Shown here one piece after another: positions 1 to 64,000 of a DNA stretch of 64,000 bases. The stretch spans positions 1-64,000 of the forward strand of contig CAVYSE010000014.1 in NCBI GenBank assembly GCA_963771075.1. The letters run 5' to 3'. The translations under genes were made by a program, and so were the position numbers. The DNA is from a candidate division FCPU426 bacterium (GTDB lineage: Bacteria > Oederibacteriota > Muellerivitia > Muellerivitales > Muellerivitaceae). A model generated the notes under the pieces. The model was not told the DNA's origin. It did not search any database and worked only from the letters and a program-made list of their open reading frames with translations. Each line of letters begins with the position of its first letter. Within the stretch, counting starts at the first letter, position 1.

Positions 1-1935
1 CCCCGGATAGCTGTTCACCGACACACGGATCGATACCGATTGCTGCGGAGGATAAAACAGGTTCTTGTCCACGAAAAAGCCCGTCGGATAGGGCGTCCCC
101 GTCACCGTCGCCGTCAGCGTCGGCGCGGGAGTCAGCGTATTAATCGAAGTGGCCGTTAAGGTGAGGGTGAAGGTCGCCGTCAAGGTCACTGTTGAGGTCC
201 CGGTGGGCGTAAAGGTCGGGGTGGGGCTATGGGTGGGTGTCGGGGTCAGGGTATAGGTTCGGGTGGCGGTGGAGGTGGGGGTCACTGTGGGCGTGAAGGT
301 AAAGGTCGCGGTGGCCGTGGAGGTCGGCGTCGAGGTGGAAGTGAAGCTCCAGGTGGGAGTGAAAGTGGCCGTCGCGGTGGGTGTCGGGGTGGATGTTTTC
401 GTGAGGGTCGGGGTATTCGTGACGGTCTCGGTCATGGTAATCGTCGGGGTGAATCGGAAAGTCTCGGTGTTCGTGAAGGTGATGGTCTGGGTCTGGGTCG
501 CCGTGGCCGTCGAAGTGAGGGTCGAAGTCGATGTATTCGTCTGTGTAGGCGTACTCGTGAGGGTAGGTGTATTCGTCAGGGTGAAAGTCGTCGTTTCCGT
601 AAGCGTATTCGTGGATGTATAGGTCACGGTCGCGGTGGGCGTCGCGGTCGCCGTCGGCGTCAGGGTCGGGCTGACCGTAACGGTGGGCGAGAAGAGGGGC
701 GTGAGCGTCCAGGTCGGCGTAATCGTGACGGTCAAGGTGTATTGGGAGGTATTGGTGCGGGTCGGGGTCACCGTCGGGGTATTCGTCGTCGTGGCCGTAT
801 TGGAGGAGGTGAGGGTCCATGTTGCCGTGGGGCTGTTGGTCGACGTCAAGGTCGGGGTCACGGTGTAGGTTTGGGTGCGGGTCAGGGTGTTCGTCACGGT
901 TAAGGTTACCGTCGGGGTGGGGCTGTTGGTGATGGTGGGCGTCAGCAAGAACGTTTGGGTCCAGGTCGGGGTGAGGGTAACCGTCGGGGTGACCGTTACA
1001 GTCACCGTGACGGTTGGGGTACGGGTCAAGGTCGGGGTCGTACTCGGCGTTGGGGTCGTTGTGTGGGTCAGGGTGAAGGTATTCGTGTTCGTTACCGTCG
1101 CTGTGGGACTGTTGGTCGACGTCAGGGTCGGGGTTACGGTATAGGTTTGGGTGCGGGTCAGCGTATTCGTCACGGTTAAAGTTACCGTCGAGGTGGGACT
1201 AAGGGTAATGGTGGGAGTGAGGACGAAAGTTTGGGTCCAGGTCGTCGTGAGGGTGATGGTCGGGGTGACGGTAACCGTCGAAGTGACGGTCGAAGTGACC
1301 GTGACGGTCGGGGTGCGGGTCAAGGTGTTCGTGCTCGTACCGGTGCTTGTGTTGGTATTGGTCAAGGTCGCCGTGGAGGTGAGGGTGTTGGTTCGGGTCA
1401 GGGTCAGGGTGGGGGTAGCGGTGGAAGTATAGGTCTGGGTAAGCGTTGTCGTGGGGGTATGGGTGGGGGTGGTCGTGGGGGTGACCGTATAAGTATTGGT
1501 GGATGTGACGGTATTGGTCTTGGTCATGGTCTGCGTCGGGGTTAAGGTGCCGGTCGCGGTATTGGTGGACGTTAAGGTTTGAGTCGCCGTAGGCGTGGCC
1601 GTGCTGGTGTTGGTCCGGGTAACCGTCAAGGTTGGCGTGGAGCTGTTGGTCGAGGTCTGGGTTGTCGTCACGGTAGGCGTTGAAGTCGCGGTGGAAGTCC
1701 GGGTCGGTGTCAGGGTCGGGGTGGTCGTCGGGGTCACGGTAGGCGTTGAGGTCGCAGTGGAAGTCCGGGTCGGGGTGGTCGTCGGGGTCACGGTCGGGGT
1801 ATTCGTGGTGGTGACGGTATTGGTCCGGGTTGGGGTTTGGGTCGGGCTGGGAGTGGAGGTAAGGGTATTGGTCGCGGACGGTGTCGGGGTCAAGGTGAGG
1901 GTTCGGGTGGGCGTCAGGGTCGGGCTAGGTGTGGG
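1..1935. repeat. Copy A of a ~1.9 kb near-identical direct repeat (stalk + CTD); partner 6382-8265
   Basis: Base-for-base match at offset 6381 with scattered SNPs and about 48 extra bp near 1740-1790. The ORF track gives identical spurious ORFs at 227-820 and 6608-7201. Confidence 0.95.
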
Positions 1936-4900
1936 GGTAATGGTATTGGTGGATGCTACCCCACCGACGGTCACATAAGCGGTCAAGGAGGTCTCGATCG
2001 TATGACTGCCCGATGACATGGATGCGGTGTTGGGTATGACGGTCCCGCTTCCGGCGGTAACTTTCGCGACCAGGGTTTCGGTCACGCTGGCTCCAGGAGC
2101 CACATTTCCAACGCTCCAAACCACGGGGGGGGTGTTCGTTCCGCCATTAGTGGCGGATACAAAGGTTTCTCCCGTAGGAACCGTGTCTGTAATGACCACT
2201 TGGGAATTCCAGTCGGTGGTCAAGGTAAAATTGCTGAATTGGGTGCCGGAAGCCGTGGCATCCACGCCGAAATAGCCAGGGCCCGCGATGGTGCTGTCGG
2301 ATTCGGTCAAAACCGTGTTGTAGGGACCCCCGTTCGTTGAAACGGAGATGGTGAAACTGCTTCCACTCAGGACAACTTGCACATTGATCGGGCCCGTGGT
2401 CCCGGTTCCGGCCGTATTGGGGGCCACGAAACTTCCAACCCCGCCCGCTCCACCCACCGTCGTAAAAGAGGAGCCGCCGTTGGTGGTATATAAAAGGGCG
2501 ATTTGGGCGGCATTGGGGTAGGTATTCCCGTTGATCCAAAGGTAGTAAAAACTGTTTCCGTTTTGGCGCAGGATGGCGCCCGCTGGCTGGTAACCAGGTT
2601 CGTAAAGGGTGAAATTCAAGGTTCCATTGTTGGCATAGGCCCCCTGGTTGATGATGCCGCTGGGTCCGTAATTGTTTAGCGTGAGGTCCCCGCCGGTAAT
2701 TCCCCAATTGGAGAGGGCAAGCGATCCGGCCGCCGTCACCCATCCGCTCATAGACCCGCCCGCGAAATTACCGTTATAAAGCCCAGGGTTGGAATTGGTA
2801 TAAACCAGGGTATAGGTTACGTTGCTTCCCGACGCCACGGAGGTGGGGTTGGCGGTCTTCACAATCTCCGCGGGCGTAGGGGTGGGGGTGGGAAGAGGGG
2901 TGCAGGCGATGGTCACTGCGACCGAATTGGAAGTGGCCGTTTTTTCCTTATTGTTCAGATCCGAAAGGGTGGCCTGGTTCGGGATAGTACTGCAGGCGGC
3001 ATCCGTGCTTTTGACGATGGCCCAATAGGTCACTGTCCCGGATTCGGTGCCTTTCAGGTCCGGCCAGGTCCAGGTGGCCGTATTGGTTCCCGAGTTAAAG
3101 GCGGTGACCGCGTCGCAGGGCGCGCCCACGAAACCCCCGAAGGTGAGGTCGGTATTAAGGGTATCCGAAAGTTGGGCGTTGATGTCTCGGCCGTAATAGG
3201 GTGCGTTCCCCGCCACAACCCGCCAGGTATAACCGTCATATTCCTCCACCAGCAGGTTGGTCACGGCCGCCGAGCCGGACTGATGGCAGGGGTCGGCGTA
3301 ACCTCCCGGGTCCGTCAAAGCGGTCTTGATGGGCACATAACCCAAGTTCGGCAAGGCGGAGTATTTGGTGGACATGCAGGTATCGGGAGTCACCACCGAA
3401 TAGCTCCAATCGGTCGTGTCGTTCCGATTGCCCGTGCGGAACCAATGGACTTGGGTCTGCACTTGTCCACCCCATCCGTTCCATTGGGAAATAAGGTACC
3501 GGTCCATTAGAAGGGTGGAAGCCATGTTGGGCGTATTGCCCGACCATTGCATGACCAATTTTTGGTTGTAGCCGTTGCCGGGGACCATGGGAAGATCGGA
3601 GTAAGTGAACCCTCCCGAGGTGTCATATATGGTTTGGGGAGCGAACGGGTTTCCGGTGCTTCCACACATGTTCACGCCCGCGTTGGCATCGTCCAGGAAA
3701 TAGGAAACCCGGTAGTTCTGGAGGTTGATGTCCTCGTAAGACTCGTTCAGGACCGTATAATCGGTCTCAAAAAAGTTGCTGGCCGCCGGATTGGCCGGAG
3801 ACTGGGCCGATTGGTTCGTGAACCAAAAGAAAACTTGTGGCCGGGTCCTTTGCAACCTTTCATTGGAATTATTGGCGTAATTCAAGGTGTAGGTCACCGT
3901 ATCGCCCGGGTTGACCACGCTTTTGTTGACGGATTTGGCGGTGGAAAGGGCGCAGTTTACGACATCCACATAATTGGTTTTGTAGGTGCTGCTGACGACA
4001 TCCGGATAGGGGGACGCCGTACCGGTCACCCCCGCGGAAGGGTCGGCCTCCACGTTGTTGATCACGGTTTGACCCGAGGTCGCGCTGTTGGAAATCTGCA
4101 ATTGGACCGTGATGGTAACCGGGGCGTTAGGCGCCACGTTGGTCGCGGTCCAGGTTATCACACTGCCGCTGTTGGTTCCCGCCGGGGAGGATGACGCGTA
4201 AGTCGCGTTGGAAGGTAGGGTGTCCTTGATCGTGACGCTGGGCGCCGTGGCCTCCCCCACGTTTTTATAAACCAGGGTGTAGTTCAGGGTCGTGCCGGGA
4301 CAGCCGAAAGTCTTATCCACATCCTCCGATACCTTCATGACCGCCTGGCTCCACTGGTTATCGCAGGGCCAAGGGAAATTGCCGGTATTCATCAAAAGCC
4401 CGAGGATATCCAGGTCGTTGTTGTAATAAATAATTGAAGTGGGAGCGTAGTCCGTTCCCGCTCCTTGTTGGACAAATTGATAGGTCGAGGCGAGGCGGTA
4501 GGTCTGGTTGATCCAGGTTTGATCATCGGAAGCGGTAGCGACCGCCGCCATGGTTCCCATTCCCCACTGGCCGGGCAGCCCGGCGGTCCAGGTCCCGTTG
4601 GTGCTCCATTGCTGGCCGATATTCCAAACCTTATCGGCGTTGCTCAAGACCACCACATTGTTGTTCTTGAGGGAAGTGTTGGTGTTGGTCACGAAGTTTT
4701 GAAGGGTATTATTGCCGTTGTAGACCACATCCATGACATAACGCCACGGCCCCCTCATTCCTTCCGCGCTGGCGGTGGTTCCCCCATAGGCAAAGCCGGT
4801 GGGAGCGTTGGTGCCCGTGGCGCCGGTTAGGGTAAAAGTGTCCGAATTAAAACCATGGTTTCCCGCCGCCGCGTCCGCGGTAACGAGGGCGTTGGCCGTG

Positions 4901-5799
4901 TTGTTGGCCACATTGGTCCAATCCGCACCCGTGGTTCCCCGGTTGGGATAGCTGACCCCGGAGTAGGTGCTCCCCCAGCATCGGTAATATCCCGGGTCCC
5001 AGTAATCCGTATAAACGTTGTTGGAGATGCCATTGACATCGAAGGTATCGCCGCTGGTGTAGTAGTTCCACATGTCCACGTCCCGGTACCAGGTTTGGGC
5101 TGGACTGCTTGCAGGAACCGTTCCCGTATCGAGCATGGCCTGGATCATGGTCTGGGCTTCCCCGCAATAATTGATCACACCCGTGGAAGGCCATTGCTTG
5201 CAAGCGATCAACAGGGCCATGGCGATATCCTCGTCCCCGTCCCCCGCCGAGTCACAACCCGTGATGCCAAAGGGGGTCGTCATGGAGGTTTCCCATGCGG
5301 GTATATAGGCCACAAACCCGTCGCAAGGATTGTTCTGCATGTTCATGCGGCTTTTGACGTACATATAAAGACCGTCAAAAAGCGGCTTGTCAGCGAAGGA
5401 AGCGGCGATCAACATGGAATAACCCATGCTTTCCGAGAGGGCATGGTGGTTGTTGCCACCGTTATTGAGGGCGAAATTGGCGATTTCGGGAATCCCACTG
5501 TCGACATTTCCCGTGTATTCGACTTCCGAATTGACGTATAGACTGTAGTACTTCATCCACATAGCGGTCATATCGGAGCTAGTGACGCCTTCGGGTTGGG
5601 CGATCATTCCATTGGGAAGTTGGAGATACTCGCCGAATGGGTGCGCTGGATTTCCGCTGTTGACGTTTCCATTTGGGTAAACCGCGCCGTACATCGTGCC
5701 GTATGCCTGGGCCCAAGCATTAGAAGCGCTTCCATAAACGCCAATAAAAAAAAGAACGCTTAAGAGAATGAATAGACTTTGACGATGTTCAAATCGCAC
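1..5799 (-). CDS. Secreted GH8 glycoside hydrolase + DUF11 domains (CBM3-like and ConA-like inserts) + Thr-X stalk + FlgD-Ig/CTD tail; 3' end runs off the window
   Basis: Missing from the ORF track because there is no stop in the window. GTG at 5799 follows GAAGGA; signal peptide [32 protein letters not shown]8 motifs [23 protein letters not shown] and [21 protein letters not shown]. The frame at position 1 matches the paralog tail (SYPG). Confidence 0.88.
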
Positions 5800-5935
5800 T
5801 TTTATTAGTCCTTCAACTTTCAGGTCAAACTGCTTTTGATTATTCGCCTAATCTCCGGACGCCAAAATGAACCCGTTTACGTTTTCAATCAAAGGGAGAT
5901 AAGCTTTTGAAACCCATAAAAATCATCATATTTTA

Positions 5936-5952
5936 AGCAATTTTCACACCAA
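5936..5952 (-). promoter_or_regulatory. sigma54 -24/-12 promoter of GH8 gene 1
   Basis: TTGGTGTGAAAATTGCT = GG-N10-GC, ~137 bp upstream of the start. Confidence 0.65.
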
Positions 5953-6180
5953 TAACGTTTCAAGTAAAGTTTAGAAAATTGCAGATCGGAAGTACTTTAT
6001 CGGGAAACTCATGGATTTTGCCTCGAGGTTTTTTCGTAACAAAATAAAACTTCTAACCACAAGTTCCAAATTCAGGTTTTTTCATAACTTAGTAAAAATT
6101 CAGGACAAATTAGTAAAATTCCAAACAAATTCAGGAAAGCACTTTTTTTGAATAGAAAGTTTTATTTGATTGAAATGCCC

Positions 6181-9100
6181 TTAACGGAGCAGCAAGACCT
6201 TGGCCAAGTGTCTTTCGTAGGGCTCGGTGAGATAGATGATGTAGACACCGCTCGCGCAAATTTCCCCGTAGTCGTTCTTCCCGTCCCAGGGGTATGTGTT
6301 CGTGTTGGGGCTTCCATAGTCCAGTTTCGTCAGGTTCCTCACCACTTCCCCCGCCGTGTTGTAGATCCTCACCGTGTATTCCCCCGGATAGCTGTTCACC
6401 GACACACGGATCGATACCGATTGCTGCGGAGGATAAAACAGGTTCTTGTCCACGAAAAAGCCCGTCGGATAGGGCGTCCCCGTCACCGTCGCCGTCAGCG
6501 TCGGCGCGGGAGTCAGCGTATTAATCGAAGTGACCGTTAAGGTGAGGGTGAAGGTCGCCGTCAAGGTCACTGTTGAGGTCCCGGTGGGCGTAAAGGTCGG
6601 GGTGGGGCTATGGGTGGGTGTCGGGGTCAGGGTATAGGTTCGGGTGGCGGTGGAGGTGGGGGTCACTGTGGGCGTGAAGGTAAAGGTCGCGGTGGCCGTG
6701 GAGGTCGGCGTCGAGGTGGAAGTGAAGCTCCAGGTGGGAGTGAAAGTGGCCGTCGCGGTGGGTGTCGGGGTGGATGTTTTCGTGAGGGTCGGGGTATTCG
6801 TGACGGTCTCGGTCATGGTAATCGTCGGGGTGAATCGGAAAGTCTCGGTGTTCGTGAAGGTGATGGTCTGGGTCTGGGTCGCCGTGGCCGTCGAAGTGAG
6901 GGTCGAAGTCGATGTATTCGTCTGTGTAGGCGTACTCGTGAGGGTAGGTGTATTCGTCAGGGTGAAAGTCGTCGTTTCCGTAAGCGTATTCGTGGATGTA
7001 AAGGTCACGGTCGCGGTGGGCGTCGCGGTCGCCGTCGGCGTCAGGGTCGGGCTGACCGTAACGGTGGGCGAGAAGAGGGGCGTGAGCGTCCAGGTCGGCG
7101 TAATCGTGACGGTCAAGGTGTATTGGGAGGTATTGGTGCGGGTCGGGGTCACCGTCGGGGTATTCGTCGTCGTGGCCGTATTGGAGGAGGTGAGGGTCCA
7201 TGTTGCCGTGGGGCTGTTGGTCGACGTCAAGGTCGGGGTCACGGTGTAGGTTTGGGTTCGGGTCAGGGTGTTCGTCACGGTTAAGGTTACCGTCGGGGTG
7301 GGGCTGTTGGTGATGGTGGGCGTCAGCAAGAACGTTTGGGTCCAGGTCGGGGTGAGGGTGATCGTCGGGGTGACCGTTACAGTCACCGTGACGGTTGGGG
7401 TACGGGTCAAGGTCGGGGTCGTACTCGGCGTTGGGGTCGTTGTGTGGGTCAGGGTATAGGTATTCGTGTTCGTCACCGTCGCTGTGGGACTGTTGGTCGA
7501 CGTCAGGGTCGGGGTCACGGTATAGGTTTGGGTGCGGGTCAGCGTATTTGTCACGGTTAAAGTTACCGTCGGGGTGGGACTAAGGGTGATGGTGGGAGTG
7601 AGGACGAAAGTTTGGGTCCAGGTCGTCGTGAGGGTGATGGTCGGGGTGACGGTAACCGTCGAAGTGACGGTCGAAGTGACCGTGACGGTCGGGGTGCGGG
7701 TCAAGGTGTTCGTGCTCGTACCGGTGCTTGTGTTGGTATTGGTCAAGGTCGCCGTGGAGGTGAGGGTGTTGGTTCGGGTCAGGGTCAGGGTGGGGGTAGC
7801 GGTGGAAGTATAGGTCTGGGTAAGCGTTGTCGTGGGGGTATGGGTGGGGGTGGTCGTGGGGGTGACCGTATAAGTATTGGTGGATGTGACGGTATTGGTC
7901 TTGGTCATGGTCTGCGTCGGGGTTAAGGTGCCGGTCGCGGTATTGGTGGACGTTAAGGTTTGAGTCGCCGTAGGCGTGGCCGTGCTGGTGTTGGTCCGGG
8001 TAACCGTCAAGGTTGGCGTGGAGCTGTTGGTCGAGGTCTGGGTCGTCGTCACGGTAGGCGTTGAGGTCGCGGTGGAAGTCCGGGTCGGGGTCAGGGTCGG
8101 GGTGGTCGTCGGGGTCACGGACGGGGTATTGGTGGCGGTGACGGTATTGGTCCGGCTCGGGGTTTGGGTCGGGCTGGGAGTGGAGGTAAGGGTATTGGTC
8201 GCGGACGGTGTCGGGGTCAAGGTGGGGGTTCGGGTGGGCGTCAGGGTCGGACTAGGCGTGGGGGTTTGGGTGGGGGTAAGGGTCCGGGTAAAGGTTGGGG
8301 TAATCCCAACCGTGCTTACGATAACCACCGTTGCGGATGCGCTTTTAGGGGAATCGATTGGAGACTGAATAGAAGTAGTATTCGTCACTGGCCAGGGATA
8401 GGACGACTGGGCATTGGCCGTAACCCAATAGGTCATTGTCACCGAAGAGCCCGATAGCATATCGGGAATTTGCAATGTCAAATTAGGGGATGTAAAGGTT
8501 GCCCCTGCGGGGGCCGTCCCCACAAAGCCTCCCCAAGTAAACGCGCTCGGGATAGCATCGGTCACCGCAACGTTGGGGATATCCCTGCCTGGCACGGGGC
8601 CATTTCCGAAAATACGCCTCCAAGTGTAACCATCCCATTCTTCCACCAAAACTTGGGTATAAATCGTAGCGGAGGTTTGAGTCCCATAGGGATCGAATAG
8701 GTTTACCGGCACGCTGGTGCCGTCCCCCGCTGTCCAATCGGGGGATACGGGTAAGGGATACATATTCGGGTTCGTTCCCGAGGGACCATAGCCCGCACCT
8801 TGCCAGGACCAAGCCTTGTTGGCTCCTCCGTTGGCCCAAAGATTGGTGGGGTCCGTTTGATTGGCCGCAGGCCAGACGTCGAATGAAAAGATGGGAACAT
8901 TTGAACTGAGATCCCCATACTGCATGTTCAAGCCCGTATTACCGCTATACTTTTGGATGTACCAGAGATTGGGTATTCCCGCCGTATTCCCATAAACCAG
9001 GTTGGGCACCAGGGGGTTGGGACACTGGGTGTCAAACCACCGTACCACATACCTTTGGTTCCATGCCCCATTCGCGTCGGAACCGGGTGTCACCGGGAGT

Positions 9101-9213
9101 TCGGTCAAGGAGTCGTTAACGCCGTTATACATGGGAATCTGGGGTATCTGGAAATCGGCCATGGTCCGGCCCGTGGTGGACCCGTAAGTGTTTGAATTAT
9201 GGGTGGCCATCAA
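6181..9213 (-). CDS. C-terminal part of split GH8 gene 2: CBM3-like insert/DUF11 end, Thr-X stalk, FlgD-Ig/CTD tail
   Basis: [25 protein letters not shown] matches the interior of gene 1 ([25 protein letters not shown]). No signal peptide. Tail WDGKND..ASGVY..KVLLLR. Confidence 0.85.
6382..8265. repeat. Copy B of the ~1.9 kb stalk + CTD repeat
   Basis: Direct comparison with 1-1935. Confidence 0.95.
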
Positions 9214-11699
9214 AAGATAAGTCTGCTGGCCAAGAGCCCCCCCGGGGTTCCATAAACCGGATCATAGAAAAAGAATGACCAACGGTAATTGGTCGGGTTG
9301 ATCAAGGGCTCAAAGGCTTCCGACCGCAATTGGGTATAGAAACGCATGGGACCATATCCAGGGCTCAAGTCACAGCTGAACCCCGGATAAACTTTTGGGC
9401 GACCCCCATTGATCCAAAACCCAGCACCGCTTTGATTGGACGCCACCACGGTGAAGGTCACAGGGCTCCCGGGGGCGACCGTGGTGGGATTGGCCGCCTT
9501 GGTGATCGTCAAGGCGCGGGAGGCGATATCCACGCAATTGCGTTTGAAAACCATCGAGTCTTCGTTGGGATATTGGTTGGTGGTCCAATGGAGTGAACTT
9601 CCCACGTAGATTTGGGCGGTATTGCAGATACGCTCTGTTGCCGCCGCCGAGTTGACCGTAACCACGAGCGTCACCGCGCCTTCCGTGGAGGAAAGGTTGG
9701 TGTTTCCAGGCGTATTGTGCAACCCCGGCACCGTGCCAAGATTCCAAACCACCGTCCCGTTGCTTCCCACTGCGGGAGCGCTCGAGGGAGTCGTCGTGGA
9801 TGAAAGATAAAAAAGATCGGAGGGCAGATGGTCCACGATGGAGACGGGGTTGGCGTCGGCAGCGCCGTAGTTGCGGTATGAAAGGACATAGGTCAGGGTG
9901 TCACCCGCGTAAGCGAAGGTCTTGTTGACCGACTTATAAACTTTCAGGTTCGGTTGGGCGGTCATTTCACAGGGGCTGTGGAAATTTCCTGTCAGGGTGA
10001 TCTCTCCCAGCCAGCGGAAGAATGCGTGGAAATACGCCGGTTGGAAGGCGGCTCCGTCCGAACCGGGGTTGTTCATGTCCCAAACCAGGAAGTTTTCCCT
10101 GTAAAGTTCGTCCATCACCTCAAATTGCTGGGCGGCTGTCAGGCTAGAGGAACCGCAAACCGCCACCGAGGTAGGCCCCAATACCGTCGGGATATGGAAA
10201 TTGGTCATTCCTCCGGCCTGGGTCATATCGCTGAGAACTTGTGAAATCCCCCAAAAGGTGAGCCCATAACCCGAGCCGGGAACCGAATAGGGATTGCCCG
10301 CCGTTGTGGGGTTATACATGAGACTTGAATAGGCGTTCACGAAATTTTGTTCCGCCGTATCGGTACCCGCGATCACGGCCATGTTGACAGGGTCCCAGGT
10401 ATTGGCCGGGGTCCCATACCATAAATAGCTCAAACCGGTGCGATAGGGAGTACGAATTCCCTCCGCCGCACCACTGACATTCCAAGTCGCCCCGTTGAGG
10501 CTCACCACTCCCGCCGCATTGGCCTGGATGCCGTCCGTCCCGATGGAATAGGGCGGCCTTTGGGTGTTCATCTGGCTTATCAGATATTCGCTTGAGCAGG
10601 CAGCCCGCATGAATTGGCTAGCCGCCAGGGTATCTCCGCCCGCATCCGTGATCACTTGGCTGAAACAACGGTAATAGCCCGGGGCGAGGTAGCTGGTGCA
10701 AACACCGGTGCAATTGGCCACCCCGGTGGTACTGCAATAACCGCTCAAGGCGGGATAGGTTCCGTGGGCGGTAGTCCCCCACCCCGTCATATCCCCGTTC
10801 GTATTGCATGGTTTTAAATAACCATCCATACCGATGAGCGCGGAATCATAAGCGACTCCCGGCCCAGGGAACCCGGGGTCCTTCACCCAATCAGCGAAGG
10901 CGCTGGCGTAGCGGAAAAATTCATCCCCATAATTGATGTTTGTTCCCGAGGCGGTTTGATATCCGGAGAAATTTCCCCATTGTTTATAGGCGATCAAAAG
11001 GGCCATGAGGATATCCTCGTCCCCATCGGTGGCGGCGTCACCGGGTGCCGTACCCGACATGCCGGTGGCCAAGCCCGGGGTCTTGCAAGTACCCATATAA
11101 CCCGTAAATTGAGTCGTTGGCGCGGCGATTTCATAACTCAAGACCCCCGGGATGGAGCTGTGGATATCAATCCACAACCCGTCGAAGGTGTCCTTATCGG
11201 CCATAACCGCCGCCATCAAAAGCGCGTAACCTTCCCCCTCCGAACACCAACCGGTTGTTCCCTCGCACGCGTTGAAGTTTAAACGGTTAGGTAAAGCCGC
11301 GGGTTTCCATCCGCCCTTATTCACCAACCGATGCATACCTTCCACATAGATTTGAATGAGTGCCTTTTCCATCTCCGCATGGGGCACTCCATCCGGATTT
11401 TGCGTGGCCAAAGACTTTCCGTAGAGGTATTCCTTGAATTGCGGAAAAGGCCAGACGGGGGATTGGGGCATCACTGCGCCTTGATTGATATTCGCGGCCG
11501 AGACTGGAAAAGTAGCTCCCAATCGCAAAGGGATAAAAAGGCAAATCAAAATGAATAGGAGATGGATATAAATCGGTCGATGATGAAAAGCGCTTTCTCG
11601 TCTAGACAAAAAAACCCCCGGGTGAATTTTTACCCTTGATTGCGAAATAAAAAAGTAAAACAAGTTTGTAAAAACCTGCAAAATATAAACCAAAATCAT
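9210..11699 (-). CDS. N-terminal part of split GH8 gene 2 (GH8 + DUF11); likely true start TTG 11609; frameshifted at G7 tract 9237-9243
   Basis: [45 protein letters not shown] and [12 protein letters not shown]11 [26 protein letters not shown]. Ends inside a domain that is continuous in gene 1. Confidence 0.85.
11677..11693 (-). promoter_or_regulatory. sigma54 -24/-12 promoter of GH8 gene 2
   Basis: TTGGTTTATATTTTGCA = GG-N10-GC. It lies downstream of ATG 11699, which supports TTG 11609 as the start. Confidence 0.6.
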
Positions 11700-11966
11700 T
11701 TTGAGTGGCGTCTTAACGATTAACGTTTATCGAGAAAACCCAATATTAAATAAGGGATTAGATTCTTAATCTTTTTTAATCATCAATAAATCAATAAGGT
11801 TCGTGGAAAAATTAAATGCTCAACTCTTATTGTCGGTTTTCAAACTTAAAAGAAATATTTTAACTTTTCGTTCAGTGCGCGATCTTAAACATTCCCCGAT
11901 TTGTTTAAGCCTGTTTCATTTTTTCAACCGAACCGTTTCGTTTAAACCATCCGCTTTTAAGAATTG

Positions 11967-14207
11967 TCAGTGTCTCTTTATATATTTTTTTCTTCCGAGA
12001 TAAGTTCTATTTTCAATTCTTGAGGTTAAAGAAGGTGAAGGCCTTTTCATCCGCCAACCCGCGATACCCATTCCAAATATAGTTCCAAAGATCAAAGAAA
12101 TAAATATTCCAATTCGAACCGAGACCGGCTCATAGCGGAAGATAATCTTGTGCGCCCCCGCATTCGGGATCAAGGCTGTCATCCAATATCCGTAGGCGCG
12201 AAAAATCGCCTCGGGTTTTCCGTCACACCAGGCTCTCCATCCTGGCGCGAAACTTTCGTCAAATACCATGTAGCCGGGGCGGGGAGTATTGATTACGAAC
12301 ACCCCCTGAGCCGGACTGACCCTTGTGATCTGAATTTCCGGTTGGAGGTCAAACCATTTTCCAGCGAGTTCCCTGAACCATCCCATCGCCCGGTCCCACA
12401 AGGCCAAATCGGAACCCGTTTCCAAGCTTTCCATGGGCGGGGGGAGACGAACCGCCTTTCCGTCCGGCGCCTTTTCCGTAAAAACCTGATTTTCCAAAAA
12501 AGCCCTTGGGTCCAACAGGGCTTGGAATACGGAAGCCCGATCCGGAAATTCCCTGACCTGATCCGCTTCCCAACCGGCCGGCATAGCGCCCGCGTTTTGG
12601 ATGTCATAAACCGGCCCCTGGGGAAACGACAACTTGTATTTGAACGCCGGAAGCCTGTCCGGAAGAACAAACACTTTCGACCCCGCCGCGTCAAATACCC
12701 TGCCGTCAAATGGGTAGCCTTTTTCCATGTAACTTTTTAAATTCTGATACCCATCAATGTAAATGGAAAGATATCCCGCCACTGAGGGTATTCCCCAAAT
12801 GACTTGGGTGTTGGGCCGGAAGGTCATGGACGTCTCAAGAAAGGAACTCCCGAAGTCATGAACATTAGGCGAATAAAGACTTCGTTGATTGCGCAGGGCT
12901 AGGATCCTACCCCCATTCGCCAGATTCTTGACCCCCTCTGCGGCCTGTGCCACCTGTGGATTGCGATAAGGGTCGGGGACCAGATGTAAAACCCGGTAAG
13001 GTACGCCGAGAACGTCCACCATCCAAAGGAACCCCATAGCCCAAATGAACCCATTTCGGCGAAAAAGGATTTTCTCTTTCGAAATGGATTCGCCACGGGT
13101 TTTGGGACTCCTCGAAAACATATCAATATTGGTTTTACCTACCGCGGTAAGAGCGGAAAAAACAAAAAGAAATGCCGCCTTGGTCGGTTCAAATATTTCA
13201 AACAACCTCTGGGGCAACAGTTTCAACGGCGGGAAATAAACACCCGCCATCCAAACCACCACAACCAGGGCGGAAAGGTTCCAAAACCTCTCGACGCCCT
13301 TCGCGCCAAACCGAAAACCCCAAAGAAATAAAACCAGCGGTACGCAACCCAAATAAAGGTTTCCAAAAATGAAATTGGGATAATCCCCCCAATATCCCTG
13401 GGTCCCCGGAATACCCAGAAAATTCGGAGAGAATAGGGTGAGCAGATTGACCCAACGAAGGCAATAGACCGGGTCCTGCCACCCTTCCCGGCGAAGGTAT
13501 CCCAGAAAATCGGCAAAAGGAAGCCACTGGGAACAGGTTAATGCCAACCCAGCGACTAAAGCGAAGAACATATAAAGGGCGGCTTTCCAGCCCGGCTTTT
13601 CTTTTACGAGCCAGAGGGACAAAAATAAGGTTGTGTACAAGGTGAAATAGGGATAACCCGCTAATAGCTGGAGACTCCAACAGATCACCATCACACCCCA
13701 ATGGGTAAGGCGTGGTTCTTTCAAGTATCGCCGGCAGGCCCAAAACACCCAGGGCACCCAGGCATAAGCCGCCATATGGGTGGGAAAGCCCCAGTACAGC
13801 ACCGCCATAGCGGAAGCGCCGTAGCTGATCGCGCACAATACCGATAGAAGGGGGGAGGATTGATTTTCCTTCATCCAAAAATAAAACCCGAGGAAAGCCC
13901 AAAGGGAATGGACCAGGGGAAGAATAAAAAACCAATCCGAAAGACCCGTTACACACCAAATCCAAAAGGGAGGGTAAAAAACCGCGGATTGAAAGTTCGC
14001 CAGATGCGGTTGTCCACAGGCCACATTGGAATTCCAAAGGGGCAAAAACCCCTTACGAAAAATTTCCACGTTGAACCATTTTTCAGGGAAAACATATTCC
14101 AGGGTGTCGGCAAAGGCGGGAAAGTGCCCCACAAAACGGAAAGCCCAAACAACAAGGCTCGAAATAAAAATGGCCCCAATCGCCCGGGTCAAATATTTGT
14201 TTTTCAT
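11967..14207 (-). CDS. YfhO-like polytopic membrane protein (GT-C fold glycosyltransferase candidate)
   Basis: N-terminal D..Y.FP..LPLWN...GQPHLANFQSAVFYPP, many TM helices, C-terminal ESFAPGWRAWCDGK..GAHKIIFRYEP. Confidence 0.85.
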   Translation of the reverse strand: MKNKYLTRAIGAIFISSLVVWAFRFVGHFPAFADTLEYVFPEKWFNVEIFRKGFLPLWNSNVACGQPHLANFQSAVFYPPFWIWCVTGLSDWFFILPLVHSLWAFLGFYFWMKENQSSPLLSVLCAISYGASAMAVLYWGFPTHMAAYAWVPWVFWACRRYLKEPRLTHWGVMVICWSLQLLAGYPYFTLYTTLFLSLWLVKEKPGWKAALYMFFALVAGLALTCSQWLPFADFLGYLRREGWQDPVYCLRWVNLLTLFSPNFLGIPGTQGYWGDYPNFIFGNLYLGCVPLVLFLWGFRFGAKGVERFWNLSALVVVVWMAGVYFPPLKLLPQRLFEIFEPTKAAFLFVFSALTAVGKTNIDMFSRSPKTRGESISKEKILFRRNGFIWAMGFLWMVDVLGVPYRVLHLVPDPYRNPQVAQAAEGVKNLANGGRILALRNQRSLYSPNVHDFGSSFLETSMTFRPNTQVIWGIPSVAGYLSIYIDGYQNLKSYMEKGYPFDGRVFDAAGSKVFVLPDRLPAFKYKLSFPQGPVYDIQNAGAMPAGWEADQVREFPDRASVFQALLDPRAFLENQVFTEKAPDGKAVRLPPPMESLETGSDLALWDRAMGWFRELAGKWFDLQPEIQITRVSPAQGVFVINTPRPGYMVFDESFAPGWRAWCDGKPEAIFRAYGYWMTALIPNAGAHKIIFRYEPVSVRIGIFISLIFGTIFGMGIAGWRMKRPSPSLTSRIENRTYLGRKKYIKRH

Positions 14208-14285
14208 GGGGCTTTATCATAACAATAAGCCCGTGGACGTTAAAACCCATTCCCAAGAACCAACGAGCGCTCGTTATATTGAAGA

Positions 14286-17200
14286 CTACTTCACCAAAAT
14301 AATCTTGAGATCCTTATGGCCGATCAATCCACCCCGGGTGTTATAGGCTTCGACAATAGCGAAATAGAGCCCGCTCGCCAACCCCGATGCGTCCCACGCG
14401 GCCTTATTGGCACCCGGCTGACCCGTTGCACTTCTCTTTACCAACTCTCCCGCCATGTCATAAACCCGATACACCAGGGTTAGGCTTTGGTCGGAGTCGG
14501 AGGTGAACTGGATGATGTATCCTGTGCCGGCATTCAAAAGGTTAGGCCTGGCGGTAATGTTCCCCATCCCAGCGTCCGCTGTATCCGATAACACCATCAC
14601 ATGCGCCGTCAGCACTGTTAACCCTCCCTGCCCATCCTGTGCAGAGACTTCGACGTAGTATTGTCCGGAAGCCACCACGCTTCCATTGTCCCCCGTTCCG
14701 TCCCATACGATGGTCATCCCGTTGTTGAGCGTGAGGGTCAATTGGGACGGGATATTTCCGGCGGGCTGGCCGCTTGTCGGCTCAATACTTGTTGCGGATA
14801 AATTTAGCTGCGGCGAATTGTTTGGATCCGGATTGCTCGTGTAAACGTAGAGGTTCTTCACCACCTCCCCCGCCTCGTTGTAGATCTTGACCGCCACCTT
14901 GAAGACCGAACGGTTTACAACAACCGGCTGGGTCACGCTTGTATCCGCCCCCAAGTTGCTTAAACTATCCACCTTCACATAATACTGGCCGTTGACCACC
15001 GGGTTCCCGGACGCATCCAGGCCGTTCCAAGACCCGATCGGGAGCCCTTGGTAATAAAGCGTTGTCGAGCTCCCGGGACCGTTCACCGCTGTAATCGCCC
15101 CGGAACCTAAAGTGAAGCCATTGATCGGCTGGGAATACTGGCTGACGGGTAGCGATTCGATTAATTCCCCCGCTTCGTTGTAGACGCCAATTTTGATGGT
15201 GTATTGGCCATTCGTCTGGACGCTTGCGCAGGAAGAAATTCCCGCCGAACCAAGGTAATTCGCCACCGCGCAGTTCTGTATCGTGATCCCGCCCGCGACC
15301 AGGTTATTCACCGTAGCTTGATAAGTGATTTGATAAATCCCCGGGGCCAAAGGCGAAGGCATTTGCCAGCTCAAAACGGAAGTTGCCGCATTGTAAGAAG
15401 TGGTAGTTCCTGGAGGGAAATTCCCAAAAGATTGGAAAGTCATATTGATCGGCAGCGGATCCGTAACAACTAAATTCACAACACTGTTCGTCGATATATC
15501 CAGGGTAAGGGTATAGACCAATGCGGAACCCGCGCTGGCAACCGAAGCGGATGCCTGTTTGGTAAATGATACGGAACCTAGCGGCGTAGGGGTGGCCGTC
15601 GCGGTATAGGTCGCTGTAGAGCTCGGCGTAGGGGTGGTGGTTGGGGTAAACGTGCGGGTGTTGGTCAGCGTGGAGGTCGGGGTCCAGGTTGGTGTATGGG
15701 TGGAGGTAGGTGTAGGAGTAATCGAGGGTGTTGCCGTTCCGGTATAGGTGTGGGTGAAAGTAGGGGTATTCGTGGAGGTGTAGGTACTTGTGGCGGTCCA
15801 GGTATTGGAGGCGGTCGCCGTATAGGACGAGGTATCCGACGCTGTCGGGCTATTGGTTGAGGTAAGGGTATGGGTGGTAGTGGGAGTGAAGGTGGGGGTA
15901 AAAGTGCTCGTCGAACTGAGGGTAAATGTCACGGTGAGGGTTGGGGTGGGTGTCCCCGACTCGGTAAACGTATTGGTTTCGGTCAAGGTGTTTGTCGCTG
16001 AGGGGGTCGGCGTCCAGGTGAGGGTGTTGGTCACTGTGGGGGTGAAAGGAAAAGTACTTGTCCAGGTCGGCGTTAACGTGGGGGTTAAGCTCGCCGTGAC
16101 GGTCGGTGTGTTCGTCAAGGTAAAGGTGTTCGTGACGGAATAGGTATTGGTCACGGTGTAGGTGGGGGTCAGGGTGGGGGTATCGGTAATGGTCGGCGAT
16201 AAGGGGAAAGTGTTGGTCCAAGTGGCAGTTACAGTCGGCGTCATGGTTAAAGTGACGGTCGGGGTATTCGTCGAGGTATAAGTATTTGTAGGTGTTGCGG
16301 TAGGGGTCAAAGTGAAAGTGTTCGTGGGTGTTGCCGTGTAAGTCGGGGTTGGAGTCGGTGTATAGGTTTGAGTTGAAGTGACCGTATAGGTGGAGGTTAG
16401 GGTCGGAGTAACCGTTGGAGTGTTGGTAATGGTGGGGGTCAAGGGAAAAGTATTCGTCCAGGTTGGCGTCAGGGTGGGTGTCATTGTTTTCGTCACCGTG
16501 GGCGTCACCGTGGGTGTGGGTGTGTAAGTATTCGTGGGGGTTGGAGTGGGTGTGGGCGTATTCGTGTTGGTAGGCGTCACCGAAGGGGTAAGGGTGCGTG
16601 TCAAGGTTGGGGTGGCGGTGGGTGTGGGGGTAGGCGTATTCGTGGGGGTGGGGGTGGGCGTGTTCGTATTTGTGTTGGTCATCGTTGCCGTATAGGTATT
16701 TGTGGGTGTTACGGTGTTCGTGACGGTCGGGGTCAAAGTCACAGTCTGTGTATTCGTAATCGTGGGTGATAGAACAAAGGTTTGGGTCCAAGTCGGTGTC
16801 AAGGTGATGGTCGGGGTCACGGTCGGGGTGTTGGTGCGGGTGGGTGTCATGGTATTGGTTGGCGTCATGGTGTTGGTTGGGGTCATCGTATTGGTAGGCG
16901 TGTAAGTATGGGTGGGCGTAACCGTTGGCGTGACCGTATTGGTATTCGTAGGCGTGACGGTAGGGGTATAGGTTGGTGTCATCGTGTTCGTACGGGTCGG
17001 GGTCACGGTTGGAGTATTCGTGGGTGTGACCGTGGGTGTGTTGGTCGGGGTAACGGTCGGGGTATGGGTGGGCGTTACGGTCGGAGTCCAGGTTGGCGTA
17101 ACCGTAGGTGTTCGGGTGGGTGTGACAGTCGGGGTCACCGTGGGAGTATTCGTTGGGGTAACGGTCGGCGTGGGAGTCGGTGTATTCGTGGGGATGTTCG

Positions 17201-19700
17201 TGGGTGTCCATGTGGGGGTGACTGTCGGTGTCCAAGTTGGGGTGACGGTAGGGGTCTTGGTAGGCGTCCAAGTGGGAGTGACCGTAGGGGTGTTGGTCGG
17301 GGTGACCGTCGGGGTTTTGGTTGGAGTGACCGTGGGGGTTGGGGTAGGGGTGTTCGTAGGGGTCGGAGTAGGAGTCGGGGTATTGGTAGGCGTCCTGGTG
17401 GGAGTGACAGTGGGGGTGTAGGTCGGGGTAACCGTCGGGGTTTTGGTTGGAGTGACCGTGGGGGTTGGAGTGGGTGTCGGGGTATTCGTAGGTGTGGGAG
17501 TTGGCGTCTTTGTGGGAGTGAGGGTTGGGGTGGGAGTATTGGTGGATGTCGGGGTTGGCGTGGGGGTACGGGTGGGTGTCGGAGTGGGAGTAGGCGTAGT
17601 CGCGGGAGTGGGGGTTCCGGTGCAAACCGAATCGGTTGTGAAATCAACAGTGTTAGAGGTAAGCGTTCCTCCGGAGTAGGTCAGCACCGCGTTATTGGGT
17701 ACCTGACAGGGCCCACCTGTCGGGGGGATATTGTAGGATTGCACTGTAATCGTCACCGAATCACAAAATCCGTAACCCGGGAACCCGATGGGGTAAGCCC
17801 ATGAGATGGCCTCACTGGAACCGAAGGCGTTGGGTCCATCCGGCGAATTAGTGAAATTATAACCGCAGTTCGAAACCCCGGCGAACCAAGTGTTGTAACA
17901 GATATTGGTCATGTAAAAGGGGCCACTCGAACTTGCGGTGGAATTGTAATAAAGACTATCCCCGACCGTAACCGGCCCTGAAATCGGCCCTCCTGTATTG
18001 CATGTTCGAACCACATATGTCACGGGCTGGTTCGTCGCAATTCCCGAAGAGGCCCCCAGGATGGATTTGACGACGCTTAGGTTGGGAACAGGTGTGTTCG
18101 TTGGACACACGGTGGTGAGATTAAAAGTTTGACGGAAATAAAGCGACGCGTTCGCCAGCTGGTCCCCGGTAATGGTCGCGGGGTTGGAGTTGGTTCCGTT
18201 TCCTCCGTCAATGTCAGCTCCCAGTGGCGGAAGCCGACCCCCGCCCGGGTTCAAAGCCGGAAGCAGGTAAAAGGCCGGTGGATAAGTCACCTCTACAGGA
18301 GCGCCCCATCCGGACACGCTCCCCTCGTTGTAGGCCGGATTCCACCAGGTTACCCCGCCCGAGTCGTTTGAGGGGGGAGGCCCGTTGGGCGTGGGCTGAT
18401 TAAAAACTTGGATATTCCCGCTGTTACTCGTGATATTGACGGTGGCTGTTCCAAATTGGTACGAGAGGGACCAGGTGGCCCAGTTGTAATGGAGGGCGGT
18501 GTTGTAGGACTGGATAGCGATGACATTGGTTCCAACCACCAGGTCGCTGGCGGGGACCGAAATGCAGGGCACCGGCAAGCCGCTGGTGTACATGACACCC
18601 GCCATGGAAACCGCGACCTGATGGCCGTTGATCCAGACAATACCGTAGTCGTCAAACCCGCCGCAAAAAGTCGCGTTCTGCAGGGGGCCGCAAGAGCCCA
18701 CGATCGGGGTAGGCGTATTCGTGTTGACCGGGGTAGCCGTAGGTGAGCCGATAGTGCTCGTTCGGGTGGGCGTGGAGGTGATGGTAGGGGATTGGGTTCG
18801 GGTCGGGGATAAGGTGATAGTGGGGGAATTGGTGGGCCCGCATCCCGGGAACTGGGCCCCCGTCCCGTAGGTCACGTTGCAGGAACCCATATTGAGGGGC
18901 CCGATCGTGACCGAGTCGCCCCTCGCGTCCGTGACGTCGAAATAAAAGGGGCCGGTTGTGGAATTGAGGTTGCCATTCCCGGAACCCGCGAAGTTCCCCC
19001 AATATTCATCCCCGCCCACTGCGGTCGTTCCCAAGCTCAAGGAGGTATAAGTGCCGTTTTGGCTTGTGCTGAAGCTGACCGCGGTAATCGGGAACAACAT
19101 GTCCATGAACTGGATCGGGTTGTACCATTGGCTGCATCCAGTCTTCCATTGGTACTCTATCGTCCCGGTTGGGTCTCCGGTCATGAGACTTAAGGGGCAT
19201 TGGACGAAATTCCAGGTGATGTTCACTTGTCCTATGGCTGTCGTGCCCGCCAAGGCGGTGAACGCCATGGGGGACATGTCGATTTGGTGGGCGTTTGAAC
19301 AGTTTCCGCATTGATCGACGATCATGACCGTAACGGATGCGCCGTTGGAGGTCTCATGGACCGCCGCGCAAGCCCCGCAAACCAATCCACCCTGATAATC
19401 ATTGGAAGTATAACCGTCGATGGCGGCAAACATGTTTGGGTCATAAGTGCCGGCATTGAAAGCGCAGTTTCCCGTTCCGGGATTGTCATACACCCCACTG
19501 TACCAAGTACCAACGGTTGAATAGGTCGTGGGGGGGTCCGTTGGGCAATATTTGGATGTAAGGACAATATTTGAGCCAGGAGGAGTTTGAGCTTCTAAGC
19601 TAAATAATCCAAACCAAAATAAGAAAAACAGCCCGGCAAAAAACTTCCCCATTCGCCGAGATGTCTTCATGCTAAGCCACTTTTGTTGAACCGGTTTCAT
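14286..19700 (-). CDS. Secreted expansin-like (EXLX-type) protein + jelly-roll domain + DUF11 + Thr-X stalk + DUF11 + triple FlgD-Ig-like tail
   Basis: [56 protein letters not shown]. Also [19 protein letters not shown]. Three repeats starting YNEAGE/YDMAGE; ends KIILVK. Confidence 0.85.
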
Positions 19701-19752
19701 TTTATGTAACCGCTTTCATTTTTACGTACAACCATAATAAATATACTTTCCT

Positions 19753-21165
19753 CACTGCTATCCTAAACAACTCAATCTGACCGCTGCCCCCCAAGAAAAA
19801 CAAGCGATTTTGGACAGGTTTGTGAATTTCCAGGGATAAGCCCCCCCCTTTCGTCCGGATGCTGTCCAAATCACGAGGGTATTAATTCCATCTGTTTTTC
19901 CGCCGGTTCCAATCTCGCCACCAGGAATGGTGCATCCAACCAAGCCCACAAATCGCGGTAGGTCAATAGATTCATCCGCAGCATGGCCGCCAAGTGGGAC
20001 AGGCTCCAGGCGATATGGCTCTTCAGTTGAAGGAATTTCAACAGCAGCATGGCAATCAATGCTGTCCAAATCTGCGTCTGAACAGCATTCTCAGTGGTCC
20101 CTACGAAAGTCTTCACCCGTAAGTTCTGCTTGAGAGCCTTGAAGAACAACTCGATCTGCCAACGTTCCTTGTAGATGGCCGCCACCGTCGAGGCAGCAAA
20201 ACCCATGTGGTTGGTAAGGAATACGAGTTCCCGCTTCTGGTCTTCGTCCCATACCACCACTCGTCGCATCTCTTTCGGGTAGGCTTCCTGTGACCGAAAC
20301 GTTGTTAACCGTATCACTTGGTCCTTCAGGACGTTGCCCGTTTTCGGAACCGGCAGGTTCTTCACCACCTCGTAGGCCATGTTGATCTTGGCACGGGTCA
20401 CCCACCACACGCCTTGGAACGTCCATCGGGCCAGAAGAAAGAAATCCACATATCCCCGATCCATCACTACGATTGAATCCACCGGAAAATCCAGCTTTTG
20501 AGCCACTTTCACGTCATGCACGCCTCCCTCCGTTACGAGTCCCCAGCAGGGCAAGTATCCCTGATGATCCAGCAAGAGATGGAGTTTGATGGCCCCTTTG
20601 GTCCTACGGAACTTTGCCCAGTCGAAGACTGACAAACAAAGATCAATGGTGCTGGAGTCCAGGCTGTAGAGGGGATTCTTGAACTTGAATTTCCTCTTCG
20701 AGATGGCCGCCTGTAGCTGACACTTCGATAGCAGATGGTAGAAAAGACTTTGCTGAACCTGCCAAGGACGGTTGGCGTTAGCGTAAGCCAAGGTGGATTT
20801 AGTGGGTGCTTCGCAAAGACCCAAATGGGTCAATTTCCCAAGGGCCGTGTGGAGGCCACCACAGATTTCCCTCAAGGAATGGGCGGCTCCCATCTGGCAG
20901 AAAAGCATGGAAACAAACTGATTCCAGCAACTGAACCCCTTGGCGTGTTTTTCGGCTTCAAACTCCCGCACAATTCGTTCAAAAGCCGTGCGATCCACAA
21001 TTTTCAACACTTGGGCAAAAAGACTGGTTGGTGGTACCATCGAAATACGCCTCCGGATGTTTGAAGTAGCGACGGCTGGTAACCGTCGCTTTGGGCTTGT
21101 CGACTAACCCAATTCTACTTCAGTCGGAGGTGTCTTTTTTTAGTCCTTTATTTAGGACAAGAGTG
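19753..21165 (-). mobile_element. IS4-family insertion sequence, 1413 bp, with imperfect TIRs and a 9-bp target duplication
   Basis: TACTTTCCT at 19744-19752 and 21166-21174. Ends CACTGCTATCCTAAACAA and (revcomp) CACTCTTGTCCTAAATAA match at 14/18. Confidence 0.93.
19871..21040 (-). CDS. IS4-family DDE transposase (DUF4372-type N-terminus)
   Basis: LDSSTIDL, AKFRRTKGAIKLH, VMDRGY, and the YREK signature YKERWQIELFFKALKQ. Confidence 0.95.
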   Translation of the reverse strand: MVPPTSLFAQVLKIVDRTAFERIVREFEAEKHAKGFSCWNQFVSMLFCQMGAAHSLREICGGLHTALGKLTHLGLCEAPTKSTLAYANANRPWQVQQSLFYHLLSKCQLQAAISKRKFKFKNPLYSLDSSTIDLCLSVFDWAKFRRTKGAIKLHLLLDHQGYLPCWGLVTEGGVHDVKVAQKLDFPVDSIVVMDRGYVDFFLLARWTFQGVWWVTRAKINMAYEVVKNLPVPKTGNVLKDQVIRLTTFRSQEAYPKEMRRVVVWDEDQKRELVFLTNHMGFAASTVAAIYKERWQIELFFKALKQNLRVKTFVGTTENAVQTQIWTALIAMLLLKFLQLKSHIAWSLSHLAAMLRMNLLTYRDLWAWLDAPFLVARLEPAEKQMELIPS

Positions 21166-21260
21166 TACTTTCCTAAAACGTTATAAGTTGTTTTTGTTAA
21201 TTACGATCCATCGGGTGTGGGGGCAGTGTTGATTTAATATCTTATTCTTAACCTGCTTTA

Positions 21261-21288
21261 ATTATAGCACTCTAATGCCATTTGTCAG
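21261..21288 (-). promoter_or_regulatory. Probable original promoter of the expansin gene (sigma70-like extended -10), now separated from it by the IS
   Basis: CTGACA-N16-TATAAT with TGn extension. The same stretch reads TGGCA..TGCT with GG-N9-GC, one base short of a sigma54 box. Confidence 0.5.
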
Positions 21289-21398
21289 GAAGGGTGAAAA
21301 ACATGATTTAGTATTTAAATGAAGTTAAAAACGGGCTTTTTCTTCACATTGATTGATAAATCGGGAAAAAAACAATTGAAATTTAAGGAGATTCTATC

Positions 21399-24300
21399 TT
21401 AACGCACAACGACGATCTTGAGGTTCTGATGACCTATCAAACCGCCCTGCGTGTTGTAGGCTTCCACTACCGCGAAATATATTCCGCTCGCCACTCCCGA
21501 AGCGTCCCATGAAGCCGTGTTGGCTCCCGACGCCCCTGCCACGCTTCGCTTCACCAACTCGCCCGCCGCGTCATACACCCGGTATACCAGCGTCAGGCTC
21601 TGGGCCGAGTCCGAGATGAACTGGACGTTATACCCTGTCGTTGGATTCATCAGGTTCGGCCTCGCGGTGATGTTCCCCATCCCCGCGTTCGATGTATCCG
21701 ACATCACCATCACGTGCGCCGTCAAGATCGTCTCCCCGCCCTGCCCGTCCTGCGCCGAAACCTCGATATAATACTGGCCCGACGTCACCACAGCTCCATT
21801 ATCGCCTGTTCCGTCCCAAATGATCGTCGTCCCGTTGTTGAGTGAAATAGTTAATTGCGCTGGCACATCATTGGTTACGGGTCCACTGGTCGGCTGAATA
21901 CTCGTCGCGGACAGCAGTAGCTGGGTCGTGTTGGTCGGTCCCGGGTTGCTCGTGTAGGTGTACAGGTTCTTCACCACTTCCCCCGCTTCGTTGTAGATCT
22001 TCACCGCCACCTTGTACACCGACCGGTTCACCACAATCGGCTGGGTCACGCTCGTGTCCGCCCCCATGTTGCTCACGCTGTCGATCTTCACGTAATACTG
22101 CCCGTTCCCCACCGGGTTCCCCGCCGTATCCAGCCCATTCCAGGTCCCGATCGGGGTTCCCAGGTACTCGATCGTCGTCGTGCTCCCGGGCCCGCTCACC
22201 GCCGTGATCGCCCCGGAGTTCAGGGTGAAACTGTTGATCGCCTGCGAATATTGGCTCACCGGCAGCGACTCCACCAACTCGCCCGCCTCGTTGTAGACCC
22301 CGATCTTCACCGTGTACTGCCCTGTCGTCAGCACGTTCACGCAGGCCGTGGCGGATCCGCCTGTGAAACTGGCCGTCGCGCAATTCACGATCGTCAGCCC
22401 TCCCGCCACCAGGTTGTTCACCGTCGCCTGGTAGGTCATCTGGTAGATCCCGGGCGCCAGGGGCGACGGCATCTGCCAGCTCATGATCGAGGTTCCCGCG
22501 TTGTAGCTCGTGGACGTACCGCCCGGCGCGGTCCCGAAAGACGAGAAGGTCAGGTTGGTCGGCAGTTGGTCCGTCACCACCATGTTCATCACGTTGTAGT
22601 TCGAGACGTTCAAGGTCAGGGTATAGAGCAAGGTGGATCCCGGGCTGGTCACCGAAGTGGAGACCTGCTTGGTCAACTGTACAAAGCCCAGGGGGGTCGC
22701 GGTGGCGGTCGTGGTGAAGGTGGGGGTGGCGGTCGCCGTCGGGGTCACCGTCGGCGTATGGGTATTCGTGGGGGTCATCGTATAGGTCGGGGTCGAGGTG
22801 TAAGTCTTGGTGGAAGTCGATGTGGACGTGTCCGTGGGTGTCCCCGTATCGGTCGCCGTATGGGTCGAGGTGGGCGTGTTCGTCGCCGTCCAGGTATCGG
22901 ACGCGGTCGCCGTATCGGTGGCCGTGTTGGTCGCCGTAGGCGTGTTCGTAGCGGTAAAGGTGTTGGTTTCCGTCGGAGTATAGGTTGCGGTGTAGGTGAA
23001 AGGTGGCGTTGCCGTAAAGGTCGGGCTGTTGGTTGGGGTCAAGGTATTGGTCGAAGTGGGTGTGTTGGTAGCCGTATAGGTATTGGTGGCTGTCAAAGTG
23101 GGCGTCACGGTAAGGCTATTGGTGGGAGTCACCGTCACGCTCGGAGTATTTGTTTCCGTTGGTGTATTGGTCGTCGTCAAGGTGTTCGTAGTGGTAAAGG
23201 TATTGGTAGCCGTTGAGGTAGGCGAGGGCGTGGGAGTATCGGTAATGGTCGGGGTCAGGGGGAAGGTATTGGTCGGTGTCGGCGAAACCGTAGGCGTAAG
23301 GGTTACTGTCACCGTGGGGGTATTGGTCGTCGTCAGGGTGTTGGTGGAGGTAAAGGTATGGGTGGCCGTTGAGGTAGGCGAGGGTGTGGGAGTATCGGTG
23401 ATGGTCGGGGTCAGGGGGAAGGTATTCGTCCAGGTCGCCGTTACAGTGACCGTGGGAGTGACCGTTGGGGTACGGGTTAGGGTGTTAGTGAATGTGTTGG
23501 TCGCCGTATTAGTGTTCGTGGATGTCGGGGTATTGGTCGAGGTGAGGGTCGGAGTCTGGGTATTGGTTGGGGTAAAGGTATTCGTGGGCGTGACCGTCGG
23601 TGTCACCGTATAGGTATTGGTACGGGTCACCGTATTGGTCACGGTATTGGTAGGGGTGACTGTATAGGTATTCGTGATCGTGGGTGTCAAGGGGAAGGTA
23701 TTCGTCCAGGTCGGCGTGATCGTGACCGTGGGGGTCACGGTCGGGGTATAGGTGCGGGTGGACGTGTTCGTATTGGTAGTCGTGTAGGTATTCGTGGGGG
23801 TTACCGTCGCTGTGACCGTATTGGTATTTGTCGGAGTCACCGTACTGGTCGGTGTATTGGTACGGGTGACCGTATTAGTATTCGTCGAAGTTACGGTTTG
23901 CGTGTAGGTATTGGTCGGAGTGACCGTATTGGTCGCCGTATTGGTACGGGTCACCGTATTGGTATTGGTCGAGGTCAGGGTGGCCGTGTTTGTATTGGTC
24001 ACGGTGTTGGTGTTGGTCGGGGTGACGGTATTCGTGTTGGTATGGGTCGGTGTCACGGTCGGGGTGTTCGTGGGAGTATTTGTGTTCGTATTGGTCCGGG
24101 TCGGCGTCACCGTGGGAGTGACGGTGGGTGTATTCGTGTTGGTATTGGTGGGGGTGTTCGTGGGAGTGTTGGTGGGCGTGTTCGTGTTCGTCCGGGTGAG
24201 GGTGGGCGTTGGCGTGGGAGTATTCAGGACTGTATTGGTGTTAGTCTGGGTCACGGTGTTGGTCTTGGTAGGGGTGACCGTCGGGGTATAGGTGGGCGTC

Positions 24301-26015
24301 ACCGTCGGCGAATTGGTAGGGGTCACGGTATTGGTTCGGGTGGGTGAAACCGTAGGGGTAAAGGTGTATGTCACGGTGGGGGTGATGGTGGGTGTAAAGG
24401 TGGGTGTTCGCGTGGGGGTGGGGGTGGGAGTGCGGGTGGTAGTGGGAGTCGGGGTAAAGGTATTGGTCGTGCATTGCTGGGTAATGGCGATGGTATTACT
24501 CGTCACCGGAGAACAGGGGGCGATCGATCCGACCACTTGGCCGTAATCGGATAAGACCGCACAGGGGGGCGGCGAGGTGTTGAACTGGAAAGTCATTTCC
24601 AAGGTGGCGCATTGGGAAGGGGCGAGGTACTGCCAGACAAAGGTGGGAGGCATTGAGTTGGAAGGAGACGCCATCATGAATGACATCCCCTCGTTATTCG
24701 TGTGCCAATTCGTGTCATCAATTCTATTCCCGCCGGCGTCACCGGCAACACCCTGGTAATTCACATAAGAATAATTCGTCGCCTGGTCCGTTACCGTCAC
24801 GCCAAAGGCCGTGACCGAGCTGGTGTTACATACCTCAAGCAACTGGGTAAAATTTTGCGTTGAAACGCTGACCGGCAGGGCGGTTTCCTGGACCTTGCTG
24901 ATTGAAAAAGAATTGATGTCGATCACGGCGGTGGCAGGCACGCCCGCACCCAAACTGCTGGTGACCGAAGCGATGTTGGTCATGGGCCCCGTGGAGCAAC
25001 CACTTCCGATTAGGGAAGTAACCGTACAAGTGACTGGGTTGGCGCAAGCAGACGCGAAACTACCGACATTCCAAGTTAATGTGTTCCCCGAAAAAGTTCC
25101 ACCGCACGTGTTGGTAAAGTTGCTTAAGCAGGCGGGGAAGGGATCCGTCACTACCACTGTGTTCTCTGTGCCAAGGTTCCATACGGTCAGGTTTCGAAAA
25201 TAGGAAGAGCTCTCATCCATTTGAAAACCAACCGAGCCAGTCGCGGTCGATAAAGCGGCAATCGTGTCCGTTAAAGCCCAAGTAACCGGTTCGTTGGTGC
25301 CCGCTTCCCAAGCCCGGGCTTGAACCACTCCATTGCAAACACGGATGCGAACATCCCACCAGGTGCTGTAATTAACGCAGGAAACTTCTCCGTAGGTCTC
25401 TCCCAATGTGCCGGAATCCCCACCCGTCCAGGTGGTTTGCGAACAGGCCGCGCCATTGGGCGCCACGGTATCAAGAGTCAATACGCTGTAACCGGGACTT
25501 CCGGGGCAGCCACCTCCCAAACGGTAAGCGTCCAACCGCATGTTGTAATACTGCTGGCAATTCTGGTTTCGAAAGATAAAGACCGAATCGTCATCCCCAC
25601 AACCGGCGACATAGGGGCTGATCATGGTTTGGTAATAATATTCCGCGTTGGGGCCAATCGTGACTCCGGTCGAACCGCCGGACACAAGTTGGGGATAATT
25701 CGGAGCGGTTTGATTACACCCAGGTCCGTAGTAAAAACCGTTGGTGGGATCGGAAGTCCAGGTTCCTCCCGACCAACCGGCGGCCTGGGTAACCCACCGC
25801 GTGCCGACCGTTCCTTCGGTTAAGTTGTCTTGGAGAGTGACCGCGTTGGGTGCGTCGCCGGGTTCCACGACGAGGGTCCAAGTTACGGTTTCGCACTTTT
25901 GATAATTTTGTTTATCGGAGATCTTGTAAACACTCGCGGCTTGAAGGGTAGCCGTAAACAGCAGGAACCCCATGAATCCAATTACAGGAAAAGTTATTTT
26001 TTGTGAAGAAATCAC
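21399..26015 (-). CDS. Secreted DUF11/ConA-like domain protein + Thr-X stalk + DUF11 + triple FlgD-Ig-like tail
   Basis: Signal peptide ending TLQA. Beta-sandwich signature [25 protein letters not shown]. Tail is paralogous to 14286-15600; ends KIVVVR. Confidence 0.82.
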
Positions 26016-26098
26016 TTATTTCCACCGCGATTTAAAATGTTTTGGGTAACCGAATTAAACGAATTCAAGCAATTTTAAACAGCTATTCCTAAAATCGT

Positions 26099-26115
26099 TG
26101 CAAAATAAATGCCGA
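26099..26115 (-). promoter_or_regulatory. sigma54 -24/-12 promoter of the 1538-aa gene
   Basis: TCGGCATTTATTTTGCA = GGCA..TTGCA with GG-N10-GC, ~84 bp upstream of the GTG. Confidence 0.75.
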
Positions 26116-26229
26116 TTTCCCTTAACGAATTATCTCACAATTTATAACGAATTTCGGTTAGTAAGATCCTTATTTCAAATAAAAGCATGTCAGTTCACTT
26201 AACAATTTCTCGTTAAACCCAACACCTGA

Positions 26230-28434
26230 TCAGCTTTCTAACTTTCTTACCCAACCAAAACAAAACAACCAAGCCCCACAAGCCAGAAGGGCCGAAAATA
26301 TTCCCAACTTGATCGTGGAAGGTTCATAAGTAATGACCACTTGGCTTTCCCCATCCTCCAAAACCACCCCCCGGAAATAATGGTTCACCGTCACGACCGA
26401 CTTTTCCTTCCCGTTCACGTAGGCTTTCCAACCCGGGTAGGAAGCTTCGGACGATACCAGAAGGGATCTCCCCTTGCCCTTTGCCTCGATCTCCAACCCC
26501 TGGCAATAACTCGAAATGAATTTAAGCGGGCGAAAACGATAGATTCCTATGAGGGCCGGGTCTTCCACGGTGCAAACCGTTTCATAGCTCCAATTTTCCC
26601 GGGACGCCTTTTTGAAATCATCGACTAGGGCCACTGAAGCCGGTTTCGCTTCCCTGACCGAGAACCAGCGGGATTGGGCCTGGGGGTTTTCATAAAGCCC
26701 TTCACCCTCGCTGATAGGTCCAAGGGCGATCAAGTTTTTCAACCGGCTGACGCCCATGAGATACCGGATATCCAGGTAATCCAAAACGGATTTCGTGAGG
26801 GTTTCGGAATACTCAAAAGCCTCTCGGGTGAAAGGCAAACCGGTCGCGAGCTGGAAGGTATTGTAGAATGGAATTTCCGCGATGCCTTCCGCCAGTGGCC
26901 AATTGGGATAAAACCGCTGTTTGGCCTTTTCATAGGCATCCTGGTAATTCAAACCTTGCAAACGAAAGGCGTCTTTCATATAAGCGGGCGTGAAAAAGAG
27001 CCTCCCTTGTTCGAGCTTTGGTTTGACCCGGTCCACAAGTCCGGGTTCCTGGTCGTAATAAGAGCGGTCAAGAAGGATATTGACGCTCTTGGCGGCGGGA
27101 ATCAGGGAAGCCCCCAGGGCGAAAACCCAAGCCGCCTGCCGAACCCATGATTTCAAGGGGGAGAGGGGTGCGGAGGCCATGAGCAAAAAAGCCGAGACCA
27201 AATACCAGGCTGGGTCCCTGGGCTCGCGCAAAAGATAGGAAAATCCAAAAACACCCAAGACCGTTAAGATCCAAAGCACCAGGAATCGAACCCCCGGCCC
27301 GTCTTTTTCCTTCATCCGGTCAAATGAAAGACTGGCCATCCAGGCCGCGCCAAAGATAAAAAGCCCGAGCCAAAAACCGGATCGAATGACCAAGGCATAA
27401 CCGGGTAAAAAACCTTTCAGCCATCCCCCCAATCCAAGAGTTTCCCCCAGGCTTAAGACGCCCAAAATCGCAAACCCCGCTAAGCTGGTCTGCGAATAGA
27501 AGCCTTGGACCGTACCCATCAAGATCAAAACCAGCGGTGGCAATCCTAAGTAAAAGGTTGAGATCCAATAATGGGGCCCCTGATAAACGGCTTCCAGGGG
27601 ATGGCCCTGGTAAAAGGGAGCCAGAAGGGTGGCCAGGTCTTTGAAGCCGAGGGCCTGGAGGTGGTTTCCTCCCCCCTGGTAATTGCTGAACCGGAAATAT
27701 TCGGCGAAGGGCAAAATCCAAGACAGGTTGTAAAACAAGGCTAATACTGCCGCAATTCCGGCGCCCTTCACCCATTCCCAATTCCTTTTTTTCCCATCCC
27801 TGATCGTTTGAATTACAAGGCCGGCGCCCAAGGCCAAAGCGGTCAGGTAAACCAAAACCGGGTATCCCGCGGATAATTGCATTGCGGCACATAAGGAAAG
27901 GGCCAAGACCGAGCCCCTTCGGCCCCGGTAAAGGGAAAGGGCCGATTGGACCGTCCAGGGGATCCAACTGATCGTGAAAAGCGCCACGGGAGTCCAAGAG
28001 GAACAAACGACATGGAGCGAGAAACCAAACGCCAAGCTGCCAAATAAGGCCGCACCCCAACCCATGCCTTCCTTGCGAGCGAAACGCCAAAATCCCCATA
28101 GAGCCCAAAAATGATGAAGAATAATGATCCATGCGAAGGCATGGTCCGGGTCCAACAAGCCGTATAGAAGGGGTACCGGCGGGTAAGCGTAAGCCATTTG
28201 GGGATCGGCGAAATAGGGTGTCCCGAATTGGGCGTCCGGATTCCAAAAAGGCAGGCGGCCCGAGGATAAAACCCCCGCCCCCCATTTCCAGAGCGGGTAA
28301 AAAAAACGGGAAGCATCGACGAACACGAAAATTTTTCCGCCCCATAGGACCGGCGCGTAAAAACACGCCAGTAACGAGGCCAGCAAACAAACCCCGGCAA
28401 GTTCCGCGATCCCATGTTTCGGTGTCGTGGTCAT
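26230..28434 (-). CDS. YfhO-like GT-C membrane protein (second paralog)
   Basis: DASRFFYP..GRLPFWNPDAQFGTPYFADPQ and C-terminal SEASYPGWKAYVNGK..YFRGV..YEP. ATGA overlap with the upstream gene. Confidence 0.85.
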   Translation of the reverse strand: MTTTPKHGIAELAGVCLLASLLACFYAPVLWGGKIFVFVDASRFFYPLWKWGAGVLSSGRLPFWNPDAQFGTPYFADPQMAYAYPPVPLLYGLLDPDHAFAWIIILHHFWALWGFWRFARKEGMGWGAALFGSLAFGFSLHVVCSSWTPVALFTISWIPWTVQSALSLYRGRRGSVLALSLCAAMQLSAGYPVLVYLTALALGAGLVIQTIRDGKKRNWEWVKGAGIAAVLALFYNLSWILPFAEYFRFSNYQGGGNHLQALGFKDLATLLAPFYQGHPLEAVYQGPHYWISTFYLGLPPLVLILMGTVQGFYSQTSLAGFAILGVLSLGETLGLGGWLKGFLPGYALVIRSGFWLGLFIFGAAWMASLSFDRMKEKDGPGVRFLVLWILTVLGVFGFSYLLREPRDPAWYLVSAFLLMASAPLSPLKSWVRQAAWVFALGASLIPAAKSVNILLDRSYYDQEPGLVDRVKPKLEQGRLFFTPAYMKDAFRLQGLNYQDAYEKAKQRFYPNWPLAEGIAEIPFYNTFQLATGLPFTREAFEYSETLTKSVLDYLDIRYLMGVSRLKNLIALGPISEGEGLYENPQAQSRWFSVREAKPASVALVDDFKKASRENWSYETVCTVEDPALIGIYRFRPLKFISSYCQGLEIEAKGKGRSLLVSSEASYPGWKAYVNGKEKSVVTVNHYFRGVVLEDGESQVVITYEPSTIKLGIFSALLACGAWLFCFGWVRKLES

Positions 28435-29783
28435 TTGTTCCCCAGCTCAACCCTTAGATTTTTCAATTGCTCCGGGGATAAGGAAACTAAAAGCTGTTCC
28501 AAAGGATCAATTCTTCGGGCCGCCTTAAAATGGTCGTACGCCGCGAAAGACTTTGCCCAATCGTCCCGGCATGCCCTATCGTCTCCCATCCCCCTATGGC
28601 AAAGGCCCATGAAATACCAAGCCTGGGCGAAATTGGGTTCGAGATTCGCAGCCTGCCGAAAACAAGTAAAAGCCCTAGTACCATTATCCAAACCACGAAG
28701 GTCCCAAATCCCCCCCTTTTCTTGGACACCCCGGTAATAAAAAGTGGCTTCCTCAAATTTCACAAAAGCGTCGAAAGGCAAAGCTTGATCCGCCTCATCC
28801 CAGGCCCTTTGGGCCGCGGTAACATTTTCGCCCGAAGGCAGAAAGGCGGCTCGCCGGGTCAAACTTTCGGCTTTTTCAAATTTCAAGGACCCGTCCGAAG
28901 CTTCCAATTCCAAAATACGGTCCCAGGTTTGATCCGCACGCTCCTTCCAAGTTTCATCTCCGGTGGTTAAAAAAAGATTTTCAAGAAAACTAGCCTTGCT
29001 CTGGGTCAAGCTTCCATCCCAGGGGTTCAATTTCTCGGCGGTTTCAATGCATCGTAAAGCTTGGGGCAATTGGTTCCCCTGGACATCCCTCTCAAACTGG
29101 GCTGTCAGGGCGGGAATAAAAGACGGCGTCGCGAATAGTCCCAAAGCGATCCCCAAAACAAGAAACCCCTTGAATAATTTAAACCCTGAATTCAGCGGGG
29201 GAATACGCGGTGTTTTCTTTTCGTCGGATTCTGGATCTTTGGTATCTAAAAATGACATTCCCCAAAGCGCTATCAGCGGCGTATGGAGGCAAAAGTCGGT
29301 AAGGGAGGCCGCGCCCAAACCCAAAACCGAGGCTTTACTCCAACCGTGATCTTTCCAGGGCCATAGCCGGATCAGCCAAGCGGCCAGGAAAATGAACCCC
29401 ACCAAGCCAAAAGCCGCTAGAGCTTCCAAAAGCTCATTGTGGGCATAGCGGGCATCCATCAGGAAGCGGGAAACGCCTCCTTCCCTTGGTTCTTTTACCA
29501 GTTGGTATAGTCCCGCGAACGCGCCAGGCCCCTCTCCCCAAAGGGGCCTCATGAGAAACACCTTGGCCGCCGAACCCCAAATTTCAAGCCTTCCCCATTT
29601 GGTGGGACTCGGATCAACGGATCGGATGGATAACAACACGACTAAAAACAGGACGGCGAAACCCAAAACCCAGGGAAGATACCTTTTTTTAACAAGCCCG
29701 CTTAACCCGACCCCAAACCCCAGCAGGGCCCCCCCGATTTCAAACGCGCCATTGTCAATAACGCGCCACAGGCGGCCACCCAC
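28431..29783 (-). CDS. C-terminal part of a split O-antigen-ligase (Wzy_C)-like + TPR protein
   Basis: RLEIW..RPLWGEGPGAF..AHNELLEALAAFGLVG, followed by TPR helices (QAANLEPNFAQAWYFMG). Confidence 0.8.
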   Translation of the reverse strand: MGGRLWRVIDNGAFEIGGALLGFGVGLSGLVKKRYLPWVLGFAVLFLVVLLSIRSVDPSPTKWGRLEIWGSAAKVFLMRPLWGEGPGAFAGLYQLVKEPREGGVSRFLMDARYAHNELLEALAAFGLVGFIFLAAWLIRLWPWKDHGWSKASVLGLGAASLTDFCLHTPLIALWGMSFLDTKDPESDEKKTPRIPPLNSGFKLFKGFLVLGIALGLFATPSFIPALTAQFERDVQGNQLPQALRCIETAEKLNPWDGSLTQSKASFLENLFLTTGDETWKERADQTWDRILELEASDGSLKFEKAESLTRRAAFLPSGENVTAAQRAWDEADQALPFDAFVKFEEATFYYRGVQEKGGIWDLRGLDNGTRAFTCFRQAANLEPNFAQAWYFMGLCHRGMGDDRACRDDWAKSFAAYDHFKAARRIDPLEQLLVSLSPEQLKNLRVELGNK

Positions 29784-31528
29784 CTCATTCCCGAGGAACG
29801 ACTACTTTTCAAATTCCTCGGAATAAAAGGCAAAAACAAAAGAGGTATCAGAAAAAGTCCAATCTGTTTCGGATTTGGAAAAATAATCCAGTCCTTGACG
29901 TCCGAAAACTGAAAATGAACCCAGCCTAATAAGCTTCCATCGCTGTAGTGGAAGGTTTCCCACCAGACCTTGACCGCCCAAAACAGCCCCAGGAAACCAA
30001 ATCCCTTTATAAAATTATCCTTGTTTGGAAGCCGGGCCAGTAAAACGGTAAATGCCAATAGAATCCCCGAGATCTCAAAAAAGCGCACACATCCCGAAGC
30101 CGATGGCGATGTCAGTGCCCGCATTACGAAAAAGAGAACTCCCAATAAGGTCCAGAGGGGCACTCGTTCGGGAACCTTCCCTCCCAATCCGGCGAAACCC
30201 CAAAGCGTCACGGCCAGAAGGGCGAAATTCCAGGGTCGAAAGGGCGGCCAGAAACCCGTGAAGAGAAAAACCGCCAGAAGAATCCATTCCACAGGCGCCA
30301 ACCCAAATCGGTTCGTTTGCCAAATCCTGGAAATATTTATTTCCTTACGCTCCGATCTCCTTAACTCGATCCGTCCGGCAATCGCGGCGAAGAGCAAGGC
30401 CAGCTCAGGCATTTGGAAAGGCAGATCGACAAAGGAAAAAAAGAGAACTGACAAGAATCCCGTTCCCACTCCCCAGGCTTCCCAACGGCCTTGGACTTTT
30501 ACCCGGCGGATGATTGAAACCACGGCCAGGAAAAGCAACACCAGGCCGGGAATCCCCAGTTCCACCAAAACCTGCAGGGGAAGGTCATGGGCGAAACGGG
30601 AGCCTGTGTTGGGGTCAAAGCCCATATTCTGATAGGCCTCCCCGAAACACCCCAAACCCCAGCCTAGCCATGGTTTCATCCAAAAAAGGGTCATGGCTTT
30701 TTCCCAAAGTTCAAGCCTCATCGAATAGGCCGCCAAATGCCAACTGGCAAGCCCCCTTTGGGCGATCAGGTATAAGACGCCTCCCCCGCCGAGCAAGAGC
30801 ACCAGCACCAGGGTTCTGTAAGAACGTCTCATCGCCAATATCACGAGAACCGCTACGGCAAGGGATGATAAAGCGCCCACGCTTTGAGTGGCCCAAAGAC
30901 CCGCGAGCAGGAGAACCACCCCTCCGCCCAGGAAATATTTCTTGAATCCCGTCGAAATCAAGCAACGAATGAAAGCTTGAGGTATGAAAAAAATAAACAA
31001 TGCCGCCAAGGCACCTGATGTCACCAAGGGCCCAAAAGCCCTTTGGTTATGGATGGCAGCTCTCACCATTTCCAATTCTTGTCCAGAAAGGTTGGGCAAG
31101 ATCCGGCTCAAGGAAGGGATGCCTATGAATCTTTGCTCCAAGGCCATCCCCGCGGCGATCCCCGCGAGAAGCATGCCCACCCATTCCACGTTCGTTTGAA
31201 CCTTCGCCCCCCATCCGGCCTGGGAGAGGAACAACAAAACCGAGAGAAATAAGATTCCGGCAGTAACGAGGCTTATTCCCGGCTGGCAGGACCAAAATAC
31301 GGAAAACAACGAGTAACCCAGAAAAACCCAAGCCCAAATTCCCAAGGATGGTATTTGATCCGAATCAAAACGGCTGAATAACGAAATCAGGAGGCCCCCG
31401 CCCAAGGCGATGGCAAGGGATTGGGGATGGGATAAGGGCGGGTTAAAGATGAGAAATGAAATGAATAAGCAGACCCCGCCTTGCCAAATGAAAGAGGCGG
31501 AAATGGCCTTGCCTAAGATGGATTTCAT
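29702..31528 (-). CDS. N-terminal part of a double O-antigen-ligase/O-OTase-like protein; frameshifted at G7 tract 29729-29735
   Basis: RAFGPL, ATQSVGA, RLELW..KPWLGWGLGCF..AHDLPLQVLVELG. A second unit begins (FPNPK..LKS) and continues in the -1 frame. Confidence 0.8.
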   Translation of the reverse strand: MKSILGKAISASFIWQGGVCLFISFLIFNPPLSHPQSLAIALGGGLLISLFSRFDSDQIPSLGIWAWVFLGYSLFSVFWSCQPGISLVTAGILFLSVLLFLSQAGWGAKVQTNVEWVGMLLAGIAAGMALEQRFIGIPSLSRILPNLSGQELEMVRAAIHNQRAFGPLVTSGALAALFIFFIPQAFIRCLISTGFKKYFLGGGVVLLLAGLWATQSVGALSSLAVAVLVILAMRRSYRTLVLVLLLGGGGVLYLIAQRGLASWHLAAYSMRLELWEKAMTLFWMKPWLGWGLGCFGEAYQNMGFDPNTGSRFAHDLPLQVLVELGIPGLVLLFLAVVSIIRRVKVQGRWEAWGVGTGFLSVLFFSFVDLPFQMPELALLFAAIAGRIELRRSERKEINISRIWQTNRFGLAPVEWILLAVFLFTGFWPPFRPWNFALLAVTLWGFAGLGGKVPERVPLWTLLGVLFFVMRALTSPSASGCVRFFEISGILLAFTVLLARLPNKDNFIKGFGFLGLFWAVKVWWETFHYSDGSLLGWVHFQFSDVKDWIIFPNPKQIGLFLIPLLFLPFIPRNLKSSRSSGMRWVAACGALLTMARLKSGGPCWGLGSG

Positions 31529-31795
31529 GGGTTTATTTTAGGGTAAAAAGGCTTATTTATTACCACTCATTCCAACTCACCCGCACGTTTAACCGCCAGC
31601 GCTTCAGCGTATATTTCAACCGTTATCCAGGCCCCTGATACTGTTGGTTCCCTAAAGCGTTATTCATTCCTATTAACGGGAGTGCATTTCCTAAAACCGC
31701 CCTCAAAGTTGTTTCAGCTTCCTTTAGGTGGTCCTTTGCTTCTCGGGCCTTCCCCATCCCTTTTTCATCCAAGGCGGCTCGCAGAAAATGGGGGG

Positions 31796-32441
31796 TCAGG
31801 ACAACACTAGACACTTATGGACCATCTTTTCCAATCGCCGGTCTTTTTCCATGCGTATTTTTATCACCGCCCATCGATTCCCAATCGCCGATGGACTCAC
31901 CCCCAACACTTTTGCCGTTTCTCTTGAGCTTATTCCGGCCGTTTTCTTTAACAAATAAATCGCCACATCCTTGGCTTCATTTTCCTTCTTTCGGCTTTTT
32001 ACGATTTCTTCCTTCTTCACCCCGTAAACTTCCGCTACCTTCGCCAGCACTTTTTCCACCGGAGGATGCATGATTTTCTTTTGGTATTTCGTCATATCCA
32101 GGTTTTCTTTGCCTGATATCAAGCCCTTCATCTTTTCCAAAAATTCATCTTTCCCCAAATAAACCTGATGCCTCAACTCATCCCAAGGGCTGGTTCCCGC
32201 TTGGAGCCCATCGTCCACGAACCCTTGATAGGCCTTTTGCGCTGAACCTAACCTTTTATCAAATAATCCTAATAACCACTTCGTTTCCAACCAGGATGGG
32301 GGCTTTTTCCATTCCAACCGTAGCCCGATAACTGCTCCATTTCCATTCTTTAGGATGCTTCACCATTTTGGCCCTTATGGGGTTTAAGACCACATACCGG
32401 CACAATTCCTTCAAATAACTTTCTTTATCTACGTGGTTCAT
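31796..32441 (-). pseudogene. RAYT (REP-associated Y1 tyrosine transposase) remnant with DnaA_C-like HTH; 5'-truncated and frameshifted
   Basis: VDKESYLKELCRYVVLNPIRAKMV..WKWSSY (32259-32441) continues as PSWLETKWLL..PWDEL..YLG.DEF plus HTH (31796-32317). The HUH half is absent. Confidence 0.85.
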
Positions 32442-32450
32442 TTTGAATAA

Positions 32451-32682
32451 TTCCCCACTTCCCCCATGCCCCTATTGAGAAAAATGATACGGGGCATGGG
32501 GACGTCCCCATTTTCATTTCGTATGTTTCCAAATGAAGAAATGGGGGTGAAAAAGGGGGGCAGGGGGGTATTAGACTTTAACGACAAGGCTAACTCCCCC
32601 TTCATCCCCCTCTTTCATGCTGTTCCTCATATAAATTTTAGTTAATGAGAACAGTATAGTGCTTTAGCACAGAGGGGGAAAA
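32451..32682. repeat. REPIN-like palindromic element with two nested hairpin insertions
   Basis: Aligns to the reverse complement of 35391-35493 after removing 32461-32547 and 32618-32669. Confidence 0.75.
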
Positions 32683-32991
32683 GAACGCCCGCCCTCAAAC
32701 TGACCCACTACTGGATTGAAAGGATGGTGAAACAGACCCAGGTGTTTTAAATCGGAAAAGATCGTTTGACCCTGAAAAGACTGTAGATAAAGGCTTTTCG
32801 AGGTTCTTGAAAATCGTTAACCGGACACTAGTGACATGCTATCTTTAATAGAATAGTTGCCGGAAGCTTTGAGACCGGCTTTCCAATTTAAATTTGTAAC
32901 CTGAAAAAGTCGGCTTTGCCGCCATTTTCAATAAAACATTCATGGTAACCCCACGATTTCCTGCGGAAATCTTTGGGGTCGAGACCTCTGG

Positions 32992-35298
32992 TTGTCGCTT
33001 TTTTCAAGTTTTTCAGAGGTCTCAATTTCAACCTGCCCGAAGGCGGTCATTTTGATCTACATCTCTTCGATCCTTCTTTATATGTTTGCCGGGATATTCT
33101 TGTATACCGGCCTCAATTACCTTCTCTATATCCGCGGGTACCAGAAAGATTATATTTTCGTTCTATTCGGATGGCTCTGTTTACTCAGCGCGGCCTATGC
33201 GGTCGTCACCGTCTCTAGTTATCACGCGGTTGATGTCGCTTCCCAACTCGAGGCCGCCAAATATCGGTATGTCCTCGCTCGATTGATCATGATGATCCTG
33301 ATGTGGTTCATCGGCGCCTATACGGACTACATTCCTAAAATGCTTCTCTCCGTTCTTTCGTTACTCGCCCTCTTTTTGGCGATTTGCAAATTACTCCTCC
33401 CCGTCGCGACGCTTTATCCCAACATTAGGGGTATGGGATATCTCACGACTCCCTGGGGCGAACACCTGACCACCGTCATATGCGATATCTCTCCCCTCAC
33501 CTATTTGCTTTACGCTGTTTATGTCGGTTTGTTCTATTTCGCTTTCCGCGCGGGCATGCATCTTTACCGTTCCGGCGGGAAGGGCCGAACCACCCCCCTA
33601 TTCCTTTCATATGGTTTTGGCCTGGTCGCTTTCGGCAACGACATCTTGGTGGACGCCAACCTCATCCAAAATATGTACATCGAGGATTTCGCCATCTTTA
33701 ATTTCGTGCTTTTGGTGGGAGGGTGGTTGAATACACGCCGCATGCACGCCGAGGGAAATTACCGGAATCTTTTCCATACGGTTAGCGACGCCATCTTTGT
33801 CCATGACGCGAAAACGGGAAAAATCCTGGATGTCAATGAAACCACCGCGAGAATGTTCGGCGCAACCCGCCAAGAATTGATGACGGGCGACATTTCCCGC
33901 CTGTCGGCGGAAGTGGCTCCCTACCGGTCGGAAGACGCGGTTGGCCTTATTCGATCCGCCGCTGAGGGCAAACCCCAGGTTTTCGAGTGGCTCTCCCGCC
34001 GCGTTGACAACGGCCAGCTTTTCCATACCGAGGTGGCCCTTCGACACGCCGTCATCGACGGCCGGTCCGTGGTCATGGCGGTCGTAAGGAATATCGAGGA
34101 CCGGATAAAAGCCCTGGATGAAAAATCAGCCTTGGAAAAGCAAATGTTTCAGGCTCAAAAGTTGGAAAGCCTGGGCCTTCTTTCGGGAAGCGTGGCGCAT
34201 GATTTCAACAATCTTTTGACGACCATCCTGGGAAACGCGGTTTTGATCCAAAAATCCCTTCCGGACGGCGCTTCCTCCCAAGCCCAATTGGAACACCTGA
34301 TCAACGCCACCCAAAGGGCTTCCGCTCTTTGCAGGCAATTACTCGCCTATTCGGGCAAAGGTAGTTTTGTCGTAGAGGCCCTCAGCCTAAGAGACGCGGT
34401 CGAGGACATCACCCGGATTTTGGAGGTATCCATCCCCAAGAACATCCAGCTCAACTTGCGATTCGATCCCCATCTTCCCTATGTGCTTGCCGACGCGACC
34501 CAAATCCGGCAAGTGGTCATGAACCTCATCACGAATTCCGTGGAGGCTATCGGGGACCGGCCCGGATTGATCACTCTTTCCGCCAAGGCGGAATCCTTCT
34601 CCCGCGATGAGTTGAAAGATTTCCATGGTGATTCGAACCTGTCTTCGGGGTCCTTTGCCTGCCTGGAAATTACCGATAACGGTTCCGGCATGGATTCGGA
34701 GACCATTTCCCGTGTTTTCGAGCCTTTTTTCTCGACTAAATTCACCGGCAGGGGCCTGGGGATGGCGGCGGTTTTTGGGATCATCAAGGGCCATCAGGGT
34801 GCCATCAAAATTAATAGTGAACCTGGCCGCGGTACCCAAGTCATGGTTCTCTTCCCAACGACGGATGATAAACCGGCCAAATCCGATGCCGTTAAGTCCC
34901 AACCCCCGGTTCAACCCGGCCCCCAAGCGACGGTTCTCCTGGTGGATGATGACAAGTCGGTCCTCATGACGGTCGAAAGCATCACGGAAATGATCGGTTT
35001 TAAATCCCTCTCCGCCGAAAGCGGAAAGGGGGCCTTGGAATTATTTCAGAAACACCACAGGGAAATTTCATGCGTCATCCTCGACCTGACCATGCCCGAT
35101 ATGGACGGGTCGGAAACCTTGCGGGAACTCAAGAAAATCGATCCCTCGGTGCCCGTCATCCTGACCAGCGGCTACAGCGAGCAGAGTTCCAAGGACCGGG
35201 TCAATCAACAAGAAATCGCGGGCTTTCTGCAAAAGCCCTACAAGCTCGAGGATTTCGAACGAATGATTCATTCCGTCATCAATCCCGGCGCGAAATAA
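32992..35298 (+). CDS. Hybrid sensor histidine kinase (multi-TM sensor, PAS, HisKA, HATPase, receiver); start uncertain
   Basis: QAQKLESLG..VAHDFNNLL, QVVMNLITN, DNGSGM..FEPFFSTK..GRGLG, receiver LLVDDD..LDLTMP..KP. Confidence 0.93.
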   Translation: MSLFSSFSEVSISTCPKAVILIYISSILLYMFAGIFLYTGLNYLLYIRGYQKDYIFVLFGWLCLLSAAYAVVTVSSYHAVDVASQLEAAKYRYVLARLIMMILMWFIGAYTDYIPKMLLSVLSLLALFLAICKLLLPVATLYPNIRGMGYLTTPWGEHLTTVICDISPLTYLLYAVYVGLFYFAFRAGMHLYRSGGKGRTTPLFLSYGFGLVAFGNDILVDANLIQNMYIEDFAIFNFVLLVGGWLNTRRMHAEGNYRNLFHTVSDAIFVHDAKTGKILDVNETTARMFGATRQELMTGDISRLSAEVAPYRSEDAVGLIRSAAEGKPQVFEWLSRRVDNGQLFHTEVALRHAVIDGRSVVMAVVRNIEDRIKALDEKSALEKQMFQAQKLESLGLLSGSVAHDFNNLLTTILGNAVLIQKSLPDGASSQAQLEHLINATQRASALCRQLLAYSGKGSFVVEALSLRDAVEDITRILEVSIPKNIQLNLRFDPHLPYVLADATQIRQVVMNLITNSVEAIGDRPGLITLSAKAESFSRDELKDFHGDSNLSSGSFACLEITDNGSGMDSETISRVFEPFFSTKFTGRGLGMAAVFGIIKGHQGAIKINSEPGRGTQVMVLFPTTDDKPAKSDAVKSQPPVQPGPQATVLLVDDDKSVLMTVESITEMIGFKSLSAESGKGALELFQKHHREISCVILDLTMPDMDGSETLRELKKIDPSVPVILTSGYSEQSSKDRVNQQEIAGFLQKPYKLEDFERMIHSVINPGAK

Positions 35299-35390
35299 AT
35301 CACAAATGGGATGGTTTTCCCGGTTTTGACTCTCGGACTAAATATTACATGCTTATGCGCAATGCACCTGCGGTTTATTGATTTTTTAAT

Positions 35391-35493
35391 CTTCCCCCTC
35401 TGAAAGAGGGGGATAAAGGGGGAGTTAGCCTCTGGGTGTTACACAACAAAAGCTAATACCCCCCTAATCCCCCTTTTTCAAAGGGGGGGATAA
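35391..35493. repeat. REPIN-like element (two inverted CCCCC..GGGGG REP hairpins with a spacer)
   Basis: TCCCCCTCTGAAAGAGGGGGATAAAGGGGGAGTTAGC...GCTAATACCCCCCTAATCCCCCTTTTTCAAAGGGGGGGA. Confidence 0.75.
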
Positions 35494-35570
35494 CTTTGCA
35501 AACATAGAATCAGATAAGCACTTACCAAACCTGAGTAAATCGCAGGTGCTTTGTGCATAGGCACGAAATA

Positions 35571-36014
35571 TTACTTTTCTTTTACTACCACCAGGGCGGC
35601 GGCCTGAAGGGCCAAAAGGTAGCTGTTTTTACCGAAACCAACTACCTGCCCCACCGAAACCGGGGAGATGTGGGAGGATTGGCGGAACCCCTCGCGGGCG
35701 TGAATATTGGACAGATGTACCTCGATCGCCGGAAGCTTGACCGCTGAAATCGCGTCCCGGATGGCCACTGAAGTATGGGTATAGGCGGCCGGGTTGATGA
35801 TGATGACATCGGCCCAGGTACGGCCCGTTTGGATGGCGTCCACGATCTCGCCCTCGTGGTTGGATTGGACAATCTTTAACTCAAGCTCCAATCCCTTGGC
35901 TTTTTCAACCATTTCCTTATTGATTTCTTCCAAGGTGAAAGCACCGTAAACCTGGGGTTCACGTTCGCCCAAGAGGTTCAGATTAGGGCCGTGAATGACG
36001 AGAACTTTTCGCAT
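35571..36014 (-). CDS. aroQ: Type II 3-dehydroquinate dehydratase
   Basis: [44 protein letters not shown]. Confidence 0.98.
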
Positions 36015-36102
36015 GGGATCACCTTTCGTGGAGCGCCGCTTTCGATCGGCTGCCCTTCATGGATTCACTTCGAACTTATTTAAAGACTATAACAAAACCT
36101 AA

Positions 36103-36218
36103 TTTCACCACAGGCCGCCTTTGGCGGTCACAGAGGCACAGAAAAAACCTTTCTTAATTCAAGGAATCTTAAACCAATTGTCCGGGGTTACTCTGTGTCT
36201 CCGTGTCTCTGTGGTAAA
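36103..36218. repeat. REP-like inverted repeat (ACCACAGAG-CACAGA / CTCTGTG-CTCTGTGGT) with a 15-bp hairpin inserted in the left arm
   Basis: Arms at 36103-36142 and 36191-36218 are reverse complements apart from the insert. Confidence 0.65.
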
Positions 36219-36410
36219 TATCGGGTTTTGTTAGAAATTCTTAGTGGATAGATGGGCAAGCCAATTTCTCATCTAAAAACTTATTAAGGGAAAATGGCAG
36301 TGATTATGCTACAAAGAAGCGGACCGGCCCTACAAGGAAAAAGCGCCTCTTAACAACCAACCCGGATTTATACCTTGCCCCCTGAACGAGGGTTATAATT
36401 CCACCATATT

Positions 36411-38549
36411 ATGACCCATCCATTCGAATCTTCCCTGCCCCGCGCCACCCCCCGCTCACGCTCAATGGATTCACCTTGGGTTCCGCTTCTTTGTTTCCTG
36501 GTCATGACCCTATCGAACGCGCTTCTTTCTTATTTCCGCCTTTCCCTTTCCATTGACATCTTGATCCTGTGCTTTGGACTGGTAATCCCCGTTCTTCTCG
36601 CGGCAAACCTCAACCTGAAAGAAGCGAACGAAAAAAACCTATTTTCAATACCGGGCTGGTTCTATATGGCGGCTATTTCGGCTTTTCTTTTCTTCCGTCT
36701 TTACCGCTTAACCAGCCTTTCCACTTGGCCCATCGTGGACGAGGGGGTCTTTGGTTATTTCGCCACCCTTCTTGAACGAAAATGGGATTGGCAGTTGACC
36801 CATGGTTACGCCCAAGAACCCGTCCTCTATACCTGGGGCCAGTTCCTTTTTTTCAAAGTTTTCGGCAACTCCCTCTTTTCCATTTGGCTTTTCCCGGCTA
36901 TTTGTTCGGCGCTGGCCCTTCCCCTGGCCTGGGGCGCGGTCAGCAAAACCAAGGGTTCCTCCCTTGCATTCCTTGTTTTTTGCTTTATGGGTTTGGGTTA
37001 TTGGCCTCTCTACTTGGGCCGCATCTCGGTTCAAAGCGCCTTGATGGTTCCCTGGGAATGGCTTGTCTTTTGGCTTTTAGCCCAAGTGTTCCTAAACCCC
37101 AAGCCCCATTCCTTGCTTCCGATCCTTTTACTATCCATCTTCACCGCCCTTGGGTTTTATATCTACCTCGCCTGGCCACTGGTGGCTTTCATGGTCTTCG
37201 TCGCCTTGTTGTTTCAAACCGGGGCGGAAAAGATACAACGTTCCCGAAATCTCACCCTATTCATTCTCGTTCAATTGGTCCTGGTGTCTACCCTGGCCCT
37301 GGTTTACTGGAATGGCCACGCCGACTACTTCGCCCATCTTTGGTTTCCGTCCAGCCAAGTTGGCTGGTTGGAAAAATTAGGCCTGCCTTGGGCTTACCTC
37401 AAATCCATATTTTGGGGACAGGATGCCTCTAACTTTTCCCATGGGCCCCTCTGGGGAGGACTTTTAAACCCCTTGATGACAACCTGTTTCATATGGGGCT
37501 TAATCGGATTATTGGGCTCCCAACTCAAGCCCTTGCAATCTTGGGTCCTTTTGTCTCTTTTCATTTTCTTTCTTCCCGCCTTCCTCACCAATAATTTCGA
37601 GTTGACCCGATTGGCCCCGCTCCTGCCTCTCCTAGTCCTCGTTTGCGCGCAAGGAGCTTCAATTCTCCTGGGCTTGATTCCAAAGGGAACCCGAGTGTGG
37701 GTATTACTCGTTTTTTTAAGCTGCTCATGCTCGGTGGACGCGCACCACTTGTTCCAGATCTATCCCCCTTATTGGGCAGAACATCCTGCTTATTATGGGG
37801 ACCAAAAAACGCCTGAATTTTACCGGGCCTACAACCTCTTGAAACCTATTTCCAACCTAAAGGGTCCCGGTTGGATACTTTTAAATTTCAATCCCGATCC
37901 TTATGACCAAACGCTTTTCGTGACATCTTTCCAATTCAACTCGGCGGAAAACCCAGGTTTGGATCCCTCCCGGTCCCAATGGGCCGCAATCCTAACGAAT
38001 ATTCACGAACAACCTTCCCTCAAGCGAATGTTTCCCGAGGGCCAATGGACTTGGCTTTCCCAAGGGCTCAATCGGTCCGATGGCGGCTTCATGCTGGAAA
38101 CCCTGCCCCTGACTTCCTCCAACCGCGCGATCCTGAATCGCTGGAAGATAGCAAACCAAGGTTTCAGCGAACTGACCTATTCCATGATGGACAGGGGTGT
38201 GGTATCGGACCAAAACCCTTTACTTCATCTCATGGACAAGGTTTATCCCATTTTCCAAGGGGATCCACTCTTGGAATCACGTTATTGGCGCATAAGAGCT
38301 CTCCATCACCTGGCAGGGGGAAATTGGGCGGCCGCCACGGAAGACTACCAAGAGGCCTTGGCGAAAGGCGTGCCCCAAGCCCAACTTTACGACGAATTGG
38401 GAAAGCTTGAATGGAAAGCGGGAAACAAGGATGAGGCGGAAAAGAATTTCAAGGCCGCCGTGGCTTGTCGGCTCAATTTGACCGACGCCCAGGAAAGCCT
38501 AAATGTTCTTGAATCCCGGAAAGAAACTGCCGCCGGGAAAACTCAATGA
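36411..38549 (+). CDS. ArnT/PMT-like (GT-C) membrane glycosyltransferase with C-terminal TPR
   Basis: FRLYRL..WPIVDEG acidic loop after a TM helix, EPVLYTW, many TM helices, terminal TPR (AQLYDELGKL..EAEKNFKAA). Confidence 0.8.
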   Translation: MTHPFESSLPRATPRSRSMDSPWVPLLCFLVMTLSNALLSYFRLSLSIDILILCFGLVIPVLLAANLNLKEANEKNLFSIPGWFYMAAISAFLFFRLYRLTSLSTWPIVDEGVFGYFATLLERKWDWQLTHGYAQEPVLYTWGQFLFFKVFGNSLFSIWLFPAICSALALPLAWGAVSKTKGSSLAFLVFCFMGLGYWPLYLGRISVQSALMVPWEWLVFWLLAQVFLNPKPHSLLPILLLSIFTALGFYIYLAWPLVAFMVFVALLFQTGAEKIQRSRNLTLFILVQLVLVSTLALVYWNGHADYFAHLWFPSSQVGWLEKLGLPWAYLKSIFWGQDASNFSHGPLWGGLLNPLMTTCFIWGLIGLLGSQLKPLQSWVLLSLFIFFLPAFLTNNFELTRLAPLLPLLVLVCAQGASILLGLIPKGTRVWVLLVFLSCSCSVDAHHLFQIYPPYWAEHPAYYGDQKTPEFYRAYNLLKPISNLKGPGWILLNFNPDPYDQTLFVTSFQFNSAENPGLDPSRSQWAAILTNIHEQPSLKRMFPEGQWTWLSQGLNRSDGGFMLETLPLTSSNRAILNRWKIANQGFSELTYSMMDRGVVSDQNPLLHLMDKVYPIFQGDPLLESRYWRIRALHHLAGGNWAAATEDYQEALAKGVPQAQLYDELGKLEWKAGNKDEAEKNFKAAVACRLNLTDAQESLNVLESRKETAAGKTQ

Positions 38550-38562
38550 TTTTCCGAAATAA

Positions 38563-40581
38563 TTAATTAGACCCCGGCGCGGGAAGGGATGGCATCCCGG
38601 AGGAAGGCGCCGGTTTTTGATTGTCGTATTGATCCAACCAAGCCTTGAGAGTCGTATCCGCGGGATTGTATTTGACGGCCTTGCGGTAAGCCAAGATGGC
38701 CTTGTCTTTATCGCCCAGGCTCAAGTAGCAGTCACCCGCCAATCGGTAAGCCTGCGCGTACCGCTCGTCCGCTTCGGTGGCCGTCAAGAACCGGCTCAGG
38801 GCCTCTTTAAAATTCTTTTGGTTGTAGAAGGGCATGCCCTCCGCAACCATCTCGGGCGCGGTTTCGACCTTGACCCCCGTTACGATCAGCTCCACCCGGC
38901 GGTTTTTCGCCCTACCCTCAGGGGTATCGTTCGTGGCCACGGGCTTGGTTTCCCCATACCCCACCGTCGAGAGATGGGAAGCGTCCATGCCCCGTGTGAC
39001 CAGGTAATTCTTGACCGCGTTCGCGCGGGCCAGGGACAGGACATCGTTCGAGGCGAATTTGGCCCCGGCGGCCAGGTGCTGGTTGTCGGTATGCCCGGCG
39101 ATGGTGATCTGGCAATCCTCATACTTTTGGCGGATGCTCTGGACCGTTTGTTCGAGGATGGAATAACCCCTCTGTTGGAGCACATCCTGACCGGAGTCGA
39201 ATAAGAGGTCGCCCGCCACCTGGAAACTGTATTGATAAGGAACTTTCTTGGGCACCCAACGGGCCAAGATGGGTTTCGGTTGGGCTTCCGTGGTGTTGCC
39301 CTCGGTATCGGACAATTGCAGATGAACCGTATATTGCCCATGGGGAACCAATTCCCCGGCTTGGTTGGTCCCATCCCAAATAAACTCGGGAGGGGGCGTG
39401 CCGTTTCCAATCAGGGACCTTACCAGCATGCCGTCCGAATCCAAAATGGCGATGCGCCATTTATCCAGCGGCTCCTCGCTTCGGGTGGTCATTCGGGAAG
39501 TCGCGGACTGCTCGCCCAGGACGAATGAGGAGGTGGCCGTGATATCGGCCGTCAAAAGCACGGGCGCTTTGCCGATGATCAGGTTGACCGAGATGCGGTG
39601 CGTATCCCCCAAGATGCCGTAAGGCACGAAGGCGTAATCCACATCCGCCTCCACGTCGTCAAACTGGTGGGCAATACCCGCGCCCAGGTCCGGTCCCGTG
39701 TCGGTGCCATCCTGGCTTCCTGTCCGGTAACCCGCACGGATGAAAACATCATTGCTCCCGAACCTCATCCGGTATTCGTCTCCCAGGCTGATCCGGGCCC
39801 CGGTATCGTCGTTGACGTTAAAATCGGAGGCAATGATCATCCTGTCTTTCTTCAAAAAGAGGCTTTTCAGCCAATAGGACCCGGCCACCTTGAAGATGAC
39901 GGGCTGGGCGAAGTCTTGCAGGTTGGTGCCGACGTTATAAATCACCACACCCACGTAACAGGTCTTGGCTTTCGCCTCGTAAAGGAGGCCCATGTTGAAG
40001 TTCGCGCCCGCCGTGCTGATATTCACCAGGCTTTGGCCCACCACCGACCCCTCCAACCCGACCATCAAGTGGTCAAAGAAACCTCCCCCCGGGATCCAAT
40101 TTCCAAGCTTTTGGGCGTAGGCAATGCTCCCCTCATATTCATAGGCGCTGATGGAAGGTCCTACCCCGCCATAATCCCCGTTGGCTGTTTCCAGGGCCCC
40201 GTCAAAGCTTCCGGTTCCCAGGTAATTGAGGCTTCCGCCAATGGCGCCATCGGTGTCGAGATTTTGGGTAAAGGCGAAATACTCGCTGTCCACGCCCTGC
40301 AACCAAACGCCATGTGTCAGGTTGAATTCGGTGCCGCGGGCCCGAATGAGCCCGGCGGGATTCCAATAGAGAGCCGTGGGATCGTCGGCTACGGCCGTGA
40401 AGGATTCACCCATCCCGACCGCACGGGCGCCCATGGGAATCTTTTGGAAATTGGTGCTGGTGGAGCCAGCTCCCGTGGTTTGAGCCGTAAGTAATGAGGG
40501 AATAGGACTCAGAACGAGGATTAAAAGAAAAATGCGGCTTAAAAAAGGCTTCATACCTTGGGGAAAAATTTCTAAAGTCAC
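38563..40581 (-). CDS. PorV/PorQ (FadL-like) beta-barrel fused to FlgD-Ig, OmpA-like peptidoglycan-binding and TPR domains; likely start ATG 40554
   Basis: GARAVGMGESFTAVADDPTALYWNPAGL; DYAFVPYGILGDTHRIS; WDGTNQAGELVPHGQY; LFDSG..GHTDN..LSLARA..GYGETKP..NRRVE; TPR. Confidence 0.88.
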   Translation of the reverse strand: MTLEIFPQGMKPFLSRIFLLILVLSPIPSLLTAQTTGAGSTSTNFQKIPMGARAVGMGESFTAVADDPTALYWNPAGLIRARGTEFNLTHGVWLQGVDSEYFAFTQNLDTDGAIGGSLNYLGTGSFDGALETANGDYGGVGPSISAYEYEGSIAYAQKLGNWIPGGGFFDHLMVGLEGSVVGQSLVNISTAGANFNMGLLYEAKAKTCYVGVVIYNVGTNLQDFAQPVIFKVAGSYWLKSLFLKKDRMIIASDFNVNDDTGARISLGDEYRMRFGSNDVFIRAGYRTGSQDGTDTGPDLGAGIAHQFDDVEADVDYAFVPYGILGDTHRISVNLIIGKAPVLLTADITATSSFVLGEQSATSRMTTRSEEPLDKWRIAILDSDGMLVRSLIGNGTPPPEFIWDGTNQAGELVPHGQYTVHLQLSDTEGNTTEAQPKPILARWVPKKVPYQYSFQVAGDLLFDSGQDVLQQRGYSILEQTVQSIRQKYEDCQITIAGHTDNQHLAAGAKFASNDVLSLARANAVKNYLVTRGMDASHLSTVGYGETKPVATNDTPEGRAKNRRVELIVTGVKVETAPEMVAEGMPFYNQKNFKEALSRFLTATEADERYAQAYRLAGDCYLSLGDKDKAILAYRKAVKYNPADTTLKAWLDQYDNQKPAPSSGMPSLPAPGSN

Positions 40582-40608
40582 TTTAAATATCCTTTAGCGC
40601 CCATTCCA

Positions 40609-43600
40609 TTAATTTCGGATGACTAAAAGCGCGCCACTCAGTAATGTCGTATCCCCTTTACTGACCACATAATAATAAATGCCCCCGGAGACAATGGCAC
40701 CATATTTATTTTGCCCGTACCATTGGATCAAACCGTTATTGTCCGCCGGCACGGCCACAACAAGCTCTCCGGACACGGTGTAAATCGATAAATCCGCCCC
40801 CAGAGGGGTTTGGTAAACCTTGAGGGTCCCGGCATGAGCGTACTTTGGATTAAAAGGATTGGGCCACAAGTGCAACCCAACGGGGGTGGAGGTGGGAGTA
40901 AATGTGTTCGTGGGGGTGTAAGTAATTGTAGGAGTATTAGTTGCCGAAAGGGTGAACGTGACAGTAGGGGTGTGAGTAGGTGTTGGGCTAGTCGTGGGTG
41001 TCAAGCTGTAGGTAGGCGTGAAAGTCATGGTGCGGGTTGGCGCTGGTGTTGGAGTGGCGCAAGTCAACCCACAAGGCGCGAATTTTTGTACTGTATTCAG
41101 AGAAGCATCGCTTGCATACATGTTTCCGGTACTGTCAAAAGCCACTCGCTGTAGTTCTTCGAACTGCCCATTGCCGTTACCCGTGCCTCCAATCGAACCC
41201 TGGTAAACTCCGTTTGAATCAAAAACCTGAATCGTATTCAGTGTCTGGTCCGAAACGTAAACCCATCCACAAGGTCCCACAGCCACTCCATCGGGATTCT
41301 CGAATTGTCCTGGCCCGCCCCCTTGAGTTCCCCATTGGGTCAGGTAAGTGCCGCTAGGGCTTAATTTTTGAATCCGGTGGTTGCCTAAATCAGCAACGTA
41401 AACATTTCCCGCGCCATCCACAGCAACTTGAGCTGGATCGCTGAACTGTCCGTTCCCGGTTCCGGAACCAGTCCCACCCCAAGTGGCCAACCAAGTCCCG
41501 CTGGAATTAAACACCTGGATCCGGTTGTTAAAGGTATCCGCCGCATAAATGTTTCCTTGCGAATCCAACGCGAGCCCTTCCGGCTTGTTGAATTGGCCGT
41601 TACTGACACCGGAAGTCCCGAAAGTCAGAACCGTATTCCCTGATGAATTCAACACGACCACCCGGTTATTGAGTTGATCAGCCACATAAATATTTCCGTT
41701 TGAATCCACAGCCACATCGTTAGGAGCATCAAACTGACCCGCTCCCGCCCCGGCGGCAAGTCCGCCCCAGGTGGCCAACCAGTTTCCTAGTAAATCGAAT
41801 TTCTGTAGTCGGTTGTTCGTATAATCCGAAACATAGACCCAACTATTGATCGAATCCACCGCTATACCGACCAAATGTTGGAACTGGCCGTTGTTCGTTC
41901 CAGGGCCTCCCCATTGTCCGGAATAACAAAACAGGGGAGTAGGTGTAAGCGTGGGTGTAATGGTCGATGTTTGGGTGGAGGTACTCGTGGCCGTGGGGGA
42001 AGCCGTCTGGGTCGGGGTATTGGTGGGGCCGCAAGGTCCGCTAATGCTCAACGTGACCTGATTAGAAGTAGTCACCGGAATAGAAGGCGAACCCATTGAG
42101 AACTGGTTCACAACTGGACCCGGGCAGGAAACGGTCCCCCACCATTGGATGGGCGTGTCAAATGAAAACATCGTGGCCGCGAACGCGGGCGGAACACTCG
42201 AGGAACTCCAAACAAGGGTTTGGGGACTGGAACCGGCGACGGTATCTGTCAAATTCGATCCCACATAACTGACATATTGCGGGACCACATCGGTCACGGC
42301 AGCATCGACCACCGGGCCGGGACCGAAGATCTTCAAATTCGAATACCAATCCGTTCCAGCTGTTTCGTCGGCCTGCCAGCCAGCCCTCCAACCACCCGAA
42401 CAAGTTGGCATTACAAAACCCGGATCAACAGCCGGACTATCATAGAAGGTGACCGTATTCACGCTAGCCGGACTGTTTTTAGGCCAAAGAGAAACTATAA
42501 ATGAGACTGCGCTGGCCCCGGGAGAAAACACAACTTGGGTTTTCATCGTATACCAGCCACCCTGGGTTACAGGAAACGTGAGGCTGTTGTCCGAGATGCT
42601 AGGCCAATACCCGTTTTTATAATCATTATTAAATTGAACAAATAATTTTCCAGGGTCGGTGTCGAGTGAAATTCCGCCTTTAAAAGTAATTCCCTGGGCT
42701 GGGTTGGAGGCCATGATCATATGGGCATCCGCACCAGTACAAGTGTTTGATGATGGTATTTGTAAGTCACCTTCGACCGTCACATCACTGCAGATATCAA
42801 AACCCGGGGCATTGCGAATAAGAACCGGATAATGGCCTACACCCCCGTTGCAAACGGTTAGGTTAGTGGATGCCATGATGTAATGATTTCCAAGACTGTC
42901 AGACCCTATGGTCCAAGACCCAAAATCGGAAGGCACAATACCCGATCCAGTAACATAATCCGTCCCATCGAACCCCCAAGCGACCGTAGTTGGGCCAGAG
43001 GCAAACGGGACATTGGTTCCCGAGGAAATATAATCGTAGGTGTCATACAACTGGAGATTTTGTCCGGAAGCCGTCCAATCGAGAACATAAGTCACCGCAC
43101 TCCCAGAAGCTAACGAGGAGGCGGATTCGCTCTTTAGGAGAGTTAATTGCGGAACTTGTACCGTCAAGGTGACCGGATTGGAAACTTGCGAACCACTCTC
43201 ATTGGTACTTCCAGTCGCCGTATTGATGACGGCGGTACCATTTACGGTTCCAGTATTGACCGAAGCCAAAACCCAAACGGTTCCACTTATAGGTGTTGAA
43301 ACAGAGCCGAAATTCCAAGTCACCAGATTACCCACGGCAGTGGTGCCGAGAGGACTATTGCTGGCCCCTTCGTAGGTTAGATTGGGGGGTAATTGATCAG
43401 TGAGAGTGCAATTGGTACTGTTGACAAAATAATATTGAATGTCAAAAAGCGCGAGTCCATCGGGTGCTGCGGTCAAGGTTTCAATCGACTTCGATACGGT
43501 GAAACTAGGTGGAGGCAGAGGTACCGTAAAGGTAATGGAAGCCTGGGAAAAACTTAGCCCACAAGTTACGTAATCTTCTCTTGCGATTACAACCAAACTA

Positions 43601-44100
43601 TAGGTGCCAGGACTGAGGTAATTGCCATCGATATAAATATTCCATACCGCAGTGACTGCATCCGTCGGACAGGCAGGCGTGCCATTATTCGAATAGGTTG
43701 GATAAATGGGCGGGCCTTTAACCCCTTGTGGGCTTCCACTCCCCAAATCATAGGTACCGGGACCTGTCGCGATTCCCCCGGAAACCGTAATGGCAGAATC
43801 CACGACGAAATATTGATTGGGGGTCGTATTACAACTCGTTATATTGGTTTGCGTGCCCCCAATAATTGCGGCCATTAATTCGACCCTATTGGAAGCCCAA
43901 GTTGTATCATCGCAAAAAGTCACTGTTACTGACATGCTGGTTCCCGGAGAGGGATTCGAATTTGAGATTCCTAAGATGGCGAGATCTTGGGGGTCTGCCC
44001 AAACCTTTTGGTTGAACGAAAATATCACAAGAACCATAAAGAAAAGCGGATAAGAGGAAATGGATTTTATTGATTTATAGGCTAAAAGGGGCATGCCCAA
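40609..44100 (-). CDS. Secreted DUF11/ConA-like + NHL six-bladed propeller protein with short Thr-X linkers and CTD tail
   Basis: Six GQF..P.GVAVD..GN.YV.D..N.RIQ.F repeats. Tail LWPNPFNP..IYTVSGELV..GIYYYV..LLVIRN. Confidence 0.85.
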   Translation of the reverse strand: MGMPLLAYKSIKSISSYPLFFMVLVIFSFNQKVWADPQDLAILGISNSNPSPGTSMSVTVTFCDDTTWASNRVELMAAIIGGTQTNITSCNTTPNQYFVVDSAITVSGGIATGPGTYDLGSGSPQGVKGPPIYPTYSNNGTPACPTDAVTAVWNIYIDGNYLSPGTYSLVVIAREDYVTCGLSFSQASITFTVPLPPPSFTVSKSIETLTAAPDGLALFDIQYYFVNSTNCTLTDQLPPNLTYEGASNSPLGTTAVGNLVTWNFGSVSTPISGTVWVLASVNTGTVNGTAVINTATGSTNESGSQVSNPVTLTVQVPQLTLLKSESASSLASGSAVTYVLDWTASGQNLQLYDTYDYISSGTNVPFASGPTTVAWGFDGTDYVTGSGIVPSDFGSWTIGSDSLGNHYIMASTNLTVCNGGVGHYPVLIRNAPGFDICSDVTVEGDLQIPSSNTCTGADAHMIMASNPAQGITFKGGISLDTDPGKLFVQFNNDYKNGYWPSISDNSLTFPVTQGGWYTMKTQVVFSPGASAVSFIVSLWPKNSPASVNTVTFYDSPAVDPGFVMPTCSGGWRAGWQADETAGTDWYSNLKIFGPGPVVDAAVTDVVPQYVSYVGSNLTDTVAGSSPQTLVWSSSSVPPAFAATMFSFDTPIQWWGTVSCPGPVVNQFSMGSPSIPVTTSNQVTLSISGPCGPTNTPTQTASPTATSTSTQTSTITPTLTPTPLFCYSGQWGGPGTNNGQFQHLVGIAVDSINSWVYVSDYTNNRLQKFDLLGNWLATWGGLAAGAGAGQFDAPNDVAVDSNGNIYVADQLNNRVVVLNSSGNTVLTFGTSGVSNGQFNKPEGLALDSQGNIYAADTFNNRIQVFNSSGTWLATWGGTGSGTGNGQFSDPAQVAVDGAGNVYVADLGNHRIQKLSPSGTYLTQWGTQGGGPGQFENPDGVAVGPCGWVYVSDQTLNTIQVFDSNGVYQGSIGGTGNGNGQFEELQRVAFDSTGNMYASDASLNTVQKFAPCGLTCATPTPAPTRTMTFTPTYSLTPTTSPTPTHTPTVTFTLSATNTPTITYTPTNTFTPTSTPVGLHLWPNPFNPKYAHAGTLKVYQTPLGADLSIYTVSGELVVAVPADNNGLIQWYGQNKYGAIVSGGIYYYVVSKGDTTLLSGALLVIRN

Positions 44101-44245
44101 CCTGTTTAAAATCGATTTACTTTAGGGTTAAAGCAAAAAGCATAAGCAAATTCTAACATGATTTTACGAAAAGTTTACGAAAGCATGGATTTTTTATCAG
44201 GCAAAAGTCATTAGAAATAAACGCTTTCAAGAAAACCAGATTGTC

Positions 44246-45622
44246 TCAATGACTCGATGAGACCAGGAACTTTCCCGCCTGGAGAACCTGGTTAGCGGAT
44301 TGAACAGTATAGAAATAGATACCGCTAGAGACGGGTAATCCAAATCGGTTCCTTCCATTCCACTGGGCCAACCCTCCTATTTCGTTAACTCGCTGGACCA
44401 ATTCCCCCGAAACGGTATAGATCGAAACCTGCCCACCTTGAGGTATACAGCTGATTTTGAGGGTTCCGTTATAGGCAAAAACGGGGTTATAGGGGTCGGG
44501 CCAGAGGTTGATCACGCAGGTGGGGGTGGGTGACAAGGTCCAAGTGGGGGATAGGGTGACGGTAAAGGTTTGGGTCGGGGTGTAGGTTTGGGTAGGTGTA
44601 TAGGTTTGGGTGATCGTGGGGGTTTGAGTGGGTGTGCAGGTATCTCCCGGCCAACCACAAGGCGTGGGAGTATAAGTGATGGTGGGTGTTACCGTGGGGG
44701 TACAGGTAAGGCCTCCCCCGCTAAAACATGGAACGGGGGTAACGTTGGATACCGATCCCGAGCTATTCCAGGCCACTTTATCAATGTATCCATAGCAAAA
44801 ATGCCCGCCCCCGTCGCAATCATAAGCCGTATAGTTGATTGTGACTTGCTGTCCGACATAAGCGCTTAAATCATAGGCGAATTGAGTCCAGGGCATATGG
44901 GCATAGGTTATGGGGTAATTACTTGTCTCGGAATATTCTATGACCGTACCGTCATAAATCAAAGTTACGGGATATATGGGTGGGTTAAGGGGAGGAACAT
45001 TGAGCCCGGTCACATTAGGAGGGGGAAAATCCTCATACCAACTAAATGGCTGGGAATAAACAGTTTGGCCTCCCACCTGGATATTGAATTGAACATAAGC
45101 ATCGTATGAAACATCCGGCGAAAGAATAGTTACGCTATACATATAATGGAAACCTTCAATAACCGCCGCGAGATTAACGGTTAAAACTGGTTGGGCGATA
45201 GGAACAGTGTCGGATTGAGAGATGCTAGCCCAATCACCATGATTTATATCCCACCATCCCGAATAAACCTGGGCCGAATAACCTCCTGCATCGACCTCGT
45301 TAAGGCAAATGGTCGCCGGGGACTGGCATAAGCTTGGGTTTCCGAATGAAGTCCCAACGGTATCCGACGCAGCTCCCGGCTGGACGACATTAATAGAAGG
45401 CGGAGATATGCACGAGACACAGTTGGATGCGGTCGTCCAACCCGCTGTATTCCCAGTCTCAAAACCCGCGTTCGTCCAAGCCCACAGGCTCCCGGGCAAG
45501 GCCAACATGAGAAACAATATCCATCCCACCAGCGGGCGAGGCCGGAAAGGCCCAGGCAGGATAGTGAAACAAACCATTGGGAGATTTTCCCTTTTAAGCG
45601 GGGACGGTTTCATTGGCGTCAT
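44246..45622 (-). CDS. Secreted protein (jelly-roll/CBM-like head, short Thr-X linker, CTD tail)
   Basis: Signal ending SLWA; NAGFETGNTAGW; DLSAYVGQQVTI..YGYID; tail LWPDPYNP..IYTVSGELV..SSGIYFY. Confidence 0.8.
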   Translation of the reverse strand: MTPMKPSPLKRENLPMVCFTILPGPFRPRPLVGWILFLMLALPGSLWAWTNAGFETGNTAGWTTASNCVSCISPPSINVVQPGAASDTVGTSFGNPSLCQSPATICLNEVDAGGYSAQVYSGWWDINHGDWASISQSDTVPIAQPVLTVNLAAVIEGFHYMYSVTILSPDVSYDAYVQFNIQVGGQTVYSQPFSWYEDFPPPNVTGLNVPPLNPPIYPVTLIYDGTVIEYSETSNYPITYAHMPWTQFAYDLSAYVGQQVTINYTAYDCDGGGHFCYGYIDKVAWNSSGSVSNVTPVPCFSGGGLTCTPTVTPTITYTPTPCGWPGDTCTPTQTPTITQTYTPTQTYTPTQTFTVTLSPTWTLSPTPTCVINLWPDPYNPVFAYNGTLKISCIPQGGQVSIYTVSGELVQRVNEIGGLAQWNGRNRFGLPVSSGIYFYTVQSANQVLQAGKFLVSSSH

Positions 45623-45679
45623 ATAAATTTCAAGGATTATAACGCAGAGACGTTGGTTAAATGACCTTCCCCCAAAAAC

Positions 45680-45711
45680 AAAAAAGCCCCGTCCTTTCGG
45701 GCGGGGCTTTT
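45680..45711 (-). terminator. Rho-independent terminator after glnA (possibly bidirectional)
   Basis: AAAAAAGCCCCGTCC-TTTC-GGGCGGGGCTTTT. Confidence 0.9.
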
Positions 45712-45723
45712 GGACCTAAAACC

Positions 45724-47139
45724 TTAAATATCGTGATAAAGCACGAACTCGTAGGGGTGCGGACGCAAGCGAATGGCATCCACTTCCTTCGTCCGCTTGT
45801 AGTTGATCCATTCCTCGATCAAGTCCTCGGTGAAGACCCCGCCCTTCAACAGGTACTCGTGGTCGTCTTCCAGGGCTTCCAATGCCTCCGGCAAGGAGGA
45901 GGGAACGCTCTTGATCTTCTTGAGTTCGCGTCCTTCCAGCTCGTAAAGGTTCATGTCATGCGGCTTGCCCGGATCGATCTTGTTCTGGATCCCATCCAAG
46001 CCCGCCATCAACATTGCGGAGAAGGCCAGGTAGGGGTTGCAGGACGGGTCTGGCGTGCGGAACTCGACGCGCTTGGCCTTCGCGCTCTTGGAGTAGAGCG
46101 GGATACGGCAGCAGGCCGAGCGGTTTCGCTGGCTGTACACCAGGTTCACCGGAGCCTCAAAGCCGGGGGTCAAACGCTTGTAGCTGTTCACCGTGGGGGT
46201 GATGATCGCGCAAAGCGACGGCGCGTGCTTCAACAAACCACCGATGTAATAGAGGGCATTCTGTGACAATCCGCCGTAGCCCTTCTCGTCGAACATGATG
46301 TTGGTGCTGCCCTTCCACAGAGACTGGTGGACATGCATGCCCGAGCCGTTGTCCCCGAAGAGGGGCTTGGGCATGAAGGTGGCCACCATGTTGTGGCGGC
46401 GGGCCACGTTCTTGACCACATACTTGTACTTCATGAGCTTGTCGGCCATGGTCACCAGGGTGTCGAACACCATGTCGATTTCGGCCTGTCCGCCGGTGGC
46501 GACCTCGTGATGGTGAGTCTCGATCTGGATGCCGATCTCCTGCATGAGGGTGGTCATCTCGGAGCGGATGTCCATCTGGCTGTCGGTCGGCGGAACGGGG
46601 AAGTAACCTTCCTTATTGCGAACCTTGTAGGCCAGGTTGGGATACTCGTCACGGCCGGTGTTCCACAAGCCTTCCGTGGAATCCACGGAATAGAAGCCGC
46701 CGTTCATGGTCTGGTCGAACTTCATGTCGTTGAAAATAAAGAATTCGGCTTCCGGGCCCCAGTAGGAGATGTCGGCGATGCCGGTGGACTTCAGGTAATT
46801 TTCGGCTTTTTGCGCCACATACCGGGGGTCGCGGGAGTAGGATTCACGGGTGACGGGATCGATCGCGTTACAGGTCAGGACCAAAGTGGTTGCCTCAAAG
46901 AAGGGATCGATGAAAGCGGAATTAGGATCAGGAATCAAGAGCATATCGGACTCGTTAATGGCCTGGAACCCGCGGATGGAGGAACCATCAAAACCCTTCC
47001 CATCCTTGAAAACGTCCTCGTCAAAAAATTTCACGGGCGAGGTGGTGTGCTGCCAAATACCGGGAAGGTCCATGAAACGGAAATCGACGTATTTCACGTC
47101 CTTCTGTTTGATCAAATCCATGACTTCCTTGGGAGTCAT
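45724..47139 (-). CDS. glnA: Type I glutamine synthetase
   Basis: [52 protein letters not shown], adenylylation-type NLY motif; GGAGG RBS. Confidence 0.99.
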
Positions 47140-47270
47140 ATTGTTTCCTCCTATCGAAATTGAGAGCGTGGGTGGGAAAGCGTGGAAAAGCGTTGATCAT
47201 TGGGACACGAAAACGCGAGCAGTCTACCATTCCGAGTCCATCCCCAACACTCCATTGCGCCGTTATTTAG

Positions 47271-47287
47271 AGCAAAAGTCCTGCCAG
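47271..47287 (-). promoter_or_regulatory. sigma54 -24/-12 promoter of glnA
   Basis: CTGGCAGGACTTTTGCT, close to consensus TGGCAC-N5-TTGCW. Confidence 0.88.
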
Positions 47288-47415
47288 AGTAAGGGGAATC
47301 AACTTTACCGTTTCGTTTATGTTTAAAAAAACACTTTTTCCGTTATTATTTTGTGGGTTTTCATCACTGGCCTTTTAAATAACCACGATGAAAAAAACCT
47401 TAGCGATAGAGAGGT

Positions 47416-49011
47416 TTACGACAAAAAAGTAGGCTTATAGCCAATTTTGTATTTTTTTAATTTATAACCCAATTGCCGGGGAGTGATGCCTAAGAGCTTG
47501 CAAGCCCGGCTTTGAATCCCCCCGCTTTTTTCCATCGCCTCCATGACCTTGCGCTTTTCCAGGTCCGTTAAGGTCATGTTGTCACTGGTCCTTAAGTAAT
47601 GACCTTCACCCTCGGCGTTGAATTCTCCCGCCGCATTTCGGTGGATTTCGCCCAAGGTCAAGGGAACCCCATCCAAGGTCAATTCGTTTCCTTTGGCCAT
47701 CACCGCCAGCCTTTCGATTGTATTTTCCAATTCCCTGACGTTGCCCGGCCAGGAATGATTGATCAAGGTTTGGGTGGTTTCGGGATGCATGCGGTAACGG
47801 GTTTGATTTTCCCGGTTGTATTTGGCAAGGAAAAAATTGAGCAGCAGGGGCACATCCTCCTTCCGCTGACGCAAGGGGGGGAGAAAAACAGGAACCACAT
47901 TCAGCCGATAATAAAGGTCCTCCCGGAATTTCCCTTCCCCGATTGCTTTTTCCAGGTTGCGGTTGGTCGCGGCGATGACTCGGACATCGACGGAAAGGGT
48001 CCGGGTCCCGCCCACCCGTTCAAACTTTCTTTCCTGCAGGACCCGCAACAACTTGACTTGGGTGGCGAGGGAAATATCCCCGATCTCATCGAGAAAAAGC
48101 GTTCCCTGATCCGCCAGCTCAAACCGCCCTTTTACCATCTCGGTCGCCCCGGTATAACTTCCCTTCTCATGGCCGAACAGTTCGCTCTCCAGGAGGTTTT
48201 CCGGCAAGGCCGCGCAGGAAACCTTGATGAAGGGTTTATCCGAACGCGGGCTGTTGTAATGGATGGCCCGGGCGATGAGCTCTTTGCCCGTGCCCGACTC
48301 CCCCCGAATAATGACCGTGGAACGGGTGGGGGCCACTTTCAAAACGCTTTTATAGATATCCACCATCGACTTGGACTCGCCGACGATATTCTCCAATCGA
48401 AAACGGCTCTTGAGCTCGGTTTGAAGCTCTAACTTTTCCTGAATCAGCGTCTCTTTGTCCTTCTCAATCATCTGGTGCAGTTTCAAATTCTGCCCGATGA
48501 GCGATGCCACGATTGTCAGGAGACGCACATCTTCGCCGAAGGAAATGTCCGCGTCCTTGAACAGGCGATCCACCGAGAGGACCCCCAGCGTTTCGCCCTT
48601 GATCTTGATGGGCACGCAGAAAAAGGAGATATTCTGTCTTTTGAAATCGCCGCGGGAACGGGTGCGGTTCAAAAACAGGGGTTCTTTGCCGATATCGGGG
48701 ATAAACATGGCCTCCCCCTTTTCCACCACCTTGCCGGTAACTCCTTCCCCGATCTTGTATTTCCCCCGCTCGATCTCGTCCCGGGTGAGCCCGTGGGCCG
48801 ACACGATAGAGAGTTGGTTGGTTTTGGGATCCAACAAAGTCACCGTCCCACGGTTCATGTCCAGGTGCCGTGAGAGGACGTCCAAAATCCCATTGAGGCT
48901 GTTCTTGAAGTCCAGGGTCGAGGCCATCAGATGGGTGATCTCATAGAGGGCCGTCAGTTCCTGAATTTTCCGCAAAAGCTTTTTTTGGTTTTCCTTGTTG
49001 AGGTCGTTCAT
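47416..49011 (-). CDS. NifA-like sigma54 enhancer-binding protein (GAF-AAA+-Fis HTH)
   Basis: GAF ..[70 protein letters not shown]. Confidence 0.93.
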
Positions 49012-49051
49012 CTTTTCCCATTTCGATCGATATTACAAAATAGATAAGCTT

Positions 49052-49081
49052 AATCATTTGTGCATAATTCTACATATTTGT
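49052..49081. promoter_or_regulatory. NifA-type UAS (TGT-N10-ACA) upstream of the activator gene; probable autoregulatory site
   Basis: TGT-GCATAATTCT-ACA at 49059-49074. Confidence 0.55.
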
Positions 49082-49189
49082 CAATCATAGCGAATATCTT
49101 TGATTCTCGAACACTTTCCCTCCAATAAAACCGTCTTAATTTCAACGGTTATTCGCGTAACCTTTTTTTTCATGATATAAAGGCCCATC

Positions 49190-50464
49190 GTGATCCAAAA
49201 ACAACTCTCCCTTTTAATCCTTTCCTGTTTAATAACCTTGCCCGCACTGGGTCAAAAAGCCATGACCTTCCAAGAATGCGTCACGGAAGCAGCCACCCAT
49301 AATTTGGATCTTTTGACGGCCGAGCAAACGGTTAAAGCCGACGAGGCTTCCCACACCGCGAGCTTGGGCCAGTTTTTTCCTCAAATTAGCTTCAACGCAT
49401 CCATAAACCGCTCGGGCCCGGGGGGCCTGACCGACACATTCAACAACCCCGATTTCGGGCAAAATTCCAGCCTCTCCCTGAACGCCACGCAGAACATCTT
49501 CTCAGGTTTTAAGGATTTCGCGGCGGTGGACGAGGCCAACGCCCAATTGGATTTGGCCCGGGCCCAACTCGCCCAAGCCAAGGCCCAGGTATCGCACGAT
49601 TTAAAAAACGATTTCTATCAATTGCTCTACTCCCAAAAACAAATCAACCTCTTAAAGACAATCGTTCAAAGACAAAAGGCGAATATGGATCTTGTGGAAA
49701 TGAACTTTAAGGGCGGGACGGATAACAAAGGCTCTTTTCTCCAGGCCCAAGCGGATTATCAGGAGGCGATCTTCGAGGTGGACCAAGCTCAGCGAAGCTT
49801 AAGGGTTTCCCAAAAGCAGTTGGACCAAGTTTTAGGCCGGAGTCCCATGGAGAAAATCGAAGTTCAGGGCAATTTCGAAACCCCGGCCCTTCCCGGGGGG
49901 ACTCCCGATTTCGCCCAATTGACCGTCGGTTCCCCCGCCCATTTGCAAGCCGTGGCCCAACTCCACATGTCGGAGGGGCAGGACACCACCGCGCGGGGCG
50001 CTTTGCTGCCGACCCTTTCCGCCAATGCGTCCCTTTTCCGGAGCGGCTGGAATTTTGACCAGGGCCAGCCGGGGTGGTCGGCGGGTTTGGAACTGAGCAT
50101 GCCACTTTTCACGGGAGGCAAAGACCTCTTCAACTGGATCGCGGCCGGGGAAACCCTCCAAGCAACACGGGATAGCCTTCAAAGCCAGGATTTAAAAACG
50201 GAAAGTTTGTTGGAAAGTGGTTACGCTTCCTTCGCCAACGCCATCGAACAAATCCATGTATTGGAATCCCAGCTTAAAGCCGTTCAAACCCAGGAAGAAA
50301 TCGCCAAAGCGGAGTATCTAAACGGCCTCTTGATATTCGTAAACTGGAACCAAATCGAGGACAACCTGACGAACCAGCAAAAAGCGGAACTTTCAGGCCT
50401 CTTAAGCGAAAAGACAGCTGAAGCCAATTGGGAGCTGGCGCAAGGAAAGGGAGTGATTCCATGA
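49190..50464 (+). CDS. TolC-family outer membrane efflux protein
   Basis: Two OEP repeats (FFPQISFNAS..QNIFSG; LLPTLSANAS..LSMPLFTGG) and a signal peptide. Confidence 0.9.
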   Translation: MIQKQLSLLILSCLITLPALGQKAMTFQECVTEAATHNLDLLTAEQTVKADEASHTASLGQFFPQISFNASINRSGPGGLTDTFNNPDFGQNSSLSLNATQNIFSGFKDFAAVDEANAQLDLARAQLAQAKAQVSHDLKNDFYQLLYSQKQINLLKTIVQRQKANMDLVEMNFKGGTDNKGSFLQAQADYQEAIFEVDQAQRSLRVSQKQLDQVLGRSPMEKIEVQGNFETPALPGGTPDFAQLTVGSPAHLQAVAQLHMSEGQDTTARGALLPTLSANASLFRSGWNFDQGQPGWSAGLELSMPLFTGGKDLFNWIAAGETLQATRDSLQSQDLKTESLLESGYASFANAIEQIHVLESQLKAVQTQEEIAKAEYLNGLLIFVNWNQIEDNLTNQQKAELSGLLSEKTAEANWELAQGKGVIP

Positions 50465-51468
50465 AAAAATATTCGACTATCCTTCTCATCATCCTGACGA
50501 CTTCGATTTTTATCACGCTTTGCGGATGTTCGGGAAATAAAAAAGGACAGGGTGCCGCCTACCGGCCCGTACCAGTGGTCCGCGATGACCTGCAAATAAC
50601 CGTTTTGGCCACGGGCAATGTCCAACCCAATAATCAATTGGTCATTTACCCCCCCATCTCGGGGCGCATTGAAAAGATATTGGTTCGAGAGGGGGATATT
50701 GTTCAAAATGGGCAAAAGCTCATGGAATTAAGTTCAACCGAACGGGCCACTTTATTGGATGAGGCTGCCGCCCAGGGCCCGGCCGTTTTGGCTCATTGGC
50801 AAAAACTATATGAGGAAACACCCCTTCTTTCCCCGGAAACGGGCCAAGTTGTCTATCTTCCGACGGTTCAAGGACAAATTCTAACCACCGGTACCGAATT
50901 GATGGTCATGTCAGACCATTTAATCGTCAATACCCAGGTGGATGAAACCGATTTGGCTCAAGTAAAAATGAATCAGGTAGCCACGATCACGTTGGACGCT
51001 TATTCTGACAAGCCGATCAGTGGTAAAGTACGGCGTATTTCATACCAATCCACATTGGTCAATAACGTCACAACCTATGAAGTGGATGTTTGGCCGGATG
51101 AAGTTCCCGCATTCATGCGAAGCGGCATGACCGCGAACGTGGTTTTCAATGTCAGTGAAAAAGACAATATCCTTTTGATTCCAAGCGAGGTCATCCAGCA
51201 AACCATGGATGGGCAGTCCTTCGTCCTGAAATCGGGCGCTTCTAGGAATGACAAGCCCCAAACCGTAACCATCCAAACCGGCATCACCGACGGCAAGCAA
51301 ACAGAAGTTCTTTCCGGCTTGAACGAGGGAGATAAGGTTCTAGTTAAGACCTTCTCGGCGGGCCAACTTTCCGCGCAAAATTCGGGAACCAACCCCTTCA
51401 TGCCCGGCCGGCCTGGGGCGAACGGAAGCGGATCCCGACCCGCCGCCGGCGGGGGCGGAGGAAAATAG
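50461..51468 (+). CDS. macA: MacA-like periplasmic adaptor (membrane fusion protein), probable lipoprotein
   Basis: ATG at 50461 after GGGAG; ISGRIEKILVREGD, VDETD, RSGMTANV, TGITDG..EVLSGL.EGD. Confidence 0.85.
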   Translation: MKKYSTILLIILTTSIFITLCGCSGNKKGQGAAYRPVPVVRDDLQITVLATGNVQPNNQLVIYPPISGRIEKILVREGDIVQNGQKLMELSSTERATLLDEAAAQGPAVLAHWQKLYEETPLLSPETGQVVYLPTVQGQILTTGTELMVMSDHLIVNTQVDETDLAQVKMNQVATITLDAYSDKPISGKVRRISYQSTLVNNVTTYEVDVWPDEVPAFMRSGMTANVVFNVSEKDNILLIPSEVIQQTMDGQSFVLKSGASRNDKPQTVTIQTGITDGKQTEVLSGLNEGDKVLVKTFSAGQLSAQNSGTNPFMPGRPGANGSGSRPAAGGGGGK

Positions 51469-51520
51469 CCAAACCATCCTGGCATGAACCGATTGGGCCG
51501 TTTTGATTGAAATTTAGTGT

Positions 51521-53539
51521 GTGAACCAAAGGATGGGTTCCGTCAACTTATGGGAGCATGATTTGAACGTCATCGAAATTAATGATATTTACAAAATTTA
51601 TAAAATGGGCGACACGGAAGTCCGCGCCCTGAACGGCGTGTCCCTTACTATTGGAACAGGAGAATTCGTCGCGATCATGGGCGCTTCCGGAAGCGGGAAG
51701 TCCACCATGCTTCAAATATTGGGGCTCCTCGATACGCCCGATTCAGGCTCCTATAAATTATTGGGTAAAGAAGTTTCTTCCCTTAAAGAAGACGAATTGG
51801 CGGCCATTCGAAGCCAAACCCTCGGTTTTATATTTCAAATGTTCAATCTCCTGGCCCGTACCACATCCCTGGATCAGGTATCCCTACCCCTTCTTTACTC
51901 GGACCCCGATGCCGCCCATGGCGACCCTAAAAAGCTCTTGGAAATGGTGGGATTAGGGGAACGATTAGACCACAAACCCAATGAGCTTTCCGGCGGACAA
52001 CAGCAACGCGTGGCCATCGCCCGGGCGCTCAGCAACCAGCCGAGGGTGATCCTTGCCGATGAACCCACCGGAAACTTGGATTCCAAAAGCTCGGAAGAGA
52101 TTATTGAATTTCTAGGCAAAATGAATGAAAGCGGCATTACCGTTGTCTTGGTGACCCACGAACCGGATATCGCCGCTCACGCCCGGCGGATCATCACCAT
52201 GAAGGATGGAAAAATTCTATCCGATCAGTTAAATCCCCAATCCCATCTTGCTCCTCCACGGACCATTCAATTAGCCGACCCCAAGGATATATCCACCCAC
52301 CACTCCTCGTTTAATTTCAAACAGGTCCGGGATTATTTTCGGCAGGCCTTTCGCTCCCTCATGGCTAACAAGGTTCGTTCTTTTTTGTCGGTATTGGGCA
52401 TCTGGATCGGGGTGGCAGCCGTTATCGCGATGTTGGCGGTTGGCACGGGCGCTCAAAAATCCCTTGAAAAACAGCTGGCCTCCTTGGGAACCAATCTTTT
52501 AATGTTAAGGCCAGGCTCGGTCGCGGTAGGTGGGGTCCAGCAGGGCTTGGGGGGAACGAGCCGGATCATGCTCCAGGACGCCGAGGCGATCGCCAAGGTT
52601 CCCATGGTCAAAAAGATCGCGCCGGAAATATCCGGACGCGTCCAGGCCACCTACGCGGATAAAAACTGGAATACCCAAGTGACTGGCACCACCCCTAATT
52701 ACGCATCCATGCGGGCCGCTCAACCGATTTATGGGCACTTTTTCACAGAGGATGACATTAAAAAGCGAAACCGGGTTTGTCTCCTGGGTTTAACGGTCAT
52801 TAAAAACCTCTTCGGGGACAACGGAAATCCCATCGGCCAGGATATAAAGATCAATCGCGTTAATTTTCAAGTGATCGGCGTTTTGCCCGTCAAGGGAGCC
52901 AATGGCTTTCAGGATCAGGATGATGCCATCGTCGTTCCTGTTACCACCGCCATGTACCGGCTCTTTGGCAAGGAATACATGAACTTGGTAGACATTGAGG
53001 CCGATAGTCCTCAGGACACCGTTCCCGCCGCGGAAGCCGTTAAAGCTTTTATTATGAAGTTGAAACATGTGCCCAACTTGCCGGGCAATCAAGACGCTTT
53101 CCAGGTCCGAAATATGGCGGACATCCAAGCAACCCTGAGCGCCTCGACTCAGATCATGACGGTCCTGTTATCTTGCATCGCCGCCATTTCATTGTTGGTG
53201 GGTGGGATCGGTATCATGAATATCATGTTAGTTTCAGTGACCGAGCGTACTCGGGAGATAGGCCTCCGTAAGGCTTTGGGCGCGCGGCGCTTTGATATTC
53301 TTTCCCAATTCTTAATCGAATCAGTGGCCATAAGTTTTACCGGCGGCCTGATGGGGATTGTATGCGGTTGGCTCGCGACAATTCTTATTTCTCTGTTCGC
53401 GGGATGGGCAACCATCGTGACAGCTACTTCCATTTTGTTGGCTTCCTTTTTTTCCGCCATCGTTGGGATTGTTTTCGGGATCTGGCCCGCCTATAAAGCC
53501 TCCCGTCTTAGCCCCATCCTTGCGCTCCGCTATGAATAA
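51521..53539 (+). CDS. macB: MacB-like fused ABC ATPase/permease (start may be TTG 51563)
   Basis: GASGSGKST, LSGGQQQR, ADEPTGNLD, GGIGIMNIMLVSVTERTREIG, FLIES. Confidence 0.92.
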   Translation: MNQRMGSVNLWEHDLNVIEINDIYKIYKMGDTEVRALNGVSLTIGTGEFVAIMGASGSGKSTMLQILGLLDTPDSGSYKLLGKEVSSLKEDELAAIRSQTLGFIFQMFNLLARTTSLDQVSLPLLYSDPDAAHGDPKKLLEMVGLGERLDHKPNELSGGQQQRVAIARALSNQPRVILADEPTGNLDSKSSEEIIEFLGKMNESGITVVLVTHEPDIAAHARRIITMKDGKILSDQLNPQSHLAPPRTIQLADPKDISTHHSSFNFKQVRDYFRQAFRSLMANKVRSFLSVLGIWIGVAAVIAMLAVGTGAQKSLEKQLASLGTNLLMLRPGSVAVGGVQQGLGGTSRIMLQDAEAIAKVPMVKKIAPEISGRVQATYADKNWNTQVTGTTPNYASMRAAQPIYGHFFTEDDIKKRNRVCLLGLTVIKNLFGDNGNPIGQDIKINRVNFQVIGVLPVKGANGFQDQDDAIVVPVTTAMYRLFGKEYMNLVDIEADSPQDTVPAAEAVKAFIMKLKHVPNLPGNQDAFQVRNMADIQATLSASTQIMTVLLSCIAAISLLVGGIGIMNIMLVSVTERTREIGLRKALGARRFDILSQFLIESVAISFTGGLMGIVCGWLATILISLFAGWATIVTATSILLASFFSAIVGIVFGIWPAYKASRLSPILALRYE

Positions 53540-53692
53540 TCCCAACCCAATGGCTTTGTTGCGGGATATAACCCTTCCCTTCTAACCAAAAATCCCAGTA
53601 GAATCCGAATTTTCCAGCGTCTAGCTCCGTTCCCTTTTAGCAATGTGGCCGTTATAGTAAGGCGGCTTTAAAGCGAAAGACGAAAGGCTTTC

Positions 53693-55462
53693 ATGCGAAA
53701 AATTCACCTTTTTCCGGTCTTGTTCTTCTTGGCGGGTGTTTTCCCTTTCGCTTTTTTTCTTTGGAATTCGCCCAAGGTCTTGGAAAGACATTTTCAAACC
53801 ATCGTTTCGAACGACCCCCAAAACAGCCTTTCCCAAAGTTTAGCCGCGCTTACCAATACCCAAATGCGGTTTCAAAGCGAAATCAACCTCAAGGCCATGC
53901 GGATCGCCTCCTTGGAACCCCTGCGCAAAGCCCTGGGCAAGGCTAAACCAAAATTCGAGGATATCAAGTCTGCCCTGGGAGATGCGCTGGAACCTCCCAA
54001 CAAGACTCAATTAGTCCTGTCGGACGCAAAAGGAAACGCGCTTTTTAACAATTTGGGGATGGCTTTACCCCTTCCCCCGCCAACCCTACTCCCGGATAAG
54101 AAAAGAAAATCCACCCATTCGCCTAGGCCGGCAGAACCCGCCTATCCCTCCATCCTTGACTGGCCGGGGATGGATAAAGCCTTACAAGGCTTCCCGATAC
54201 AGGGTGCCTTCCAGAGAAACGGGCAAGCCTATTGGGGGATCTATTTTCCCCTGACCCAAGCCAAACAAAACCTTAAGGTTCTTGTTTTGGCGTTTCCCCT
54301 CGATAACGCTTGGCTCAAACAACTTTCCCGGGAAACATTGAACGACCTTATTTTTTATTCCCAAGCACAGACCATGGTCACTTGCCAATGCACCGCCCCG
54401 GCTTTAAACCCGGCAAAACTGGTCGCGCCTTCCAGCCACCCTGAAAAAAGGCTCCAAGTCGATTGGGACGACCAGTCTTATTTGGTCGATGGGATTGAAA
54501 TACCAGGTATCGACGGAAAATCATTCGGCACCATCGCATTGTTTCAGCCGGTACGAAAAACGGTAACCGTATTGGGCGACCCCCGATCCGACCTATTGCG
54601 TCTCGGTCTGATCTGCCTGGCCTTGATGGCGGTTTTTTTATTGGCAGTGGGCTGGGGCTATACCTATTCCATGAAACAAGCCTTGGTTTCCATCGCGGGT
54701 ATCAAATACGGCTCGTCTAACACGGGCCTTCCTGTCAATCGAATCGACGAATGGGGCCGGATGGCGCGTTCCCTCCAGGAAATGCGGGATCGTTTCAAGG
54801 AAAAAGAGCGAGTTTCACTCATTTTGGGAAAATACATGGCTCCCGACGTCGCCAAAAAGCTCTTGGTGGAAAAAAACTTTTTTGCCTTGGAGGGGGAGAC
54901 CCGCGGATGCGTCTTGATGGCGGTTGTCCTTCGGCAGCTCGAATCCCTGGAATTCACCACCCCTCCCAAGGTTTGGTTGGAAACGCTCAATGAGTATTTC
55001 ACGCTGATCCATGAGTCCGTTGCCCGCCACGAGGGATTAATGGATTATTTTTTGGGAAACCAAGCGCACGCGGCTTGGGGGGTTCCCTTCGCGTTGGAAG
55101 ATATGGTTGGAAAGGCATGCAGTTGCGCCACCGAGATCATGGAGCACTTGACTTCCCTCAACATTGAAAAAATTTCCAGAAATGAACCTAGGATTGAACT
55201 TTCCATTGGGCTTCATTATGGCCCCGTCGTTGCCGGAAACATCGGATCAGACCGCTTTTATGGTTATTCGGTAATCGGACGTTCTGTCGAGATCGCCCAA
55301 GAACTCGCTAAACATGCCGACTCCCGGCAAATCCTGGCCTCCAGCGATTTTAGCCGGAAAGTCCACGATCCTTTTTCCACTTCACCCCTTCCCAGTTTCA
55401 AAAGCGGGGAATTGGGTGAATTGGCTCCGTTCCAAATCACCGCCGCCTCACCCAAAACATAG
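53693..55462 (+). CDS. Membrane class III nucleotide-cyclase-like protein (periplasmic sensor, HAMP) with a degenerate active site
   Basis: HAMP-like RIDEWGRMARSL; LNEYF..V.RHEG; IGLHYGPVVAGNIGS..YSVIG. Confidence 0.85.
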   Translation: MRKIHLFPVLFFLAGVFPFAFFLWNSPKVLERHFQTIVSNDPQNSLSQSLAALTNTQMRFQSEINLKAMRIASLEPLRKALGKAKPKFEDIKSALGDALEPPNKTQLVLSDAKGNALFNNLGMALPLPPPTLLPDKKRKSTHSPRPAEPAYPSILDWPGMDKALQGFPIQGAFQRNGQAYWGIYFPLTQAKQNLKVLVLAFPLDNAWLKQLSRETLNDLIFYSQAQTMVTCQCTAPALNPAKLVAPSSHPEKRLQVDWDDQSYLVDGIEIPGIDGKSFGTIALFQPVRKTVTVLGDPRSDLLRLGLICLALMAVFLLAVGWGYTYSMKQALVSIAGIKYGSSNTGLPVNRIDEWGRMARSLQEMRDRFKEKERVSLILGKYMAPDVAKKLLVEKNFFALEGETRGCVLMAVVLRQLESLEFTTPPKVWLETLNEYFTLIHESVARHEGLMDYFLGNQAHAAWGVPFALEDMVGKACSCATEIMEHLTSLNIEKISRNEPRIELSIGLHYGPVVAGNIGSDRFYGYSVIGRSVEIAQELAKHADSRQILASSDFSRKVHDPFSTSPLPSFKSGELGELAPFQITAASPKT

Positions 55463-55512
55463 TTTTCGTTTCAACGGTTTCAAATTCCATTTCCAAGTAC
55501 AACAAGGAACCC

Positions 55513-56595
55513 ATGTCCACCGACCGGCCCATCCATTCGAAACATTCCTTTCACCAAAAATTGCTCCAGTGGTACGACCGAAACCGGAGAGATCTTCCCT
55601 GGAGAAAAACAAAAAATCCTTACCATACCTTCGTCTCCGAAATGATGCTCCAGCAAACTCAAGTGAAGACCGTCATCCCCTTTTTCGAAAGGTTCATTCG
55701 GGAATTGCCGAATTGGAATGCCTTGGCAACAACCTCCGAGGAGAGGGTACTCAAACTTTGGGAAGGTTTGGGATATTACCGTCGGGCCAAAAATTTGAGA
55801 GCCGCGGCCAAGAGGGTGGTTTTGGAGTTTGATGGACGATTGCCCCAACAAATGAACGACATTCTTGGTCTGCCTGGAGTGGGTCCCTATAGCGCCGGTG
55901 CCATCCTATCCATTGCTTTTCAAAAACCCCTTCCAGTGGTGGATGGAAACGTGATAAGGGTCTTTTCCAGGTTGTTCTTGTTAAAAGGGAACCTTAAATC
56001 AGGCCTCGGGTCAAAAAAGGTCTGGGAATTGGCGAAAGTAATGGTTCCTGCCAAAAGACCCGGCGATTATAACCAAGCACTAATGGAACTCGGAGCCACC
56101 CTTTGCCACCCCGAAGAACCTCTATGCCTGCGTTGCCCAGTTCGTTCCCTTTGCGAGGCGGCCCGGCACGGGATACAAAACCTACTGCCCCAACCGGAGA
56201 AAACCCGAAAGACCGTCGAAATTCAAATGGCGGTCATTTTAGTTTTAAAAGGCAATAAATGGCTCACTCGGAAAAGGGATGAATCGGAAAGATGGATGCA
56301 GGGAATGTGGGAATTTCCATCAAGCGAGGGCAAAAACTTCGAGGACGCCCTTCGGAAATTGGAAAAACAATGGAAGGTCAAGGCCCGCCGAAAGGTTTTA
56401 AAAGAAGTAAGGCATCAAATTACCCATCATAAGATCAAGCTAAGGCTTTATCAGGCCCAAACCGCCGGAGCCCCAACGGCCAAAAGAGCGATTTGGGTTT
56501 CCTATCGTCAATTGGTCGGACTTCCCTTCGCAAGCGCCCAAAATAAACTGAGGGAATGGGCCAAAACCCAAAAGCTCCCGATACTAAAGATTTAG
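55513..56595 (+). CDS. mutY: A/G-specific adenine glycosylase
   Basis: RDLPWR, VSEMMLQQTQV, WEGLGYY, LPGVGPY, VDGNV, FeS motif C-x6-C-x2-C-x5-C. Confidence 0.97.
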   Translation: MSTDRPIHSKHSFHQKLLQWYDRNRRDLPWRKTKNPYHTFVSEMMLQQTQVKTVIPFFERFIRELPNWNALATTSEERVLKLWEGLGYYRRAKNLRAAAKRVVLEFDGRLPQQMNDILGLPGVGPYSAGAILSIAFQKPLPVVDGNVIRVFSRLFLLKGNLKSGLGSKKVWELAKVMVPAKRPGDYNQALMELGATLCHPEEPLCLRCPVRSLCEAARHGIQNLLPQPEKTRKTVEIQMAVILVLKGNKWLTRKRDESERWMQGMWEFPSSEGKNFEDALRKLEKQWKVKARRKVLKEVRHQITHHKIKLRLYQAQTAGAPTAKRAIWVSYRQLVGLPFASAQNKLREWAKTQKLPILKI

Positions 56596-56663
56596 CATTT
56601 GTAAAACAACTTTGCTTTCCTCCCCCGGTCTTCGTCTCTTCGCGATGAAAGTTTGGGATTGAG

Positions 56664-57446
56664 TTACCGGTTCCTGAACAACTTTTCGAAAAATTCCTTC
56701 ATCGCCTTCCAGGACTTCTCATCAGCCGAAGGGTTATAAAGCGCTCCCTTCAATTGACCCTTAGCGTCCGGATTGGTAAAGCTATGCTGGGCTCCAGGAT
56801 AGGTAATGATTTGATAATCCACTCCTGCGGCCTTCATTTCTTTCTCAAAAGCCGGAACCGAGGATAGGGTGAAGCTATCCGCCCCGCCCTGGTTGATGAG
56901 CACCTTCGCTTTGATGTTTTTTGTGTCCAGTGGCGAAGGGTTATCCAATCCTCCATGAAAAGTCACAATCCCCTTAACAGGGGCCCCGCTTCGGCCCAGC
57001 TCAAGGACCGCGGCCCCGCCAAAACAATAACCGATAGCCCCCAACTTGTCCTGATCTACCATTGTGTTGTTTTGAAGCTGGGCGAGCCCGGCATTGACAC
57101 GTTCGCGAAAAAGCTTCCTGTTTTTATAATAGATCCCGGAGGTCGCCGTACAATCCTCAACCTTTTCGGGTCTTATATCCTTGCCATATATATCCGCCGC
57201 GAAAGCCACGTAACCCAATTGGGCCAAATGGTCGGCCTTTGACTTCGCGAATTTTCCCAACCCAGTCCATTCATGAACCACAAGGATTCCTGGTCTTTTC
57301 CCCTGAAAGGAATCATCGTAGGCAAGGTAACCTTCCAAAGCGGCGTCGCCATCTTTATATTCCACGGTTTGGGTATTCAATTTGGCTAGGACGGGACAAC
57401 CCGTCATCAGCAGCAACCAACTCAAAACCACAAATTTAATTTTCAT
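56664..57446 (-). CDS. Dienelactone hydrolase family protein, secreted
   Basis: VHEWTGL, IGYCFGG, FHG, YPGAQHSFTNP. Confidence 0.93.
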   Translation of the reverse strand: MKIKFVVLSWLLLMTGCPVLAKLNTQTVEYKDGDAALEGYLAYDDSFQGKRPGILVVHEWTGLGKFAKSKADHLAQLGYVAFAADIYGKDIRPEKVEDCTATSGIYYKNRKLFRERVNAGLAQLQNNTMVDQDKLGAIGYCFGGAAVLELGRSGAPVKGIVTFHGGLDNPSPLDTKNIKAKVLINQGGADSFTLSSVPAFEKEMKAAGVDYQIITYPGAQHSFTNPDAKGQLKGALYNPSADEKSWKAMKEFFEKLFRNR

Positions 57447-57756
57447 TCTTATTCCTTCCTAATTTGAGATGCACCTTATATATGGGAGTCTCCCCTCAAA
57501 AAACAAGGTTCGGATTTACTTTCGAGATGGATAATCTTCAAGTTTCATGGTTGAGGACGGCCCGCGCCAATCGCACAACCTTTGTAATTTCTCATGAGAA
57601 AGCTGACAGTCCGGGTCAGCGGGGGTATCATAGGGGTGATTCCTCTTGGCCTTCTTTGAGGTTCAAAGGGGGGAACAAGAGCGTTTTATGTTGACAACCA
57701 TTTTTTAGTTTTTGCACTGGGGAATCGAACAATATCTCATCGCCGGGGAGGAATCC

Positions 57757-58224
57757 ATGGCTATTCGGAAAGAAGCGAAAGTTTCTACTTTTTTGAAGGA
57801 AGTCAATTTATTTGATGGATTGGAAAGCAAAGTCATCAACGAGATATTTAAAATCGGCATGGTTCAGAATTTCAAAAAAGGCGATTTGATCGTTCGGGAA
57901 GAACAACCCAGCGGATGTCTTTATATCCTCATTACCGGAAAAGCAGAGGTTCTAATTTCGCACAAAGGGAAACCCCAGAAAAAAGCCTTAGCGAAACTCA
58001 ACCGCGGTTCGGTCATCGGGGAGATGAGCATATTCGACGGGGCTCCTGCTTCCGCAACGGTTCGAGCACTTGAAGATTGCGATGTACACATCATAAGGGG
58101 TTCGGATTTTGACGCTTTCCTCAAGAAAAACCCCAGCTCCGCTTACCTGATCATGAAGTCTCTGATTTTATCCCTCTCCAACCGGTTACGACGTACCAAC
58201 TTGGCCCTTTCCCTCATTGCCTGA
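57757..58224 (+). CDS. Stand-alone cyclic nucleotide-binding domain protein
   Basis: GGAGG RBS; F.KGD.I..E..LYILITG..GEMSIFDGAPASATVRALEDC; no HTH. Confidence 0.88.
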   Translation: MAIRKEAKVSTFLKEVNLFDGLESKVINEIFKIGMVQNFKKGDLIVREEQPSGCLYILITGKAEVLISHKGKPQKKALAKLNRGSVIGEMSIFDGAPASATVRALEDCDVHIIRGSDFDAFLKKNPSSAYLIMKSLILSLSNRLRRTNLALSLIA

Positions 58225-58344
58225 AAATGGGTCCCGCGCTAAAACGCGGGGCTTCATTCCCACTTCTCTTTAGCGATTTACCAAGAAATTCATCTTATGG
58301 TCGTTCATTATAAAACAACAAAACAACCAAGGTTTTTGGATTGA

Positions 58345-59362
58345 TCAACGAATGACGAGAAGTTTACCGATTGTCTTGGCGCCGTTGACTGTCACCACCG
58401 CATAGTAAAGACCATTGGCCAGCGGATTCCCTCCCCGGCCCGTCAGGTTGACGTTAACGCTCGTTCCCGAGGGTATGGAATAGAAGGTCTCATCCACTAC
58501 CTTTCGATAATTCACCGTGAAGATCTCCACCCTCACCGTCGAGATTCCCGTGTAACTGGGCGGAAGCACATTTACCGTCGGTCCCGTCACCGGGTTGGGA
58601 TAAAGGATTGGTATCTTCTGGGGTACCGGCGTTTGCGTAAAGGTCGGGGTAATCGTTCTAGTCGTGGTGGCCGAGATCGTCCAGGTGGAGGTCGCGGTCC
58701 ATGTCACCGAGGGGGTCAACGTCGGTGTGGCGGTATAGGTATAGGTGTTGGTAGGTGTGGAGGTTTGGGTGGGCGTGGACGTGGCTTGCTGGCAGTTCAC
58801 GGTGTTGCCCGAAACCGGCAATCCCGTGATCGACACCGGCTGTCCTCCATTATTCGTACTGGTTCCCGTCAACCCACTGACGGAGAAATCATAGGTGCCA
58901 AAGGCGGAGGGTGAGAAGTTCACCAATACCTGTACATTGACCGGCGAAGACGAAACCAGGAAATTACCCAGGCTGAGCGTGGCCGTATTGCCGGTGAACC
59001 CGGAGACGGTAGACTGCAGTATTCCGTTCAAATAAACACTGATGGATGTGACATTCGCCGCGTTGCCGCCCAGGTCGCTGACCGTGATATTCGTGAGGTT
59101 GACACCTAATGCGCTTGGATCGCTGAGGTTCGCGGATACTGCCGTGACACCGGCGGACCCGGAAAGAGTATTGAAGGTGGACGAGGTCGAGCTGATATTC
59201 ACAATGGCCGAGGTGGGCGTAGAGCTGGCAGTTGGGGTCGAACTCGCGGTCGGGGTCGGAGTGGCCGTAGGGGTAACGGTCAGTGTGCTGGTCGGCGGAA
59301 CCGCCGTAAAGGTATGGGTATTAGTGAAAACCGGGGTATAGGAAAGCGTCGGGGTATTCGTC
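58345..59362. repeat. ~1 kb highly similar tail repeat; partner 62257-63274 (offset 3912)
   Basis: Near-identical CTD and flanks with a more diverged patch near 58870-59030. Confidence 0.92.
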
Positions 59363-62022
59363 ATCGTGCTTGTACCGGTGGGGCTCAGGGTGATCGTAAA
59401 GGTGCCGGAGGAAGTGGGTGTGGCAGTGGGAGTGAATGAACTCGTCGAGGTGGGAGTCGCGGTAATCGTGTTGCTGAAGGTAGAGGTAGGAGTATGGGTT
59501 GGCGTTCTTGTGGGGGTTTCCGTCAAGGTTTCCGTCGAGCTATAGGTCAGGGTGGCCGTAGCGGTCGAAGTGACGGTAGCGGTTGAGGTTCCCGTATGCG
59601 TAATGGTGGGTGACAAGGTTTCAGTCGGGGATAAAGTGATCGTGGGGCTCAAGGGGAAAGTCGCCGTCGGTGTTCCGCTTTGAGTTGGCGTTCCGGTCAA
59701 AGTTGACGTCCCGGTATGCGTGGAAGTTGTAGAAGCGGTGAAGGTCAGGGTTTGGGTCGAAGTCGGGGAAGCCGTGGAGGTCAAAGTTCCAGTATGGGTG
59801 GCTGTCTGGGTAAAGGTCGAGGTGCGGGTAAATGTGGCTGTGCTGGAGAAGGTCGGGGATAAGGTTGCCGTTGAGGTTGTAGTGGATGAATAGGTAAACG
59901 TATGGGTTACCGTAGCCGTCGTACTCACAGTGGCTGTTGGAGATAGAGTCACGGTCGGGGACAAGGTGATCGTCGGGCTCAAGGGGAAGGTTGCCGTCGA
60001 GGTTCCGGTTTGGGTCGAGGTTTCCGTGACGGTATAGGTTGGGGTGCTCGTGGGAGTCACGGTGCGGGTGGCTGTGGCAGTGACCGTAAAGGTCGAGGTT
60101 CCCGTAGAGGTACGGGTTGTCGTTGGAGACAAGGTATTCGTCGAAGTTAATGGAAGGGTCGCGGTTGCGGTCACCGAGACAGTGGAGGTCATAGTGGAAG
60201 TGGCCGTACCGTTGGCGGTTCGTGTTGCCGTCGGTGTAGCGGTCAGGGTAGCCGTCGGCGACGAGGAAGATGTTGGCGAGAAGGTCAAAGTAAGGGTGAA
60301 GGGGGATGTGGCGGTGGGTGATCCCGTTACGGTTAGGGTACTGGTCAAGGTCATCGTACGGGTCGAAGTGGATGTCATCGTCGCGGTAGGGGTAGGTGTT
60401 GAGGTCACGGTCGAGGTAAAGGTTCGGGTTAGGGTGGAAGTCGCCGTCAAGGTCGAGGAGGCAGTGGGCGTACTCGTGACCGTCGGGGTCGGGGTTGACG
60501 AATTGGACGGTGTCCAGGTGCGCGTGGCGGTCATTGTCGTAGTGGAAGTAAAGGTGCCGGTGGGGGTCAAGGTAATCGTAACGGTCGGGCTCAAGGTGCG
60601 GGTAGACGTCAAAGTGCTTGTATTGGTGGAAGTAAGGGTTCGCGTTACCGTCATTGTAGTTGTGGGGGTAGGGCTGGATGTATTCGTTATCGTGTTAGTC
60701 TTTGTCGGGGTGAATGTCGGAGTCGGGGTACTTGTGAATGTACGCGTAGGGGTCAAGGTGAAAGTCGGTGTACCACCTCCGCCCGAACAATTGGGCGTGG
60801 GAGTTTGATAAAGATCGTTCAACCAGGTCGAAACCGGAACGCCATGCCCGGAGGAAGGGGCAAAACCTGTATAACTGCTCAAAAGCTGAGGTCCGTCATC
60901 CGGGCTAAAGGCCCAGGCTGTAGCGTTGTAAACATAACTTTTATTATTCGCCCCGTCGAGCCAACCGATGAAGGTGTTATCCCACCCCGTGGTGTCCGTG
61001 CTAGAGGGCGGTCCGAATTCCTCGACGTCAACAGGATATGTTGAAGTGATCACCGTCACGTACGGATCCCAGGTCGTCTCACTCGCGGTTCCCTTGTTAC
61101 TGTAAACATGAGCCGTGTACATGACACCATAACCCGAACCCGTATCGGTCAAATTGTAGGCTGTCGTACTTCCCGTTTCTTGACCCACTACCCCCTTCAA
61201 ATCGTAAGCCCATTGCAGTCCGCCGACCAAACAAATATTATTCGCCCCCGCGTTGCGGACGACTGTCAACAGGCCCTGAAGCCCTGGTGTATAAGCGGGC
61301 GTGGACCCTGTCGAACCACCGTTTCTCCAGGTGGCCCAGAAAGTAGTGTCATTTCCAGCCGGGTCATAGGGTTCGTTGTAAAGGTCGAACATCACTGCGG
61401 GATTATTTTGGATTCCGGACGTACCGGCCACTGCAGCCCAAAATGTTTCGGAATTCATGTCCGGCATGGGCTGTTGGGCCGTCGCGGTTCCCCAACCATT
61501 CCCACTGCTGCAGGAGGCGGTGCTAACAGCACTGCTCGAGGTCCCGGACCAATGAAGGTCCAGGTCCAGGTAGACATTGTTGTTCTCGCAATAATTCGCC
61601 ACCGCCAAGACCATAGCCTGGTATGCCGCCTGGTTTTCGCCTGAAGCCTTGGAATTGCCACAACCGCCGAACCAGAAATCCTGGTTGATCGGAAGGCGCA
61701 CCAGGTTGCAATGCCAAACGTTGACCGCCTCGGTGGTGAGCGCGACGTAATCCGTCATGCTGGTCCCATTAATGGTGGTCGTGGGAGCCCCATCCCCATC
61801 TCCCGTCGGGCTGTATTCCATACCGGAAAAATCGACGCCTTTCAGCCGGATTGAACAACCGCTGCTAGCGTTCACGATTTGATTTCCCGAGACTTTAAGT
61901 TGAGGAGAAGTAGCTTTAAGTGGGTTTCCAAATCCAAAATTAAAATAAAAAAGAATTAAAAATACAAAATTCGCTAAAAACGTTTTAAAAGTAGTTCTCA
62001 TGATGCCCCTGCGGTTATTCAT
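58345..62022 (-). CDS. Secreted GH5 (cellulase-family) enzyme + Thr-X stalk + Ig-like domain + CTD tail (alternative start 62001)
   Basis: LKVSGNQI..LKGV, NLVRLP, LDLH, FDLYNEP (acid/base), AHVY, VEEFG (nucleophile), AWAF; tail LYPNP..LANGLYY..KLLVIR. Confidence 0.92.
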   Translation of the reverse strand: MNNRRGIMRTTFKTFLANFVFLILFYFNFGFGNPLKATSPQLKVSGNQIVNASSGCSIRLKGVDFSGMEYSPTGDGDGAPTTTINGTSMTDYVALTTEAVNVWHCNLVRLPINQDFWFGGCGNSKASGENQAAYQAMVLAVANYCENNNVYLDLDLHWSGTSSSAVSTASCSSGNGWGTATAQQPMPDMNSETFWAAVAGTSGIQNNPAVMFDLYNEPYDPAGNDTTFWATWRNGGSTGSTPAYTPGLQGLLTVVRNAGANNICLVGGLQWAYDLKGVVGQETGSTTAYNLTDTGSGYGVMYTAHVYSNKGTASETTWDPYVTVITSTYPVDVEEFGPPSSTDTTGWDNTFIGWLDGANNKSYVYNATAWAFSPDDGPQLLSSYTGFAPSSGHGVPVSTWLNDLYQTPTPNCSGGGGTPTFTLTPTRTFTSTPTPTFTPTKTNTITNTSSPTPTTTMTVTRTLTSTNTSTLTSTRTLSPTVTITLTPTGTFTSTTTMTATRTWTPSNSSTPTPTVTSTPTASSTLTATSTLTRTFTSTVTSTPTPTATMTSTSTRTMTLTSTLTVTGSPTATSPFTLTLTFSPTSSSSPTATLTATPTATRTANGTATSTMTSTVSVTATATLPLTSTNTLSPTTTRTSTGTSTFTVTATATRTVTPTSTPTYTVTETSTQTGTSTATFPLSPTITLSPTVTLSPTATVSTTATVTHTFTYSSTTTSTATLSPTFSSTATFTRTSTFTQTATHTGTLTSTASPTSTQTLTFTASTTSTHTGTSTLTGTPTQSGTPTATFPLSPTITLSPTETLSPTITHTGTSTATVTSTATATLTYSSTETLTETPTRTPTHTPTSTFSNTITATPTSTSSFTPTATPTSSGTFTITLSPTGTSTMTNTPTLSYTPVFTNTHTFTAVPPTSTLTVTPTATPTPTASSTPTASSTPTSAIVNISSTSSTFNTLSGSAGVTAVSANLSDPSALGVNLTNITVSDLGGNAANVTSISVYLNGILQSTVSGFTGNTATLSLGNFLVSSSPVNVQVLVNFSPSAFGTYDFSVSGLTGTSTNNGGQPVSITGLPVSGNTVNCQQATSTPTQTSTPTNTYTYTATPTLTPSVTWTATSTWTISATTTRTITPTFTQTPVPQKIPILYPNPVTGPTVNVLPPSYTGISTVRVEIFTVNYRKVVDETFYSIPSGTSVNVNLTGRGGNPLANGLYYAVVTVNGAKTIGKLLVIR

Positions 62023-62064
62023 AACTTCAATTATGAGTTTAAAATGTAACTTATCCTATAAAAG

Positions 62065-62081
62065 AGCAATTTTTATGCCCT
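62065..62081 (-). promoter_or_regulatory. sigma54 -24/-12 promoter of the GH5 gene
   Basis: AGGGCATAAAAATTGCT = GG-N10-GC, flanked by the inverted repeat AAATGTAAC/GTTACATTT. Confidence 0.75.
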
Positions 62082-62256
62082 TTGTTACATTTAAAATGAA
62101 GAAAAACCCAATATTTTAACGATTTTGGTACCGGTTACACCATTCAATGATTCTCATTAAATTAACTTTTAGTAAAACTTCTAACTATTTGAATAATATT
62201 TTCACAAATCAAAGCAATTTGGTTTGTCTGGATTAATTGATGTTTCTTAAAGAAGG

Positions 62257-64000
62257 TTAACGAATGACGAGAAGTTTACCGATTGTCTTGGCGCCGTTGA
62301 CTGTCACCACCGCATAGTAAAGACCATTAGCCAGTGGATTCCCTCCCCGGCCCGTCAGGTTGACGTTAACGCTCGTTCCCGAGGGCACCGAATAGAAGGT
62401 CTCATCCACTACCTTTCGATAATTCACCGTGAAGATCTCCACCCTCACCGTCGAGATTCCCGTGTAACTGGGCGGAAGCACATTCACCGTCGGTCCAGTC
62501 ACCGGATTGGGATAAAGGATCGGTATCTTTTGGGGTACCGGCGTTTTCGTAAAGGTCGGGGTGATCGTTCCGGTCGTAGTGGCCGAGATCGTCCAGGTGG
62601 AGGTCGCGGTCCATGTCACCGAGGGGGTCAGCGTCGGTGTGGCGGTATAGGTGTAGGTGTGGGTGGGTGTGGAAGTTTGGGTGGGCGTGAACGTGGCTTG
62701 CTGGCAGTTCACCGTATTGCCTGAAACCGGCAGTCCCGTGATCGACACCGGCTGTCCCCCGTTATTCGTACTGGTTCCCGTCAGGCCGCTAATCGAGAAC
62801 TCATAGGTCCCAACCGCCGTACCCGAGAAGTCCACCAGGACCTGCAGGCTGTTGGAGGTAGACGTGATCAAGTCGTTGTTCAGGCTCAGCGTGGCCGTAT
62901 TGCCGGTGAATCCCGGAACAGAAGCCTGCAGTATTCCATTCAAATAAACACTGATGGATGTGACATTCGCTGCGTTGCCGCCCAGGTCGCTGACCGTGAT
63001 ATTCGTGAGGTTGACCCCTAATGCGCTTGGATCGCTGAGGTTCGCGGATACTGCCGTGACACCGGCGGTTCCCGAAAGAGTACTCAAAGTGGATGTGGAC
63101 GAAGTCATGTTCAGGGTCGCCGAAGTGGGCGTGGAACTGGCGGTTGGGGTCGAACTCGCGGTTTGGGTTGGAGTCGCCGTGGGGGTAATGCTCAGTGTGC
63201 TGGTCGGCGGAACCGCCGTAAAGGTATGGGTATTCGTAAAAACCGGGGTATAGGAAAGCGTCGGGGTATTCGTCACCGAACTTGTGGCGGTGGAACTGTT
63301 GGTCACCGTCCAAGTCGGCGTCCATGTCGACGTAAGGGTCGCTGTCGTCGTGGATGTCATGGTTGAGCTCGAAGTGACCGTGGGGGATGCCGTCACGGTC
63401 GGACTAAAGGGAATCGTGGCCGTCAGCGTTCCGGTTGGGGTGGGTGTTCCCGTGGCCGTATCGGTTGTCGTATAGGTCGACGTCGGGGTACGGGTTGGGG
63501 TCAGGGTGGAGGTCAAAGTAGCCGTCAAGGTTTGAGTCGAGGTATCCGTGGGGGGGTGGGTCTGCGTCGCGGTCGATGAAAGGGTGAGGGTCGGGGTCAA
63601 GGTAATGGTCGGGCTCAGCGGGAAGGTGGATGTGGCTGTTTCCGTAAGGGTGGGAGTGCCCGAGGCCGTCGAGGTAGAAGTCGCGGTTGAAGTCCTCGTG
63701 GAGCTTGCCGTCGTAGTCGGGGTCGTAGACGCCGATGAAGTCGCGGTAAAGGTCGAGGTCGGGGTGATCGTCGTCGTCCAGGTCCTCGTTGAGCTAAAGG
63801 TGTTGGTCTCCGTAGAGGTCAACGTAACCGTTGGCGAAAGCGTATTCGTCGCGCTCAACTGCAAAGTGGCCGTCGCGGTCGGAGTCTGGGTCGGTGTTCC
63901 CGTGGCGGTCGGGCTGGATGTGATCGTATTGGTATGGGTCGAGGTAAGAGTCGGGGTAGAGGTGGTTGTGAAGGTTCGGGTCCATGTCCCGGAGGCGGTG
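62257..64000 (-). CDS. 3' part of another Thr-X stalk + Ig + CTD protein; head lies beyond the window
   Basis: The frame stays open from 63864 to 64000 (TASGTWTRTFTTTSTPT..). Tail nearly identical to that of the GH5 gene. Confidence 0.9.
   Translation of the reverse strand, partial: TASGTWTRTFTTTSTPTLTSTHTNTITSSPTATGTPTQTPTATATLQLSATNTLSPTVTLTSTETNTFSSTRTWTTTITPTSTFTATSSASTTPTTTASSTRTSTATSTSTASGTPTLTETATSTFPLSPTITLTPTLTLSSTATQTHPPTDTSTQTLTATLTSTLTPTRTPTSTYTTTDTATGTPTPTGTLTATIPFSPTVTASPTVTSSSTMTSTTTATLTSTWTPTWTVTNSSTATSSVTNTPTLSYTPVFTNTHTFTAVPPTSTLSITPTATPTQTASSTPTASSTPTSATLNMTSSTSTLSTLSGTAGVTAVSANLSDPSALGVNLTNITVSDLGGNAANVTSISVYLNGILQASVPGFTGNTATLSLNNDLITSTSNSLQVLVDFSGTAVGTYEFSISGLTGTSTNNGGQPVSITGLPVSGNTVNCQQATFTPTQTSTPTHTYTYTATPTLTPSVTWTATSTWTISATTTGTITPTFTKTPVPQKIPILYPNPVTGPTVNVLPPSYTGISTVRVEIFTVNYRKVVDETFYSVPSGTSVNVNLTGRGGNPLANGLYYAVVTVNGAKTIGKLLVIR

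Follow-up and report, generated by a model that had tools for sequence, protein, structure and literature searches.

Predicted type IX-like export of threonine-stalked proteins through a SprA-family translocon and PorV-family barrels in a candidate division FCPU426 bacterium

How does an uncultured soil and bog bacterium, whose nearest relatives by named homologs are FCPU426/Firestonebacteria, put glycan-active proteins outside its outer membrane? The question is raised by the 64,000-nucleotide stretch of DNA analyzed here (the window; Table 1). Gene calls and Pfam scans confirmed the plan first read from the letters alone, in which eight genes share a head, a Thr-rich stalk, and a C-terminal Ig-like tail; the heads are GH8 (twice), expansin, DUF11/lectin-like, NHL, and GH5, and the head that lies beyond position 64000 is also GH5. 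The same scans identified the four GT-C-type genes among them as two YfhO genes, one double Wzy_C-TPR gene, and one PMT_2-like-TPR gene, and the barrel fusion as PorV-FlgD-OmpA-TPR. No cellulosome parts were found, in line with the first reading: a profile search with positive control genomes found dockerin in none of five genomes, the source genome included, and neither cohesin nor SLH was matched when 20 proteins of the window and the heads of 103 cargo proteins were scanned with Pfam. An Rfam scan of the window gave no match.

Table 1. Genes of the display system and their neighbors in the window (CTD, C-terminal domain; stalk positions in parentheses)
Feature	Position	Strand	Basis
CTD cargo: signal peptide, GH8 head, DUF11 domains, 631-aa Thr-X stalk (79-1971); tail lost at contig start	1..5799	-	Pfam GH8 + DUF11
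Second GH8 cargo, 621-aa stalk (6460-8322), CTD	6181..11699	-	Pfam; two ORFs = one gene
YfhO-family GT-C membrane protein, one of 14 paralogs	11967..14207	-	Pfam
CTD cargo: expansin (EXLX1-like) head, 705-aa Pro-rich Thr-X stalk (15558-17672), FlgD-Ig domains, CTD	14286..19700	-	NF041144 E 5e-22, below cut-off; Por_Secre_tail above cut-off
CTD cargo: DUF11/lectin-like head (lead only), 621-aa Asn-rich Thr-X stalk (22656-24518), FlgD-Ig domains, CTD	21399..26015	-	Pfam; Atlas scores 0.81-0.85, leads only
YfhO-family GT-C membrane protein	26230..28434	-	Pfam
Double Wzy_C (O-antigen ligase / O-OTase-like) protein with TPRs	28431..31528	-	Pfam; two ORFs = one gene
PMT_2-like GT-C with TPRs, one of about 26 paralogs	36411..38549	+	PMT_2 22.9 bits, below 26.1 cut-off
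PorV-family barrel + FlgD-Ig + OmpA-type peptidoglycan-binding + TPR domains	38563..40581	-	NF033709 119 bits > 90
CTD cargo: NHL propeller, short stalks; CTD subtype paired with adjacent barrel	40609..44100	-	Pfam, CTD profile
458-aa CTD cargo, 67-aa stalk; CTD subtype as in NHL gene	44246..45622	-	TIGR04183 24 bits > 23
CTD cargo: GH5 head, 534-aa Thr-X stalk (59203-60804), Ig domain, CTD	58345..62022	-	Pfam
Second GH5 cargo, C-terminal part; gene runs on to contig position 66012	62257..64000	-	Pfam

The first GH8 protein has the CelA endoglucanase 1CEM as its best PDB match (E 2e-18), and its stalk is 96% Ser/Thr in one phase. The two GH8 genes are 99.1% identical in their stalk and CTD DNA over 1739 bp behind two different heads, and so the stalk appears to be a swappable module; the last 1036 bp of the second GH5 gene are 89% identical to the adjoining GH5 gene. 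The second GH8 gene and the Wzy_C gene, each called as two ORFs, have each lost one base from a G run. The missing base is present in public contigs, at 9236 in all three covering runs and at 29728 in the single bridging contig, so each is one gene and the frameshifts are assembly errors; programmed frameshifting or phase variation at the two G runs was rejected accordingly. The Wzy_C gene is intact in relatives (about 980-1090 aa).

The tail is not peculiar to the window. Across the genome 112 proteins end in it, although some of these are fragments of genes and a few, short and of FlgD type, are possibly not cargo, and because these genes are spread over the genome the window is better seen as a sample of a genome-wide system than as a special cluster. 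An AF2 model of the tail (pLDDT 95.6) is a seven-strand sandwich that matches best the uncleaved CTDs of PorU (Z 10.6, rmsd 2.1 Å) and PorZ (Z 10.5, rmsd 2.6 Å), followed by the CTDs of FspA, mirolase, NucA, and RgpB; the predicted fold is thus that of a type IX CTD. The Gly of the CTD β3-β4 loop, which is essential (PMC11285876), is invariant in 33 alignment rows. Three large CTD classes (41, 24, and 15 members), to which the GH8, GH5, expansin, and lectin-like cargo of the window belongs, have no barrel gene beside their members, whereas the small, divergent classes lie directly upstream of a barrel gene of their own. The cargo is broader than the cellulose-attacking set that had been envisaged. 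CAZymes and CBMs make up only 25 of the 103 cargo heads in Pfam scans, and the presence of stalks in the phylum does not follow that of GH5: GH5 occurs in 1 of 11 genomes of one stalk-bearing family and in 5 of 5 genomes of a stalk-less one, by which we rejected cellulase-specific stalks.

A translocon is encoded on another contig. TIGR04189, the SprA model, matches there over about 2000 aa (contig C20, 131583-137533); the gene is frameshifted in the source assembly, and the intact ortholog of a close relative scores above the curated cut-off (205.8 > 200). When a profile built from 11 SprA orthologs was run against the PDB, only F. johnsoniae SprA matched (E 3e-38). SprA-like genes are found in 92 of 99 phylum genomes, including 58 of the 60 near-complete ones.

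PorV-family barrels are still more widespread, being present in all 99 phylum genomes, with 22 genes in the source genome; none of three barrels scanned reached the PorV or PorQ equivalog cut-offs, and the window barrel (38563..40581) has 59 near-full-length homologs. A CTD gene lies directly upstream of 13 of the 22 barrels, compared with 38 of 2003 other genes, a 30-fold excess. At the relative loci of the window barrel this upstream CTD gene is kept in 20 of 20 while the heads vary, and a profile made from 29 relatives' CTDs picks out four CTDs in the source genome at 114-118 bits, the next scoring 42. These four of the 112 tails include the two neighbors upstream of the barrel and none of the cellulase tails. 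The barrel is therefore likely to be a dedicated carrier or anchor for its two upstream cargo proteins, and since the cellulase CTDs are of another subtype we do not assign it to the cellulases, whose anchor it had been taken to be. PorP/SprF carriers were above the PF11751 cut-off in none of five genomes, with no control above the cut-off either.

Complex prediction for a CTD with the window barrel gave a score of 0.93, against 0.00 for the best control; runs agreed in at least 96% of contacts, and the partners had a pLDDT of at least 90. The mark applied to this score is reached by 116 of 157 solved pairs and by 2 of 215 mismatched pairs. Because PorV-CTD complexes have already been solved (8GL6, 8GLJ, and 8GLK), the score may stem from likeness to them, and it carries no specificity between paralogs. 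A PDB search with the PorV fusion profile listed matches to OmpA and TPR parts only, the barrel being unmatched by sequence to any solved structure among them.

Together, the SprA-family translocon, the CTD fold, and the predicted barrel-CTD complex support the divergent type IX-like route of the original prediction. We think it probable that the tail proteins are exported over the outer membrane by the SprA-family pore with PorV-family barrels, with no GldLM motor, GldKN hub, or PorU sortase found. Genes, architecture, family matches, and gene pairing are observed here, and the steps that follow are inferred from them. The proteins would first leave the cytoplasm through Sec by their signal peptides, after which the CTD would dock, as in Flavobacterium, on a PorV-family barrel, binding its loops at the lateral gate of SprA. 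Two kinds of address would operate: the large CTD classes would use general carriers, and the small divergent classes would each use the downstream barrel as a private carrier. The window barrel would serve the subtype of its two upstream neighbors and pin that cargo to peptidoglycan by its fused OmpA domain, doing in one chain the job of PorP plus PorE for type B cargo. For want of a sortase the CTD would stay on, and cargo would either remain barrel-bound or be released.

C25, the PorU sortase family, is absent from all 31 genomes of the family and present in 8 of 99 phylum genomes, where the four loci viewed all encode cargo-like proteases; the PorU profile matches only the CTD part of PorU in the source genome. 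The FGE-sulfatase fold of GldK/J, which was found in controls, is missing from two of five near-complete SprA-bearing genomes, both of 99-100% completeness, and the single GldK/J-fold match in the source genome has no T9SS context. Searches for GldM (0 of 99 genomes) and GldL (0 of 5 above cut-off) were run with control genomes that carry neither, and that for GldN (0 of 45) without a positive control; all three profiles were built from Bacteroidota, and a diverged motor could be missed by them. The motor is probably absent.

The motor is required in F. johnsoniae for cargo to be released from the pore (PMC10994853), which speaks against a motor-less version. It is possible, if on the unlikely side, that the same route is driven by an unrecognized energy chain, either diverged GldLM/GldKN or a recruited ExbBD/TonB-type motor, and is a full type IX system in disguise. 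Beyond the energy need and the uncontrolled searches, this reading can point to five MotA/ExbB genes in the genome. One of them shares an operon with two other genes, of which one encodes a TPR protein of 1005 aa that reaches 117 bits on PorW/SprE (cut-off 250) and the other a 650-aa protein with no annotation. However, Bacteroidota-built profiles did find the diverged SprA, PorV, and C25 proteins, and the GldK/J fold is lacking in the two near-complete SprA-bearing genomes just mentioned. One MotA is flagellar, three others adjoin receptor-like or TonB-like genes, and generic repeats of the CpoB type account better for the match of the TPR protein.

In the stalks, over 46,122 residues, the probability of a Thr two positions after a Thr is 0.84, and one position after it 0.05, an alternation far above chance. 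The phase persists (0.77 at lag 20), with 94% of Pro-Pro gaps of up to 30 residues even, and the non-Thr phase holds about a third large hydrophobics, 11% Asn, about 6% charged residues, and 23% Pro at irregular spacing. In the export scheme that we prefer, the stalk would be a swappable spacer, most likely an extended, one-faced, probably O-glycosylated linker that at 620 residues could reach a length of about 200 nm; its best, though unproven, modifier is the PMT-like GT-C family. A different and rather unlikely reading is that the proline-poor stalks, at least, are folded two-sided β-solenoid rods with Thr arrays outside and Val, Ile, Leu, Tyr, and Asn inside, like curli or ice-binding proteins, which would bind cellulose or ice or act as stiff spacers and need no glycosylation. 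The composition of the non-Thr phase and the persistence of phase favor such rods, as does an AF2 model of a stalk with 14-residue repeats (contig C14, gene 75192-84173, residues 700-910), which folds with pLDDT 94.3 (five models, 88.7-94.3); this stalk is the most regular one and lies outside the window. The model resembles SufB/D (Z 18.5, rmsd 2.1 Å, 196 aligned), CsgA (Z 18.1, rmsd 8.5), and the ryegrass ice-binding protein (Z 13.4, rmsd 8.2). Yet Foldseek matched it to nothing at E ≤ 0.001, a higher-order repeat of more than 50% identity is present in only 4 of 64 long stalks, and the irregularly spaced prolines count against a solenoid; AF2 is also reported to yield confident but unrealistic solenoids for perfect repeats (PMC11795689).

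If the stalks are glycosylated, candidate enzymes abound, with about 50 GT-C paralogs in the genome (YfhO, 14; PMT-like, about 26). Phylogenetic profiling decoupled YfhO from the stalks. It occurs in 18 of 18 stalk-less genomes and in 1 of 15 genomes of two stalk-bearing families, and was rejected as the stalk enzyme on this distribution; the YfhO protein at 11967..14207 is thus probably not stalk modifying. A TMEM260-like GT-C, present in all 18 stalk-less genomes, was rejected likewise. Only the PMT-like family co-occurs with stalks, and weakly: its profile is matched in all 81 genomes with stalks and in 1 of the 18 without, a single clade contrast that is sensitive to the threshold (one stalk-less genome lies at 1.4e-8 against 1e-8). 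Co-expansion of PMT-like paralogs with stalk amount within the family was rejected, as a raw rho of 0.65 in rough first-look counts fell to -0.01 once genome size was removed. The PMT-like proteins have an invariant Asp-Glu pair in the first loop, and their profile had no match in the PDB. Glycosylated Thr-Pro linkers have precedent in Caldicellulosiruptor, where a GT39 gene sits beside its cellulase targets (PMC6151902). The PMT-like protein at 36411..38549 is the best, though unproven, candidate for O-glycosylation of the stalks.

The original prediction had gone further and read the window as one display locus of co-located genes: the GT-C enzymes encoded there would glycosylate the stalks, the barrel would anchor the cellulases, and a sigma54 activator would control them. 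We now regard this as quite improbable, its co-location, barrel assignment, and sigma54 parts being already largely refuted. Part of the arrangement is conserved: the family keeps the gene order glnA/nifA - cargo - PorV/OmpA - PMT-like - aroQ - Wzy_C - YfhO as a block, a PMT-like ortholog is beside the barrel at 12 of 20 loci, Wzy_C or YfhO is in the stretch at 16 of 20, and long-stalk cargo is near the YfhO pair in 5 of 8 relatives; the co-occurrence of PMT-like genes with stalks and the Caldicellulosiruptor precedent also count in its favor. But housekeeping aroQ, glnA, and tolC-macAB are equally in the block, the cargo that separates the two YfhO genes in this genome was inserted, together with an IS4 element, in this lineage only, and a GH8 ortholog is nearby in only 1 of 8 relatives. 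Cargo and barrels occur genome-wide, and GT-C genes are no nearer to cargo than other genes are (14 of 40 within 10 kb, against a background of 31.6%). To this are added the distribution of YfhO, the fragility of the PMT-like contrast, and the CTD subtype of the cellulases. Sigma54 sites precede 1 of 107 cargo genes and 24 of 2428 others; the activator sits before glnA, which has a -24/-12 site, and most likely serves that gene.

PorV barrels have a FadL-like transporter fold, sprA adjoins the lipid A genes lpxD/C/A and the LPS transport genes lptFG at all seven loci viewed, and Ig sandwiches are common (362 chains at Z ≥ 5 in the fold search with the tail), but that the SprA-like and PorV-like proteins serve outer-membrane assembly or uptake, with the tails ordinary Ig domains and the enzymes leaving otherwise or staying periplasmic, is very improbable in view of the strictly C-terminal position of 112 of 114 tail matches, top structural matches that are all type IX CTDs, the excess of cargo-barrel gene pairs with conserved CTD subtype, and the predicted barrel-CTD complex.

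To our knowledge, type IX export has been thought confined to Bacteroidota and their kin and dependent on a motor. In the openly available main texts, we found no type IX system described in this lineage or without a motor. A phylum-wide set of SprA, PorV, and CTD lacking motor, hub, and sortase would make both the confinement to a lineage and the need for a motor testable. Extending the export scheme to the whole phylum, which is non-FCB, we propose tentatively, and could well be wrong, that it has a stand-alone outer-membrane half of type IX, in which SprA and 10-60 PorV paralogs read a CTD address code and cargo is kept, some of it wall-tethered, with no gliding motor, hub, or sortase, and that most members add a Thr stalk, whether as a glyco-brush or as a Thr-faced solenoid. 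If so, the stalk would hold enzymes and adhesins up to hundreds of nanometers off the cell, and the translocon-carrier module would be older than, and independent of, the gliding motor of Bacteroidota. The scheme also suggests a mechanism by which FCPU426/Goldbacteria-type cells, lacking cellulosomes, might bring glycanases to bear in soils and peat, and the many CTD-carrier pairs form a natural library in which sorting specificity can be studied.

Among described organisms, the cellulolytic "Ca. Goldbacteria"/FCPU426 of Doud et al. (PMC7031533) likely belong to the same phylum-level group. Those portions of that paper on which we rely describe cells captured bound to cellulose and many GH5, GH8, GH9, and GH44 enzymes; they name no secretion route, tail, or stalk, and mention neither T9SS nor threonine nor linkers. 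Caldicellulosiruptor bescii, in which GT39 Cbes_1864 glycosylates the Thr-Pro linkers of cellulases (PMC6151902), shares cellulosome-free glycanases, alternating-Thr linkers, and a PMT-type GT-C gene nearby. It is, however, a monoderm that secretes through Sec, whereas the present organism is a diderm with predicted CTD export, varied non-Thr residues in its 500- to 2000-residue stalks, and its large set of GT-C paralogs.

The closest relation is to the type A T9SS of Bacteroidota, represented by SprA-PorV-CTD of F. johnsoniae (PDB 6H3I, 8GL6/8GLJ/8GLK; PMC10994853). Common to both are a SprA-family translocon, a PorV-family carrier, a seven-strand C-terminal sorting domain, here nearest to the uncleaved PorU/PorZ type, and cargo that includes CAZymes and proteases. 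The system described here differs in having no PorU sortase, conserved GldK/J, or detectable GldL/M/N, in a SprA of about 1970-2030 aa rather than 2400, in its 22 paralogs of PorV, many of which carry FlgD-Ig, OmpA, or TPR domains as periplasmic fusions, and in a host outside Bacteroidota. With the anchoring of type B CTDs, as in PG1035-PorP-PorE of P. gingivalis and in SprB-SprF of F. johnsoniae with its PorP-like carriers (PMC9143113), it shares a cargo gene beside its own carrier barrel, a CTD that would be kept, and a predicted peptidoglycan link by an OmpA-type domain with TPRs. In contrast to that arrangement, the carriers recognized here are of the PorV family, with no PorP/SprF match above the cut-off in five genomes, the CTDs are type A-like, and barrel and OmpA domain form one polypeptide.

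The window does contain all eight genes with a head, a Thr-X stalk and a C-terminal tail, together with the PorV fusion and the four GT-C genes. Loss of one base in a G run breaks both the second GH8 gene and the Wzy_C gene, and in each case public contigs supply that base (3 of 3 covering runs at the GH8 site, one bridging contig at the Wzy_C site). The cargo head lying beyond the window is a GH5. The GH8 head aligns best with the CelA endoglucanase, which does not fix its substrate because the family also includes chitosanases and xylanases. The original prediction of a co-located display locus gives way to a wider picture, in which the window is a sample of a genome-wide system. An iterated tail profile seeded from six window tails had 114 matches in the genome, 112 of them C-terminal, though a few in this total are gene fragments or short proteins of FlgD type; 90 carry a stalk, and in 58 the stalk has at least 200 residues. 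Thr-rich stretches of at least 30 residues occur in 147 of 3951 ORFs, and these cover 9.7% of the genome. Of 107 listed heads, 103, all outside the window, were scanned with Pfam at 1e-5, giving 25 CAZymes or CBMs (GH5, eight; GH8, GH12, GH16, GH30, GH44 and esterases, two each; GH9, GH28, GH116, PL4 and CBM9, one each), 4 peptidases, 11 propellers, 13 others and 50 without a match. Stalk and CTD have been copied together between genes, with 99.1% identity over 1739 bp behind two GH8 heads.

The genome (4.39 Mb, 28 contigs, 96.7% complete) comes from a lineage that probably lies outside the FCB group, a placement based on named homologs and on one paper. The nearest named RpoB homologs belong to "candidate division FCPU426 bacterium" (65-66%), followed by NC10 (58-59%); for SprA, the closest homolog with a name comes from Ca. 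Firestonebacteria (27%). Doud et al. (PMC7031533) sets FCPU426/Goldbacteria beside Firestonebacteria and Elusimicrobia and credits them with many GH5/8/9/44 enzymes. Soil and bog metagenomes hold DNA near-identical to the window. Type IX genes are described as absent outside FCB in the portion of PMC11285876 available, and the available text of PMC11205867, PMC8542988, PMC4704652 and PMC10434106 has nothing on secretion in this lineage. In the openly accessible main texts searched, we found no description of a type IX system in this lineage, or of one without a motor. The present analysis adds a two-tier CTD address pattern, a phylum-wide stalk profile and a test of what was proposed for GT-C enzymes and for sigma54.

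The system is probably a type IX secretion variant, one in which the motor, hub and sortase typical of such systems were not found. The genome search proposed earlier for sprA, porU and gld genes was borne out for the first of these. The SprA-family gene is frameshifted in this assembly, but 5 of 6 close relatives have it whole, at 1969-2028 aa; an intact ortholog exceeds the TIGR04189 cut-off, and a profile of 11 orthologs searched against the PDB matched only F. johnsoniae SprA. In the loci viewed, sprA always lies downstream of lpxD/C/A and lptFG and upstream of an FN3-type CTD protein. Of 99 genomes of the phylum, 92 have SprA and all 99 have the PorV family, with 22 PorV-family genes in this genome and, per phylum genome, 8 to at least 19-20 scored matches or 10-64 first-look candidates. 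The other expected parts did not appear: C25 peptidase is absent from 31 of 31 family genomes and present in 8 of 99 in the phylum, the four C25 loci viewed encoding cargo-like proteases, and of five near-complete genomes with SprA, two lack the GldK/J fold. Searches run without a positive control gave nothing over cut-off for GldM (0/99), GldN (0/45), GldL (0/5) or PorP/SprF (0/5). No PorU sortase was found in this genome, where the PorU profile finds matches just to the CTD part of the profile itself. Because release from SprA in F. johnsoniae requires the motor, which pulls the carrier-cargo pair from the translocon (PMC10994853 and PMC12635249, as far as their accessible text goes), the main question here is the energy source of export.

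The stalks alternate two phases. Counted across 46,122 residues, the first phase contains 88% Thr and 9% Ser, and the second contains 23% Pro, 11% Asn and 10% Ser, with about one-third large hydrophobics and ~6% charged residues. When genomes were searched at the DNA level for 13 Thr codons in alternation, 81 of the 99 from the phylum matched; the 18 genomes of families f3-f7, where SprA and PorV are present, gave no match. An extended linker is the favored reading for most stalks, and a strong higher period occurs in only 4 of 64 long stalks. The 200-nm stalk length figure assumes ~3.3 Å per residue. A solenoid is possible for Pro-poor stalks: for the genome's most regular stalk, which is not one of the window's, AF2 gave a beta-solenoid with two sides (pLDDT 94), but AF2 is described as over-predicting solenoids for perfect repeats (PMC11795689).

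Sigma54 control of cargo, also proposed earlier, finds no support in the counts, which use the -24/-12 consensus: sites precede 1 of 107 cargo genes versus 24 of 2428 others. The window's activator exceeds the TIGR01817 (NifA) cut-off, and glnA has a -24/-12 site with one mismatch. The activator most likely serves nitrogen assimilation, apparently through glnA rather than nif genes.

The proposed linkage of GT-C genes to cargo was not supported by gene distances: a CTD gene is found no more than 10 kb away for 14 of 40 YfhO or PMT-like genes versus a 31.6% background (p 0.38). The window gene block is kept in the family, with aroQ, glnA and tolC-macAB also part of it; the set of long-stalk genes near the YfhO pair varies by genome, some being present in 5 of 8 relatives and the GH8 ortholog in 1 of 8. 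Profiling against stalks divided the GT-C families. Only the PMT-like family among those compared follows the stalk distribution (81/81 versus 1/18), a split that is one clade contrast, with a stalk-less genome at 1.4e-8 against the 1e-8 threshold; all 18 stalk-less genomes have YfhO, as does 1 of 15 stalk-bearing genomes of families f8-f9. Once genome size is accounted for, the number of PMT-like paralogs shows no relation to stalk amount. PMT-like relatives in other families seem to carry a PA14 domain at the end. About 50 GT-C genes lie in this one 4.4-Mb genome (14 YfhO-like, about 26 PMT-like-TPR, 9 TMEM260-like), and TMEM260-like genes are expanded phylum-wide, with up to 25 matches. Stalk O-glycosylation stays plausible by analogy, because a GT39 enzyme glycosylates cellulase linkers in C. 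bescii (PMC6151902, accessible part).

Features noted in the window and elsewhere in the genome (C, contig, the window being C14:1-64000; L, fetched locus)
Location	Feature	Reading
window 19871-21040	IS4-family transposase between expansin and lectin-like cargo, within the stretch parting two YfhO genes that adjoin each other in most relatives	
window 31796-32317	truncated; C-terminal part of a protein with DnaA-type HTH	presumably akin to REP-associated transposase fragments
window 38563-40581 (-)	PorV-FlgD-OmpA-TPR fusion	
window 40609-44100, 44246-45622	cargo upstream of the fusion	
window 45724-49011	NifA-type GAF-AAA-HTH activator directly upstream of glnA; arrangement conserved in family	
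C14:75192-84173; C7:215730-223945; C26:116496-120911	giant stalks, 1000-2100 residues, near-perfect 14- or 16-residue repeats	
C17:145825-150297, 154603-159075	two near-identical 1490-aa GH5 cargo genes, opposite strands, ~4 kb apart	either inverted duplication or assembly artefact
C20:131583-137533	SprA-family gene	
C20:137497-142116 (L001:10498-15117; also L003-L008)	~1500-1630-aa FN3-repeat-like CTD protein behind sprA, 7/7 loci; no match in NCBIfam scan	candidate core component that might act as plug, chaperone or release factor
C7:185967-193404 (L053:2968-10405)	operon: PorV-FlgD-OmpA, TPR/propeller lipoprotein, TPR protein, 510-aa unannotated barrel-like protein, second PorV; no cargo gene	candidate general-carrier core; resembles PorP-PorE parts
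L135:5541-15654 (C6)	one stretch: OmpA lipoprotein, 1005-aa TPR protein (117 bits on PorW/SprE, under cut-off), unannotated 650-aa protein, ExbB-type gene, TMEM260-like GT-C	possible alternative energy chain
C20:37996; C21:69604; C28:210964; C3:366542	short stalk-less proteins, 218-265 aa: helical N-terminal part, CTD/FlgD-like end	presumably like anti-sigma factors sharing the tail fold

The predicted tail fold is CTD-like, as anticipated: the tail of 40609-44100, the gene next to the window barrel (pLDDT 95.6), best fits the uncleaved PorU and PorZ CTDs, then other type IX CTDs. The predicted complex of barrel residues 33-337 with this CTD scored 0.93 versus 0.00 for the best of three controls. 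Contacts agreed at 96%, and pLDDT was at least 90 in the partners; the mark used is attained by 116 of 157 solved pairs and 2 of 215 mismatched pairs. Because PorV-CTD complexes have already been solved, this model speaks for likeness more than for binding.

A CTD gene lies directly upstream of 13 of 22 barrels versus 38 of 2003 other genes. The window fusion has 59 near-full-length homologs, and in 20 of 20 fetched loci a CTD gene lies directly upstream, its head differing widely in size and kind. A subtype profile from 29 CTDs of those relatives, with window and same-genus rows excluded, gave 114-118 bits for four CTDs in this genome, whereas the next best reached 42; two of the four are the window barrel's neighbors. 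The 13 CTDs beside a barrel are all members of classes no larger than 4, and the three big classes (41, 24 and 15 members) have no barrel neighbor. Barrels without such a link include C7:185967, C7:192469 and C1:153808. The big classes take in the GH8, GH5, expansin and lectin-like cargo of the window, which argues against the barrel as the cellulase anchor; the barrel goes with the CTD subtype of its two neighbors. Of the 22 barrels, OmpA occurs in two, FlgD-Ig in four and a similar TPR in five. The contrast between big and barrel-adjacent CTD classes resembles the split between a general PorV and cognate PorP/SprF, and the OmpA-TPR portion fused to the window barrel has its likeness in PorE (compare PMC9143113).
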